Shown piece by piece: positions 1 through 64,000 of a stretch of 64,000 nt of DNA. The notes beneath the pieces were generated by a model. It did no database searches, had not been told where the DNA came from, and saw only the letters and a program-made list of their open reading frames with translations. The position numbers and the translations under genes were made by a program. Within the stretch, counting starts at the first letter, position 1; each line of letters starts with the position of its first letter. The DNA is taken from contig JBAHZU010000146.1 of NCBI GenBank assembly GCA_037132875.1, positions 926-64,925 of the forward strand, written 5' to 3'. This DNA comes from Pontiella sp. (GTDB lineage Bacteria > Verrucomicrobiota > Kiritimatiellia > Kiritimatiellales > Pontiellaceae).

Positions 1-1
1 T

Positions 2-325
2 GGGATTCCACGGTGGGATTTTGATGCGCCGGATAGCAAGCCGTTTAAAGATGCATCCGCCGCGGCTATTGCATCCAGTGCCTTGGTTGAACTTTCGCAG
101 CTCACTGGGAAAAAGGAGTATTTGGCTGCCGCTGAAAAAGCGCTGGAGGAACTTTCCACCGATCGGTATCTGGCCAAGGGAGAAAAATATCAGTGTCTGC
201 TACTGCACAGTGTCGGAAATCTGAATAGAACTAGCGAAGTTGATGTGAACATCAGCTATGCCGACTATTATTTTCTCGAAGCGCTCTCTCGCCTGAAAAA
301 GGTTAAACAGGGTCAGCCGCTTTAG
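2..325 (+). CDS. GH88 unsaturated glucuronyl hydrolase, C-terminal part (gene starts before the window)
   Basis: Frame is open from base 2: GIPRWDFDAPDSKPFKDASAAAIASSALVELS...HSVGNLNRTSEVDVNISYADYYFLEAL, matching GH88 DASAAAI and YADYYFLEAL motifs. Confidence 0.8.
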   Translation, partial: GIPRWDFDAPDSKPFKDASAAAIASSALVELSQLTGKKEYLAAAEKALEELSTDRYLAKGEKYQCLLLHSVGNLNRTSEVDVNISYADYYFLEALSRLKKVKQGQPL

Positions 326-439
326 GACCTTGGCCTGGAATCCAGCAGTATCACATATTTTGGGGATACACAGTGGGTCTGAATAGTTGTCTACTGCACC
401 GAGACACTCTGGAACTTAAGCTGGAGAAAGGATTGCAGG

Positions 440-2242
440 ATGATAAATAGTTGGGTGATTATGGTTGGAGTCAGTTTGCTGGCGGGCATGCCGTCGGCCC
501 GGGCTGACGAGCGGGTTCAGCAACGTGAAGATAACTGTGTGATTGTCGATACACGTGAAATCGCATTTGACGGTAAAAGCCTTACCGTTGAGTTTGAAAT
601 GCTGCACCCCGGCGATTATGTGGTGCAATTGGTGCATGCTCCGGAGGCGGCAGGAAAGAGCCTGTTGGCATCAGCCACAGTCAATGGTTCTCCGGTGGGC
701 GGGAATCTCAAACGTGATTATTGGATTGAAGATGGCATTGTCTCCACCTTCACCGAAGGGGTGCTGTTTTCAGAGGCGGGAAAATATTCTATCGCCGTTA
801 CATGTACCCAGAAACCGGTGAAGGTACGCGTTATTCCGACGGTATATTGGAGATCTCGGATTAAGGTTGGTTCTGAAAAATATTATGATGAATGGATAAA
901 GATGCATCAGTCGCCGGAAAAGCAGGCGGGGCTGGAATGGTATAAGAATGCCAAGTTCGGCATGTTTATCCACTGGGGTGTCTATTCTCAGGCCGCCGGA
1001 AGCTGGAAGGGAACGAAGATTGAGGATTCGGGTATCACGGGGCCACGCGTAGCCGAATGGTTAATGTTCACGTTTAATATTCCGCGCGCGGAATACCGAG
1101 AATTTGCTCGGCAGTTTAATCCCGATCAATCTTTTGCGAAGAACATCGCCAAGCTGGCTGCGGATACCGGAATGAAATATATGGTGATTACATCCAAGCA
1201 CCACGATGGTTTTGCTCTATTTGATTCTGCACATTCTGATTGGGATATTGCTGATGCCACGCCGTATAAGGGGGATCTGATCAAGGAGCTATACGATGCC
1301 TGTCAGGCTGAAGGCATTGGATTTGGGGTGTATTATTCCCATGGCCACGATTGGATGGACGGAACGGATGCCGGCTATGCTGAAGTGAAGAAGACGTGGG
1401 ATGAATATAAGGTGCCGATCCGCCCGAATGGGAAAAACTTCTGGGATCCGAGTCCAAATGCTTATCTCGATTATCTGGAAAATAAAGCCTATCCACAGGT
1501 TGCTGAACTGATCCAGTTGATGCCTGAGCTGAAGCTGATTTGGTTTGATGGGGATGGGCTGATTACGGAAGCGCAGGCCTTGCGTTTTTATCGAATGATT
1601 TATGAAATGAATCCGAGCATCGTCGTGAATCGGCGTGTGGGATATGAATATGGTGATTATATCGATGCTGGGGATAACACGACGCCGAAAGCTGGCGAGC
1701 TGGTCGCAAAATATTTTGAAACCTGTGGAACGGCTAACCATTCATGGGGCTTTAAGGCGCACGATGAAGATTGGAAATCCACGAATCAGCTGCTTCGGAA
1801 TTTTTGCGACATTATTTCCAAAGGAGGGAACTATCTGCTGAATATCGGGCCCGATGGAAAAGGCCGTGTGCCGGAGCTGTGCGCCAACCGTTTTGTGGAA
1901 ATGGGCACGTGGGTGAAAACGAATGCCGATGCCATCTATGGAACCACGCGCTGGACGCGGTTCTCAGAAAACGTGAATCCCAAAAAGGGTGCAGAATCGA
2001 TCCCCGGCGAATTCTGGTTTAGTGCCAAAGATAATAAGGTCTATGCCATGTCAATCACACCGGCACCGAAAACGGTGAAGATTGAATCCTTCAATACTTC
2101 CGCGGGAAAAATAACGGCCGTTCGTTTGCTCGGTAGCGATGCCCCGTTGACGTGGACGCAGGGTTTCCAATCATTGGAAATCGATTTCTCAGGCATTAAA
2201 ACGAGCGAGAACGGTTTTGGGGTTGAGGTTGAGTTTGAATAG
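440..2242 (+). CDS. GH29 alpha-L-fucosidase, secreted, with extra N-terminal domain
   Basis: Signal peptide; motifs [30 protein letters not shown] (nucleophile), [13 protein letters not shown]. Confidence 0.9.
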
Positions 2243-2378
2243 GGTCTTGACGAGGTCTTTTTTATGCCGGTTAATTTGGAAAATAGATAAGGCGCATCTT
2301 GTTCCTGCTTTTTGGCCTAAAATAGCTTACTTTTTAAGTATGAATCGCAATAAGTGTGCAGAGGTGAGGGGAAAGTCT

Positions 2379-3860
2379 ATGAAACCAATCTTAATGATAT
2401 ATGTGATGATGGGCGTGGCTGTTTCGGTGGCAGATGCTCTGGAGCAACGTGGCAAACAGCCAAATATAATTTATTTAATGGCGGACGATCAAAATTTTGG
2501 TTCGGTGGGTTGCTATGGCAATCCAGAAGTCCAGACGCCGAATATGGATAAGCTCGGGGCAGATGGGATCATTTTTGATCGGCACTACAACACGACGGCC
2601 ATTTGCATGGCGAGCCGAGCCACCGTGATGACCGGCATGTATGAATACAAAACCGGGACGAACTTTGAGCACGGAAATATGACGCCGGGAATCTGGTCGA
2701 AGTCCTATCCGGTGCTACTGCGTGAGGCCGGATATCTGACGGCATTTGCCGGAAAATTCGGGTTCGAAGTGGACGGCTTCGGCTATGAGTGTGGCGAGTT
2801 TTTCGATTGGTGGGGCGGCGGCCCGGGCCAGACCAGCTATAAAACGTCGGCCAATAAATCGATGGCAGAGTATGCGGAGCAGTATCCGCACTCCACACGT
2901 TCCTATGGCGCATTCGGGCAGGATGTCATTCGAGAGTCGGTTAAGCAGAAAAAGCCATTTTGCCTATCGATCAGCTTTAAAGCCCCGCACCGTCCTGTGC
3001 AACCTGATCCGCTGTTTGATCACATCTATGAGGGAAAGACCTTCATCAAACCTGCGAACTATGGCCGTGAAGCCGGCGAACACATGTCGGAACAGAGCAA
3101 GCAGGGGCGGCAGTATGAACGTTTTTCTTCATGGGGTTATGAAAAAAAATACGACCAGGTTATGGCCAAATATTATCAGCAGATCTACGCCATTGATGTG
3201 GCCCTTGGAATGATTCGCGCTGAATTGGAAGAGCAGGGCGTGGCAGACAATACGGTGATCATTTACACCAGCGACAACGGATTCCTTTGCGGAGCGCATG
3301 GCTATGGCTCCAAGGTGCTACCAATGGAAGAGTCGGCCCGGGTTCCGCTGTTGATCTATGATCCGCGAGTTCCGACCGCTGGAAAAAAACTGCGAAGCCC
3401 CGCGCTGACGGGAAATATTGATTTTGCGCCGACTCTACTCGCGTTGGCCGGACTTCCAATCCCTGGAAATATGGATGGGGTTAGCCTACTTCCCTTGCTG
3501 CAAGATCCCACGGTGGATGTGCGTGAGACGCTGGCCTTTATTAATACTTGGGGCAGTGTTCCCACTCAGAGTTTGACCGTGCTGACGAAAGAGTTGAAAT
3601 ATACCTATTGGTGGTATGGCGATGAGGGTATGGAGCCGACCGAGGACCTATTCCATTTGAAAAAGGATCCATTGGAAATGACAAACCTCGCCCGCAATCC
3701 CGAAGCCTCGCAACTCCTTCAATCCATGCGTATTGCTTATGATGCCGAGCTGGAAAAACTGAAGACGGAATGTGTTAGTCATAATAATTATCAGCAATAT
3801 GGAACGCTTTTTGACCGTTCCATTCCTTGGGATCAGAAAAAATTAACACGGGGAAAATAG
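2379..3860 (+). CDS. Family S1 sulfatase
   Basis: [21 protein letters not shown] (CxAxR variant), [18 protein letters not shown]. Start moved from 2217 to ATG 2379 (MKPILM..., signal peptide). Confidence 0.9.
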
Positions 3861-4022
3861 AGTCGCATATTCTACGGGTCGTGGGGAATCCAGATGGCCC
3901 ATAAAATAGCCTGATGCACCGAAAATAAATCAAGATCTGTCAAAGATAAGGTCTCTGTTTCGTTTAAATAATAAGTAGCTCTATGGTTGAGCCTGTTCTG
4001 TATTTAATTTGAAGGGATAAAA

Positions 4023-5495
4023 ATGAAGAGATCGGCCTATTATTTCATCATCGGCTTGTTGACTGGCACCGGAAGTATTTATGCGGGGGACCTCCGAAAA
4101 CCAAATATTATTTTTGTCCTGTGCGATGATCTGGGGTATGGCGATGTGCAGTGCCTGAATCCGGAACGGGGGAAAATCCTGACGCCGAGTGTGGATCGTC
4201 TGGCGAGTGAAGGCATGGTCTTCACAGATGCGCATTCCGGCTCATCGGTCTGTTCCCCGACGCGCTACGGTCTGTTGACCGGCCGCTACAGTTGGCGCAC
4301 TCGCTTGCAACGCGGTGTGACACAAGGATACAAATCCAATCTGATTGCGCTGGGCCGGCCCACGGTTGCCAGCTTCCTAAAGGAACAAGGCTATCATACC
4401 GCCATCATTGGAAAATGGCATCTCGACTTCCAATATCTGGATATAGAAACCGGCGAGTCGTTAAAGCGTCCGAAGAAAAAAAATGCACTTCCACCGGTGG
4501 GCACAAAAATTCCGGATGGCCCGATCACCCGCGGATTCGACTATTTTCATGGCTTCCACCACGCTCGGGATATGAAAAGCGTGATTGAAAATGATACGGT
4601 GATTTCGCATGAATCAGAAATTAATATGTTGCCGCGCTTGGCCCGCGAAACGGTTAAATATATTGAGGAACGGGCCAAAAATAAAAAAGAGCCGTTTTTC
4701 CTCTATGTGCCCTACGGTTCGCCGCACGCCCCGATTGTTCCAACGAAAGAGTGGCAGGGTCGAAGTGGAATCAATGCCTATGCGGATTTTGTGATGCAAA
4801 CAGACGACGCATTTGGACAAATCTTGGATGCGCTGGATCGCAATGGGTTGAGTGAAAATACTCTCGTCATTTTTAGCAGTGATAACGGATGCTCCAAAAT
4901 TGCCGATTTTAAAACTTTGGAAAAAGCGGGCCATTTTTCGAGTGCTTATCTACGTGGCTCCAAAGCGGATATTTGGGAGGGCGGGCACCGCATTCCGTTC
5001 ATTGTGCGCTGGCCTGGTCGGGTTGCGGAGGGTTCCTCAAGCGACGAGTTAATTTGCCTAACCGACTTCTTTGCCACGCTTGCCGCGGTGACCGGAAGGG
5101 GGCTTCCGAAAAGGAGCGCAGAGGATAGTGTCAGTTTTCTTCCGGCCTTATCGGGGGAACCGATGCTCTCCACTCGAGCCGGGGTGATTCATCATTCCAT
5201 TAGCGGCCACTTCGCCTACCGCATGGGCAAATGGAAACTTTGCCTTGCGAAAGGATCTGGAGGCTGGACGGCACCTAACGAAAAGAAGGCCAACAAGCCG
5301 GGGGTGCCGATCGCGCAGCTGTACGATATGGATGTTGATCCCGGGGAAACCACGAATCTTTATGAAAGCCACCCGGAAGTGGTGGAACGCCTGCTGAAGC
5401 AGTTGGAATCGGATGTTGTGCGCGGCCGTAGTACAGATGGAGAGGCGGCCTCGAACGATATTGCGTCAATCAATCTGTGGAAAAGTGGTAAATAA
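4023..5495 (+). CDS. Family S1 sulfatase (arylsulfatase type)
   Basis: PNIIFVLCDDLGYGD, CSPTRYGLLTG, GKWHL, SDNG, WEGGHRIP, QLYD..DPGE. Confidence 0.93.
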   Translation: MKRSAYYFIIGLLTGTGSIYAGDLRKPNIIFVLCDDLGYGDVQCLNPERGKILTPSVDRLASEGMVFTDAHSGSSVCSPTRYGLLTGRYSWRTRLQRGVTQGYKSNLIALGRPTVASFLKEQGYHTAIIGKWHLDFQYLDIETGESLKRPKKKNALPPVGTKIPDGPITRGFDYFHGFHHARDMKSVIENDTVISHESEINMLPRLARETVKYIEERAKNKKEPFFLYVPYGSPHAPIVPTKEWQGRSGINAYADFVMQTDDAFGQILDALDRNGLSENTLVIFSSDNGCSKIADFKTLEKAGHFSSAYLRGSKADIWEGGHRIPFIVRWPGRVAEGSSSDELICLTDFFATLAAVTGRGLPKRSAEDSVSFLPALSGEPMLSTRAGVIHHSISGHFAYRMGKWKLCLAKGSGGWTAPNEKKANKPGVPIAQLYDMDVDPGETTNLYESHPEVVERLLKQLESDVVRGRSTDGEAASNDIASINLWKSGK

Positions 5496-5614
5496 GAAGG
5501 GGTTGTTTGAGTCAGCGGGCTGCATTGATTTTGGAGGGTCTTTATTCCAACGTTAATGTAGCGCGCAACGATTACGACTTCATGGAATGGGGGAGGGATC
5601 CTCCCCATAATTTT

Positions 5615-5666
5615 AAAAAAAAGAAAAAGCAGCGTAAGGAAAAGAGGAGGGAAACCTTACGCTGCT
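5615..5666 (-). terminator. Intrinsic terminator of the repeat-protein gene
   Basis: Perfect 12-bp stem AGCAGCGTAAGG (5628-39) / CCTTACGCTGCT (5655-66), followed on the minus strand by a T-rich tract. Confidence 0.7.
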
Positions 5667-5744
5667 CAAATATGATCCCTAGGAAACATATACCCACAAG
5701 ACGCATGACGCGTGACTTTGTGGACATGAATAGTAATTATTTTT

Positions 5745-6623
5745 TCATTCAGCAACTTCCAGCTCAGGATTGCTGTCTTGGGGGGCGTCGGATTCTGGGG
5801 CCTCTACTGCCGTAACTTTCTGCTCAGTCGGGTTCTCTATTTTTTCCGACTTGGCTGGCTTCTCTTTTTTATGTTGTTTTTCGGCGCGTTCCTTTTTTAC
5901 AGATTTTGATTTGAGCTGTTTCTCTGCGGACCATTTCACCTCGTTATCCGCATCAAACGCATTCGAAATGTCGGTCTGTTGTTTTGGAGCACACTTCGCG
6001 CAGGAGCTCTGATTTTCCTGTAGTCTCTGTTGATGGCGTCCTTTTGCTTTCTGGCGCTGAGCCTGTGGCCGCTTATTCCGGTTGCTGCGGCCTTGGGTGG
6101 CTTGCGTATTGCGTGGATCCTGATTGCGACCCCGACGGTTCTGCATCGTCTGTGATTCTTGTTGGCCACATTCTTGAACTGCTTGCTGGCGCTGAGCCTG
6201 TGGCCGCTGATTCCGGTTGCTGCGACCTTGGGTGGCTTGCGTATTGTGTGGATCCTGATTGCGACCCCGCCGATTCTGCATCGTCTGTGATTCTTGTTGG
6301 CAGCATCCTTGAACTGCTTGCTGGCGCTGAACCCGTGGTCGCTGATTTCGGTTGCTACGGCCTTGGGTGGCTTGCGTAGTGCGTCGATCCTGATTGCGGC
6401 CCCGACGGTTCTGCATCGTCTGTGGTCCCGCTTGGCGTTGGTTGCAACATCCTTGGCCGACCTGCTTCTGGTCTCCTGCAGATGGGTTCGCTCCGTGCGG
6501 TCCACGTTGTTGCATCTTGAATCGTGGAGCATCGGATCCCGGTTGTTGAGGAATTGCGATGACAGTAATTACGCCTGCAAGCATAGTGGTTGCGGTGATG
6601 ATCAGTTTAGTTCTTGTTTTCAT
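5745..6623 (-). CDS. Secreted low-complexity Gln/Arg-rich tandem-repeat protein
   Basis: GGAGG RBS precedes ATG 6623; MKTRTKLIITATTMLAGVITVIA is signal-like; three ~45-aa repeats; Lys/Glu-rich tail. Confidence 0.75.
   Translation of the reverse strand: MKTRTKLIITATTMLAGVITVIAIPQQPGSDAPRFKMQQRGPHGANPSAGDQKQVGQGCCNQRQAGPQTMQNRRGRNQDRRTTQATQGRSNRNQRPRVQRQQAVQGCCQQESQTMQNRRGRNQDPHNTQATQGRSNRNQRPQAQRQQAVQECGQQESQTMQNRRGRNQDPRNTQATQGRSNRNKRPQAQRQKAKGRHQQRLQENQSSCAKCAPKQQTDISNAFDADNEVKWSAEKQLKSKSVKKERAEKQHKKEKPAKSEKIENPTEQKVTAVEAPESDAPQDSNPELEVAE
6045..6450. repeat. 135-bp coding tandem repeat, about 3 copies
   Basis: CTGGCGCTGA recurs at 6051, 6186 and 6321 (period 135). Confidence 0.9.
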
Positions 6624-6871
6624 GGGTTGCCTCCGTTCAGTTATTTCCCCAGTAGGATTGAATAACGAAGGCGGTAGGTAATTATTTTCCAGAGATTGCA
6701 AAAAAGTGAAAAGAAGGGAGGTGCTCACTGCGTAAAAATAGAGGGGGGCGACCTGCCTGTTCTGCGGAGAATATCCTGTTATGATTGAGTGTGACCTACT
6801 CGAGTGCGGTAAAATTCAATGCCCGTTATTTCGTTGTATTGAAGTGTATGCCGAGCGCTTAAAAGATGGTG

Positions 6872-7258
6872 TTAAAGCGCATTTGGATCGGTGAAGGTGT
6901 GGTGCCAGACTGATGTTCCGTTCATTATAAAAAAGATCTGCTCGGAATTATCACTCCATGCAAGATCAGGCTGTTGCGTTTCGGGTGGGGTGTTGGTATA
7001 GACCGGAAGATAGAGCAGGTTTAACCATATTTTCTTCCCAGCTTCCCGGTAGTAGACTTTATAGGAGGGCTGGTTGTCGTAATAATAAAAAGTCCGAAGC
7101 CGCGCCATTTTTGAACCATCCGGAGATAGGATCCGTACGGTTTCATCGCTGGGCGGCGTCAGAATTTTATAGGCAATGAAAACAACAAAAAGGGTGAAGG
7201 CCACGGTGGGCAGTCGCTTGATATCAAACAACGCACGCTTTTTGTAGGTTCGTTTCAT
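6872..7258 (-). CDS. Hypothetical membrane-anchored protein, translationally coupled to rseP
   Basis: TAATG overlap with the rseP stop; N-terminal TM segment; SPDG and AWS propeller-like motifs. Confidence 0.7.
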   Translation of the reverse strand: MKRTYKKRALFDIKRLPTVAFTLFVVFIAYKILTPPSDETVRILSPDGSKMARLRTFYYYDNQPSYKVYYREAGKKIWLNLLYLPVYTNTPPETQQPDLAWSDNSEQIFFIMNGTSVWHHTFTDPNAL

Positions 7259-8673
7259 TACTCAATCGCAGCTTCTTTCGCAGGAACTTCAGGAGCCGGT
7301 GCCACCTGTTCTGTAGATGCTTTTTTGAAGAACCGGCTGATGTTCCAGTTGCGATCGGCATCGCGCCAAGAGAGAAAGACCATGGCGGTGAGCAACAAAA
7401 TGGCAAATACATTGATCAGCGTGGCCACAATCTTGGGGTGCACTTTATGCTTTGTAATGCCTTCCCAGAGTGCAAAACAGATATGCCCACCATCGAGCAC
7501 GGGCAACGGTAGCAGGTTGAGGACCGCAAGGTTGATGTTGATGAAGCGGATCAAGCCCAGTGCGGTAATCATGCTCATCTGAAGCGAGATAAAGATCATG
7601 GTGAAGATGGCAACGGGCCCGCCCAGCCCACTGGCGGCCTGTTTGGATTCACTGGGGGTGACGAGTGCTTTCAACAAGCGGAAAATGGAAGAGCCATCGC
7701 TGTAAATCTGCTCGAACGGATTTCCTTTAAGGGTCCATGGCAGGGAAAGGGCTCCGCCGAATTGGATGCCGATCATGACCTGATCATTTTCTTTATTGTA
7801 TTCCGGGGTGATCGGAATGGTCATTCTTTCCCCGTCGCGTTTAATCAGCAGGGTGATCTGGGTGTCGGGATTGTCTTGAACGGCGGCAACAAAGTGTCCG
7901 GTACCTTCAATGGTTTCGCCATTAATCTGAATCAGCGTATCATCAGCCATTAGTCCGGCTTTTTCGGCGGGGCTATCGGCAATCACCTGGAGTATTTGGC
8001 ATGGAGTTGCCTGAGAAACGCCCTTGATCAACGTTGCAGATTTGTCGGGATGATTTACGGAAACCCTAATCTGACGTTCACCTTCGGAGGCACTATAAAC
8101 GGTAAGATTTACAGCTTGTTCCTTGCCTCCACCCAATAAGCATTCAACCCGGGTGTCGTACCAGTTTTTTACTGCATTGCCGTTCACGGCTGTGATTTCA
8201 TCCCCAGCGCGGATGCCCACCGTGTAGGCATTGCTGTCGGCTTCAACATTGGCAATAAACACTCCGGTGTCTTCAATGTTTTCTTGCTGAGGAACCGTTG
8301 CCACAATAAGCCCGAGGAGCAGTGCAAAGATAATGTTGCAGAGCGGGCCGGCCACGGCGACCGCAATTTTTGCCCAAGGAGAAATCTCGGGCATGGTATT
8401 CCGTTCGCCTTCGTCGTTGTCGCCCTGGATTTTATCCATGCCAATGGGATCGAGCTGAGGCAGGGAAACATATCCTCCAATGGGGAAGGCTCCAATTTTA
8501 TAGACAATGCCATCGATTTCTTTTTTCCAGAGGGCTGGGCCCATGCCGATAGAGAATGTTTCAATAACGAGGCCACACCGTTTGGCAACGTAGAAGTGGC
8601 CCCATTCGTGAACGAAAATGGTGATGCCGAACAGGAAGATCATCATTGCGACAATGAAAAGTATTTCTAGCAT
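7258..8673 (-). CDS. rseP: RIP metalloprotease RseP (M50, two PDZ domains)
   Basis: HEWGH zinc motif, FSIGMGP, GGYV, PDZ repeats, NLLPLPVLDGGH. Confidence 0.95.
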   Translation of the reverse strand: MLEILFIVAMMIFLFGITIFVHEWGHFYVAKRCGLVIETFSIGMGPALWKKEIDGIVYKIGAFPIGGYVSLPQLDPIGMDKIQGDNDEGERNTMPEISPWAKIAVAVAGPLCNIIFALLLGLIVATVPQQENIEDTGVFIANVEADSNAYTVGIRAGDEITAVNGNAVKNWYDTRVECLLGGGKEQAVNLTVYSASEGERQIRVSVNHPDKSATLIKGVSQATPCQILQVIADSPAEKAGLMADDTLIQINGETIEGTGHFVAAVQDNPDTQITLLIKRDGERMTIPITPEYNKENDQVMIGIQFGGALSLPWTLKGNPFEQIYSDGSSIFRLLKALVTPSESKQAASGLGGPVAIFTMIFISLQMSMITALGLIRFININLAVLNLLPLPVLDGGHICFALWEGITKHKVHPKIVATLINVFAILLLTAMVFLSWRDADRNWNISRFFKKASTEQVAPAPEVPAKEAAIE

Positions 8674-8691
8674 AGGAAGTACCTTGAGGTG

Positions 8692-9576
8692 TTATTTTAA
8701 GAAAAGTTCGATGTAGATGAACAGCATGGGGGCGGCGAATAGAATGCTATCGACCATGTCTAGAATGCCGCCGAGCCCATAGACCATGGTGTTGGAATCC
8801 TTCACATTAACCGCGCGTTTAAACATGGATTCGACTAAGTCGCCAACGGTTCCAACGATGGGAAAAAGAACGCCGAGCACGATTGCGTGGAAGAAGGAAA
8901 AGGAGATTTCGCTGTTGATTTGGCCTTTAGAAACAACCCACCAACCGATATTCACGAGAATGCATAATGCAATGCCGCCCAAGAGGCCTTCCCAACTTTT
9001 CTTTGGGGAGATGGTTGGAGCAAGTTTGTTTTTTCCAAAGCGGGTGCCAAAGAAATAGCCACCGGTATCGGCTAATTTCATGCAAAGAATCACGTAAAAA
9101 GCGGCCCAGCCGGGTTCAGAAAGATCGCCCAAAAGGAAGAGGCGGATCACAAAGCTCCAAAGTAGAGGCACATAGACGATGCCCAGAATGGTGCCCATGC
9201 AACTTTCCAGTCCTTTGCGAAGGTCGGAGTAGGCCAAGATACGAAAGAAATTGGAGAGGATAACCACCAAGAGGACGCACCAAAGTGCATTGTCCGAGAG
9301 GTGGAAGCCATCGTAGGCAATGGGGTGTTTTCCAAGGGCATTGAACCAGGTGGCCGTAACAAAAATTAGACCACTACCGATTCCCCATTTGGTGGAGGTT
9401 TTAATGCCGCCCGCGTTCAACAAGCCATAAAACTCCCAGGTGCCGACTCCGGCAAACAGGAGGAGGCCGAGCAGGCCGAGGGGCCATTGGCAGGGGATGA
9501 GGCTGAAGGCCGGTATGATAACCGCCCCAATACTAAGTGCTATGAGAATCCGTTTTTTATCCATCAGGGCCTTCAC
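8692..9576 (-). CDS. cdsA: Phosphatidate cytidylyltransferase
   Basis: DTGGYFFG..FGKNKLAPTISPKKSWEG, GDLVESMFKR..KDS...GGILD..DS. Confidence 0.95.
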   Translation of the reverse strand: MKALMDKKRILIALSIGAVIIPAFSLIPCQWPLGLLGLLLFAGVGTWEFYGLLNAGGIKTSTKWGIGSGLIFVTATWFNALGKHPIAYDGFHLSDNALWCVLLVVILSNFFRILAYSDLRKGLESCMGTILGIVYVPLLWSFVIRLFLLGDLSEPGWAAFYVILCMKLADTGGYFFGTRFGKNKLAPTISPKKSWEGLLGGIALCILVNIGWWVVSKGQINSEISFSFFHAIVLGVLFPIVGTVGDLVESMFKRAVNVKDSNTMVYGLGGILDMVDSILFAAPMLFIYIELFLK

Positions 9577-10307
9577 TATTTATTCTTAACACCACCATAC
9601 CTGCGATCCCGCCCGTTGAAAGCTTCCAATGCATGGAAAAACTGTTCTTCGCGGAAGTCGGGCCAGTAGTCGTCAGAGATGTAAAATTCCGCATACGAGA
9701 GCTGCCAGAGCATAAAATTGCTCAGGCGAAGCTCGCCGCTGGTGCGGATCATTAGTTCCGGATCGGGAACGTCCGGGAGATAAAGGTGGTTGGCAATCGC
9801 CTGTTCATCGATTTCTTTCAGCTTCATTTCGCCGGATTGAACCTTCTGCGCAAGCTGCTGGGCTGCGTTTGCAATTTCCATACGGGAGCCATAGCTTAGG
9901 GCAATCACAAAGGTGTGGTCGGTATAGTGCGCCGTGGCATCAATGGTTTTTTGTAGGCGCATCCGAACGGGCAGGGGTAGTTTTTCAAACTGGCCCATCA
10001 CCCGGAGGCGAATATTATTGTCGTGTAGCTCCTGCTCATATTCATTCAGAGAATGAACGAGCAATTTCATCAGGCCCTCCACTTCCTTCACTGGGCGCTT
10101 CCAATTTTCCGTGCTGAAGGCGTAGACCGTAATGAATTCTACGCCAGCTTGGGCCGCGGCACGTAAAACGGCGCGCACCGACTGGGCACCTTCTTTATGC
10201 CCTTCGCTGCGCGAAAGACCCCGTTGCTGAGCCCAGCGCCCGTTGCCATCCATGATGAGGGCAACGTGACGCGGGATTTTTTCCAAGCATTGGAAATCGA
10301 GGTCCAT
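9576..10307 (-). CDS. uppS: Undecaprenyl diphosphate synthase
   Basis: HVALIMDGNGRWA, FSTENWKRP, IRTSGELRLSNFMLWQ. Confidence 0.97.
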   Translation of the reverse strand: MDLDFQCLEKIPRHVALIMDGNGRWAQQRGLSRSEGHKEGAQSVRAVLRAAAQAGVEFITVYAFSTENWKRPVKEVEGLMKLLVHSLNEYEQELHDNNIRLRVMGQFEKLPLPVRMRLQKTIDATAHYTDHTFVIALSYGSRMEIANAAQQLAQKVQSGEMKLKEIDEQAIANHLYLPDVPDPELMIRTSGELRLSNFMLWQLSYAEFYISDDYWPDFREEQFFHALEAFNGRDRRYGGVKNK

Positions 10308-10316
10308 AAGCTCCGT

Positions 10317-11594
10317 TTAGCGATCGAGTTGCATCGTGCTGGTCCGCTGCGGACCCACGGAGAGAATGCTGACTTTAACGCCGGTGATCTCTTCGATGTA
10401 CTCGATGTATTTCTGAGCCTGTTCTGGAAGTTCTTCCCAACAGGTGCATTCGGTGGTGGGCGTGTTCCATCCTTTAAAATCTTCATAGATCGGCTTGCAG
10501 CGTCCGAACTTATTGATGGACGCGGGAACATTATCAATACGCTCGCCGTCGCATTCATAAGCCACGCAAATCTTAATGGTTTCAACGGCGTCGAGCACAT
10601 CGAGCTTCATCAGCGACCACTCGTTAATGCCGCAGACCATCGCAGAGTATTTGGCAATCACGGCATCGAACCACCCGCAACGACGCGGCCGTCCGGTGGT
10701 GGCACCGAATTCGTGGCCGACGCTAGCAATGTGTTCGCCATCGGCATCAAAGAGTTCGGTAGGGAAAGGACCTTCACCCACGCGGGTCGTATACGCTTTC
10801 ACAATGCCAACGCATCGGTCAATGGCGCCCGGAGGAACGCCAGAGCCAGCCGGTGCGCCGCCCGCACCCGTGCTGGAAGAGGTTACATAGGGGTACGTTC
10901 CGAAATCGACGTCGAGCATCAAGCCCTGTGCGCCTTCAAATAGGATTTCATCATCGTCCTGAACCGCTTTGTGAAGAAGTGGAATGGTATCGCAGATGAA
11001 TGGCTTGAGGTAGTTCGCTGCTTCAGAGATTTCAGCAACCACTTCATCCACATTCAGGGCTTCGCCCCCGATGGATTCGATGATTTTATTCTTCGTAATG
11101 GTTAGTTCGCGAACGCGGTCAAGAAAGTCGGCTTCCATAATGTCGCCCATACGAAGGCCGATCCGATCGGCTTTATCCATATAGCACGGTCCGATTCCCC
11201 GTTTGGTGGTGCCGATCTTTTTGCCTTTTTCTAGATTGCCTTCTTTAGCGCCATCGAGTGCTTTGTGGTAGTGTAGAACAATGTGAGCGCGGTCAGAAAT
11301 GAAGAGTCGATCATCGAGTTTAATGCCGCGCTCAACCAGTTCAGTCAGTTCGCTCATTAGGCCAACGAGGTCAACCACGAGGCCGTTGCCGATGACACAC
11401 TTGCATGTGTCCCGCAGGATTCCAGAAGGAGTGAGATGGAGCACATATTTCTGATCACCGATTTCAACGGTGTGACCGGCATTATTGCCGCCCTGGTAAC
11501 GAATCACCCAGTCGGCATTCGCCGTGAGTACGTCAATAATTTTTCCTTTGCCTTCGTCGCCCCATTGCGACCCGATAAGTACTGTTCTCGACAT
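10317..11594 (-). CDS. purA: Adenylosuccinate synthetase
   Basis: QWGDEGKGK, GGNNAGHT, EGAQG, GTYPYVTSS, GATTGRPRRCGW. Confidence 0.98.
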   Translation of the reverse strand: MSRTVLIGSQWGDEGKGKIIDVLTANADWVIRYQGGNNAGHTVEIGDQKYVLHLTPSGILRDTCKCVIGNGLVVDLVGLMSELTELVERGIKLDDRLFISDRAHIVLHYHKALDGAKEGNLEKGKKIGTTKRGIGPCYMDKADRIGLRMGDIMEADFLDRVRELTITKNKIIESIGGEALNVDEVVAEISEAANYLKPFICDTIPLLHKAVQDDDEILFEGAQGLMLDVDFGTYPYVTSSSTGAGGAPAGSGVPPGAIDRCVGIVKAYTTRVGEGPFPTELFDADGEHIASVGHEFGATTGRPRRCGWFDAVIAKYSAMVCGINEWSLMKLDVLDAVETIKICVAYECDGERIDNVPASINKFGRCKPIYEDFKGWNTPTTECTCWEELPEQAQKYIEYIEEITGVKVSILSVGPQRTSTMQLDR

Positions 11595-11924
11595 GATGCT
11601 TACACTCCAATTAGTAATTATCGGTTATCGGAAGATCCGCACTTTTCCGCCTTTTTTCTGACAACCATTAAAAAAGCCCTCTCGTCATAAGGGGGCGAAT
11701 GAAGCGGTGAAATGTAGGGAATGGTTATGTCTGCGTCAAGACTTCAGAAAATAGAATGGGTTGAACCCGATTTACGTTTCCCAAAGCTTGGAAAGAATTT
11801 CATTTGTGGGGTGGACATTGGAGGACGGCGAGGATATAAAAAGAACACTTTTAATCGACATTTTCGGGTCTGGAATAAAAAATTTCGCGGAAAGTCGGAT
11901 GACACAAATAAGAAGGAGACAATC

Positions 11925-12170
11925 ATGTTTCTAGAAGTATATGCCGTTAAGCGCAGTGAATACACCGAAGCAACCGGGATTTCTAAGGTTGAAGAAAATC
12001 GTCGTCTGATCGAAATGACAGGTGCCCGAATTCGCTATTCAAGCTTATTCCCAGACCGTGCAGAAATCGTGCTGCCCAGCAAATCCACTTTTCTGGCTGC
12101 AGGAAGTTACGAAGAAATCGTGAGCCGTATTGCTGCTGCAAAAGGCAAAGTGGCTCGCATCGAAGACTAA
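11925..12170 (+). CDS. 81-aa hypothetical protein, weak FlbD-like C-terminus
   Basis: AAGGAG RBS before ATG 11925, own terminator. The longer ORF-track start at 11721 is unlikely. Confidence 0.7.
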   Translation: MFLEVYAVKRSEYTEATGISKVEENRRLIEMTGARIRYSSLFPDRAEIVLPSKSTFLAAGSYEEIVSRIAAAKGKVARIED

Positions 12171-12195
12171 ATCGGATACCATGTATTGTTTTAAT

Positions 12196-12222
12196 GGCCG
12201 GCCTTCGGGGCTGGCCTTTTTT
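12196..12222 (+). terminator. Intrinsic terminator
   Basis: GGCCGGCC-TTCGG-GGCTGGCC followed by a T run. Confidence 0.8.
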
Positions 12223-13232
12223 GTTGTTAGTCAGGCCGATCAATCCAATCGCGTGTAAAAGAGCAAGCACCGAAAACGGCGGTGGACTTTATTCCCGTTC
12301 TCTGCCGGAATCCCAACCTGCAGGACGAAGCAAAATCATCAGGATTCCGAAAGCCGGAACGTATCCTCTGTCGGAGTTCGAAGCATCGCCCGGAGGAAGT
12401 TCGATGATATCCCGCCCGATGTCGATTCCCTCGAAAAGCAGATCCGAAAAGGCCATCTGAAAGACAGCCGCATGGTCTCTCTTTGAAAAGCCTGCAATCG
12501 AAGGAACCCGAATGTACAGGCTGAGGAAATCCTTGCTGGCCCTAATCCGTAGCGCTTTTGTGACTTATGGGTTAATTTGTGACGAGTTGCGAAGTGAGAG
12601 GGGAGGCTCGGGGCACGAAGTTTGCGTCCGCTAGCAATGTGGAACTCGTGTGAACTATTCCGCTGACCCTGTTTTTAACGTCAATTCATCTTTTTCAAAG
12701 TCATCTTGCTCGGTCCCTATCTTGGCGGACTCATGGGGCCCTTGGATAAATATTTTATGAGCTCAGTTGTATATCGTTGATCTCCCTCATATGTAATGAA
12801 AAAAGATACTTCGATATAGGCTAATGCCGTGAGTATCCATCGATCACCGTTTTATTTGGTGAATAGCCAATGCTTAAGTTAACATGGAAACTTAAAATGA
12901 AGTCTTGTTTTGATAGTATGTCAAGTAGGTTGTTTGTGAATAAAAAGTGTCCCAATACTCAGTTTGGTGTGTGCATAGATGAGAAAGGGAGAGTGGCTGG
13001 CGGAGAGTGAATAGATGATGAGTGAGTAAAAAATATCTGATGTATGGTGGCTCGTGGCCAAATTACTTTGGCCCCCCGCGGTTCGTTGGATAGCGTTGGA
13101 AGAAGGATGTCAATACTCTGAAATAGAGAGAGCATCTTTTTGACCTAATGAGGTTTGCACTGTTTGGCGATGAATCACCATCAGCTGGATGGGAGTGATG
13201 TTGTATGAGCTCGAAAATAGATTGAGGTTGTA

Positions 13233-14606
13233 ATGAATGTGAAGAAAAAGAAGTTTGCGAGTCATGCAAAATCCAGTGCGGCACTGGTCAGTTTGGGGAT
13301 TCATGCAGTTCTAATTTTAGTGGCGGTTTCCTTTGTTGCAGTAAAGGTGATTCATAAGGAAGAACAGAAATTTGAAGCCAAGCCGGTGAACCGGCCAAAG
13401 ATGCAACTGAAGAAGTTACAGGTGCCGGTAAATATCAAAAAGAAGCAAGCCCAGAAACCGAAGCTACGTAAACGAATCGTAGTTCAGCCGAGGATCAATC
13501 AGAATGTTCCGGATATCAAGATGCCGGAAATTACGGGAATTAAAGGTGGATTGGGGAATGCCGCTGGTATGGGATTTGGTAGCGGTGTCGGGCTTGGATT
13601 TTCTATGCCAGAAATTGACATTTTTGGCATCAAAGGCAAGGGCGAGAAAATATTCCTGATTCTGGATACCAGCAATTCAATGCTGATTGATGAGATGGGG
13701 GGCATACCGGCCTATACGATTATTAAGGAAGAGCTGATTCGTATCGTTGAGTCCCTTCCTTCAACAGCATTGATCAATGTGGCGGTTTTTCGCGGCAACG
13801 CAGTTCAAACTGTATTTCCAAAAATGGCCCCGGCGAACACCGTGAATACCCAGAAGGTCAAGGCTTGGTTAGAACCACTGAACTCATCCTCCAATGCCGC
13901 AAAATCGGGCCGCTACGGAATCCAAACGTTGGGGCAAGGCGGCACAACAATGCGTGACGATTTGAGAATTGGAAATTTTTCAAAACCCATTAAAAGGGGC
14001 GGGGGGATCTATGGAGGAAAATCGAAGGGGCACGACTGGTACAGTGCGGTCATGCTCGCGCACAAACAACAGGCGGATATGATTTTCCTGCTCACGGATA
14101 CTTGGGGATCTCAGAAGGTTGTTGTGGATATCTCCATGAACACGACGGAATGGATTGAATCCACATCGGCCGGTAAAAAGTGGGCGGCCAATGTGGAGGA
14201 GGCTAAAAAATTACTGAAGGAAGAGAATAGGGAACGCAAAGCTAAGGGGCAACCGCCCAAGGTGCTTTCAGGGGGGAGAAGTGCATTAATTAAAGAATAT
14301 TTCCCCGGTACCCCACAACCCCCAAGGCCGCAGTATTACAACTTTCAACCCAAAGAGTTTGCCGACGCATTTATACTGACTCGCGATAAATACAAAGGGG
14401 CAAAAGCTCCAACGTCCAGTGGATTAGGCCGCCGTAAGAGCAACAAAAAGGATTTCACCTTTAATGTAGTTCAATTTGTGAAGAAGGATGGCGAGGCTGG
14501 TGGATCTGCCACTCTTTATAAGAAGTTGACGAGTTTGTGCAGAGGGGAATACCAGACCGTGTCAGGACTTGAAGAGATTCGTAGTTACGCGAAGTCTTCG
14601 AATTAA
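13233..14606 (+). CDS. Membrane-anchored protein with vWA-like domain
   Basis: N-terminal TM, Lys/Pro linker, ILDTSNSM (DxSxS MIDAS-like), INVAVF, IFLLTD. Confidence 0.7.
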   Translation: MNVKKKKFASHAKSSAALVSLGIHAVLILVAVSFVAVKVIHKEEQKFEAKPVNRPKMQLKKLQVPVNIKKKQAQKPKLRKRIVVQPRINQNVPDIKMPEITGIKGGLGNAAGMGFGSGVGLGFSMPEIDIFGIKGKGEKIFLILDTSNSMLIDEMGGIPAYTIIKEELIRIVESLPSTALINVAVFRGNAVQTVFPKMAPANTVNTQKVKAWLEPLNSSSNAAKSGRYGIQTLGQGGTTMRDDLRIGNFSKPIKRGGGIYGGKSKGHDWYSAVMLAHKQQADMIFLLTDTWGSQKVVVDISMNTTEWIESTSAGKKWAANVEEAKKLLKEENRERKAKGQPPKVLSGGRSALIKEYFPGTPQPPRPQYYNFQPKEFADAFILTRDKYKGAKAPTSSGLGRRKSNKKDFTFNVVQFVKKDGEAGGSATLYKKLTSLCRGEYQTVSGLEEIRSYAKSSN

Positions 14607-14619
14607 ATAAGGCTATTTT

Positions 14620-16518
14620 ATGAAACGAAAACATAAGCATTCAAAGAATGTAGCTAAAGGGGCGCCCAGCGGTTTTGTAATTAGCCTGATGGTGCATGCT
14701 GCTGCGTTTATGCTGGCAGGTTTACTGGTCGTGTTTACCGTGCATCAGAAAGAGGAAAAAAAGTTTATTCCTCCGAAGCCGGTAGATCGTCCAAAAATGC
14801 AGCTTAAAAAGCCGCGGATGCAGGTGAAAAAAAGTGCCAAGCCTAGGTCAACTACTCGCATTGTAACCAAAGTGAAGCGTGCGAGTATGCCGGATATTCA
14901 GTTGCCGGAAATGTCAGGAATGGGTGACGGCCTGGAGGTGGGTGGCATAGGATTTGATATCCTTCCCGATCTGACGGAACTCTCGTCACCATTTGGAGCT
15001 TCATTCACCACAGGAAGTGATCTCCAGGGACATTTTTATAATTTTAACCGGAGTCGTAGCGGTCGAAAGATTCCGATGTCGCCCTCCCAGCTGCAAGAGA
15101 TCATACATGATTATATGAAAGGAGACTGGCGGAAATCAATATTATCCCGATATTACCGGTCTCCCAATAAACTGTACACATCGGTGATTTGTATTCCGAC
15201 CATGATGTCGGAGCTGGCTCCGACAGCATTTGGAGAAGAAAATGTAGAAGGGTACTGTTGGGCGGTACTGTATGAGGGCGAGTTGGTTTATCCAGAAGAT
15301 ATCACGTTTCGGTTCTGGGGAGTCTCCGATAAATTCATGGGGGTGAGTGTCGATGATGAAACGGTTCTTTTCTGTGCCTATCAGAACTATGTTCGCGTAG
15401 CGTTCGGAGATGTCTGGCAAAGTAAGGATCCGAAAGATATGGCTTATTATTTTGCTGAAAGTCGTGCACGACCGAGTGACTGGATTACCCTAAAGGCTGG
15501 CGTTCCGAAAAATATTAAAGTGATCATGGGGGATCTGGATGGTGGGCTCGTGTATCATATTCTGAGTGTGGAGGTGAGGGGCGAGACCTATCCGCTGGAT
15601 CGCACCGCCGGAGGCCCCACATTTCCGGTGTTCCGAACCAGTGAAATCTCGCAAGATGTTCAGGATGAAATTTATTCAAATCTGTATCCGGGTGATGCCA
15701 CGCTGACGAATGGACCGATATTCCGAGATTATATCAGTGAAACTAGTGAGGCTGAAAGTTCCGTAACTCCGGAGCCGCAGCCGCTAGAGGTCGTGAAAAC
15801 AGTTGATAAAATGAGGCTGTGGACCGCGCTGAATGGAAAAACAGTTGAGGCCGAGTTTAAAATGATGATGGGCTCTGACGTAGTTTTGGAGAACAAAAAA
15901 GGTCGACAGATCAAATTTGCGGAATCCCAACTGAGTCTTGAGGATCAGGACTATCTTCAGCTGATCAATCCACCGGATTTTTCGATCAATTGGATGAATA
16001 AAAGTGAACAGATTTCAAATCCCCCCGCTCCCCCATGGAGCGGAGGAATTTCGCGTCCATTGCGAATGTTTAACTTCACTTTTGGGGTGAAAATTCAGCC
16101 AAAGTCTTCTTCAAAAACCTATAATCATGATCTCAAGGTTGAATATTTTGCCATCGGAGATGAGATCGATGGAAATAACTATGTTCTACTGGATTATCAA
16201 TCGGGTCATTTCAATCCGGCTAATTTCTGGGATAAGGAATTCTTGCTCTCAGGTGATCCTGTTAAGCTCCAAAGCATGGCCTATCGGGGCACTGCACCGG
16301 TTCGTGGAACAAGATACGGCGGATATCTTGTCGTGATTACCGACCCGCGTGGTGAGGTGTTGGAATACAAGGCCTCGCATGAGTTTCTCTATGAGAAACT
16401 AGACAAGCTAAGGAAGCTCCGGCCTAATAATCACTTTAATCGTGATGTGGAGCGTGTAATTCCCGCGCGTCCCACCGAAGATAGCCGAGGTTCTGGAGCG
16501 ACGAGCTTTTCGATCTAA
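14620..16518 (+). CDS. Membrane-anchored protein with PA14-like and SHD1-like domains
   Basis: Same N-terminal module as the upstream gene; LQGHFY / WAVLYEGELV / DWITLKAG (PA14-like); MRLWTALNGKTVEAEF (SHD1-like). Confidence 0.6.
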   Translation: MKRKHKHSKNVAKGAPSGFVISLMVHAAAFMLAGLLVVFTVHQKEEKKFIPPKPVDRPKMQLKKPRMQVKKSAKPRSTTRIVTKVKRASMPDIQLPEMSGMGDGLEVGGIGFDILPDLTELSSPFGASFTTGSDLQGHFYNFNRSRSGRKIPMSPSQLQEIIHDYMKGDWRKSILSRYYRSPNKLYTSVICIPTMMSELAPTAFGEENVEGYCWAVLYEGELVYPEDITFRFWGVSDKFMGVSVDDETVLFCAYQNYVRVAFGDVWQSKDPKDMAYYFAESRARPSDWITLKAGVPKNIKVIMGDLDGGLVYHILSVEVRGETYPLDRTAGGPTFPVFRTSEISQDVQDEIYSNLYPGDATLTNGPIFRDYISETSEAESSVTPEPQPLEVVKTVDKMRLWTALNGKTVEAEFKMMMGSDVVLENKKGRQIKFAESQLSLEDQDYLQLINPPDFSINWMNKSEQISNPPAPPWSGGISRPLRMFNFTFGVKIQPKSSSKTYNHDLKVEYFAIGDEIDGNNYVLLDYQSGHFNPANFWDKEFLLSGDPVKLQSMAYRGTAPVRGTRYGGYLVVITDPRGEVLEYKASHEFLYEKLDKLRKLRPNNHFNRDVERVIPARPTEDSRGSGATSFSI

Positions 16519-16688
16519 TACAGGGGAAAATATATTCATTTGCATAAACCACGCATGGATATTTATGAACATGAATTTAAAACCAGTACAGTAGCGCAGA
16601 TCGTGGTTTTAAAAATGCGTGCGTTTAGAGTGAGTGGTGTACTCGGTTTCCTCAGTCAATGTGATGCACCTCAAAAAGGATACAAACT

Positions 16689-18026
16689 ATGAGACGTTTT
16701 TTTGCGGTTGCGTTCCTGTTGCTGAATATAGGGGTGGCTCAGGCCGCGTCGCACCGCATTTCAAGCCTTGCAGAGCTGATGGAACTAGCGGGAATGGACG
16801 ACAATGAAATTCTCATGGAGCCGGGCATCTATCGGGTTTCTGATTACCTGACTCCAGATCTGTTGGCGGCCATTGGAAAGGGGGTGGATCGCACCAAGGA
16901 AACTCGGCCGCCGGTTCCCGTGCTGAGGTTTGGAGGAAGCAATAATACCTTCAACCTCGCGGGAGTCGTGTTGGAAATCGATACCTCGATTTACAAGCAC
17001 CTTCCAACCTTTGGCTATCATCGTTTTATCTTTGTTTCGGGTAACGGAAATCATTTCAAAGGCTTAACCGTGCGCTATGTCGGTCCGCAACAGGGGACAA
17101 ACGGAAATGTGATTTCGCTATGGGGCGATAATAACACGTTGGAAGAGGTCCAATTATTTGTTCACGGCTCTTCGCCTTATGGCTACGGAGATTTGCTGGG
17201 CAAGGGGCATGATCAACTCGTTCCGCTTGGAAAGCAAAGCGGGATTATGGTTGGTGGAGACAACTGCACACTCAAACGTTGCAAGGTGATCAGCCGGGCA
17301 TTTGGGCACTGTTTCTATATTCAAGGCGCACATAATACCCTCGTTGTAGACTGCTATGCCGAAGGCATTACCCGAGCCACGAGTGATATGCTTAAGGATA
17401 CGGAAGGGCCCGCCTATGAGGTTGATTTTAAATCGGTCTATGAAAATCGAGATGGGCGTTATCTCATCACACCCGGCTATCGAAAAGGTCTAACTGAAGA
17501 TGGATTTCGAACCTATGGCGGCGGCGGACCTCGGAATCAGAAAACAGGAAAGACCACGCTCATCAATTGCACGGCCATCAACACCCGTGCGGGCTTTGAA
17601 ATTCTGGGACCCGTGAATGGAAAAGACACCACGGAACTTCGCGGCTGTACGGCGCTGGGATGCGAACGAGCTTATTTGTTAATCAATGGGAATATTAAAA
17701 CCCGCGACTGCCGCGGCGATACGGTGCATGGGCCGCTACTTTATTTATGGCGTGGTGAAAATGCGGATGTCGAACTCGAATGGACGGGGCAGGGATCGGA
17801 CTATACGGTGCATGCCCTCGCAACCATTTCGGGAAGCAACCACCGTGTTAAGCTGACCCGGTGGGCGGCTGAAGGAAATGCGCCTCGTCTGCCGATTCTG
17901 CTGGGCTATGGGATGCCTGCTCATGCCGAGATGTCGACCCCGATCCTTCCGGAGGCCGCATCGTCGATCACGCTCATTAATCAAACCGGTATGTCGGTCA
18001 TTAAAAGTAATTTAGTGGTGCAATAA
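16689..18026 (+). CDS. Secreted right-handed beta-helix (pectin-lyase-fold) protein
   Basis: Signal peptide; repeated G-x-N-N and NC/GC beta-helix rungs (GNGNHFKG, GDNNTLE, GDNCTLKRC, GAHNTLVVDC). Confidence 0.6.
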   Translation: MRRFFAVAFLLLNIGVAQAASHRISSLAELMELAGMDDNEILMEPGIYRVSDYLTPDLLAAIGKGVDRTKETRPPVPVLRFGGSNNTFNLAGVVLEIDTSIYKHLPTFGYHRFIFVSGNGNHFKGLTVRYVGPQQGTNGNVISLWGDNNTLEEVQLFVHGSSPYGYGDLLGKGHDQLVPLGKQSGIMVGGDNCTLKRCKVISRAFGHCFYIQGAHNTLVVDCYAEGITRATSDMLKDTEGPAYEVDFKSVYENRDGRYLITPGYRKGLTEDGFRTYGGGGPRNQKTGKTTLINCTAINTRAGFEILGPVNGKDTTELRGCTALGCERAYLLINGNIKTRDCRGDTVHGPLLYLWRGENADVELEWTGQGSDYTVHALATISGSNHRVKLTRWAAEGNAPRLPILLGYGMPAHAEMSTPILPEAASSITLINQTGMSVIKSNLVVQ

Positions 18027-18030
18027 AAAG

Positions 18031-18675
18031 ATGAACGAAGAGAGAAATATATTATGTTTCGGTGACTCTAATACGTGGGGTACTGATCCTGCTGGTGGGC
18101 CGCGATTTGACCGTAAAACCCGCTGGCCCTGCATCCTGCAAAATGAGTTGGGTGCAGGATACCACGTGGTGGAGGCGGGACTCTGCGGTCGGACCACGGT
18201 TTGGGACGATCCCATTGAAGGCCATAAGAATGGTCTGCAACAGTTGATTCCAATTCTTAAATCGCATGAACCGCTGGACCTAGTGATCATCATGCTCGGC
18301 ACAAATGACCTGAAAAACCGATTCAGTGTGTCCACGCTCGATGTGGCCAACAGCGTATGGCGTTTAGTGCAGGCCGTTCGTAGCTGTTGCTATCCACCCA
18401 CTGAAGGTGTGCCAGAGGTCCTCGTGGTTTGCCCGCCGCCCTTTGCGCCGTTGGAACCTACGCCGTTCAAAGAGATGTTTGTTGGTGGTGAGGAAAAGTC
18501 GCATCAACTTTTCGAAGCATTTCAGGCTGTTTCTAAACAGCGTGACTTTCAATTATTCAACGCCGCCGAGGTGCTCAAAAGTAGCCCCCTAGATGGAATC
18601 CATTTTGAGCCCCAAGAACATGTGAAGCTGGGCCGGGCTTTGGCCGCGGAAGTGCGTAAGCTGATCCGTGGATAG
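18031..18675 (+). CDS. SGNH/GDSL hydrolase (esterase)
   Basis: FGDSNTWG, GLCGRT, LGTND, DGIH catalytic blocks. Confidence 0.92.
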   Translation: MNEERNILCFGDSNTWGTDPAGGPRFDRKTRWPCILQNELGAGYHVVEAGLCGRTTVWDDPIEGHKNGLQQLIPILKSHEPLDLVIIMLGTNDLKNRFSVSTLDVANSVWRLVQAVRSCCYPPTEGVPEVLVVCPPPFAPLEPTPFKEMFVGGEEKSHQLFEAFQAVSKQRDFQLFNAAEVLKSSPLDGIHFEPQEHVKLGRALAAEVRKLIRG

Positions 18676-18812
18676 GCTCTCTGCTTAGCCGACATTCAGT
18701 AGGTATTTTTCTGGGCGGGATCGCGAAGAACCGGAAGAAGATTGAGGTAAAGGGCCGCTCACTCGGAAGGCTCCCTGAGGGTGACTCATTCAAGGGTGCG
18801 CAAAGCGGGAAT

Positions 18813-19285
18813 TCAGAAATACCACCTCGATCGTATAGCCACCGCCTCGGACGACCATTTCTTTGTGATGATATAGCGGCGAATGAATTCCACCGCGATG
18901 CTATTGGTCTTCAGCTTCACTGCGATCCCCTTTGCGGTCGCATTTAGGGTATACACATCTTGCGATCGGTCCGCATTATACGCCATAGCCGTCGTCGGGT
19001 CTGTGTTAAGGTGCTCCACCTGCCCACGCTCGACCTCGCACCCAAGGGTGCGCCGATCTCGGCCCGGCTGAATGGAAATTCCGGATTCCCTCATGCCTGC
19101 CTTTAAAAAGCCCTCGATTAAAATGCGCTCGTTCCGGTTCAAATGCTTGCTCTACGTGATGCGGTGTTACTTCTTTCTTGCTCCATGCCCATGCTCCAGT
19201 CCTCGTTTGTGGTGAATTGAAGAAAGGTTCATTCTGGCATGGGGCACTAGATTTCCAAATGGGGCATTTTAATTTACAGTCTACC
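18813..19285 (-). mobile_element. IS30-family remnant: left terminal repeat plus frameshifted, truncated transposase N-terminus
   Basis: KHLNRNERILIE...GRDRRTLGCEVERG HTH, YNADRSQ, KKWSSEAVA. The start MGMEQERSNT at 19192 is out of frame with this. End sequence GGTAGACTGTAAATTAAAAT (minus strand, from 19285) resembles IS30-family ends. No DDE domain. Confidence 0.75.
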
Positions 19286-19368
19286 CAAACACGCGCTTCT
19301 ATAATTTCTAAGTAGACAAGCGCTGGCACGTCTGCGACCGTATACCCTTTTAATTTGGGAGAACTTAC

Positions 19369-20013
19369 ATGCCGGCAAAAAGAAAGTATAATATCAAGGG
19401 TACGAATGATTTCCTCGTTGTGGGAGTGATTTTCTTTTTCCTTTGTTTGTGGGCCATCAAAGACGCTTGGTATCCATCCGATAACGTGTTGAAAAAGCAT
19501 CCACTCGAAGTGATTGCTTCCTTTGAAACGGCCGGGGCAGTTGATCAGATATTCGTTGAGGTGGGGGACTCCATTGGCGAAGAGCAGGTTATTGCCCAGT
19601 TACGCAGTGATCGGATGGGCGTGAAATATGAAGCGGAAAAAACAACGTATACAGACGCCAAAAATAAACATGCCCTAATGGCGGTGGAACTTAAAAAAGC
19701 TAAAAACAATGGGGCTGCCGAAGCGAGTCTTTCCGAAATACAGGCCCGACTTGTTGTGGCCAAGACAACGATGACTGAATCGTTGGCGAAGGTTTCCGAA
19801 CTGCGTATCGCTATGGATTCAGCAGAACTTATTACGCCATCAAAGGGTGTGGTTCTTGAGATTAAGGTGGGATCGCATTCCATGGTCGAGGCCGGCGATG
19901 CGGTGATTGTGATTGATCCGAAAGATCATTTCTACCTATTCAACAAGAGTTTGGCTATTTTTAGTTTCTTCGCCTTTTGGTCCTTCTTGGCGGTCCATTT
20001 TTTTGCCCGTTAG
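19369..20013 (+). CDS. Biotinyl/lipoyl-hairpin membrane-fusion-like protein with TM segments at both ends
   Basis: TM, then GAVDQIFVEVGD (lipoyl half), coiled coil, LITPSKGVVLEIKVG...VEAGD (second half), C-terminal TM. Confidence 0.65.
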   Translation: MPAKRKYNIKGTNDFLVVGVIFFFLCLWAIKDAWYPSDNVLKKHPLEVIASFETAGAVDQIFVEVGDSIGEEQVIAQLRSDRMGVKYEAEKTTYTDAKNKHALMAVELKKAKNNGAAEASLSEIQARLVVAKTTMTESLAKVSELRIAMDSAELITPSKGVVLEIKVGSHSMVEAGDAVIVIDPKDHFYLFNKSLAIFSFFAFWSFLAVHFFAR

Positions 20014-20049
20014 CCGGCTTATCTAATTGGCTATTATCACCGGAATAGC

Positions 20050-20077
20050 TTGACCGTAAAATGCGGCTGACTATGAT
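20050..20077 (+). promoter_or_regulatory. Sigma70-type promoter of the HU gene
   Basis: TTGACC-N16-TATGAT. Confidence 0.6.
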
Positions 20078-20147
20078 TCGTGATTAATTTTTTAAAAAAG
20101 AAATTTCACTTTATTGAAACGTCTATAACTCAAGGAGATACATCAAA

Positions 20148-20429
20148 ATGACGAAAAGAGATTTGGTAATGCGCATCGCAGACGAAACGGGCCTGATTCA
20201 GCAGGATGTTTATGCGGTGATTCAGAAGAGCCTCGACTACATTGTCGAAGCTTTGGAGAACGACGATACCGTTGAATTTCGTAATTTCGGTGTGTTCGAA
20301 GTTCGTGAGCGCAAGCAACGTATTGGCCGTAATCCAAACAAACCTGAAAATGTGGTGACCATTCCGGCCCGCAAGGTGGTTAAATTTAAGCCAGGAAAAA
20401 TCATGCGCGAGCGTATCACTGGCGAGTAG
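20148..20429 (+). CDS. hup: HU/IHF family DNA-binding protein
   Basis: MTKRDLV, FRNFGVF, RIGRNP, IPARKVVKFKPGK. Confidence 0.93.
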   Translation: MTKRDLVMRIADETGLIQQDVYAVIQKSLDYIVEALENDDTVEFRNFGVFEVRERKQRIGRNPNKPENVVTIPARKVVKFKPGKIMRERITGE

Positions 20430-20523
20430 AAGCGCACCCGATATAAGAACATCGATTGCCGATTGGACAGCTCTGCTGAACAAAGGCACCGCAGCCCCGA
20501 AAATCATCAATCGGAAATTATCA

Positions 20524-21765
20524 ATGGCAAATAATGAGTTTCAGTCGCTTCAAGGCATGTCCGATATCCAAGCTCCGGAGATTCATCTCTGGCGCATGAT
20601 GGAGGAGCGGGCGCGTACCGTCTTCAATAGCTATGGCTATGATGAGTTACGCACGCCGATCCTTGAAAAACTTTCCGTATTTCAACGTTCGCTCGGTGAT
20701 ACGACCGACGTGGTGAAAAAGGAAATGTATTCTTTTAAACCTAGCAAGCACGAGCTGGCCATGCGTCCGGAAGGCACGGCTGGAACGATGCGTCATTTGG
20801 CCGGCCGCGGTGAAGAAGGGCTGAATGCGCGCGTATTTTACATTGGCCCAATGTTCCGTTATGAACGTCCGCAGGCGGGCCGTAAGCGGCAGTTTCATCA
20901 AGTGGGTGTCGAGGCCACTGGAGAACCCAATCCGTTGGCCGATGCGGAAGCCATTGCGCTACAGAAAAGCCTGTTGGATGCTTGGGGCCTGACGGGATCG
21001 AAAATTCAGATCAGCACGCGCGGTGAACCTTCCGATCGCCAGCCGGTTGCCGAGGGGTTGCGTGCGGCTCTGCAACCCCATCTGTCGGATCTGTGCGATG
21101 ACTGCCAGCGCCGAATTGATGAAAATGTGCTGCGCGTCATTGATTGCAAAAATGAAAACTGCCAGAAGGTGGTCGATCAAATTCCCTCGGCCATTGAGTT
21201 CATGAGTTCCGCGTCGCGTGCTTATCTCGATCAGGTGATCCAGGCCTTGGAAAGCCTGGGCGTTGACGTTGTGGTGAATCCGAAGCTAATTCGTGGGCTC
21301 GACTATTATGTGCACACGGTTTGGGAAATCAGCCATTCGGCCCTCGGTGCACAGGATGCGCTGGCGGGTGGTGGGCGCTATGAAATTGCGCTCGGCAAAA
21401 AATCGATTCCTGGTGTTGGATTTGCTGTTGGCTTTGAACGGGCCATTATGGCGTTGAATGCCTGCGGAATTGAAGGCGAACAGTTTGCTCCCGATTGTGG
21501 TATCTGGCTGGTATCTTTGGGCGAACGTGCGTTGATCGAAAATATGAAGCTTGCGGCCCAGTTGCGCAGCAAAGGCATTCGTTGCGGCATGGAACTGGCC
21601 AACAAGAGTATGAAAGCGCAGATGCGCAAGGCGAACCGATCTGGCGCAGCTCAAGTCATTATCCGTGGGGATGAAGAAATTGAAAAGGGCACGGTCATGG
21701 TGAAGGATATGGCCGAAGGTTCGCAGGAAGAATTGAATTTAGAGGACTTAATTCGTGATGCGTAA
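20524..21765 (+). CDS. hisS: Histidyl-tRNA synthetase
   Basis: MRPEGTA, FRYERPQAGRKRQFHQ, RGLDYY, GGGRY. Confidence 0.97.
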   Translation: MANNEFQSLQGMSDIQAPEIHLWRMMEERARTVFNSYGYDELRTPILEKLSVFQRSLGDTTDVVKKEMYSFKPSKHELAMRPEGTAGTMRHLAGRGEEGLNARVFYIGPMFRYERPQAGRKRQFHQVGVEATGEPNPLADAEAIALQKSLLDAWGLTGSKIQISTRGEPSDRQPVAEGLRAALQPHLSDLCDDCQRRIDENVLRVIDCKNENCQKVVDQIPSAIEFMSSASRAYLDQVIQALESLGVDVVVNPKLIRGLDYYVHTVWEISHSALGAQDALAGGGRYEIALGKKSIPGVGFAVGFERAIMALNACGIEGEQFAPDCGIWLVSLGERALIENMKLAAQLRSKGIRCGMELANKSMKAQMRKANRSGAAQVIIRGDEEIEKGTVMVKDMAEGSQEELNLEDLIRDA

Positions 21766-21825
21766 TTCGTGAAGGGTGACTTTTAGACTTTGTAAAATCA
21801 CGCATCACGTTTCACTCGTCACTCA
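21754..21825. repeat. Inverted heptamer arrays between hisS and aspS
   Basis: CGTGATG CGTAATT CGTGAAG GGTGACT ... TCACGCA TCACGTT TCACTCG TCACTCA. Confidence 0.6.
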
Positions 21826-21836
21826 AGGAGAATTAC

Positions 21837-23633
21837 ATGCATCGTTACAGAACACATAATTGCGGCGAACTGAGAACAACACATATCGATGAAACCGTAA
21901 GGATTTCGGGGTGGATTCACAGCGTACGCGACCATGGCGGTATCATTTTCATCGACCTACGCGATCACTATGGTTTGACTCAGGTGGTTATTGATCCTTC
22001 ACAGCCTTTCTACAAAGGGGTGGAGCACTGGCGTGTTGAATCCACCATCTGCTTCACCGGTAAAGTAGTGGCCCGTATTCCGGATGCGATTAATTCGCGT
22101 CTGGTGACCGGCGAGATTGAATTGGTGGCTGCAGAAATGGAAACCCTCGGTGAAGCCAAGGTGATTCCGTTTCAAGTGTCCAAAGATGAAGAGTGCAACG
22201 AAGCCCTTCGTTTGGAATATCGTTTCCTCGATATGCGCCGCGAAGGCCTGCACAACAATCTGATCCTTCGTTCTAAAGTGATCTCCCGTTTGCGTGAGCT
22301 GATGACGGGCGAAGGCTTCATGGAAATGCAGACTCCCATTCTCACCAGCAGTTCGCCAGAAGGCGCTCGCGACTATTTGGTTCCGAGTCGGGTTCACCCT
22401 GGCAAATTCTACGCACTACCGCAGGCTCCGCAGCAGTTCAAGCAGTTGCTGATGACGTCTGGTTTCGATCGCTACTTCCAGATTGCGCCGTGTTTTCGCG
22501 ATGAAGATGCCCGTGCCGACCGTTCTCCCGGCGAATTTTATCAGCTCGATATGGAAATGGCTTTTGCGACACAGGAAGACGTTTTCGAGGTCAACGAAAA
22601 GGTGCTGCATAAGGTCTTTACCGAGTTCTCCGACAAGCAGGTCGACGACATTCCGTTCAAGCGCATTCCGTTCCTCGAAGCCATGGACAAGTACGGAACG
22701 GATAAACCAGACCTGCGTAACCCGCTGATCATTCAGGATGCCTCCGAGCTGTTCAGGAACTGCGACTTCAAAGCCTTTGCAGGTGTGGTTGCATCCGGTG
22801 GTGTTGTTAAAACCATCGCGGCGAGGGGTTGCGCTGGCAAATCCCGTAAATTTTTCGATAATCTGATTAAATTTGCACAGAGTGTCGGCTCCAAGGGCCT
22901 CGGTTATTTGCGTTGGAATGACGGCGAAGTGCAGAGTCCGATTGCAAAATTCCTTTCGGAAGAAACGCTCAACGCGCTAAAAGAATTGGGCCATATTGAA
23001 GATGGCGACGTAATGTTTTTTGTGGCCGACCAAGCCAAAGAAGCCACCAGTATTGCGGCATCTGTTCGCGATGAACTCGGTGCCCAGCTCGAACTTATTG
23101 ATTCAGACGTCTTCAAATTCTGCTGGATTGTCGACTTCCCGATGTATGAACTCGACGACGAAGGTAAAGTTGAATTTTCTCACAACCCGTTCTCCATGCC
23201 GCAGGGTGGAATGGATGATCTTGAAAATAAAGATCCACTTGACATTCTGGCCTATCAGTATGACATCGTCGTAAACGGGATTGAGCTCTCTTCCGGTGCG
23301 GTTCGTAACCATAGCCCGGAAATGATGATCAAAGCCTTTGATATTGCGGGGTATGATGAAAGCGTTGTCGCCAACAAATTCCCAGCCCTGCACAAAGCCT
23401 TCCAGTATGGCGCTCCGCCACATGCTGGTATTGCTCCCGGTGTGGACCGTATGATCATGCTGTTGGCTGATGAGCCTAATATTCGTGAAGTCATCGCGTT
23501 CCCAATGAATCAGAAAGCACAGGATCTGCTGATGAATGCTCCGGGGGATGTGGAACCCAATCAGATTCGCGATCTGCACCTGCAGATTAAGCTTCCGAAG
23601 AAGGTCGAAAAAGAAGCCGAAGAAGACGCCTAA
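21837..23633 (+). CDS. aspS: Aspartyl-tRNA synthetase, probably non-discriminating Asp/Asn
   Basis: RTHNCGELR, RDHGG, EGARDYLVP, LPQAPQQFKQLLM, FRDED, GAPPHAG. Confidence 0.97.
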   Translation: MHRYRTHNCGELRTTHIDETVRISGWIHSVRDHGGIIFIDLRDHYGLTQVVIDPSQPFYKGVEHWRVESTICFTGKVVARIPDAINSRLVTGEIELVAAEMETLGEAKVIPFQVSKDEECNEALRLEYRFLDMRREGLHNNLILRSKVISRLRELMTGEGFMEMQTPILTSSSPEGARDYLVPSRVHPGKFYALPQAPQQFKQLLMTSGFDRYFQIAPCFRDEDARADRSPGEFYQLDMEMAFATQEDVFEVNEKVLHKVFTEFSDKQVDDIPFKRIPFLEAMDKYGTDKPDLRNPLIIQDASELFRNCDFKAFAGVVASGGVVKTIAARGCAGKSRKFFDNLIKFAQSVGSKGLGYLRWNDGEVQSPIAKFLSEETLNALKELGHIEDGDVMFFVADQAKEATSIAASVRDELGAQLELIDSDVFKFCWIVDFPMYELDDEGKVEFSHNPFSMPQGGMDDLENKDPLDILAYQYDIVVNGIELSSGAVRNHSPEMMIKAFDIAGYDESVVANKFPALHKAFQYGAPPHAGIAPGVDRMIMLLADEPNIREVIAFPMNQKAQDLLMNAPGDVEPNQIRDLHLQIKLPKKVEKEAEEDA

Positions 23634-23690
23634 TTCAGAAGAGCGATGCTACGACATCGCTATGGATGCAGAGCCTCCCTCTCATCCATG

Positions 23691-23724
23691 AAACCGCTCC
23701 TTAAACCGGGCGGTTTTTTGTTTT
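23691..23724 (+). terminator. Intrinsic terminator after aspS
   Basis: AAACCGCTC / GGGCGGTTT stem followed by TTTTGTTTTT. Confidence 0.75.
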
Positions 23725-23905
23725 TAGATCCGTAGGGCATGACGCTTGATGAACGCATGTATTCTTTGGCGATCCCGTTCAATAAGGGGTCGAATCATCT
23801 AAACGATGACGAGGAAAGTAATCCTTAAAAGTATGCGATTTAGTGAGTCATTCTCGGTGAGTTCTAAGGATTGAAAGTCGGCTGGGAATACTTTACGTTG
23901 AAGCC

Positions 23906-24706
23906 ATGAAAAAATTGATATTGATGGTTTTGATCGGACTGGGGAGTTCCGTTTTTGCCGTAACAAACGACTTTCATGAGGGGGCCGAAGCGAAGCAAGG
24001 AATTTCATTTTATAACGCAAACTACGCGATGTTAGGCGTTGATCCCATTGTGGAGATGAAACTGCAGTTTTCGTTTAAATATCGGTTTGTAGAGCCGGGG
24101 ACTTTTGACGGCCAGTGGTCGAAACCGGTGAATAATCTCTTTTTTGCGTACACCCAGAAAATGCTCTGGGATTTGGAGAAGAATTCGTCGCCGTATGAGG
24201 ATGCCAATTTGGACAGTTCTTTTAGTCCGGAGCTATTCTGGATGTATCGGGACCTATTCCCCATCTCAGAAAAGGCAACGATGGATCTGCAGTTTGGCTA
24301 TCAGCATGAGTCGAATGGGCGTGCTGGAGAGTCTGAGCGTACGTGGGATCGTCTCTATGTTCAGCCTTCTTGGACCTGGGGGGAAACGGGCGACTGGCAG
24401 GCGGTTTCAATGCTTAAAATCTGGATTCCAGTGGGGGTGGGCGAGGAAATGGATGATATCGGCGACTATTTCGGACCGGGCGAGTTTTGGCTGAAGGTCG
24501 GCCAGCATGATGGAATGATGTTGGAGACGATGTTGCGCAAGGGTTCCAATGATTGGAACGGAGCGGTGGAGCTGAGTGCTTCGTATCCGGTGCGGTCTTT
24601 GAATCTGTTTGTTTATGGCCAGGTTTTCTATGGATATGGCGAAACATTGCGACTTTATGATCAGGAAACTACATCGTATCGGCTGGGAATCTCTTTTTCT
24701 CGATAA
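23906..24706 (+). CDS. pldA: Outer-membrane phospholipase A (OMPLA)
   Basis: KLQFSFK, AYTQKMLW, HESNG catalytic motif, SRTWDR-like ERTWDR, YGYGETL, C-terminal GISF. Confidence 0.88.
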   Translation: MKKLILMVLIGLGSSVFAVTNDFHEGAEAKQGISFYNANYAMLGVDPIVEMKLQFSFKYRFVEPGTFDGQWSKPVNNLFFAYTQKMLWDLEKNSSPYEDANLDSSFSPELFWMYRDLFPISEKATMDLQFGYQHESNGRAGESERTWDRLYVQPSWTWGETGDWQAVSMLKIWIPVGVGEEMDDIGDYFGPGEFWLKVGQHDGMMLETMLRKGSNDWNGAVELSASYPVRSLNLFVYGQVFYGYGETLRLYDQETTSYRLGISFSR

Positions 24707-24797
24707 AAATTGGATCGTATTTTTTTGCCATGATCCGCGGCGATGGGCATACTTAGGAACATTATAAAACATTGAAAACTTCAGGAGATAATAAATC

Positions 24798-26447
24798 ATG
24801 GAACAGTTGAAGAAGAATAAAGCTTTTGGAGGTCCGGAAGGGCCGGTCGTGCTCGTTATTATGGACGGTGTGGGTATTGGTAAAAATGCGGCCAGCGATT
24901 ATGTTAAAATGGCGAACACCCCGAACCTGGACTGGTTGCGCGAAAATGCAATTTATAATGAAATTAGAGCCCATGGAATTTCGGTGGGGTTGCCAGATGA
25001 TGGCGATATGGGCAACTCTGAAGTGGGCCATAATGCCATCGGGTGCGGGCGAGTATTTGCTCAGGGCGCCTCGCTGGTGGGCGATGCCATCGAAACTGGA
25101 TCAATGTATGAAGGCGACGTGTGGAAGGAGCTGGTTTCCAACGTAAACGAGAAGAATTCTTCCCTGCATTTCATTGGGCTGTTCTCAGACGGAAATGTGC
25201 ATTCAAATATTAACCATCTTGAAGCGATGCTCCTGAAGGCCAAAGAGCAGGGCGTGAAGAACGCCCGCATCCATCCGCTGATGGACGGCCGCGATGTTCC
25301 GCCAACGTCTGTGTTGGAATATGTGGAGCGTTTTGATGCATTCCTCGCAGAAATTAATGCCGATGATTCCGTGGACTACTGTGTGGCTTCCGGTGGGGGT
25401 CGAATGAACATCACCATGGACCGCTACGATGCGGACTGGAGCATGGTGGACCGCGGTTGGAAAGCCCACGTTAAAGCAGAAGCCTCGGCATTTTCTTCCA
25501 TGAAAGAAGCGGTTGAAAGCTTTCGTATGGATAAACCAGGTATTCTCGATCAGGATCTGCCGGCTTTCGTGATCGAGCGCGATGGCACTCCGGTTGGTCC
25601 CGTGGTGGATGGTGATAGTGTTGTTTTCTTCAACTTCCGAGGGGACCGTTCGTTGGAAATTACAAAAGCTTTTGAAGCGGATGAGCTCTCTGAATTCGAT
25701 CGTGGCCCGAAACCAGATGTGATTTATGCTGGTATGATGCAGTATGATGGCGACCTCGGCGTTCCGGAAAAATATTTGGTGACTCCACCGGCGATCGACC
25801 GCACCATGAGCGAATACCTCTCCAACGTAGGGGTGAAGCAGTTTGCAATTTCTGAAACACAGAAATTTGGACACGTGACTTATTTCTTCAACGGCAACAA
25901 CTCGGGTAAATTTGAAACAGAAACGTGGATGGAAATCCCGTCCGATGTTTGCCCATTTGAAAATGCCCCCGTGATGAAAGCGGTTGAAGTGACCAACGAA
26001 GTGGTGAAGGCAATTGAAAGCGGTGAATACGAATTTATCCGCCTGAACTTCCCGAACGGCGATATGGTAGGCCACACGGGTGTTTTTGACGCGGTGAAAA
26101 CGGCGGTTGAAGCGGTGGATACCGGCGTGGGTCAGATTATGGAAGCCCTCAAAAAAGCCAACGGGATTATGGTTTGCACGGCCGACCACGGAAATTCCGA
26201 CGATATGTGCGAGCTGGACAAAAAGACCGGCGAGCTGAAGCTGGATGCCGAAGGCAAACCCAAGCCAAAAACGGCACACTCGCTGAATCCCGTTCCAGCC
26301 ATTATTTATGATCCGGCGGGAACTTCCAAGGTTCGGAACGTAGATGTTCCAGGCGCGGGAATTGCGAATTTGGCCGCGACTTGCATTACGCTGTTGGGTT
26401 ATGAACCGCCGGCAGACTACACGCCAAGTATTGTTGAAGTGGGCTAA
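24798..26447 (+). CDS. gpmI: 2,3-bisphosphoglycerate-independent phosphoglycerate mutase
   Basis: IMDGVG, MGNSEVGH, DGRD, FNFRGDR, SETQKFGHVT, NGDMVGHT, ADHGN. Confidence 0.96.
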   Translation: MEQLKKNKAFGGPEGPVVLVIMDGVGIGKNAASDYVKMANTPNLDWLRENAIYNEIRAHGISVGLPDDGDMGNSEVGHNAIGCGRVFAQGASLVGDAIETGSMYEGDVWKELVSNVNEKNSSLHFIGLFSDGNVHSNINHLEAMLLKAKEQGVKNARIHPLMDGRDVPPTSVLEYVERFDAFLAEINADDSVDYCVASGGGRMNITMDRYDADWSMVDRGWKAHVKAEASAFSSMKEAVESFRMDKPGILDQDLPAFVIERDGTPVGPVVDGDSVVFFNFRGDRSLEITKAFEADELSEFDRGPKPDVIYAGMMQYDGDLGVPEKYLVTPPAIDRTMSEYLSNVGVKQFAISETQKFGHVTYFFNGNNSGKFETETWMEIPSDVCPFENAPVMKAVEVTNEVVKAIESGEYEFIRLNFPNGDMVGHTGVFDAVKTAVEAVDTGVGQIMEALKKANGIMVCTADHGNSDDMCELDKKTGELKLDAEGKPKPKTAHSLNPVPAIIYDPAGTSKVRNVDVPGAGIANLAATCITLLGYEPPADYTPSIVEVG

Positions 26448-26542
26448 AATATTAGTCTGACGCAACAAACGAAAGGTCGTAAAGATGCCGGGCTTGAATG
26501 CTTTGCTCTATGCGGCCTTTTGTTTATTATGGGTTAGAATCT

Positions 26543-27031
26543 ATGAAAGCTATTTTTAATTCTCTAATCATACTTCTCTTCTGCGGAATGGCTTCTGCGC
26601 AGGAGGCTGAAAAGGCTCCAACGGCCAATAAGCTGGATGAATATCTGGCTGCCGGGATGGAGGTCGCCGAGATCCATGTTCCTTATTATGACGACGACGG
26701 GGAACTGCGAGCCCAACTCTATGGTGGATTTGCCCGTGTGCTCGAGGGTGGGATTGCTGATGTGACGAACCTTCGCGTTGATGTGTTTCAGGACGGCAAA
26801 GTTTTCATGACGCTGTTTGCGCCGCAGTGTTTTGCCAAGATTGATGGCGCTGGGGAAGAGAATGTTTTGGTGGTCTATTCTGAGGGCGATGTGTTGATTG
26901 ATCTGGAGCAGATGACGGTGGTTGGGCGTGGATTCCATTTTACCTCCGCTGCGAATCGGTTTGAGATTATGCACGATTCTAAAGTGCTATTGAAAGAATC
27001 TGCCCGGAATATGCAGGGGGTGGAGCTATGA
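26543..27031 (+). CDS. LptC-like LPS export protein
   Basis: Signal/TM segment and beta-jellyroll-like sequence; first gene of the lptA-lptB cluster. Start moved to ATG 26543. Confidence 0.55.
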   Translation: MKAIFNSLIILLFCGMASAQEAEKAPTANKLDEYLAAGMEVAEIHVPYYDDDGELRAQLYGGFARVLEGGIADVTNLRVDVFQDGKVFMTLFAPQCFAKIDGAGEENVLVVYSEGDVLIDLEQMTVVGRGFHFTSAANRFEIMHDSKVLLKESARNMQGVEL

Positions 27032-28098
27032 TTCGTTCGCTTTTCTTTCTGCTATTGTGTTCCATTTTATTGGTTTCCTGCTCCAAGCCCGATCCGTCGG
27101 ATGCCGATGCCGAGGAGTGGGCCGAAATCCAGGCACTGGCTGATGATGCCACAACAGTTCCAAACCTTGAAAATGACCCAACCAATGGGGTTCCAGCCTT
27201 TGGAGCTGTGGAGGCCGGAGAGTTCGAACCCTTTATTCAGCGTTTGGCTGCCATGAAGCGCGTTGAACGCAAACCCGGCCAGACGTTGCTTACCGGAGAG
27301 AGCCTCGTGCTGGATCATGATTTGCGGTATGTCCAAATGAAAAAAAATGTGGTGGTGGTGGATGACCAGGGCACGTTGAAAACGGAGAACCTGATGGGCC
27401 GTTTTTCGATTTCGAATGAGGTGGAGTTTGTCGAGGCGTCCGGCGGGGTGGAGCTGGTGAGCAGTAATCGCACGGCTTCGGCGCAACAGGTGATTTATAA
27501 CTATAGTAGCGGTTTTGTGCAGTTGGAGGGCAAGGCGGTGGTGTCTGATGGTGCAAACCGTCTTTCTGGAGAGCGGATTCAGCTTTGGATTAAAGGAGAT
27601 CGTAAAATGATCTGTGAACCGAATGCATTGCTGGAGATTGCTGAGGTATCTGATTTGGAGCTAAAAGAGGTTGGCGGAACCTCGGTGGAAAAAACAGAAG
27701 TGCGTGGGAATCGAATAGTTTATGACGAATCGAAGGGGATGATCGAATGGGTGGGCAATGTTCGCGTACGGGATTCGCGTGCGGCATTGAACTGCGATAA
27801 TCTGCGCCTTTACCTGAAAGAGGGTGCCGAAATTGATTGGATCGAAGCTGTGGGCGAGGTAATAATTCAAGCTGATGAAACGAGAGCTTTAGCAACGCGT
27901 GCAACATACCGAGTGGAAGAGGGAAAATTTGTACTTGAAGGTGAACCGATGATTAAACAAGGGTTGCACGTGTTAACCGGCGACCGGATTATTTTTTGGC
28001 CCGAAACAGAGCGGATGGTTTGTGAACCGAATGCTCGGGCTCTGTTACATATTCCTGCGGATATCAAAGCAAAATTTATGAAAGATTTAGACGATTAA
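27028..28098 (+). CDS. LptA/OstA-like lipoprotein with duplicated OstA repeats
   Basis: Lipobox LLVSC; two copies of V..IEA.G.V...ATY....G.V.LEG.P.....L.G.RI....MVCEPNA; directly upstream of lptB. Confidence 0.75.
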   Translation: MIRSLFFLLLCSILLVSCSKPDPSDADAEEWAEIQALADDATTVPNLENDPTNGVPAFGAVEAGEFEPFIQRLAAMKRVERKPGQTLLTGESLVLDHDLRYVQMKKNVVVVDDQGTLKTENLMGRFSISNEVEFVEASGGVELVSSNRTASAQQVIYNYSSGFVQLEGKAVVSDGANRLSGERIQLWIKGDRKMICEPNALLEIAEVSDLELKEVGGTSVEKTEVRGNRIVYDESKGMIEWVGNVRVRDSRAALNCDNLRLYLKEGAEIDWIEAVGEVIIQADETRALATRATYRVEEGKFVLEGEPMIKQGLHVLTGDRIIFWPETERMVCEPNARALLHIPADIKAKFMKDLDD

Positions 28099-28836
28099 AT
28101 GGCTGAAAAAGAAACCTATCTGATCCAGACTAAAAAGCTGGTAAAGGCATATAAGGGCCGCAAGGTCGTTCGTGAAGTTGAGATCAAGGTGAGGGCCGGT
28201 GAAATTGTCGGGCTTCTTGGTCCCAATGGTGCCGGAAAGACCACCAGTTTCTACATGATTGTCGGCTTGGTTAAACCCACCAGCGGCAACGTGTTTTTTA
28301 ACGGAAAAGATGTGACCCATACGCCGATGTTCAAACGAGCCCGTATGGGGATGGGCTACCTGTCGCAAGAGCCGTCTATTTTTCGAAAATTGACGGTTCA
28401 GGAAAATGTGATGGCAATTCTTGAAACATTGCCTATATCGAAAAAAGCCAAGAAAGAGCGGTTGGATCAGCTATTGGGGGATTTAAAAATCACCAAACTG
28501 GCAAAGCAGAAAGCCTATACGCTTTCCGGTGGAGAGCGCCGCCGCTTGGAAATTGCCCGCTCATTGGTCACCCAACCCGATATCATTCTATTGGACGAAC
28601 CGTTCAGTGGAGTGGATCCGCTGGCGGTGAACGATGTTCAGGATATTATTCGAGATCTGCGCAGTAAGGGACTGGGGGTTTTGATTACCGACCACAATGT
28701 GCGTGAAACGTTGGCGGTGGTGGATCGGGCCTATCTACTGTGCGATGGCCAAGTGCTGTGCGAAGGAAATAGCGAATTTTTAGTTAATGATAAGGTGAGT
28801 CGCGAACTCTATCTGGGATCGCGGTTCAGTTTGTAA
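28099..28836 (+). CDS. lptB: LPS export ABC ATPase
   Basis: GPNGAGKTT, YLSQEPSIF, LSGGERRR, LLDEPF, LITDHNVRE. Confidence 0.96.
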   Translation: MAEKETYLIQTKKLVKAYKGRKVVREVEIKVRAGEIVGLLGPNGAGKTTSFYMIVGLVKPTSGNVFFNGKDVTHTPMFKRARMGMGYLSQEPSIFRKLTVQENVMAILETLPISKKAKKERLDQLLGDLKITKLAKQKAYTLSGGERRRLEIARSLVTQPDIILLDEPFSGVDPLAVNDVQDIIRDLRSKGLGVLITDHNVRETLAVVDRAYLLCDGQVLCEGNSEFLVNDKVSRELYLGSRFSL

Positions 28837-28857
28837 CACAACCCAAAGGAGCAAGCC

Positions 28858-29154
28858 ATGCAAGTAAGCATCACAGGACGGCATGTTAATGTAACCGACA
28901 ATGTTAAAGCTCATGTTGAAGATAAGCTGGAACGAAGTCTGGGTGTGTTCCCTCGAATAGAAAGTGTGCATGTAGTTCTGGAAACTGAAAATCGCGATCA
29001 GGTTTCAGAGATCATTATTCAGGGCTCGAATCATATTCGCATTACGGCCAAGGAAAGTTCGGAAAATTTGTATGATGCCATTGATCGCTCCATCGAGCAT
29101 GCTGAGCGTCAGATGCGCAAACAGCGCGATAAAACGTTGGATCATCATAAGTAA
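28858..29154 (+). CDS. hpf: Ribosome hibernation factor HPF/RaiA
   Basis: MQVSITGRH...LYDAID...ERQMRK. Confidence 0.92.
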   Translation: MQVSITGRHVNVTDNVKAHVEDKLERSLGVFPRIESVHVVLETENRDQVSEIIIQGSNHIRITAKESSENLYDAIDRSIEHAERQMRKQRDKTLDHHK

Positions 29155-29180
29155 TTTAAACGCACTTCAGGAGATAAATT

Positions 29181-30119
29181 GTGTCATTAACCGTTAAAAC
29201 AATGTGGGAAGAGGGGGCGGAGGCTCTTTCGTTGAGCATCATTGCTGGCGAGCAGTATCTGGATCAAATACTTCCGGAAACCACCATGAACCGCCCTGGG
29301 CTGGCATTGACCGGTTTCTTTCAATATTTCGCGAACCAGCGCCTGCAGATTTTTGGATTGGCAGAATTTACCTACCTGAAAAGCCTTTCTCAGGAAGAAA
29401 AGATGAAGCGGCTAGTCGCTCTATTCGAACAACAGATTCCTGGGGTCGTTATTACTCGCAACCGCAAGGTCCCACAAGAAATTTTGGATCTTGCCGAGGA
29501 ATACCAGGTTCCGGTGATGCGAACGCCCATGGTGACAATGAACTTTGTGAACGAATGTACGGTGATCCTTGAAAAACTTACTGCACCGCAGGAGCGTATT
29601 CAGGGCACCTGCATGGAGTTAATGGGAATTGGGGTGCTTTTACGCGGCGATCCCGGCATTGGTAAAAGTGAAACCGCACTTTCATTAATTGAGCGGGGTT
29701 ATAGTTTGGTTTCTGATGATGTCACCGAAGTGCGCCGAACCAGTCGAGGGGGTCTCGTGTGTTGGGCCAATGAGATCACGCGTTATCATATGGAGATCCG
29801 CGGCCTTGGGATTATTCATGTGCCCAGCCTATTTGGTGTTGCTGCAATCCGGCGTCAAACTCAGTTGGACCTCGTGATTGATCTCAAGCAACCGACCGGG
29901 AATGAAGATCGCACGGGGATTAATCCGGATATGATTGAGATTATGGGAGTTCAGGTGCCGTGCATAACGTTGCCCGTCCGGTCCGGTCGCGATATGGCAA
30001 ACATTGTTGAGGTAGCCGCATTGAATCAGAAACTCAAAGAATTGGGGCATGATGCCGCAAAAGAATTGGATGATAAAATTATTACTCGACTGACGAAAAG
30101 GCGGGTGCGCAATGGCTGA
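29181..30119 (+). CDS. hprK: HPr kinase/phosphorylase
   Basis: RPGLALTG, GDPGIGKSETAL, LVSDD, MEIRGLGII, GRDMANIVEVAA. GTG start. Confidence 0.96.
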   Translation: MSLTVKTMWEEGAEALSLSIIAGEQYLDQILPETTMNRPGLALTGFFQYFANQRLQIFGLAEFTYLKSLSQEEKMKRLVALFEQQIPGVVITRNRKVPQEILDLAEEYQVPVMRTPMVTMNFVNECTVILEKLTAPQERIQGTCMELMGIGVLLRGDPGIGKSETALSLIERGYSLVSDDVTEVRRTSRGGLVCWANEITRYHMEIRGLGIIHVPSLFGVAAIRRQTQLDLVIDLKQPTGNEDRTGINPDMIEIMGVQVPCITLPVRSGRDMANIVEVAALNQKLKELGHDAAKELDDKIITRLTKRRVRNG

Positions 30120-30390
30120 GGAAACCTTGGTTAAAAAATTTAAAGTACTTAATGAGTTCGGCATTCATGCCCGTCCTGCCGCGCTTCTGGTGAGGGCTGC
30201 TGGGCAATTTGATTGCGATATTTTCATGGAAAAAGATGGGAATAAAGTATCATGCAAGAGCATTATGGGACTGATGACGATCGAGGGCTATCCTGGCAGC
30301 ACGATGACGGTGACGACATCGGGTGATGATGCGCAGGAGGCCATGAACGCGATCGAGGAATTGTTTATTAATAAATTCGGTGAGGATTAA
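30112..30390 (+). CDS. ptsH: Phosphocarrier HPr
   Basis: GIHARPAA (His15) and KSIMGLM (Ser46). Confidence 0.96.
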   Translation: MAEETLVKKFKVLNEFGIHARPAALLVRAAGQFDCDIFMEKDGNKVSCKSIMGLMTIEGYPGSTMTVTTSGDDAQEAMNAIEELFINKFGED

Positions 30391-30395
30391 TTTCT

Positions 30396-39949: not shown

Positions 39950-41638
39950 ATGAGTAACGAAAATGAAGTGGTAAACGATGGTGCGGAAAAAAGGGTCAAA
40001 CCCGCTGCACCGGCAAAAAAGAAAGCAACCAAGAAAAAAGCTTCCAAGAAAAAGGCTGTAGCGAAGAAGACCGCTGCCGCGGTTGCTTCCGTCAAAACTC
40101 CTGCCGCGACGCCCGTCGACGTAGTAAAGCCTGTTGAAGCGCCTGCCCCTGCAACACCGATCGATTCTGGGTCTGCTGAACAGCCGGTCTCAAAGCCCAA
40201 TGCTGAAAAACCTGCTCCAGGTGGTTCTGAACAAAAAAGACCGCACCAGAATAACGATCGTCATCAACAACGCGATCGTCATCAAAACAACGGGAAGCAC
40301 CACAATAAGAAAAATCGAAACAACAAAAACAAACAGCGCCGGAATGAAGAGCCGCCACCGAATGTGGATAATCTTCCGCCACTTGCCCTGCACGAAATGC
40401 AGGTTGCTAATATCAACGACATTAAAGCGCTGGCCGAAGAATATGAGCTGCAGGATTACAATGGCTACAATAAGCATGAGCTCATTTTTGAGTTGCTCAA
40501 AGTACACGGACGTCGCGGTGGACCTTTGCAGGGTCGCGGAGTGTTGGAAATTCTTCCCGATGGGTTCGGTTTCCTGCGTTCCCCACTGAACAGCTACCAG
40601 CCTGCTCCGGACGACATCTATGTTTCGCCTTCGCAGATCCGCCGTTTCGGTATTCGCACCGGCGATTTTGTGGAGGGCTCCATTCGTGCGCCAAAAGAAA
40701 AAGAACGTTTTTTTGCACAGTATAAAGTAGAAAAAATCAATAAGCAGGATCCGGAAATGGCGCGTCGTCGTGTGCCATTTGAAAACCTGACCCCGTTGTT
40801 CCCCGACGAACGTTTGGTGATGGAAACGAGAGATCCAAAAGAAATTTCCATGCGGGTGATGGATATCGTGACTCCGATTGGTAAAGGCCAGCGCGGGCTG
40901 ATTGTTGCGCCACCACGTACCGGTAAAACGGTTCTCATGCAGAAAATGGCGAATGCAATTTCTGAAAATAACCCCGAGGCCAAATTGATTGTTCTGCTGA
41001 TCGACGAACGTCCCGAGGAAGTCACCGATATGCGCCGGAATACGAAAGCCGAAGTGCTGGCTTCCACCTTTGATGAGCCGCCGGAACGTCACACGCAGGT
41101 TGCCGAAATCGTAATCGAAATGTCTAAACGTCTGGTGGAGCAGGGACAGGATGTGATTATTCTGCTCGACTCGATTACTCGACTGGCCCGTGCCTATAAC
41201 ACCACCTCGCCGCACTCCGGTAAGATTCTTTCCGGGGGTGTCGATTCGAATGCGTTGCACAAGCCAAAGCGTTTCTTTGGTGCTGCGCGTAATATTGAAG
41301 GTGGCGGGAGTTTGAGCATCATTGCAACCGCACTGGTCGATACGGGAAGCCGGATGGACGAAGTGATTTTTGAGGAATTCAAAGGCACCGGAAATATGGA
41401 ACTGGGCTTGGACCGAGAATTGGTGAATAAGCGGATCTATCCGGCCATCAATATTGAAAAGTCTGGCACTCGTAAAGAAGAACTGCTGCTGCATCCCGAT
41501 GAACTCCAGCGCATCTGGACGCTCCGCAAGGCACTCAAGGATGTGCCGCAGGTTGAAGCCATGGAGCTGTTGATTAATCGTTTGAAGAAAACCAGTAATA
41601 ACTTGGAATTCCTGATGACCCTTCAGGGAAATAAATAG
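39950..41638 (+). CDS. rho: Transcription termination factor Rho with long disordered N-terminal extension
   Basis: [58 protein letters not shown]. Confidence 0.98.
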
Positions 41639-41657
41639 CGGAATTTACAACGGCCTT

Positions 41658-41689
41658 AAAAAGGCGGCCCTCGGGCCGCCTTTTCTTTT
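41658..41689 (+). terminator. Intrinsic terminator after rho
   Basis: AAAAGGCGGCC-CTCG-GGCCGCCTTTT-CTTTT. Confidence 0.85.
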
Positions 41690-41697
41690 GCACTCTT

Positions 41698-41726
41698 TTG
41701 ACACGCAGGGTGGAATCCTCTATCAT
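41698..41726 (+). promoter_or_regulatory. Sigma70-type promoter
   Basis: TTGACA-N17-TATCAT. Confidence 0.7.
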
Positions 41727-41746
41727 GGCTTCGTGAAAACGGGGGT

Positions 41747-42703
41747 ATGATGAGGACTGCAACCAGAGTTAATGCCGTGTTGCTGGCGGGAGATCGCCAA
41801 GCCAGCATTTCGCTTCATAATGAAAATAAAGCCTTTCTGGAGCTACGAGGGAAGCCACTCTTCATTCATGTGCTCGAAGCGCTACTTGGTGCGGAGTTGG
41901 TGGGAGATGTGGTTGTGGTCGGGCCGAAAGATCGGATTTTACACACCTTGGAAACCTTTCATATTTCTGATGGCGTCATGGTGGTTGAGCAACGTGAAAA
42001 TATAATCGAAAACTTTAAAGTGGGTTATGTCTGTGCCCTCGGCCACGCAGCAACGATTCCGTTCGGGAGCCTAAAAAATTCTGGCCAGGATGAAATACCG
42101 GTATTGGTTGCGCCCTGCGATATTCCAATGATGCTCTCCGAAGAAGTGGATGAGTTTCTCATGCGTTCGAATATGCATGAATACGACTATTCCATTGGTG
42201 TCACTTCTAAAGACGTACTGAAGCATTATCACCCCACTCCAACTACTCCAGGCATCCAGATGATCTATTTCCATGTGAAAGAAGATCTTATGCGGCACAA
42301 TAATTTGCATATGGCCAAACCACTCCGATTTAGTCATTTGGACTATATTGAAAAGATGTACGAATGGCGTTATCAAACCCGCATGGCCAATATTGTACGC
42401 ATACTTTTCTCGATGCTAACGAATGGGTGGAGGCTCATGAAAGGCGTACGTATTATTATCCTGATGCAACTTTCTCTTTATTACGACCGACACGGACATC
42501 CCCGGCTCGCCGATCAGATGCGTTCGCGGGTTGGTTTTAACCGACTGGCCGAGGGCATTGGGAATGCATTAGGTGCACGAGTTCAGATTGTATATACACA
42601 CTTCGGCGGTGCCGCCTTGGATGCCGACCACGAAAAAGATCTCGCTGTAATAGATCAGCGCTACGATGAATGGATGAAATTTCAGCGTAGTCTGCACACT
42701 TAA
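41747..42703 (+). CDS. MobA-like nucleotidyltransferase-domain protein
   Basis: AVLLAG, NKAFLELRGKPL, VVVVG, PCDIP. Confidence 0.75.
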   Translation: MMRTATRVNAVLLAGDRQASISLHNENKAFLELRGKPLFIHVLEALLGAELVGDVVVVGPKDRILHTLETFHISDGVMVVEQRENIIENFKVGYVCALGHAATIPFGSLKNSGQDEIPVLVAPCDIPMMLSEEVDEFLMRSNMHEYDYSIGVTSKDVLKHYHPTPTTPGIQMIYFHVKEDLMRHNNLHMAKPLRFSHLDYIEKMYEWRYQTRMANIVRILFSMLTNGWRLMKGVRIIILMQLSLYYDRHGHPRLADQMRSRVGFNRLAEGIGNALGARVQIVYTHFGGAALDADHEKDLAVIDQRYDEWMKFQRSLHT

Positions 42704-44091
42704 CCGTGTGAGATGTCTTCCACCACAATGCGGTTGCCGTGAACTTCGATGATCCGGATTTTGGTTTGGCGGGGGATATAATCTCCCAAGGTAACTACAT
42801 CCAATTTTCGACCGTAAAAATAAGCCGCTCCTCCTGGGCGTAGGTCTGAATGCGAAAGGCCTTCTTGTCCAAGCAAGGTGAGGTCTTCTGCCGCATCGGG
42901 CACCACTTCATCTAAGGTCAGGTGCTGAAAGGCCCGTGTTTTTGGGAGAAATTTTCCGGCAATCACAACCAAGATGATGGCTCCAGCAAACGATAGTATC
43001 ACTTTAAATATTGGCATGGAAAAGGTGTCGGGAGAAAAGTCGACTGGTCGCCAATGGCCCGGAAGCCGCTCGCTCATGGCACCGACAAAGGAAACAAAGA
43101 TCAGTAGCATTCCGCTGATCCCCATTACCCCAAAGCCCGGGGTGATAAAAACTTCAATAGCTAACAGGATGATTCCGAGTGTAAACAATAGAACATCTTC
43201 CAATCCGGAAAGGCCGGCAATATGATGCCCGAAGAAGAATAGAAGCAGGCATGTAATGCCGGCGATGCCGAAAACTCCGAAGCCGGGCGTTTTAAACTCA
43301 AGCCAGATGCCGCCGAGTCCAATCATCATTAGAATGGGGGCAATGCCTGCAATGAGACGGGCAAACTTTTCGGCGGCCGATACTTCTAAGGTAATTATTT
43401 TTGCATGGCCCAGCCCTACGATTTGGAGCATTTCATCAATATTATTTACCGTACCTTTTGAAAGCAGGGGTTGTTGATCAGCTCCGACGAGTTGTTTGGC
43501 TTCAGAACTAGTCAGTGTGAGCACCTTGCCACTTTCACTGATCATGAGGTCTCCCACTTTGAATTCAAGATCGCGGCGCACCATGGCTTCGGCCAGTTCG
43601 GGGTCATGTCCGCCTTGTTCCGCTGCAGAGCGAACGTGAGCCGCGACATAGGACGTCATTTTTTCCTCAACGGCTTCGGGGAGTTCCTTCACGCCGCCAG
43701 TCATGCCCATTGAAATGGGGGTGATGTCGCCGATGACCGCACCGGGCTTCATATAGATATTCGGCGTAGATAGGGCAATCATGGCTCCTGCTGAGATGGC
43801 TTCGCGCTCCACAAAGGTATACAGCGGAACCTTCGAACGCCCTAGAACGCTGATGATGGCAACGGCCGAATCGACTCGGCCTCCGGTGGTATCCATCTGA
43901 AGAACAATGGCATCGGCCTTATTGCGGGTTGCTTCATCCACTCCTCGGCGAATCACATAGAGCAGGGCGGGCTCAATCATCTTTTTAACGGGGATGATAT
44001 AGACTAACGGAGTCGCATTAGATTCTTCGGCTCGAACCGTGGAGGTTAAGAGCAGGGCAAGTAGGCTGAATAGAAACGTTCGGATCATCAT
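42700..44091 (-). CDS. Long-form NfeD family protein (ClpP-like protease domain, TM region, OB fold)
   Basis: MDTTGG, AISAGAMIAL, AVEEKM, EFKTPGFGVFG, IEVFITPGFG, SDLRPGG...VVTLGDYI. Confidence 0.9.
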   Translation of the reverse strand: MMIRTFLFSLLALLLTSTVRAEESNATPLVYIIPVKKMIEPALLYVIRRGVDEATRNKADAIVLQMDTTGGRVDSAVAIISVLGRSKVPLYTFVEREAISAGAMIALSTPNIYMKPGAVIGDITPISMGMTGGVKELPEAVEEKMTSYVAAHVRSAAEQGGHDPELAEAMVRRDLEFKVGDLMISESGKVLTLTSSEAKQLVGADQQPLLSKGTVNNIDEMLQIVGLGHAKIITLEVSAAEKFARLIAGIAPILMMIGLGGIWLEFKTPGFGVFGIAGITCLLLFFFGHHIAGLSGLEDVLLFTLGIILLAIEVFITPGFGVMGISGMLLIFVSFVGAMSERLPGHWRPVDFSPDTFSMPIFKVILSFAGAIILVVIAGKFLPKTRAFQHLTLDEVVPDAAEDLTLLGQEGLSHSDLRPGGAAYFYGRKLDVVTLGDYIPRQTKIRIIEVHGNRIVVEDISHG

Positions 44092-44174
44092 GTTCTCCCG
44101 TGAATACCATCCCAGTTTTTTACAGACCTAGGAAAAAAGAAAGGCAAAACTTCCAATGACTGGAAAAGGCACCT

Positions 44175-44897
44175 ATGGTGATCACCATGATTTTACAGGG
44201 TAAACGGGCTTTGGTTACGGGCGGTGCGGTGCGGATTGGGCGTGCCATCACAGAAGCACTTCAGGCGGAAGGAGCTGAGGTGGTGGTTCACTATCTTAGT
44301 TCTGGCGAAGAGGCGGCGGCACTTTCTCCCTATACGATACAAGGGAATCTTTTGTCGGCCGATGATTGCGCTCGGATGATTGAGCAGTCTGGGCCGTTGG
44401 ATGTTCTGGTGAATAACGCATCTCTTTTTACGAAAGATCGGTTGGCGGATGGTTTTCCGGAGCGGGTATACCGAGAGTTTCAGGTGAATCTTTTTGCACC
44501 CATGGAGCTGACGCGTCTCTTTGCGGCGCAAACGGAGCAGGGGGCGGTCATTAATCTGTTGGATCGCCGGATTCGGGCCAATGACTCCTCGGCACTTTCT
44601 TATTCAATCACGAAGAAGGGGCTTGAAGAGCTCACCAAATTATCGGCGTTGGATCTTGCGCCGAGCATTCGTGTGAATGCGGTTGCGCCTGGCCCCATTC
44701 TTCCGCCGCCGGGGGATACGGGGGAACATTTTGCCGAGCGGGCGGGCCGGGTTCCTTTGGCATTCTTTCCAACCCCTGAAAATATTGCGGAAGCCGCGCT
44801 TTTTTTGCTCAAAGCGGACTATTGCACGGGACAGGTTATTTATGTGGATGGCGGGCAGCATTTGCTCGGAAATGGTGTTTTTGATCAAGGTGTATAG
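44175..44897 (+). CDS. SDR oxidoreductase, pteridine reductase / FolM-like
   Basis: TGGAVRIG, VVVHY, NNAS, YSITK, NAVAPG; directly upstream of folB. Confidence 0.85.
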   Translation: MVITMILQGKRALVTGGAVRIGRAITEALQAEGAEVVVHYLSSGEEAAALSPYTIQGNLLSADDCARMIEQSGPLDVLVNNASLFTKDRLADGFPERVYREFQVNLFAPMELTRLFAAQTEQGAVINLLDRRIRANDSSALSYSITKKGLEELTKLSALDLAPSIRVNAVAPGPILPPPGDTGEHFAERAGRVPLAFFPTPENIAEAALFLLKADYCTGQVIYVDGGQHLLGNGVFDQGV

Positions 44898-44977
44898 GCG
44901 GCGGTGCCGTAAATTTTGAAGAATGATTTCCGATGGCCGATTTTATCGATCTGCGACGGGGTCAATAAGGAGATGGT

Positions 44978-45325
44978 ATGGATAAAATTTTTATCAGAGA
45001 GTTGGCCCTGCGTTGCATTATAGGGATCTATCCGGAAGAACGTCGTGAAAAGCAGGACATTGTGATCAATGTCGAAATGCACACGGACCTACGTACGGCT
45101 GGGCGTTCGGACGACTTGAACGATACGGTGGATTATAAGTCGATTAAGAAGGCCATTCTCAAACTGGTTGAAGAGAGTTCATTTCAGTTGATCGAATCGT
45201 TAGCCGAAGAGATCGCAGATATTGCGTTAGCGAATGAAAAGGTTGAGACGGTTGTGATTACGATTGATAAGCCCGGTGCTCTTCGGTTCGCGAAAGCCTC
45301 GGCCGTCGAAATTACTCGTCCATAA
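44978..45325 (+). CDS. folB: Dihydroneopterin aldolase
   Basis: IIGIYPEER, SDDLNDTVDY, LIESLAE, IDKPGA. Confidence 0.95.
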   Translation: MDKIFIRELALRCIIGIYPEERREKQDIVINVEMHTDLRTAGRSDDLNDTVDYKSIKKAILKLVEESSFQLIESLAEEIADIALANEKVETVVITIDKPGALRFAKASAVEITRP

Positions 45326-45327
45326 TT

Positions 45328-45482
45328 CTAAAAAATGAAGCGGCCAAGTTGGTCGCAGCAACGAGATTGGAGTCCTAACGGCGTAGATGCCTGCTCCGAG
45401 GGGCTCAATCCAAAATAGATGAAAGGGCCGTTGTTTATTGATTAAACCTCGGTGTTATTCATTACTACTGTTTTTATCGGAT
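45328..45482 (+). repeat. Dispersed ~160-nt non-coding element, copy 2
   Basis: Homologous to 38299-38462; starts 3 nt after the folB stop. Confidence 0.8.
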
Positions 45483-45556
45483 ACGTGCGGCTCAGATCGC
45501 TCTGTTATTTCCACGATGATCCCCCATTAAGGGGTGATCCTTGACGGATCACGGGC

Positions 45557-45586
45557 AAAAAAAAAGGAGGCTCAAGGCCTCCTTTT
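45557..45586 (-). terminator. Intrinsic terminator after accA, possibly bidirectional
   Basis: AAAAGGAGGC-TCAAG-GCCTCCTTTT with a T9 tract on the minus strand. Confidence 0.8.
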
Positions 45587-45604
45587 GAAGAGCGGGTGGA
45601 ACCG

Positions 45605-46573
45605 TTATTCCACAGACCCTTCAAATTCGCCCATGGAGCGGAATTTGTTGTAGCGATCTTCCAAAATCTCCTCGGCCGTCATCTTCTGGAGTTCGGCGAG
45701 ATTCTCGAGTATGGCAATCTTTAGAAAATCGGCCGCGGCTTCGGGGTTGGTATGGGCGCCCCCTTGCGGTTCAGGAATGATGGCGTCGGCCAGTTTAAGT
45801 TCCAGGAGGTCTTTCCCGGTGATCTTCAGCGCTTCGGCCGCCTGGTCGGAATAAGCTCGGTCTTTCCAAAGAATGGCCGCACAGCCTTCCGGCGAGATGA
45901 CGGAATAGTAGGCGTGTTCCATGATCAGGATTCGGTTTCCAATACCAATGCCCAGCGCGCCACCGGATCCGCCTTCGCCAATGATTACACAAACGATAGG
46001 CACCTTAATATTGAAGCAATCGCGCAGGTTCACGGCAATGGCTTCGGCAATATGCCGCTCTTCGGATTCAAGTCCCGCGTAGGCGCCTTTGGTATCGATG
46101 AGGGAGACAATTGGAATATTAAATTTGTCGGCCAACTTCATCAGACGAAGTGCCTTCCGGTAACCTTCTGGATGCGCACAACCAAAGTTGGTTTCAACAT
46201 TACTCTTGGTGTCGCGGCCTTTTTGGGAGCCGATGAGCATGACTTTCTGACCGTCAATCTTGGCAAATCCGCCAATAATAGCTCGGTCATCGCGATGGAT
46301 TCGATCGCCGTGGATTTCCACGAAATCGGTGGTCATGATCTCAATATAGTCTCGGGTATACGGGCGGTTCGGGTGCCGTGCTACCTGAACCTTTTGCCAC
46401 GCCGATAGATTTTCATAAATGGTGTTACGAGTCTGATCGATCTTCGTTTTCATGTTCTGGATTTCGTGGGACACATCAATGTCCTGCTCCAGACTGAAGG
46501 TTTCGAGTTCTTTAAGTTTAGTTTCGAGTTCGTGAATGGGGCTCTCGAATGGAAGGCTGAATTGTGCGTTCAT
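45605..46573 (-). CDS. accA: Acetyl-CoA carboxylase carboxyltransferase alpha subunit
   Basis: ARHPNRP, HGDR..DD, PEGYRKALRLM, GEGGSGGA, ISPEGCAAILW. Confidence 0.97.
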   Translation of the reverse strand: MNAQFSLPFESPIHELETKLKELETFSLEQDIDVSHEIQNMKTKIDQTRNTIYENLSAWQKVQVARHPNRPYTRDYIEIMTTDFVEIHGDRIHRDDRAIIGGFAKIDGQKVMLIGSQKGRDTKSNVETNFGCAHPEGYRKALRLMKLADKFNIPIVSLIDTKGAYAGLESEERHIAEAIAVNLRDCFNIKVPIVCVIIGEGGSGGALGIGIGNRILIMEHAYYSVISPEGCAAILWKDRAYSDQAAEALKITGKDLLELKLADAIIPEPQGGAHTNPEAAADFLKIAILENLAELQKMTAEEILEDRYNKFRSMGEFEGSVE

Positions 46574-46595
46574 GCAGTATGCCTCGGGGGAAAAA

Positions 46596-47543
46596 TTATT
46601 CGCTAATTATAACAGTTGTTTTGCGGGGGACCAGATCAAAGAGTTCTTCAACATCTTCGTTGAGCATGCGGATGCAACCCGCGCTGGACTGCTGTCCGAT
46701 GCTGTCGCGTTGCCAAGTTCCATGAATGCCGAATCCGGTAATTTCAGGATGCTCTGCAGATACAATCTTCATCCAGCGGGTGCCGAGCACATTTTCAGGG
46801 TCGCCATACTGGATTTGTTTCCCATCGGTAAAGCGGGTCCACGGGGGCTCTGTAATTTTATCCACGATTTTAAATTCTACGGATGGTGTTTTGCCAAATT
46901 TTCCGGTTCCCACCGAGTAGCGCTTAAAGAGTTGGTCGCCCACCATCAGGTCCAGCGTGTTGCGGGTTTTAGAAATCCGAATGTTGAAATTGCTGTTGTA
47001 TACGATGAGGGAAGCTCCGGCCCAGATGGTGTCGTTTTGCATGCCATTCATCGCTTGGATCAGCGCGACGGTGGAGTTGTATTGCTTTGCAATTTTTTGC
47101 AGATAATCACCCGACTGAATAGAATAGCGCTCTTTTCCAAGCATGGGAACCGAGGATTTTAGCATTTTCATATTCACATCACCCAATAACTTGATGGCTT
47201 CGGGATCGGGGGAGGACGCAACAATCAGATCAAGCTGTCTTTTGGCTTCAGCCAACTGGCCGGCATCCAGCGCAGCGCGGGCATCGGAGATGGCTGCCTG
47301 AACTTCGGGTGAAGCTGGCATGGCAATGATGGGCGCGAGGCCCGGTGGTTCTGGCTCGAAGTTGAGTGTGGGAATGGCGGGTTCTGGAATGCTTATCGCT
47401 TCCTGATCCGATTTTTTGCCTTTGGACCAGACTAAATAAGCGCCCACGAGGACGATCTGGATGATAATAATAATGATGAAAACGCGCTTCCAACCCCCGC
47501 CACTGCGGTTGTTGTAGGAGCCTGTGTAAATTGGTTTTGCCAT
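46596..47543 (-). CDS. LysM plus L,D-transpeptidase (YkuD) protein, membrane anchored
   Basis: TM; YSIQSGDYLQKIA LysM; YSVGTG, LGTRW, GIHGT, SAGCIRM. Confidence 0.92.
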   Translation of the reverse strand: MAKPIYTGSYNNRSGGGWKRVFIIIIIIQIVLVGAYLVWSKGKKSDQEAISIPEPAIPTLNFEPEPPGLAPIIAMPASPEVQAAISDARAALDAGQLAEAKRQLDLIVASSPDPEAIKLLGDVNMKMLKSSVPMLGKERYSIQSGDYLQKIAKQYNSTVALIQAMNGMQNDTIWAGASLIVYNSNFNIRISKTRNTLDLMVGDQLFKRYSVGTGKFGKTPSVEFKIVDKITEPPWTRFTDGKQIQYGDPENVLGTRWMKIVSAEHPEITGFGIHGTWQRDSIGQQSSAGCIRMLNEDVEELFDLVPRKTTVIISE

Positions 47544-47669
47544 AGTCGATAAACCTTCAGTCGGTAAAAGATTTTCATTTATGCATAATCAGATTCAACC
47601 CTGCAATAATAATACGATTCCAGATGGAAATACGGATGCAATACCGGTAGTTTCGCAACCCTTATACTT

Positions 47670-49424
47670 ATGAAAATATTGCTGATAACCCCACCTCTGC
47701 TACAGCCAAACACGCCGTATGCCGCCACGCCCTTGCTCACCGCTTGGCTGAAGTCGATTGGGCATGATGCGGTTCAGAGTGATTTGTCGCTGAAATTACT
47801 ACTTAAACTTTTTTCAAAGTCAGGCATTGAACGATTGAGCGGCGAACTCGGTATTCCGCTGGATGCCGCCGAGCCTTATCTGAAAACCGTAGAAGAGGTG
47901 CTTGCGTTTCTTCAGAATAAAAATCCGGGTGCCGTCGGAAAAATTCTACAGCGTGGCTGGCTGCCGGAAGGAGAGAATCTGGTCCGCGCTTATGAACTTG
48001 AAGAGCAGTTGCAGTGGAATTTCCGGGGATTGGATCCGGAAGATCGTGCTCGGTATCTTGCGGGACTTTATTTGGATGATATTGCCGATGTTGCTTCGGA
48101 GCTTGATCCGCATTTTGGATTCTCGCGCTATGCAGAAAGCCTGACCGCCAGCCTTCCATCGTTTGGAATTGTGCAGGATGAACTGGAGCAGGGTGATTCC
48201 ATCTTTTTCCAATGGTTGGAAGAGTTGGCCGATGAAGAGATGCGGAAGCATCGTCCCGAGACGGTGATCATCACCATTCCTTTTCCGGGTTGCCTGCTTG
48301 GTGCGCTTATTATTGCACGTCGGATACGGGCAACATACCCGTTGACTCATATTGCGATCGGAGGGGGATATCCGAATACGGAGCTGCGGGAACTGAAAGA
48401 TCCAAGCATCTTTGAATATGTCGATAGCATCATTCTGGATAGCGGTTTCCTTCCGCTACAACGCTTGGCTGACGGCGGGAAACTCGTGCGCACGTTTGTC
48501 TGCGAAAATAATGAAGTCGTTTTCAAAAACTCGGAAGCGGTGGAGGTGCCTCATGCAGATTTGCCGCCCCCCGATTTCCACGGATTGGAACTGGATGACT
48601 ATTTTGGGATCTTCGAGGTGCTTAATCCGGTAACCCGGCTCTGGTCGGACGGACGTTGGAATAAGTTGGTGCTGGCGCATGGTTGTTGCTGGAGTCGCTG
48701 TGCTTTCTGCGACACCTCCATCGACTATATCAGCCGCTATGATCCTGCAGATGCGAAGACCATTTGTAACTGGATCGAACGAGTCATGGCGCAAACCAAA
48801 TTTTCGGGCTTCCATTTTGTGGATGAGGCCTTGCCGCCGGACCTTTTAAATAATCTGTGCGACGAAATTCAACGGAGAGGGTTGGATATCGAGTGGTGGG
48901 GTAATATCCGCTACGAGAAACGTTTTTCAACGGAGCTGATTCAAAAAATGGCCGCGGCCGGGTGCATTGCGGTGACCGGCGGGTTGGAAACCGGATGCGA
49001 TCGGACGCTTAAGTTGATGAAAAAAGGCATTACCTTGCAGTATGCCACGCGCGTTTTGACCGACCTCGCTGCCGCGGGGATATTGACACATGCTTATTTG
49101 ATGTATGGTTTCCCAACTCAGACCGAAAAAGAAACGTTTGAAACCTTGGAAACCGTGCGCGCTCTTTTTGATGATGGGATTCTCCATTCTGCCTATTGGC
49201 ATCGATTTGCTTTAACCGACCATAGTGATATTTCCATTCATCCGGAGCGGTACCAGGTTCGGGTTTCAAGCCGACCGGTATCGACCTTTGCCCGCAATGA
49301 GATCCCGTTCGAATATGATTTTGATCACGATGTCGCAATAGTAGGAGAGGCTCTTAAGGCAGCAACCTATAATTATATGCATGGAATCGGCTATGAAACG
49401 CCGGTCAGAAATTGGTTAAATTAA
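47670..49424 (+). CDS. B12-binding-domain radical SAM protein
   Basis: ILLITPP, IGGGY, CWSRCAFC (CxxxCxxC), FVDE, YLMYGFP. Confidence 0.88.
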   Translation: MKILLITPPLLQPNTPYAATPLLTAWLKSIGHDAVQSDLSLKLLLKLFSKSGIERLSGELGIPLDAAEPYLKTVEEVLAFLQNKNPGAVGKILQRGWLPEGENLVRAYELEEQLQWNFRGLDPEDRARYLAGLYLDDIADVASELDPHFGFSRYAESLTASLPSFGIVQDELEQGDSIFFQWLEELADEEMRKHRPETVIITIPFPGCLLGALIIARRIRATYPLTHIAIGGGYPNTELRELKDPSIFEYVDSIILDSGFLPLQRLADGGKLVRTFVCENNEVVFKNSEAVEVPHADLPPPDFHGLELDDYFGIFEVLNPVTRLWSDGRWNKLVLAHGCCWSRCAFCDTSIDYISRYDPADAKTICNWIERVMAQTKFSGFHFVDEALPPDLLNNLCDEIQRRGLDIEWWGNIRYEKRFSTELIQKMAAAGCIAVTGGLETGCDRTLKLMKKGITLQYATRVLTDLAAAGILTHAYLMYGFPTQTEKETFETLETVRALFDDGILHSAYWHRFALTDHSDISIHPERYQVRVSSRPVSTFARNEIPFEYDFDHDVAIVGEALKAATYNYMHGIGYETPVRNWLN

Positions 49425-49535
49425 TTAAATCTCTTATTACTCATTCTATTTGGACTGCGGTTCTGTTATCTAATTTGTAGCGAGTTAACAATGCCTGAGC
49501 ATCGGGTGAGTCGCTTCCGGGAACCACGGGTGAAA

Positions 49536-49922
49536 ATGAAAAGAATAGTTTATGTCTTAGTTGGATTGTTTTTTGTGCTCTCCGAGAGTGCCTTTGCACA
49601 AGGTGCATCGGACGATGTGGAATCTTCGGTGAGTGCGCAGGAAGAGCAGGAGGCAACGAGAACGGTAACCGCAGTGTATGGGGTTACCTCCGCCGACTAT
49701 TTGCCGACCTCCGAGCGCTTGGAGAGCAAGCCGGTGAAACCCCAAGTTCGCAAAGCCGTTTCCCGCCCCTCCTTTATGCTTCCCGATGTATTCTACTTTG
49801 TCGGTGGCCCGATTTTTTTGATGATTCTTTTTGGAATGATTTACATTTTTCTCAAAGAATTTGAAGATAAGCGGATGGAAGAGGAAAGTGACAAGGTTAA
49901 AGAATGCTTTGATCCTGAATAA
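49536..49922 (+). CDS. Hypothetical protein with signal peptide and C-terminal TM segment
   Basis: MKRIVYVLVGLFFVLSESAFA; TM FYFVGGPIFLMILFGMIYIFL. Confidence 0.65.
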   Translation: MKRIVYVLVGLFFVLSESAFAQGASDDVESSVSAQEEQEATRTVTAVYGVTSADYLPTSERLESKPVKPQVRKAVSRPSFMLPDVFYFVGGPIFLMILFGMIYIFLKEFEDKRMEEESDKVKECFDPE

Positions 49923-49966
49923 TCCGGCTTGCCCAAATCGTATCCTCCTTAGATACTCCGCCGGAC

Positions 49967-51640
49967 ATGCTCAGAACATTAAAAATTAAAAATCTCGCGC
50001 TCGTTGATGACGTTCAGGTGGGCTTCAGCGAAGGCCTCAATGTAATTACCGGTGAGACCGGTGCGGGTAAATCCCTCCTGATTGGGGCCTTGCGGCTTCT
50101 GCTCGGAGAGCGCGCCGATAAATCCATGATCCGCACGGGCGAAAGCTCCTGTGCCGTGCATGCCGAGTTCGGGCTTGAAAATACCGATCAGGTGGACGCG
50201 ATTCTGGAAGATGTTGGGCTCGAACCGTGCGATGGCGGCCTGTTGCTGATTCGGCGCATCATTACCGAATCGTCCAATCGAACCACCGTGAACGACGAGT
50301 CGGTTACGCTGAGCGTGCTTAAACGTTTGGGCGCAGTACTGGTTGATATGCACGGGCCCTATGATCACCAATCGCTGCTGGATCCGAAGGTGCAACTTGA
50401 AATTCTCGATGCATTTGGACAGCTCGATAAGGCCAAAGCGACCTATCTGGTGGAGTACAAAAAGTATGGTGAGGTTCAGAAGCAGATTAATGCGCTGAAT
50501 TCTGATAACGAAGAAGACCTGTTGCGGCAGATTGAATTTCTCGATTATCGGGTGAATGAAATTGAAAGTGCGAACCTGAGTGTGGACGAGGGTGCCGAGG
50601 TGGAAGAGGAGCACAGTGTAATTGCCAACTCGCAACATGTCATTGAACTAGCGAACGGGGTGGTCCAGGCTTTGACCGAAGCGGAAGGGTGCGCGTTCGA
50701 TGGCCTCGTTGCCGCGCAGCAGGCCCTCAATCAATTAATCAAATTATTGCCCGAGGCTCAGGACTGGCACGATGAAATTGAAACGGCGGTCACTTCCATT
50801 CAGGAAGTGGTTCGCTCGGTTGAAGATTCAGCGGCTGGAATTGATGACAGTGCCGAGCGCATGCAATGGCTCGATGACCGCCTCACGACCTATCAAACGC
50901 TTAAAAGAAAATATGGTTCCACGGTGGAAGAGGTGTTGACCAACGGCCAAATGTGGAGTGAACAACTGAAGGAACTCCGCGGCCGGGGTCGCCGGCGCGA
51001 GGAATTACAGCGCGAGCTTGCCACCCTGTTCCAGACCCTGGAAAAAGTAGGTGCGGCACTGCGAAATAAGCGTGAAAACGTGGCCGACCATCTTTCTGAA
51101 TCGATCACTCGCGAGCTGGTCGATATTGGCTTTGAACATGGATTTTTTGATGTGCAGATCACGCCGTGCGATCCAACGCCGTTGGGGATGGATGTGATTG
51201 AATTTGGTTTTGCCCCCAACGCCGGAGAAGATATGCGCCCGCTGCGCATGATTGCTTCATCCGGCGAAATTTCCCGCGTCATGCTGGCCACCAAAGTCGT
51301 ACTGGCGAAGCAGGACCAGATTCCTGTGCTGGTATTCGATGAGATCGATGCGAACATTGGTGGAGAAATTGGCGGAGCCGTCGGGCGTAAATTGGCCCAA
51401 GTGGCCGACTGCCATCAACTGCTTTGCATCACACATCTTCCCCAGGTGGCCGCTTGTGGAGACCGGCATTTGGCGGTTACCAAAAAAGTGGAAGATGGCC
51501 GCACCTTCACCGAGGTGGAATTGTTGGATGATGAAGGGCGGGCCGAAGAACTGGCCCGCATGCTCGGGGGAAAGGGTTCCACCAACGTCACCCTTCAGCA
51601 CGCCAAAGAGATGCTGAATCAAACCACCCTCGATTTCTGA
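49967..51640 (+). CDS. recN: DNA repair protein RecN
   Basis: ITGETGAGKS, HGPYDHQ, ASSGEISR, FDEIDANIGG, CITHLPQVAA. Confidence 0.97.
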   Translation: MLRTLKIKNLALVDDVQVGFSEGLNVITGETGAGKSLLIGALRLLLGERADKSMIRTGESSCAVHAEFGLENTDQVDAILEDVGLEPCDGGLLLIRRIITESSNRTTVNDESVTLSVLKRLGAVLVDMHGPYDHQSLLDPKVQLEILDAFGQLDKAKATYLVEYKKYGEVQKQINALNSDNEEDLLRQIEFLDYRVNEIESANLSVDEGAEVEEEHSVIANSQHVIELANGVVQALTEAEGCAFDGLVAAQQALNQLIKLLPEAQDWHDEIETAVTSIQEVVRSVEDSAAGIDDSAERMQWLDDRLTTYQTLKRKYGSTVEEVLTNGQMWSEQLKELRGRGRRREELQRELATLFQTLEKVGAALRNKRENVADHLSESITRELVDIGFEHGFFDVQITPCDPTPLGMDVIEFGFAPNAGEDMRPLRMIASSGEISRVMLATKVVLAKQDQIPVLVFDEIDANIGGEIGGAVGRKLAQVADCHQLLCITHLPQVAACGDRHLAVTKKVEDGRTFTEVELLDDEGRAEELARMLGGKGSTNVTLQHAKEMLNQTTLDF

Positions 51641-51757
51641 TTTCGAAACTCGAAGACGCGAAATCCACCCTGCGGGACGACATCTGGGGCGTATGACAGC
51701 ACTTGACTCCTTTTTAAACCCGGGCGCTGGATGTCTCCGCGGGTTGGAAAAGAGCCG

Positions 51758-53188
51758 CTACCACCAGGCTTCCATCTGAAGACCGAGAGAGAGGCCCTGC
51801 GTTTCATTGCCGTAGCCGGTTGAAGCAACCGCACCTTTGAATCCGTCCGACCATACCGCATAGGTACAGAACGCGCGGATGGAGGGGCGTGAAAAATAGG
51901 TGGCCGCCGGTTGAAGTTGTGGGGCCAGCGTGAATTTTCCAACCACTCCTTCCAATTCATCTTTCTGGTGGGTGTAGTCTGCTCCAGCTTCGAAGGCGAG
52001 GGAGAAAAAATCATTGAAATGATAGACCGGCCGAATACCGACGGAAATCCAATCGATTGTATTCGCCGTATCGAAGCCATTATCGTAGTGCTCATAAATG
52101 GCCACAAACTGAAGTGAGATGGGCGACCCGGTATCGAGGATAATATCGTCGGTAATACGCAGGCGTTTGGTGTCGTCGACGGGAATGAATGCTTCCGAGG
52201 TGAGATCAACCCCTTGGGGAGCGGTGATCACGGCTCGGAAATTGTCTGCAGCCCCGGTGCCATATTGAATGGTAAATTGATTATCCATGTTGGCATTGAG
52301 TTCGGATTTCAGTATGGCACCTAAAGCCCAACCGAAACTGTCGTCGATGGTATTGGTGATTGTGGATTCATTTTCCAATGTGTCCCCGGCGAAATAGGCG
52401 AGGTCGGCGATCAATTCAAGTTTTCCGAAGGAGAGCGGAATATTATATAATCTAAAATCGAACGTATTTTTATTGAAGTGGTAATCGTTTTGATACGTAA
52501 TTCCGCTGGAGTCCAATTGGTCGATTGATCCGCCCAACCAGGCAAAGGCAAACTTCATTTCATCGCCAATCGCGACATCTTCAATGCCCCCGCCAAATCC
52601 GGCCATATCGCGGAAGAAGAAGTCATTCATATGAATGTTTAGATGTTCATAAAATCGATTTCCGGCCCAGAATTGCGCATCCTTCTGTCCGTTCCATACC
52701 CCGCGTGCTCCGGCATAAATTTCCCGGAGAGAGGTGGTGGTGTCGAAGTTGTTGTTGTCCATCGTAGGGGTGACATAAGCCAGCGTGATTTTGGTGAAGA
52801 AATCGACGTTATTTTCAATGAGCGCTTTGCTTCTGAAGTTTTGTTGAAGCGTGGCTTCCGCGTAGGCTTCGGCTTCGTTACCCAGGCGATATTTAGCCCC
52901 GGCATTGGGGGCTTTAAAGGCTTCCATGGCATCGCCGTTTCCGTTCACGCCGAGGCCCGCTCGGAAATAGCCGTGGAATTCGAAGTCGAGTGTGTTTCGA
53001 TCGGCCAGCATTCCTTGCTGATTGGGGGTTAAATGATCGCCACTCGGTTCACGTTCTAGTGCCTGAATGCGTTGGTTCGACTGTAGCTTATAGGCCTCAA
53101 ATTCCTGCCTAAGCTTATCCGAGGCCTCTTCGGCCGAGGCGATGGTTACAATGGATAGGGCAAACATACTTGCGAGTACACGGTTCAT
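51758..53188 (-). CDS. LamB/ScrY-family carbohydrate porin
   Basis: N-terminal coiled coil, FEFHGYFRAG, YRLGNE, WAGNRFY, KFTLAP, SRPSIRAF, terminal MEAWW. Confidence 0.92.
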   Translation of the reverse strand: MNRVLASMFALSIVTIASAEEASDKLRQEFEAYKLQSNQRIQALEREPSGDHLTPNQQGMLADRNTLDFEFHGYFRAGLGVNGNGDAMEAFKAPNAGAKYRLGNEAEAYAEATLQQNFRSKALIENNVDFFTKITLAYVTPTMDNNNFDTTTSLREIYAGARGVWNGQKDAQFWAGNRFYEHLNIHMNDFFFRDMAGFGGGIEDVAIGDEMKFAFAWLGGSIDQLDSSGITYQNDYHFNKNTFDFRLYNIPLSFGKLELIADLAYFAGDTLENESTITNTIDDSFGWALGAILKSELNANMDNQFTIQYGTGAADNFRAVITAPQGVDLTSEAFIPVDDTKRLRITDDIILDTGSPISLQFVAIYEHYDNGFDTANTIDWISVGIRPVYHFNDFFSLAFEAGADYTHQKDELEGVVGKFTLAPQLQPAATYFSRPSIRAFCTYAVWSDGFKGAVASTGYGNETQGLSLGLQMEAWW

Positions 53189-53338
53189 ATGGCTCTCCTG
53201 TTGATTGGGGTCAATATAGAGCGGAAGATCGTGTTTGCAAGAAGAGGATGGAAGTTTGCAGATGCCGATGCCCGCCGATTCCTTTGTTCCGAGGAGAGGT
53301 GTCGCGTACCGGAGATGACTCTCTGACAGGCGTTTGGG

Positions 53339-55105
53339 CTAATCAGTCCGGATGCTTGGGGCGTGCAAAAGTAATTCGTATAGCTGCCGATAGTAGCCGT
53401 CGTTGGCCATCAGTTCATTGTGCGTACCTTGATCCACCAGCTCGCCATGCCGCATCACCAGAATGCGGTCCGCATTCCGGATGGTGGAAAGTCGATGGGC
53501 AATCACAATGGAGGTCCGGTTCGACATCAATTTCGCGAGGGCATCCTGAATGAGCATCTCCGTGGCGGTATCGACGCTGGCGGTGGCTTCGTCGAGCACG
53601 AATAAAAGTGCAGGATCCTGGGCCAGAGCACGGGCCATCACGAGCAATTGCTTCTGGCCCAGCGAAAGGCCCGCTCCGCGTTCATTCATGATCGTATCGT
53701 AGCCATCCGGCATGGCCTCAACAAACGTGTGTGCATTCACGGTTTGGGCGGCCCGTATAATATCGGATCGTTCCAGCCCCGGTGTGCCCAAGCTGATGTT
53801 ATCCGCAACCGATCCGGTGAAGATGAAGGGTTCTTGGAACACATAGCCGAGCCGTTTGCGCAGATCATATTTTGCAAAGTTTTTGATGTCGATTCCGTCA
53901 ATGGTCACTGAGCCCTGCTGAACATCATAAAATCGGCCGATGAGATTGATGATGGTGCTTTTGCCCGCTCCCGTTGCGCCCACCACGGCCAGCACCTGGC
54001 CGGGTTCCACATTAAATGAGAGGTTTTTAATGACCGGATGGTCTTTTACATAAGAAAAACTTACGTTGTTGAAGGCAATGGCTCCAGCAATACGGTCGGG
54101 CGTTTCGGGCGTTTCGGGATCGTTAATCAGTTCCTCGGTATCGAGCAGGTCGAAGACGCGCTCAATGGAAGCCATGGCCACTTGGAAGGACCCAATCTTG
54201 TCAGATAATGAGCCTAAGGGTTGGAAGAATCCCTTTAAATAGGCCAGAAAAGCAATCAGCGTGCCGAGGGTCAGCAGATCTGGGCTTTGCATCATCAGCG
54301 TGCCTCCAATGGCCAAGGTGATCAGCTGGGCCACGACCTGCCCGGATTCCATGGTTGGGAAATACAAGCTGAACCACTTGACCTCGTCATAGTAGGCGGA
54401 GCGGAGATGTTTGTTGCGAATTTTGAAGTCTTCCACCGCCTGGCCTTCTCGGTTAAAGAGCTGGATCGTGGTCATGCCCGTGAGATCTTCTTGAATGAGC
54501 GCATTCAAATTCGATTGCCGGTCGCGGATATCGCGGTTGGCATTGCGTAGTTTGATGTTCACAAAATACAGGAGCACAAAAAGGAAGGGGAGGGTGGCGA
54601 AAATGGAAATGGATAGCCGCGGGCTAAACCAGATCATATAGCCCATAATCCCCATGATCATGAATAGGTCGGCAATCGACCCCACCACGCCTTCAGTCAC
54701 AAAATTTTGCAGGCGTTCAATGTCGGAGGTCACCCGACTCATCAGCGTTCCGATGGCCGTTTTGTCAAAATAGCCCTGATGCAACCGCAATACTTTTCGG
54801 AATACGGAAAGTCGCAGGTCGTAAATAATTTTTTGGCCAATCCACGCGGTCAGCAGCGTCTGCAGATAGCGGATCAGATAGCCCACCGCGGCAATGCTAA
54901 TGTAGATGATGCCCAAATGAATCAGCAGGTCCATGCGATCGCTCATGGGCGAAGCAGGATTCCTCAGCACATCATCTGTAATGCGTTGCAACAAGACCGG
55001 GAGGTAGTTAATCGACAAGGTCGTAAGCATGATCAAGATGAATGCAAGGGTCAGCCAACCGGAATACGGTTTGGCATAGGAAAGAAAACGGCGGCCCTTA
55101 TTCAT
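53339..55105 (-). CDS. ABC exporter half-transporter (TMD-NBD)
   Basis: GATGAGKS, LSLGQKQ, LDEATASVD, IAHRLST. Confidence 0.95.
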   Translation of the reverse strand: MNKGRRFLSYAKPYSGWLTLAFILIMLTTLSINYLPVLLQRITDDVLRNPASPMSDRMDLLIHLGIIYISIAAVGYLIRYLQTLLTAWIGQKIIYDLRLSVFRKVLRLHQGYFDKTAIGTLMSRVTSDIERLQNFVTEGVVGSIADLFMIMGIMGYMIWFSPRLSISIFATLPFLFVLLYFVNIKLRNANRDIRDRQSNLNALIQEDLTGMTTIQLFNREGQAVEDFKIRNKHLRSAYYDEVKWFSLYFPTMESGQVVAQLITLAIGGTLMMQSPDLLTLGTLIAFLAYLKGFFQPLGSLSDKIGSFQVAMASIERVFDLLDTEELINDPETPETPDRIAGAIAFNNVSFSYVKDHPVIKNLSFNVEPGQVLAVVGATGAGKSTIINLIGRFYDVQQGSVTIDGIDIKNFAKYDLRKRLGYVFQEPFIFTGSVADNISLGTPGLERSDIIRAAQTVNAHTFVEAMPDGYDTIMNERGAGLSLGQKQLLVMARALAQDPALLFVLDEATASVDTATEMLIQDALAKLMSNRTSIVIAHRLSTIRNADRILVMRHGELVDQGTHNELMANDGYYRQLYELLLHAPSIRTD

Positions 55106-56916
55106 TATTTGGCCTCCAGTTTCTGTTCCAATTGCTGGAGGGTGTTGAGTTCTGCATAATAGCCCGGCTGCTGAATCAGTTCTTCGTGGGTCCCGCGCTG
55201 GGTAATTTGTCCGTCTTCAATCACAATCAGCGTGTCGGCATAACGCAGCGTGGAGATGCGGTGGCTCACAAAGAGGGTGGTGTGGTTGTGCATAACGGGC
55301 TGGAGTTTTGACATAATGGCCGCCTCCGTCTGTGTATCGACCGACGCAAGGACATCATCAAGAATCAGAATGTCGGGCTTGCGCGCAATGGCCCGGCTAA
55401 TGGAGGTGCGCTGGCGTTGCCCGCCGGAAAGTGTAACGCCGCGTTCGCCCAGCATCGTCTCATATTTTTCAGGGAATCCTTCCACGTCGTGATGCAGGTG
55501 GGCAATGTCGGCCGCCCAGCTGATGGTGGATGCATCCAACTCATCCAAGCCAAAGCCAATATTATGTTCGAGGGTCTTGGAAAATAGCATCGGTTCCTGG
55601 GCCGCATAGCCAATCATGCCCCGCAGTTGGCTGAGCGGAAGATCGCGAAGGTCGATTCCTCCAATTTCAATGGACCCGGCGGTGGGGTCGGAAAGACGTG
55701 CCACCAACGAGGTCAATAGGGTTTTTCCGCTCCCGGTCGGGCCAGTAATGCCCAGTGTCTGGCCGCGCGGCACGTCCAAGTTGATGTTCTGCAGGAAGGT
55801 GCGCCCATCAATTTTGAGTTCCACTCCTTGGAAATGGATCGAGGCTTCCGGACATTTTCCAGGGATTGGAAGATCGGCTTTTTCCTGAATGGTCGGTTCG
55901 CGCTCCAAAATCTCTTTAATACGCAACCAACTCACTTTGCCGCGCTGGAGCATCGAAAGCACCCAACTGATGGCCAGCAGCGGCCATTGCATATAGAGCA
56001 GATAGGCCGAAAATTGGGTCAGCGTTCCCAATGAGAGATCGCCCGAAATCACTTTTTTTCCGCCGACCACCATAATCAGAATGGTGCCGAGGCCAAAGCC
56101 AAAGGACATGAAGGAAAAGAGGAAGTGGCGCGAGGCCGCCACGCGCATATTTTTACCAATGAGGTCGCTGTTTAATTCTTCAAACGCGCGGTTCCGTCGC
56201 GTTTCGAGCGCAAAGCCTTTAATGCAACGGATGCCGGAGAAGGTTTCCTGGGAATAGTTCGAAACCTCTGCAACATGTTCCTGCAGTTCCTGCTGGTAGC
56301 GCCGCATGATGCGCAGAATTAGAAAGAAAACAATCACCATGGGCGTGAACAGGCCGACCACGATGAGCGCTAGCTGGAGGTCGGCCAGCGCCATGACGCT
56401 GGTGGCCATGCAGATAACCAAAATGGTGCGTACGCCCTGCAGAAAGCCTTGGCCAATGGAATCGCGCACCAAATTAATGTCGGAAGAGAGTCGGGTCATC
56501 AGGTCGCCGGTGCGCTTCGAACGATAGAACGCCTGATCCATTTGGGTGAGATGTTGGAACACATCGTTGCGCAGCGTATATTCCACCTTATGAGAGAGCA
56601 TCATCGGAAAATGGCGAAGGTAGCGCGAAAAGAAGATGGAAATCGCTCCGACCACGAAAAAGTAGATCAGATACCAAATAAGTTGCGGCTGCGTTAGGGT
56701 TTCCGTTTCTAGGCCGTCGATGATCCACCGCGTGAAAACAGGCAACATCAGGTTGCAACCCACCGTAATCAGGCCGCAAAGAAGGGTGCTGATAAGGTCC
56801 TTTCGATACGGCAGGAAATAGCGAGTTAATCTGATAGGTGATTTTTCGATGACAAATACTCCGATAAAGCATTTCACGGTATCGGCTTCCAAATCGAATG
56901 CAAGCCCGCTTTCCAA
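55105..56916 (-). CDS. ABC exporter half-transporter (heterodimer partner); start uncertain
   Basis: GPTGSGKT, LSGGQRQR, LDDVLASVD, VSHR; 1-nt overlap with the partner gene. Confidence 0.93.
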   Translation of the reverse strand: MESGLAFDLEADTVKCFIGVFVIEKSPIRLTRYFLPYRKDLISTLLCGLITVGCNLMLPVFTRWIIDGLETETLTQPQLIWYLIYFFVVGAISIFFSRYLRHFPMMLSHKVEYTLRNDVFQHLTQMDQAFYRSKRTGDLMTRLSSDINLVRDSIGQGFLQGVRTILVICMATSVMALADLQLALIVVGLFTPMVIVFFLILRIMRRYQQELQEHVAEVSNYSQETFSGIRCIKGFALETRRNRAFEELNSDLIGKNMRVAASRHFLFSFMSFGFGLGTILIMVVGGKKVISGDLSLGTLTQFSAYLLYMQWPLLAISWVLSMLQRGKVSWLRIKEILEREPTIQEKADLPIPGKCPEASIHFQGVELKIDGRTFLQNINLDVPRGQTLGITGPTGSGKTLLTSLVARLSDPTAGSIEIGGIDLRDLPLSQLRGMIGYAAQEPMLFSKTLEHNIGFGLDELDASTISWAADIAHLHHDVEGFPEKYETMLGERGVTLSGGQRQRTSISRAIARKPDILILDDVLASVDTQTEAAIMSKLQPVMHNHTTLFVSHRISTLRYADTLIVIEDGQITQRGTHEELIQQPGYYAELNTLQQLEQKLEAK

Positions 56917-56941
56917 TGTTTGGAAATACAGGTGGTTCAGT

Positions 56942-56970
56942 TTGACTTTCCATGGGTTGGAAACTATAAA
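56942..56970 (+). promoter_or_regulatory. Sigma70-type promoter whose spacer holds a TTTCCA-N5-TGGAAA palindrome
   Basis: TTGACT-ttccatgggttggaaac-TATAAA (17-nt spacer). Confidence 0.65.
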
Positions 56971-57025
56971 CGCGCACCTTTAGCGAACAGGACTAAAAAG
57001 GTCTGTTTATAGAGCGAGGAAAACC

Positions 57026-57685
57026 ATGTTATTGACCACGAAAAAAAGAACCACCTGCAACGTGCTGGAAATTCGAGAACTTACCGCGGAAACGTGCGTG
57101 GTACGCATTGAACGGATTGATATGGACTTTGAACCGGGTCAATACATTCGCGTGGGTGTCGAAGGCGATCCGGAGATTCGCGACTATTCGGTGTATTCCG
57201 GAGGGACAGCCGATTATCTGGAAGTGCTCGTGCGCCGTGTGGAAGAGGGGCTGGTTTCCAAACAACTTTGCGATCTGAAGGTGGGCGATGCCGTGAGTGT
57301 GGGCGGACCCTATGGCCACTTTAAGCTGCTCGAAGAGGTGCGCGATAAACCGTTGCTGTTGATTGCCACGGGCACCGGAATTTCCCCATTCCACAGTTTT
57401 GTGGAGTCTCATGAAGGGCTTCGTTTTAAACTGATCCACGGTACGGCCCGTGTGGATGAGTCCTATGAGAAAGAGTTTTATGGCGAAAGCTATTTCCACT
57501 GCGTATCCCGCGAAGAGGGGGGCGATTTTAAAGGGCGGGTCACTGACTATCTCAAAACGCTAAAAATCGATCCCGACACCAATGCCTTTCTCTGCGGCAA
57601 TTGCGATATGATCTATGAAGCCTTCGATATGCTGCAGGAAAACGGGCTGCCGACGGCCCAGATCCACACCGAAGTGTATTTCTAA
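57026..57685 (+). CDS. Ferredoxin/flavodoxin-NADP reductase-like FAD-binding oxidoreductase
   Basis: RDYS, GLVS, GPYG, ATGTGISPF, GRV, FLCG, terminal EVYF. Confidence 0.88.
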   Translation: MLLTTKKRTTCNVLEIRELTAETCVVRIERIDMDFEPGQYIRVGVEGDPEIRDYSVYSGGTADYLEVLVRRVEEGLVSKQLCDLKVGDAVSVGGPYGHFKLLEEVRDKPLLLIATGTGISPFHSFVESHEGLRFKLIHGTARVDESYEKEFYGESYFHCVSREEGGDFKGRVTDYLKTLKIDPDTNAFLCGNCDMIYEAFDMLQENGLPTAQIHTEVYF

Positions 57686-57767
57686 CCGGAATTGCTGGAT
57701 GCCTGGATGGATGCACGGCAGCATCTCAACCATCCAATAATCCCAATCCAAAAACCCAAGCAAAATT

Positions 57768-59099
57768 ATGAAATGTTGTGCAGTAACATTGGGGTGCCAG
57801 ATGAACCAGTCGGATTCCGAGCGGATCCGCAGTGTCATCGAGAGCATGGGCTACGAAATGACCGATAATGAAGAGGAGGCCTCTCTAATTGGAGTGGTGG
57901 CCTGCTCGGTTCGGCAGAAAGCCATCGATAAAGTCTACAGTAAAATCCGGAAGTGGAATCAGTGGAAAAATGAAAAGCCGCTGGTCACCTTTGTCTCCGG
58001 CTGCATTCTTCCGGCCGATGAGGAAAAGTTTCTGAAGCTGTTCGATCTGGTCTTTCGGATGAACGAATTGCCAGACCTTCCTAATATGTTGCAGCAATGC
58101 GGCGTGGCCACCGAATTTTCGGTGCGGCATCCGCTCAACGAAATGCACCGCGAAGACGAGCGCACCGATTTCTGGCAAGTGAAGCCTACCTATAGCTCCA
58201 ATTTTGATGCTTTTGTTCCCATTCAAAATGGGTGCGACAAATTCTGCTCCTTCTGCGCCGTGCCTTACACCCGTGGCCGCGAGGTTTCGCGGGCCAGCAA
58301 AGATATCCTAGCCGAGGTTCAGAAGCTGATCGAACAGGACGTCAAAGTCATTACGCTCCTCGGACAAAATGTAAATTCCTATGGACTGGATAAACAGGGC
58401 GAGGAAATTTCCTTTGCCGAATTGCTGCGAGCCGTGGGGGAGCTGGGCAACGAAAGTGGAAAAGAATTCTGGGTCTACTTTACCTCGCCTCATCCACGCG
58501 ATATGACGCGCGATGTGATTGAGGCCATCGCCGACTATACCTGCCTCGCCAAACAGATTCATTTGCCGGTGCAGAGTGGCGACGAAAAATTGCTGCGCCG
58601 CATGAACCGAAACCACAGCATTGATGACTATCTGGCCATTGTCAGCGATATCCGGGAGTTGCTTCCAACCGCCACCATTTTCACCGACATCATTGTCGGC
58701 TTCAGCGGGGAGACCGAGGAGCAGTTTGAAAAAAGTGCCGAGCTGATGGAGAAGGTGAAGTATAATATGGCTTACGTTGCCAAATATTCGCCACGCGTGG
58801 GAGCCCGGTCCTCGCGCTGGGAAGACGACATTACCCCGCAACAAAAAAGTGAACGGTTTGTCAAACTAAGCGATGTATTGAAACGGACTTCGTTGGAATA
58901 TAACGAAGCCATGGTGGGCAAAACCTATCGGGTATTGGTCGAGCGGGTTGATCCGCGCATGGAAGGCGCTGTCGCCTGCCGGACCGAAGGAAAATTGCCC
59001 GTGCGCATTGAGAAAGCGTCGGCCGATTTGGTGGGAACCTTCCAGACGTTGGAAATCACTTCCGCAGCTGCGCTGTCGCTAACGGGCCGGCTAATTTAG
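57768..59099 (+). CDS. miaB: tRNA methylthiotransferase MiaB
   Basis: TLGCQMNQSDSE, CSVRQKA, GCDKFCSFCAVPYTRGRE, GQNVNSY, HLPVQSG, TDIIVGF, TRAM domain. Confidence 0.93.
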   Translation: MKCCAVTLGCQMNQSDSERIRSVIESMGYEMTDNEEEASLIGVVACSVRQKAIDKVYSKIRKWNQWKNEKPLVTFVSGCILPADEEKFLKLFDLVFRMNELPDLPNMLQQCGVATEFSVRHPLNEMHREDERTDFWQVKPTYSSNFDAFVPIQNGCDKFCSFCAVPYTRGREVSRASKDILAEVQKLIEQDVKVITLLGQNVNSYGLDKQGEEISFAELLRAVGELGNESGKEFWVYFTSPHPRDMTRDVIEAIADYTCLAKQIHLPVQSGDEKLLRRMNRNHSIDDYLAIVSDIRELLPTATIFTDIIVGFSGETEEQFEKSAELMEKVKYNMAYVAKYSPRVGARSSRWEDDITPQQKSERFVKLSDVLKRTSLEYNEAMVGKTYRVLVERVDPRMEGAVACRTEGKLPVRIEKASADLVGTFQTLEITSAAALSLTGRLI

Positions 59100-59140
59100 G
59101 ATCGGAAGGCGATTTAGATCAATGGAAATGGGGGTGAGAC

Positions 59141-61407
<2,267 letters not shown>

Positions 61408-61539
61408 AATATAAGCCGGGCGGTTTTTCCTCCCGCGGAGAGCGACGCTTCGTCGTTGCCCTTCGAAGAAGGAAACTCGGACAACGCCGCGCCCGCCCAA
61501 GCGAATCGTCCGAAGTGCAACAAGTAGATTGACCCAAAC

Positions 61540-61570
61540 GAGCCGCACGATCCCACGTGCGGCTCATTTT
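61540..61570 (+). terminator. Probable intrinsic terminator after icd
   Basis: GAGCCGCAC-N8-GTGCGGCTC-ATTTT. Confidence 0.6.
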
Positions 61571-61843
61571 GTTTAAAGATAGGCAACTATTCAACACGCC
61601 GATTTTGAGTTGAATAAGGAGCGATAGCCGAGCTTGAGCTAATTTCTCATTGCGCCAAGTCCCCGCAAGCTGCCATTTTTACGGCAGATAAAGCCAGGAT
61701 GTTTCTGAGTCCCTGATAAATGTTCCGTTTTATCCATAATTTTAAATTATAAAATTATTTTTATGGATAATAGCAAGGCTTAATGATATTGTCTTTGTAT
61801 AGCGTGGATCTTAAACTTGTTCATTTAAGTGCGGTAAGGTAGG

Positions 61844-61936
61844 GCGGAACCCATGCTGAGTTAGCTCCTAAGTTCAAGATCGTAAAAGGGGAATGCCTGC
61901 ATTTATTCCCATGTCAGCTCACCCGTAACGTCAGGA
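61844..61936 (+). other. Degenerate attC-like site (right arm clear, left arm poor)
   Basis: TTCCCATGTCAGCTCACCCGTAACGTCAGG (61906-35) matches the right arm of the attC at 62407-62437. Confidence 0.45.
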
Positions 61937-61958
61937 CATAAGAATTAAAGGATAAAAT

Positions 61959-62354
61959 ATGCTAGAAATAATAATCCTGTGCAGTCTCTATGGAGCACTT
62001 GTTCCAAAGGTTAAAAAGAAAAACAGAAGCAAGTGGTTACCCTTAATTGCTCCAGCCCTTTGGTTGTTGGGTGAGTTTGTTTTAGCATTCATTGTAGGAA
62101 TTATTTTTTATTTTAATGGAATGAGTGCTGAGAACATTGAGTTTTACATGCAAGGCGTAGTCTGGGCGGGAGGAATTATAGGAGCAGGAATTGCATTTCT
62201 GATTATTCATAAGCTCCCCGTTAAATCCTTAAAATGTCCAGAGTGCCAAACCGAATTTAAATTAGTTTCTGAGCTAGGCACAGCGACGTGTACGAATTGT
62301 GATACCAAACTAAAAATCTGGTTTAACAAAGTAAAAAAACTACAGGTTGCCTAA
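61959..62354 (+). CDS. Gene-cassette membrane protein with C-terminal Zn ribbon
   Basis: Three TM segments, CPEC...CTNC; the stop codon lies inside the GCCTAAC inverse core. Confidence 0.75.
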   Translation: MLEIIILCSLYGALVPKVKKKNRSKWLPLIAPALWLLGEFVLAFIVGIIFYFNGMSAENIEFYMQGVVWAGGIIGAGIAFLIIHKLPVKSLKCPECQTEFKLVSELGTATCTNCDTKLKIWFNKVKKLQVA

Positions 62355-62437
62355 CCAGAGGTTGGGTCTGATATGGACACGGCCTATTTTTCAGGGCAAC
62401 GTTTTCTTCCCATGTCAGATCACCGATAACGTTCAAC
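62349..62437 (+). other. Integron-type attC site (89 bp)
   Basis: GCCTAAC-cagag-GTTGGGTCTGATATGG ... CCATGTCAGATCACC-gataac-GTTCAAC: inverse core, imperfect L boxes with an extra base, core GTT. Confidence 0.7.
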
Positions 62438-62455
62438 CTAAAAAAGGTAAACTAA

Positions 62456-63445
62456 ATGAATCCTATTCTATTACGAAAAATAGCAATATCGGCTTTAATA
62501 CTATGTGGTGTTCAAGCAAAAGCCTTGCTCCATGAGTTTGAGCTAAAAGATGGACGAACCATTAAGGCTGAGGTTGTCAGATTCAATAGTGCACTTGGGC
62601 AAGTGGATCTAGAAAGAGAGGATGGGAAACGGGTTAAAGTTAAAGCCAACATATTCACCGCCAAGGATCAGAACTACATTAAACAATGGAAAAGCCCACC
62701 CAAAGGAGTTGTGCCGATTCATGCTGGTACAAACACAGGAACAGACCCTGACTTTGGCGACTATTCGATAACGGTGAATGGTTTCTATATGGATGAATAT
62801 GAAGTGACCAGTGAGCTCTGGGAAAAAGTCTATAAATGGGCAATTTCACACGGATATGAGTTTGATAATTCCGGCGATGGAAAAGGCGCGAAATATCCAG
62901 TCCAAATGATTAGTTGGTACGATTCTATAAAATGGTGCAATGCCAGAAGTGAAATGGAAAATCGTAAACCAGCATACTTTGTAAATGGTACTATCTACAA
63001 AGACGGTCAGCACGCTCCAGAATGTGATTTCGATACGAACGGATTTCGACTCCCTACCTGTAAGGAATGGGAATACGCGGCACGAGGAGGACTAGTGGGG
63101 AAGCGTTTTCCATGGGGCGATACCATTTCCCATGACCTCGCAAATTATAACGCGAGTTCATCCTGTGCGTACGATGAAAGCAGCAGACTACACCCCGAAT
63201 ACAGAGGGACGGGGGATGAAAGCGATACCAGTCCCGTCGGGAGCTTTCCCCCTAATGCGTATGGCTTATACGATATGGTCGGAAATGTTAATGAATTTAA
63301 TTGGGATGAGTTGAAAGGAGGGCGCAGTACCCGTGGTTGCAGTTGTACCAGTGCGGCACGCTATGGCCGTTGTGGAGCGGATGATGCCAGCAACTCTCCA
63401 GATTTCATATTTAGTGGTTTAGGATTTCGTACCGTCTGCAAATAA
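62456..63445 (+). CDS. Secreted SHD1-like plus FGE-sulfatase (SUMF1) domain protein
   Basis: Signal peptide; HEFELKDGRTIKAE; FYMDEYEVT, ISWYDSIKWCN, FRLPTCKEWEYAARGG, NAYGLYDMVGNVNE, GFR. Confidence 0.88.
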   Translation: MNPILLRKIAISALILCGVQAKALLHEFELKDGRTIKAEVVRFNSALGQVDLEREDGKRVKVKANIFTAKDQNYIKQWKSPPKGVVPIHAGTNTGTDPDFGDYSITVNGFYMDEYEVTSELWEKVYKWAISHGYEFDNSGDGKGAKYPVQMISWYDSIKWCNARSEMENRKPAYFVNGTIYKDGQHAPECDFDTNGFRLPTCKEWEYAARGGLVGKRFPWGDTISHDLANYNASSSCAYDESSRLHPEYRGTGDESDTSPVGSFPPNAYGLYDMVGNVNEFNWDELKGGRSTRGCSCTSAARYGRCGADDASNSPDFIFSGLGFRTVCK

Positions 63446-63475
63446 ATAAGGGCAGAATAATATAGGGACAGGGGG

Positions 63476-63657
63476 GATCCGCTTGATCTTCATCCGCGTC
63501 AGCGTTTCCCATTCCATTCGCATCGTGCTGGCGTAGAAATATTTGATCCCACTATAGCGATCCGCATCGTCGAAGGCGTCCTCTTTGCCTTGTTCTTGCC
63601 ATACAAAAGATATTCCTGTGCCTCCTTCGATCTAAAGAAAGTATACGTCTTTTCGAG
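63476..63657 (-). pseudogene. Tyrosine recombinase N-terminal (SAM-like) fragment, frameshifted
   Basis: Joining two frames near 63555 gives QEYLLYGKNKAKRTPSTMRIA|YSGIKYFYASTMRMEWETLTRMKIKRI, typical of integrases found beside IS91-like transposases. Confidence 0.6.
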
Positions 63658-63799
63658 CACCCCCTATTCAGACTCCGCGGATGAGATAAAATACCGACTT
63701 CAATTAATAATAGGAGTCGTTCATGTTTCACATGGCTAGCGACAACTACATTTACCAACCAACGACAATTACACTTACCGATTAATTAGCCGATAATCG

Positions 63800-64000
63800 G
63801 CACTCATTTGAACGGAGGAAATGGGTGCGGACTACGGATCAACAGGTAAGGAGGTTTATTTTCCGCAGATACATAAGCCGGGAAAGCGTCTCTCTTTCGA
63901 TTTTACGCATATGGATTCTTTGGCGATCACGATTGGAGGCCAGCCTTTTGATCATTTGCTTTTTCACGCGGTTTTAACCTTTTCGAATTGGCAGTGGATT
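63800..64000 (+). mobile_element. istA: IS21-family transposase IstA fragment (runs off the window; N-terminal HTH missing)
   Basis: From 63821: GADYGSTGKEVYFPQIHKPGKRLSFDFTHMDSLAITIGGQPFDHLLFHAVLTFSNWQW. The upstream FERRKW is in another frame. Confidence 0.75.

Follow-up and report, generated by a model that had tools for sequence, protein, structure and literature searches.

Why one palindromic word recurs so often, both inside and between unrelated genes, is the question raised by the 64-kb stretch of Pontiella DNA analysed here (the window). Its source is a member of the Pontiellaceae, in the Kiritimatiellota.

The palindrome and its distribution in the window

The palindrome TTCCAA-N3-TTGGAA occurs in nine perfect copies, against 0.00 expected from 100 dinucleotide shuffles. 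The excess is confined to a spacing of exactly 3 between the two hexamers (n = 9), each other spacing from -6 to 40 being represented at most once. A previous sequence-only reading had listed eight perfect copies, all of which were located as described, and had left out the ninth, at 24544. It had recognised the over-representation correctly but defined the motif too narrowly: the true core is the broader TTCCA-N5-TGGAA, with 21 copies in the window against 0.08 expected from dinucleotide shuffles. This 15-17 bp palindrome is ~250 times more frequent than chance in this Pontiella-like bacterium. Among the near-copies proposed earlier, those at 3454, 9624, 44151, 51029, 55819, 59040 and 60470 match the core exactly, as does the one placed at 56947, which starts at 56948; those at 11779, 27158 and 32940 are related, with one core mismatch each, while 32916 does not qualify, its arms being separated by 6 nt instead of 5. 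The sites are as follows.

2165..2179, perfect copy TTCCAATCATTGGAA, GH29 fucosidase gene (440-2242 +), frame 0, FQSLE; stop 63 nt downstream
3454..3468, core copy TTCCAATCCCTGGAA, sulfatase gene (2217-3860 +), L-P-I-P-G
9624..9638, core copy TTCCAATGCATGGAA, near 3' end of UppS gene (9576-10307 -), FHALE; cdsA start 48 nt downstream
10281..10295, perfect copy TTCCAAGCATTGGAA, UppS ORF codons 5-9, FQCLE
24544..24558, perfect copy TTCCAATGATTGGAA, phospholipase A1 gene (23906-24706 +), third frame, S-N-D-W-N
32940..32954, one-mismatch copy TTCCAAACATTGGAC, intergenic
33245..33259, perfect copy TTCCAACCATTGGAA, multihaem cytochrome/TPR gene (32957-35347 -), FQWLE
35380..35394, perfect copy TTCCAAATATTGGAA, intergenic, between divergent cytochrome/TPR and HAD hydrolase genes
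36101..36123, palindrome CGGTTTCCAAGGGTTGGAAACCG with 10-bp stem, containing perfect copy 36105-36119; begins right behind the HAD gene stop, Ser/Thr kinase gene downstream
39768..39782, perfect copy TTCCAACGATTGGAA, CoaE gene (39330-39947 +), FQRLE
39871..39885, core copy TTCCAAATCGTGGAA, CoaE gene, L-P-N-R-G; rho start 65 nt downstream
44151..44165, core copy TTCCAATGACTGGAA, intergenic, between divergent NfeD and short-chain dehydrogenase genes; ATG at 44175 after a 10 nt gap
48154..48168, core copy TTCCATCGTTTGGAA, radical SAM gene (47670-49424 +); next copy 53 bp away
48207..48221, perfect copy TTCCAATGGTTGGAA, radical SAM gene, FQWLE
48576..48590, core copy TTCCACGGATTGGAA, radical SAM gene, FHGLE
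51029..51043, core copy TTCCAGACCCTGGAA, RecN gene (49967-51640 +), FQTLE
55819..55833, core copy, ABC exporter gene (55105-56916 -), FQGVE
55857..55871, core copy, poorly conserved linker of the ABC exporter gene, 38 bp from the 55819 copy; kept in relative L003
56911..56925, perfect copy TTCCAATGTTTGGAA, upstream of the ABC exporter operon, first of a pair
56948..56962, core copy TTCCATGGGTTGGAA, inside a promoter-like spacer (TTGACT/TATAAA)
59040..59054, core copy TTCCAGACGTTGGAA, 3' end of MiaB gene, FQTLE; L003 has a copy at the same position
60470..60484, core copy TTCCAACAGCTGGAA, monomeric isocitrate dehydrogenase gene, L-P-T-A-G
Further one-mismatch copies start at 8850, 11779, 26324, 27158 and 47135

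The true start of the ABC exporter probably lies ~60 nt inside ORF 55105-56916. The consensus, t-TTCCA-R-N-S-N-Y-TGGAA-a, is dyad-symmetric and graded across 17 bp, with G/C preferred at the dyad centre; sites of the window and of its close relatives have a 5' T and a 3' A as flanks. One-mismatch copies are fewer than exact ones (42 versus 55) and deviate mostly at the outer T and inner A, while the inner part is rigid. Site information exceeds 24 bits, where ~11 bits would suffice for about one site per 2-3 kb. The centres of the two 5-bp arms lie 10 bp, or one helical turn, apart, so that a dimer could read both from one face of the DNA. No match to the motif string was found in the literature searched.

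Constraint acts on DNA rather than protein

Abundance of this kind could be an artefact of codon usage, of amino-acid composition or of the recurrent peptide FQxLE, which is read from five of the six perfect copies within genes; moreover, the hexamers TTCCAA and TTGGAA are each ~3-4 times over-represented. Such an artefact has next to no chance of being the explanation and is refuted by the counts. Dinucleotide shuffles generate no copies, and the real sites, 15 of 21 intragenic and five to six intergenic, occupy all three reading frames. Coding copies had previously been equated with F-Q-x-L-E, which is right for frame 0, but other frames give L-P-x-x-G (3454, 39871, 48154, 55857 and 60470) or S-N-D-W-N (24544). 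Among synonymous TTY...GAR forms, TTC...GAA was counted 21 times versus 2, 2 and 0 for the others, making the variants ~10 times rarer, and 15 of 20 FQxLE-coding 15-mers are spelt with the single core-compatible word.

Comparison with orthologues, which the same reading had suggested, points in the same direction. Orthologues in motif-poor genomes have neither peptide nor word, and amino acids are altered to suit the word in motif-rich genomes only: site 55819 reads FQGVE in the window and FQELE in L003, whereas motif-poor relatives display FENVD, FENLH or FRHVD. Proteins have been adapted to the word, FENVD turning into FQGVE. The coding copies originated by substitution, not insertion. No enrichment was found of compensated arm variants, which would keep a hairpin; thus, it is the sequence that is conserved, rather than pairing. 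The general claim of a lineage-specific, genome-wide signal imprinted on proteins is upheld, codon and amino-acid usage being insufficient to account for it.

Conservation and decay among relatives

Word density is patchy among relatives, ranging from 0 to 0.7 per kb, and no copy was found in 942 kb of outgroup DNA. Motif-poor lineages contain decayed site remnants, while low-density genomes retain only intergenic pairs and arrays. In the block that is syntenic between the window and L003 (MiaB 84% identical), five of five sites are kept although the flanks have diverged; for the two sites within the ABC gene, arm identity is 20 of 20 positions, against ~50% in the flanks. The upstream pair starting at 56911 is kept in L003 and L005, and a distant Kiritimatiellia genome, with proteins 45% identical, likewise carries two sites ahead of this two-gene ABC exporter operon. 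The second member of the window pair occupies a promoter-like element:

56942..56970, +, TTGACT (56942-56947), 17-nt spacer, TATAAA (56965-56970)

This element is directed at a FAD/NAD oxidoreductase gene (57026 +), and its spacer is filled by core copy 56948-56962. The two hexamers are conserved in at least eight relatives, and motif-poor relatives display decayed site versions in the same spacer. The promoter scan, which demands T as the sixth base of the second hexamer, did not flag 56942..56970.

Phased arrays in other Kiritimatiellia and in phage contigs

Other Kiritimatiellia contigs and phage contigs contain arrays of 3-7 copies at steps of 31-32 or 42 bp, which differ from the 37, 38 and 53 bp separating close pairs in the window. 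A search that allowed three-site spans of 65-105 nt yielded more than 120 metagenomic arrays, with observed spans of 75-79 or 87-89 nt corresponding to these two spacings; four-site arrays span ~110-125 bp. The spacers are unrelated in sequence, and the arrays are thus not copied from a single mobile unit. One array-bearing contig is from Kiritimatiellia, and some chromosomal contigs have arrays in nearly every intergenic region. Many arrays are located just past stop codons (3-50 nt) and in the gaps where genes, tRNA genes among them, converge. No gene common to all arrays was identified among their neighbours, and no repressor gene was found adjoining them.

Placement at gene ends recalls enterobacterial REP/BIME elements, short palindromes that likewise form arrays in intergenic DNA, at the 3' ends of genes or where two genes converge, and are numerous in each genome. 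The word could accordingly be a hairpin element acting as RNA or single-strand DNA, with a role as terminator, mRNA 3'-end stabiliser or target of REP-associated transposases. Consistent with this, the L348 array unit comprises an A-tract, a hairpin and a T-tract, resembling a bidirectional terminator, folding is stronger in arrays than in shuffles (z about -4), and the 10-bp stem directly behind the HAD stop codon forms an RNA hairpin of -13.9 kcal/mol. Nevertheless, we regard this explanation as improbable. REPs are longer, imperfect and exclusively extragenic palindromes, whereas single copies of the word invade genes, where they arose by substitution. Single sites form weak hairpins (-5 to -9 kcal/mol) without the excess of compensated variants, and the T/A flanks have the wrong polarity for intrinsic terminators. 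Furthermore, RNA hairpins need no strict helical phasing, and REPs are copied mobile units whose linkers are conserved, in contrast with the unrelated spacers and helically locked spacing of the arrays.

The phage contigs display arrays of 4-7 sites and host-like site densities. In three of them, terminase genes follow the arrays at a distance of 0.4-1.3 kb, and a triple site precedes a prophage gene, as would suit a signal of phage origin, for packaging or otherwise, that the host has copied, be it pseudo-pac sites favouring transduction or prophage repressor operators. This origin is very unlikely. A phage with an 85% identical TerL has one intact site and otherwise decayed remnants; the array is thus not an essential pac site. 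Palindromic dimer sites are atypical of small-terminase rings, and both the wealth of chromosomal arrays and the lack of adjoining repressor genes argue against the phage explanation.

Comparison with HIP1 and uptake sequences

The closest parallels for the dispersed copies are self tags recognised in DNA uptake or recombination (natural transformation). Haemophilus USS and Neisseria DUS have a similar frequency of ~1 per 1-3 kb, with exact copies dominating and non-coding DNA enriched. They too leave their imprint on proteins where conservation is poor (PMC2817400). Cyanobacterial HIP1 (GCGATCGC), whose function was long obscure, is a palindrome over-represented 15-300 fold inside and between genes and is conserved between genomes, implying selection (PMC5861425), and patchy among relatives (PMC4390886); when methylated, it raises transformation (bioRxiv 10.1101/2024.09.10.611283; 10.64898/2026.06.24.733823). 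A tag of this kind would accumulate through biased uptake or recombination, or through selection, as now proposed for HIP1, and would explain the extreme abundance of the word within and outside genes and why it holds more information than its frequency demands. We nonetheless consider a self tag rather unlikely. Uptake tags work singly and do not predict arrays with fixed steps of 31-32 or 42 bp and unrelated spacers, the exact fill of a promoter spacer, the pair at the same operon in a distant genome or the retention of intergenic pairs and arrays alone in low-density genomes. In contrast with the word, USS and DUS are non-palindromic and phased arrays are not known for them. HIP1 has 8 bp, compared with a bipartite word (5-N5-5) of 15-17 bp with graded flanks in a different phylum, and neither phased arrays nor promoter sites are reported in the HIP1 paper abstracts examined. 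Competence and biased uptake are not known from Kiritimatiellota, and the literature search found no paper on competence in this group.

Alternatively, the word may be a DNA methyltransferase target, its sites made and kept by methylation-dependent, very-short-patch-like biased repair, as in Elhai's model for HIP1. CCA-N5-TGG is a type II specificity (PflMI), a C5 cytosine methylase gene is present on a motif-rich prophage-like contig, and patchy gain and loss in close relatives would suit mobile methyltransferases. The rigid-inner palindrome with deviations at the outer T and inner A also recalls the HIP1 pattern (PMC4390886). This explanation appears a poor candidate, however, as no methyltransferase gene was found within the window, no cognate enzyme is known for the word, graded information over 17 bp exceeds usual methylase sites, and repair bias accounts neither for the phasing of arrays nor for a site in a promoter. 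Site-specific conservation favours selection over neutral replenishment, as Xu et al. argue for HIP1 (PMC5861425).

A candidate site for an oligomerising protein

We favour, at about even chances, a site for an oligomerising homodimeric DNA-binding protein of Kiritimatiellia, a candidate regulator- or nucleoid-like factor whose sites spread into coding DNA in some lineages. The sequence-only reading had left the choice between an uptake tag, a nucleoid or global regulator site and a mini-REP; phasing by whole helical turns, the exactly filled promoter spacer and the conserved ABC pair favour the second and weaken the other two. Each dimer would read both arms from one face, and steps of 31-32 or 42 bp (3 or 4 turns) would place all dimers on the same face, able to join into a tetramer or octamer that may wrap or bridge ~110-130 bp. 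Ancestral use would have been in operator-like pairs and arrays in intergenic DNA, promoters and gene ends. In some Pontiellaceae lineages, including that of the window, single sites would then have spread chromosome-wide and into genes, to ~1 per 1.5-3 kb, maintained by selection or ongoing drive acting on DNA itself, and would decay where the protein was lost; phages of the same communities carry site arrays or host-like densities. The protein might serve global regulation, nucleoid organisation or both. No binding protein for the word is encoded in the window, and several features run counter to this reading: excess information and exact-copy dominance are typical of uptake sequences and HIP1 rather than of regulator or nucleoid-protein sites, close pairs in the window are off the 31-32 bp step, and array placement after stops and between convergent genes or tRNAs suits a terminator or REP-like role. 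We know of no regulator site that invades coding DNA this densely.

Lrp/AsnC-type operators offer the nearest structural analogy. Lrp-type octamers bind several regularly spaced 15-bp semipalindromes, one dimer per dyad-symmetric site, with the DNA wrapped round the octamer (PMC10201364), an arrangement comparable to the four-site arrays. The word is, however, unrelated to AT-rich Lrp-type boxes, has no linked Lrp-family gene and, unlike Lrp/AsnC operators, exists in hundreds to thousands of near-perfect copies, genes included. Sites of the matS, Noc NBS, SlmA SBS and parS type are, similarly to the word, 12-16 bp palindromes lying in genes regardless of coding, and are bound by dimeric proteins. 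A genome contains tens of such sites, confined to certain regions, while the word is ~10-100 times denser.

Abundance and definition of the palindrome

The window contains nine perfect copies of TTCCAA-N3-TTGGAA, comprising the eight named in the sequence-only reading, all of which are present, and a ninth at 24544. No copy appeared in any of 100 dinucleotide-preserving shuffles, which bears out the over-representation proposed there. The gap between TTCCAA and TTGGAA is exactly 3 nt on nine occasions, while each other gap from -6 to 40 nt occurs at most once. The signal is therefore real, but its earlier definition as 12 fixed bases was too narrow. Allowing up to one mismatch yields 26 copies against 0.4 expected, and the mismatches of the one-mismatch copies fall mostly at the two innermost arm positions, so that the real core is TTCCA-N5-TGGAA, hereafter the word. 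It occurs 21 times in the 64-kb window (0.08 expected, ~260-fold), and the shorter TCCA-N5-TGGA 27 times (1.2 expected).

The word is its own reverse complement and forms a dyad-symmetric site of ~15 bp in which one helical turn separates the half-sites. The 55 exact-core sites of the window and eight related loci, pooled and symmetrised, display the consensus t(62%)-TTCCA-R(A 68%, G 23%)-N-S(G/C 88%)-N-Y-TGGAA-a. They outnumber the 42 one-mismatch copies in the same 172 kb, in which the outer T and the inner A are the positions most often changed. Single copies are not embedded in a longer conserved element, as their flanks have nothing in common beyond T and A. Polar words of the Chi or KOPS type were also ruled out, since these are non-palindromic and strand-skewed with replication direction.

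The frequent 9-mer GGTTTCCAA was rejected as a separate element, its occurrences being half-sites only. The isolated half-sites GGTTTCCAA or TTGGAAACC number 11 in the window, three within the copies at 2165 and 36105 and eight outside full copies (25133, 31182, 37493, 41948, 45934, 48984, 49146 and 57253). Some have a partly matching second arm, and isolated half-sites may represent decayed or nascent sites. The longest core-free stretch (10296-24543, 14 kb) carries hypothetical genes plus HisRS and AspRS and is not clearly significant by a rough Poisson estimate.

Relation of the word to coding sequence

The gene content of the window is that of an ordinary core chromosome (UppS, CdsA, PurA, HisRS, AspRS, iPGM, LptA/B, HPr kinase, PtsI, CoaE, Rho, AccA, RecN, MiaB, isocitrate dehydrogenase, sulfatases and a GH29 fucosidase). 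Core copies lie within genes in 15 of 21 cases and occupy all three frames, while five to six are found in the ~10% of the window that is intergenic. The earlier description of coding copies as F-Q-x-L-E applies to one frame, as F-[QH]-x-[LVM]-E; elsewhere the copies read L-P-x-x-G or S-x-x-W. Among TTY-CAN-NNN-NTG-GAR spellings in the window, TTC...GAA occurs 21 times, TTT...GAA and TTC...GAG twice each, and TTT...GAG never. Considering any DNA capable of encoding F-Q-x-L-E, 15 of 20 places use a core-compatible spelling, which represents ~1 in 16 of the possible spellings.

At site 55819, in the linker of an ABC exporter, the window and the motif-rich Pontiellaceae locus L003 encode FQGVE and FQELE, respectively, whereas motif-poor relatives carry FENVD, FENLH, FRHVD or FKDAS. 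Here the protein has changed to accommodate the word, which is thus imposed on proteins at poorly conserved positions. Codon or amino-acid bias is ruled out by the frame spread, the synonymous-variant counts and the orthologue comparison. Insertion of a mobile 15-bp unit was likewise rejected, as orthologue alignments reveal substitutions without five-codon insertions. The word is, as judged from these comparisons, a DNA-level signal and not a coding by-product.

Distribution and decay among Kiritimatiellales

MiaB of the window is 85% identical to that of a Pontiella desulfatans MAG, placing the stretch in the Pontiellaceae (Kiritimatiellales). Core-copy counts are very uneven among 27 Kiritimatiellales loci, while Bacteroidota and Spirochaetota outgroup loci fetched by the same query have no copy in 942 kb. 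No alternative palindrome replacing the word was found in motif-poor relatives, and no public sequencing run is listed as containing the window, nor do public assemblies have a record of the exact protein.

Core copies in 27 Kiritimatiellales loci
L003 (Pontiellaceae B12219): 15 copies in 21 kb (0.05 expected, ~300-fold)
L027: 5 copies in 13 kb
L008: 4 copies in 11 kb
L005: 3 copies in 7 kb
L020: 2 copies in 7 kb
L021: 2 copies in 21 kb
L022: 2 copies in 16 kb
Five other loci: 1 copy each
Fifteen other loci, including the closest relative, L001: 0 copies

The gene order from a LamB-like porin to MiaB is common to the window and L003. Within this syntenic block all five window sites (55819, 55857, 56911, 56948 and 59040) have a copy at the same L003 position. 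The two sites in the ABC exporter linker keep 20 of 20 arm bases, while identity falls to about half in their N5 cores and in the intervening 23 nt.

Upstream of an oxidoreductase gene, most relatives retain a TTGACT and a TATAAA hexamer with 17 nt between them, and in the window, L003, L005 and L022 a core copy fills this spacer exactly. The same spacer holds a one-mismatch copy in L020, TTTCAAGGATTCGAA with two mismatches in L001, a copy with three mismatches in L004 and no trace of the word in L013. The upstream partner of this site has decayed in L004 and, through a 1-bp deletion, in L001. Sites intact in some relatives and degraded in others suggest that they are kept where they are read and decay where a putative reader has presumably been lost.

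In the window one copy occupies such a promoter-like spacer and most lie inside genes. In the Kiritimatiellia contig L394, a 32-bp pair precedes a two-gene ABC exporter operon by 55-100 nt. The first protein of this operon shares 45% identity with the window exporter along its entire length; the window pair 56911 and 56948 lies upstream of this counterpart. The site in the promoter spacer and the pair at the exporter operon both suggest an ancestral use that was operator-like.

Arrays in metagenomic contigs

A search of metagenomes with a three-site pattern, allowing spans of 65-105 nt, matched at least 120 loci. Among the matches listed, spans were 75-79 nt (two steps of 30-32 bp) or 87-89 nt (31 + 42 bp). 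The arrays, usually of three or four copies, are thus stepped by whole helical turns, 31-32 or 42 bp; the window's own close pairs, 37, 38 and 53 bp apart, are off these steps.

Representative metagenomic arrays (copy positions in each contig)
L281: 3078, 3109, 3140, 3171
L306: 7445, 7476, 7507, 7538
L269: 6945, 6977, 7009, 7041
L342: 7946, 7977, 8009, 8041
L336, two arrays: 1633, 1665, 1697, 1729 and 3324, 3356, 3388

Arrays start 3-50 nt past a stop codon, between co-directional or convergent genes and once between convergent tRNA genes, and their spacers are unrelated in sequence both within and between arrays. No gene is common to the array neighbourhoods, and the arrays match no Rfam family; known RNA families and tRNAs are absent from the arrays and from the window. 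The closest matches of the HrpB helicase adjoining the L306 array are proteins named Kiritimatiellia or Kiritimatiellae bacterium, indicating that the arrays belong to the window's class. Three further Kiritimatiellia contigs were examined, one of which has no copy in 13.8 kb and another a 32-bp pair in a divergent intergenic region; the third is L394. At L348 (10889-10965) each palindrome has an A-tract 5' and a T-tract 3', the opposite of the window flanks; these units, located between convergent tRNA genes, resemble tandem bidirectional terminators.

Array placement resembles that of REP/BIME elements, hairpin-forming units that are strictly extragenic and mobile. The word departs from them in several respects. 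Its copies in the window lie mostly inside genes, where they arose by substitution, and array spacers are unrelated instead of being conserved linkers. Compensated arm variants, which could still form a hairpin, show no enrichment and single sites fold weakly (-5 to -9 kcal/mol), so that what is kept is the sequence and not the pairing. No gene for a REP-associated tyrosine transposase (RAYT) was seen in the window. An origin as REP-like hairpins is accordingly improbable.

Copies in viral contigs

A two-site pattern retrieved 78 loci from viral contigs; a single 17-mer scan was swamped by chance matches and uninformative. The exact Kiritimatiellales-type consensus is present in some of these contigs.

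Viral contigs with the Kiritimatiellales-type consensus
L211: seven copies at steps of 31, 31, 22, 31, 31 and 31 bp, the final copy carrying a single core mismatch
L210: seven or more copies
L253 and L232 (one contig): four and three copies
L241: a pair, 31 bp
IMGVR_UViG_3300010411_000001 (L189, L191, L240; 49.8 kb, prophage-like): 14 dispersed core copies in 27 kb

The prophage-like contig encodes a C5 cytosine methylase of 562 aa, an integrase and a Bro-N-type protein, and one of its lipoprotein genes is preceded by a triple site (L191 4663-4730). The three-copy array of L232 (3429-3505, 31-bp steps) is apparently inside an ORF, its copies reading in all three frames (FPVVGK, FSNHWK and FQSLEK).

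The arrays of L211, L210 and L253 lie 0.4-1.3 kb upstream of terminase and portal genes. A phage with an 85% identical TerL retains one intact copy and remnants only, and the phage array thus appears dispensable and labile. This decayed array in a close relative weakens the case for an essential pac site, and that the word mimics a phage-packaging signal is very improbable. Similar arrays were absent from cultured phage and plasmid records. Four other viral loci share the arms, with different flanks and periods, and are unrelated operators; the TTCCA-N5-TGGAA arm pair may be a kind of operator that recurs in phages.

Viral loci with the same arms and other flanks
L196 4928-5089: GTTCCACATCGTGGAAC in 49-bp tandem repeats
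L263 7607-7846: GAGTTCCAAACTTTGGAACTC, six times
L242 13144-13238: ATTCCACAATGTGGAAT, 20-bp steps
L251 11847-11927: 22-bp tandem repeat

Probable nature of the word

Half-sites one turn apart, array steps of three to four turns and spacers of fixed length and free sequence suggest a dimer bound on one face of the helix and able to oligomerise. This geometry is that of Lrp-type operators, in which octamers wrap regularly spaced 15-bp semipalindromes (PMC10201364). We consider, with about even confidence, that the word is the site of a putative DNA-binding protein that oligomerises, and that in some Pontiellaceae it has spread along the chromosome. No candidate binding protein was found in the window or adjoining the arrays. 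A binding protein does not explain well the invasion of genes by near-perfect copies, one per 1.5-3 kb, nor a site with about twice the information that its frequency requires.

These two properties are hallmarks of uptake sequences and HIP1 (PMC2817400, PMC5861425), and a HIP1- or uptake-like role, alone or added, is the main rival, although an unlikely one. The word resembles both systems in abundance, conservation and proteome imprint. As with USS/DUS, it has coding and non-coding copies of which exact ones dominate (21 per 64 kb). As with HIP1, it is over-represented well beyond 15-fold in both the window and L003, and its five syntenic sites are conserved beyond their flanks. For HIP1, a role in transformation that depends on methylation is now proposed (bioRxiv 10.1101/2024.09.10.611283; 10.64898/2026.06.24.733823). 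No literature on competence in Kiritimatiellota was found. Methylation-driven repair as the source of the word appears as improbable as REP-like hairpins; no methyltransferase gene is encoded in the window.

On a further reading, an oligomeric protein would read the palindrome, and positioned particles would wrap ~120 bp on four-site arrays punctuating gene boundaries. Thousands of single sites through genes would, in some lineages, organise the chromosome or mark self, and phages would copy arrays in order to exploit the system or to escape it. The word might, alternatively, double as a HIP1-like tag for uptake or recombination. Taken whole, such a sequence-specific chromatin-like system in Kiritimatiellia, with its particles, single sites and phage copying or with a HIP1-like tag, is offered tentatively, as a proposal more apt to fail than to stand. 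There is a substantial chance that a phenomenon still undescribed underlies the phased arrays.

We class the word with a known kind, the hyper-abundant genomic word. To our knowledge, very few bacterial lineages write a short word thousands of times per genome (USS, DUS, HIP1, Chi and REP), and each of these words has given insight into DNA uptake, recombination or chromosome structure. Literature searches found neither the motif string nor any link between Kiritimatiellota and palindromes, competence or nucleoid proteins; as far as they show, this would be the first iterated word in the PVC group. Single copies kept in coding sequence by selection, phased arrays at gene boundaries and phage copies have not been reported together. 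A 17-bp oligonucleotide and a four-site array provide a handle for finding a putative, abundant DNA-binding protein in a phylum that is little studied and difficult to culture, and the word could serve as a taxonomic and host-prediction marker for metagenomic and viral contigs.

Other features of the window

6045-6424: 135-bp tandem repeat (2.8 copies, 91% matches) within a 327-aa ORF (5745-6728, minus strand) that has no Pfam or NCBIfam match
12460-13233: ~770 nt with no ORF of at least 80 codons, G+C below that of the surroundings and no Rfam or tRNA match
13233-18026: genes following the ORF-less segment, lacking family matches and the palindrome
39950-41638: Rho termination factor (562 aa), with a long N-terminal extension of ~150 residues before the Rho_N domain

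The GC skew is positive in every 4-kb bin of the window and most genes are on the plus strand, consistent with the plus strand being the leading strand throughout.

Follow-up and report, generated by a model that had tools for sequence, protein, structure and literature searches.

In recombination, integron attC sites act as folded bottom strands. They are familiar from class 1 integrons, where they are also called '59-base elements', and from sedentary chromosomal arrays, exemplified by the Vibrio superintegron with its VCR repeats. Cassettes are also found apart from an integrase. For a CALIN, Cury et al. (2016, PMC4889954) require at least two attC within 4 kb, on one strand and without an integrase; among CALINs, those with two cassettes form the most frequent class (Loot et al., 10.1101/2022.09.11.507474).

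The locus described here lies 3' of icd in a Pontiellaceae (Kiritimatiellota) chromosome, within a 64-kb stretch of DNA, the whole of which was analysed and is called the window. It is very likely a fossil, a piece of a former integron cassette array. Like CALINs and SALINs it is a small element of co-oriented promoterless ORFs, each with an attC after it, with no intI in 64 kb and an IS fragment at one edge. It differs from them in that only one site passes as attC, the others being a half-site and a 6-base stub, and in its clear mutational decay.

The sites to which it belongs resemble class 1 attC in the inverse core and core (R'' and R') with AAC and GTT, in the G/TT crossover (the slash marks the point of exchange), and in forming an imperfect palindrome with a variable central loop. 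The similarity is confined to the core, and there are no resistance genes and no plasmid or transposon. With the sedentary arrays of the Vibrio type, the Pontiella family shares 10 to 20 or more cassettes with closely similar lineage-specific attC, a G+C below that of the chromosome, and an intI that is divergent at one end. It is unlike them in its lineage, in an R' that reads GTT then C, G or A, never T (as against GTTRRRY), and in an L box built of three short helices, where arms of 9 nt separate R from the main stems; the window, moreover, has just a fragment. The remnant type (CALIN/SALIN) is known and common, and what is particular to this case is the lineage and its attC family. In the literature searched, Pontiella was not found together with integrons, and names beginning Kiritimatiell- were mentioned with integrons only incidentally.

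The features of the locus are as follows.

59185-61407: icd (monomeric isocitrate dehydrogenase), the 5' neighbour of the cassette remnant
61540-61575, plus strand: intrinsic terminator of icd, a 10-bp stem with 8 G-C pairs, then ATTTTGTTTA
61890-61936, plus strand: attC0, putative 3' half-site (right arm and R') of an attC that stood ahead of cassette 1; its start, at about 61890, is approximate and read by eye
61931-62431, plus strand: cassette 1, 501 bp, with a 28-nt leader, ORF1 and its own attC
61959-62354, plus strand: ORF1, 131 aa, with its stop TAA within GCCTAAC (62349-62355)
62349-62437, plus strand: attC1, the sole complete attC, an 89-nt imperfect palindrome from GCCTAAC to GTTCAAC (62431-62437)
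62432-63457, plus strand: cassette 2, truncated, with a 24-nt leader, ORF2 and the first bases of R''
62456-63445, plus strand: ORF2, 329 aa, its N-terminus resembling a signal peptide, with an FGE-sulfatase/SUMF1 domain
63458-63844: non-coding debris in place of the remaining attC2, with no coding, model or relative match
63845-64000, plus strand: fragment of an IS21-family transposase (istA) that runs off the window, its first ~100 codons absent

The host locus around icd

The 20 kb 5' of the remnant is housekeeping DNA, comprising accA, a recN-like gene, a porin, ABC transporters, a miaB-like gene and icd. The isocitrate dehydrogenase of the window has 80-82% identity to its counterparts in Pontiellaceae isolates and in Pontiella desulfatans, and isolate B12227 has the same gene order upstream, namely two ABC transporters, a FAD-binding protein, a miaB-like gene and icd. 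On the other side, B12227 has a rhamnosidase gene directly 3' of icd, and B12219 and P. desulfatans have leuCD-like genes. There is no attC model match at any of these three icd loci. The two genes of the window are thus not found in synteny without the repeats in relatives, a finding that the first-pass annotation had named as one that would speak against a cassette array; there, icd is followed by other genes and no attC. When the icd region is aligned with the relatives, similarity is gone at or before the icd stop codon, and the alignment does not locate the boundary of the acquired segment.

The G+C content falls from ~0.54 to ~0.39 immediately past the icd terminator. Over 61580-63460 it is 0.42, compared to 0.50 in the remaining window. 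This drop agrees with the composition of Pontiella arrays, which have a G+C of 0.40-0.47, as against 0.53-0.59 in chromosomal regions of the relatives.

The terminator of icd is the last feature of host-like G+C ahead of the acquired segment. Right at the G+C transition there is a 7-bp inverted repeat, ATTCAAC-N13-GTTGAAT (61589-61615).

No integron integrase had been in view on first inspection, and a tblastn search of all 64 kb, using the Kiritimatiellales IntI from L051 (see below) as query, gave a best E of only 0.5. In a complete integron, intI and attI stand at the 5' end of the array; here that position is taken by icd and its terminator. A search of the window against Rfam produced a single match, to a sub-threshold sRNA overlapping the icd terminator, and none to an attC family.

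The segment with two genes after icd is horizontally acquired cassette DNA. Both the presence of two orphan genes and the G+C drop after icd can be explained as acquired, now probably immobilised cassette DNA. The earlier description of a remnant cassette array with a lineage-specific attC family, inserted after icd, is upheld in all its parts.

The attC family of Pontiellaceae

Contigs that carry relatives of ORF1 and ORF2 show rows of small, unrelated ORFs in the same direction, about 100 bp apart. One of these, from a Pontiella sp. MAG (L007, contig JBNKVA010000017.1), has about 21 intergenic elements with the plan seen in the window, namely a left end NNNNAAC-CAG... and a right end ...TCAC....AAC-GTTNNNN. 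A covariance model, R1, was made from 21 aligned sites, none of them from the window, with 20 coming from a Pontiella MAG and one from a Logan metagenome contig (L004).

A pattern search through one genome per species identified >119 stretches. Nearly all are in Pontiella, in Pontiellaceae isolates (B1224, B12219, B12227) and in Kiritimatiellales, with a few further stretches in related PVC MAGs and, in other phyla, about the handful expected by chance. The sites stand in arrays of 10 to 20 or more among unrelated co-oriented ORFs, and lone sites are also present in the core chromosome of P. sulfatireligans (L045, L082). In two MAGs, one of Kiritimatiellales (L051) and one of Pontiella sp. (L088), an intI lies divergent from a family array, scoring 404 and 400 bits respectively against the integron-integrase model TIGR02249 (cut-off 265). 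The first-pass annotation had proposed a search for further copies of the attC arm and for an intI gene; both are found in these other genomes.

An alignment of 103 sites shows the two main helices of the L box to be paired in 99% and 96% of cases, with slid controls reaching at most 42%, and compensatory changes occur at four of the five pairs in each helix. A further 5-bp helix, with strong covariation at two of its pairs, is present in a stretch that at first looked like a spacer. The cells of this helix that are not Watson-Crick pairs read C.A or A.C on the top strand in 85 cases and G.T in one. The 85 are G.T wobbles on the bottom strand, and it is therefore the bottom strand that folds. 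The internal loop is asymmetric in 89 of the 103 sites (2x1, with 2 nt on the R''-L'' arm and 1 opposite), and one more unpaired base stands ahead of the main stem on the same arm.

The GTT triplet is retained in 108 of 112 family sites. It is followed in R' (position 4) by C in 48, G in 34 and A in 28, T being absent. In 81% of 100 adjacent pairs, drawn from 12 arrays, R'(n) is fully complementary to R''(n+1) in its four variable bases, as against 4% when a site is compared with its own R'' and 4% when the pairs are random. A crossover by the integrase at G/TT yields just such a pattern of chimeric sites (Cury et al. 2016, PMC4889954). Five independent lines of sequence evidence thus identify the repeat family as integron attC sites.

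Sites and cassettes in the window

Read from 5' to 3', attC1 consists of R'' GCCTAAC, a spacer (CAGAGGTTG), the stem GGTCT-GA-TATGG, a 33-nt loop, the stem CCATG-TC-AGATC, a spacer (ACCGATAAC) and R' GTTCAAC. The 89-bp imperfect palindrome, and the stop codon of the preceding ORF inside GCCTAAC, are as first described. The lineage-specific model R1 aligns to attC1 at all 88 model positions (47.8 bits, E 7.7e-12), and found no other credible match over the 64 kb. R'' is an exact fit to RYYYAAC. R' has a C at position 4, where GTTRRRY has a purine; C is the commonest base there in the family. This match identifies attC1 as a real attC of the Pontiellaceae/Kiritimatiellales family. It is the one statistically solid attC in the window.

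The structure of attC1 by itself would not convince as attC. Its score is 99th among the 103 family sites, and in the inner helix two pairs are broken (by-eye reading of the segments). The internal loop is 2x2 and able to pair, so that the bulge is lost. The bottom strand (89 nt) folds with -8.9 kcal/mol and a z of -0.6, which is no better than shuffles, and the top strand (98 nt folded) with -14 kcal/mol and a z of -2.1; the top strand therefore folds better than the bottom, opposite to the family trend. For comparison, the attC of the closest ORF1 cassette (L131) gives -20.1 kcal/mol and a z of -3.8 on the bottom strand, with the full R-box/L-box shape. Extrahelical bases on the R''-L'' arm of a folded bottom strand had been anticipated for the window site; they are typical of the family, and attC1 lacks the bulge. 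We read its weak structure as the decay of a former attC.

A second copy of the right arm had been noticed ahead of ORF1. The pattern TTCCCATGTCAG.TCACC..TAACGT is indeed present at 61906-61931 and 62407-62432, two matches in the window as against none in 100 shuffles, and as a direct repeat the two right arms are 87% identical over 30 nt. R' of the upstream copy, attC0, is GTCAGGA (61930-61936), which means that its crossover triplet has changed from GTT to GTC; it matches the complement of GCCTAAC at 5 of 7 bases, the near-complementarity already remarked on. A sequence-only profile of the right arm (25 nt) ranks attC0 first in the window, with 12.8 bits and E 0.011, and the other copy second, with E 0.045. 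With filters off, the full covariance model gives attC0 8.9 bits (E 0.2). It lacks a left arm and shows no fold (z about 0), and therefore the window has a single full palindromic site, not the plural attC sites of the first-pass annotation. In its right arm, attC0 is very similar to the sites on either side of the ORF1 homologues of L131 and L132, whose last bases are GTTAGGC. This pairwise resemblance, together with the 25-nt profile match, argues that attC0 is the right half of a former attC.

Counting the two sites of a CALIN, one is found at E 8e-12, and the second is a half-site with an E of 0.2 for the full model and 0.011 for the right-arm profile. With just one whole attC and one half-site, strict CALIN status is borderline, and the element falls between SALIN and CALIN.

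ORF1 is predicted to encode a membrane protein with a C-terminal CxxC...CxxC zinc ribbon, for which the Pfam matches are weak and all under curated cut-offs. The protein collection has four relatives at 66-78% identity, all within cassette arrays and with differing neighbours, so that the family loci are the window, L131, L132, L004 and L002. The order in L131 is attC-ORF1-attC-ORF(181 aa)-attC-ORF(108 aa)-attC, and in L132 it is attC-GH16-attC-ORF1-attC. In L004 the homologue is 3' of methyltransferase cassettes, with an attC-like site ahead of it (seen by eye, with no model match). The ORF1 cassettes of L131 and L132 begin G/TTAGGC, which is the exact complement of R'' GCCTAAC. At the boundary of cassette 1 in the window, 3 of the 4 variable bases complement its R''. 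ORF1 is full length, with dN/dS of 0.14-0.19 against three homologues.

The FGE-sulfatase/SUMF1 domain of ORF2 is a clear match (Pfam PF03781, E 1.5e-35), and the protein has many relatives in the collection. ORF2 follows closely on attC1, as had been described, the spacing being 18 nt and not 19. FGE homologues occur in other arrays (L007, L133-135 and L136); that of L007 has a ClpP-like gene on one side and an acetyltransferase gene on the other. ORF2 is likewise full length, with synonymous sites saturated and pN about 0.15. Homologues of ORF1 and ORF2 in other arrays, with other neighbours, mark the two as independent mobile cassettes. PADLOC matched neither of them to a defence system.

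A conserved pair of a small protein and an FGE protein was also considered and rejected, in that the 131-aa ORF directly before the FGE homologue of L136 shows no relationship to ORF1 (BLASTP E 0.006 over 34 residues).

The FGE cassettes of L007 and L133-135 begin G/TTCTGC, have R'' GCAGAAC and continue into a full attC. Cassette 2 of the window begins G/TTCAAC, so that 2 of the 4 variable bases are complementary, whereas the homologues are perfect (GTTCTGC with GCAGAAC). A stub of R'', GCAGAA, is found 3' of ORF2 at 63452-63457. At 63458 there is a T where the homologues have C, and similarity to the homologous cassettes stops after GCAGAA. No recognisable attC had been seen in the second cassette, and none was detected after the ORF2 stop at 63445 by the covariance model with filters off. 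A sequence-only profile of the left arm missed the stub, having detected even attC1 weakly, and the stub therefore rests on pairwise comparison. Its six identical bases and their position suggest that attC2 was cut off just past R''.

The debris beyond the stub is unlike the DNA downstream of the FGE cassette in relatives. Its longest reading frames are without a Pfam match, and neither the covariance model nor the left-arm profile matches it. The mobile-element debris reported beyond the second cassette is the istA fragment at the end of the window, which NCBIfam alone recognised, with a match to positions 103-151 of 294 in NF033546 (E 2.1e-9). It begins about 390 bp past the truncated attC2 and has in-frame stop codons 5' of it.

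Origin and present state of the fragment

On the basis of these observations, we hypothesise that the cassettes were once put together by an IntI belonging to this lineage, through recombination of folded bottom-strand attC at G/TT. The fragment left would be, in order, the right half of an attC, the ORF1 cassette with its whole attC, and the FGE cassette with its attC cut past R''. It would most likely have arrived by a rearrangement or an insertion-sequence-mediated break of a larger array, because its left end is a half-site and not a clean G/TT junction. The ~45 nt of the preceding attC on the left and the truncation beside IS debris on the right fit a fragment of a larger array. Cury et al. 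(PMC4889954) discuss rearrangement as one of the ways in which CALINs arise.

Alternatively, IntI could have placed the cassettes directly at a secondary genomic site (attG), with no break-off from an array. Loot et al. (10.1101/2022.09.11.507474) show that cassettes are inserted by IntI at GWT sites throughout genomes, and they propose this as the origin of SALINs and small CALINs. The single family sites in the core chromosome of P. sulfatireligans would suit such an origin, as would the GTTGAAT at 61609-61615, where the G+C drops. An insertion of this kind predicts, however, a clean G/TT with no attC right arm upstream, and the attC sequence there is present. The 316 bp from 61616 to 61931 could represent an earlier, decayed cassette, although there is no support for this. 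The truncated right end beside IS debris is better suited to rearrangement. We therefore consider direct insertion unlikely.

It could also be proposed that this is a small CALIN that is still active, an IntI elsewhere in the genome excising or exchanging cassette 1 by means of attC1 and the half-site. Half of the surveyed CALINs are in genomes with an IntI elsewhere (Cury et al., PMC4889954). The alignment of attC1 to the family model over its full length, and the two intact ORFs, both under purifying selection, are in keeping with this. However, the upstream partner lacks a left arm and so cannot fold, and its triplet is GTC, not the GTT of nearly all family sites; the downstream partner is truncated; and attC1 between them is near the bottom of the family ranking, with no bulge and a weak bottom-strand fold. 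Continued activity is for these reasons improbable to a high degree.

On a third reading, the 30-nt repeat would be a promoter, operator or leader shared by co-regulated genes, or a REP/MITE-type repeat with no relation to integrons. It draws on the facts that both copies end 24-28 nt 5' of a start codon, followed by AAAGGA or AAAGGT, and that there are only two copies in 64 kb. This reading can be set aside almost completely, given that the repeat forms one arm, the right, of an 89-nt structured element, and that the family of this element covaries, has the cassette-boundary signature and adjoins intI. Moreover, ORF1 and ORF2 are found apart elsewhere, promoter-like matches are no commoner than in shuffles, and there is no Rfam family match.

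We return to the fragment of a larger array as the preferred reading. Given the decay of attC1, the GTC half-site and the truncated site, the simplest reading of the window copy is an immobilised remnant, and its sites would no longer be active. With no integrase nearby, and with the change of GTT to GTC, the loss of the bulge, the broken pairs and the truncated site, both genes are probably fixed in place and acting as ordinary chromosomal genes.

The general understanding of integrons is unchanged by this finding. It does show a Kiritimatiellota family with typical integrons and a recognisable attC family of its own. The 103-site alignment is a clean natural example of bottom-strand selection, by 85 to 1, and could be used as an attC model specific to the lineage when these genomes are annotated.

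Pontiellaceae are marine anaerobes known for the degradation of sulfated polysaccharides. Their arrays are observed directly in this analysis, and among the cargo of the arrays and the window are proteins with an FGE domain, methyltransferases and a GH16 glycoside hydrolase. In view of this cargo, integrons may be a route by which Pontiellaceae vary their polysaccharide-handling repertoire. The wider picture, of a family with large and multiple chromosomal arrays, its own attC family and fragments scattered into core sites, all serving to vary polysaccharide handling, is one that we put forward tentatively, as somewhat short of an even chance.

A possible boundary of the acquired segment, and the window edge

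Three features of the window lie around the decayed cassette pair 3' of icd:
61589-61615, perfect 7-bp inverted repeat, ATTCAAC-N13-GTTGAAT, with AAC and GTT cores
61730-61770, AT-rich near-palindrome, TTATCCATAATTTTAAATT / AAATTATTTTTATGGATAA
63845-64000, istA fragment of an IS21-family element, with the N-terminal third missing, continuing past the window end

The position of the inverted repeat coincides exactly with the drop in G+C content, directly 3' of the icd terminator. It scores only 5 bits against R1, the covariance model of the Pontiella attC family that was built from 21 sites of other genomes. Two possible readings of the repeat are a junction of the acquired segment and an attC that has lost its interior by deletion.

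The near-palindrome occupies part of the non-coding stretch 5' of the attC half-site. The Logan contig L001, on which the same locus is found, stops inside it, at 61739. At the other end, the source contig exceeds the window by only about 1.2 kb, and it is therefore probable that the assembly breaks at the IS21-family repeat.

The sole further match to R1 in the window is at 29734-29767 (12 bits, E 0.5). The aligned part is limited to the R boxes, both of them, with 16 nt between; the match overlaps a long ORF and is taken to be due to chance.

Unusual cassettes on other contigs

Another Logan contig (L136:134-540) retains the start G|TTCTGC of the FGE cassette, the relative of the cassette that carries ORF2. 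The junction is spanned by an unrelated 131-aa ORF, with no attC separating this ORF from the FGE cassette, and the two may form a double cassette that is fused or lacks an attC. On a JGI contig (L002:1-13924), a homologue of ORF1, the zinc-ribbon membrane protein, is found within an array whose repeats are longer, at 100–300 nt, and 90–96% identical. The same array encodes a 463-aa reverse transcriptase (RVT_1); this might be a case of a group II intron within an array of cassettes. The R1 attC family also has three hits on this contig.

Size and spread of the arrays in the lineage

Among the loci of the genome scan (L009-L126), the assemblies of the isolates Pontiellaceae B12219 and B1224 are split into dozens of scaffolds of 0.3–5 kb, each with attC sites, and at least 60 attC sites are spread over several contigs of one Pontiella MAG, E1E2.bin.11. 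Arrays in this family are therefore large, and short-read assembly fails to resolve them. In the type strain Pontiella sulfatireligans F21, each of the two large scaffolds has a lone high-scoring attC site, at L045:6349-6437 (73.5 bits) and L082:5031-5117 (52.6 bits). Scattered cassettes, remote from any array, thus seem to be common in the lineage.
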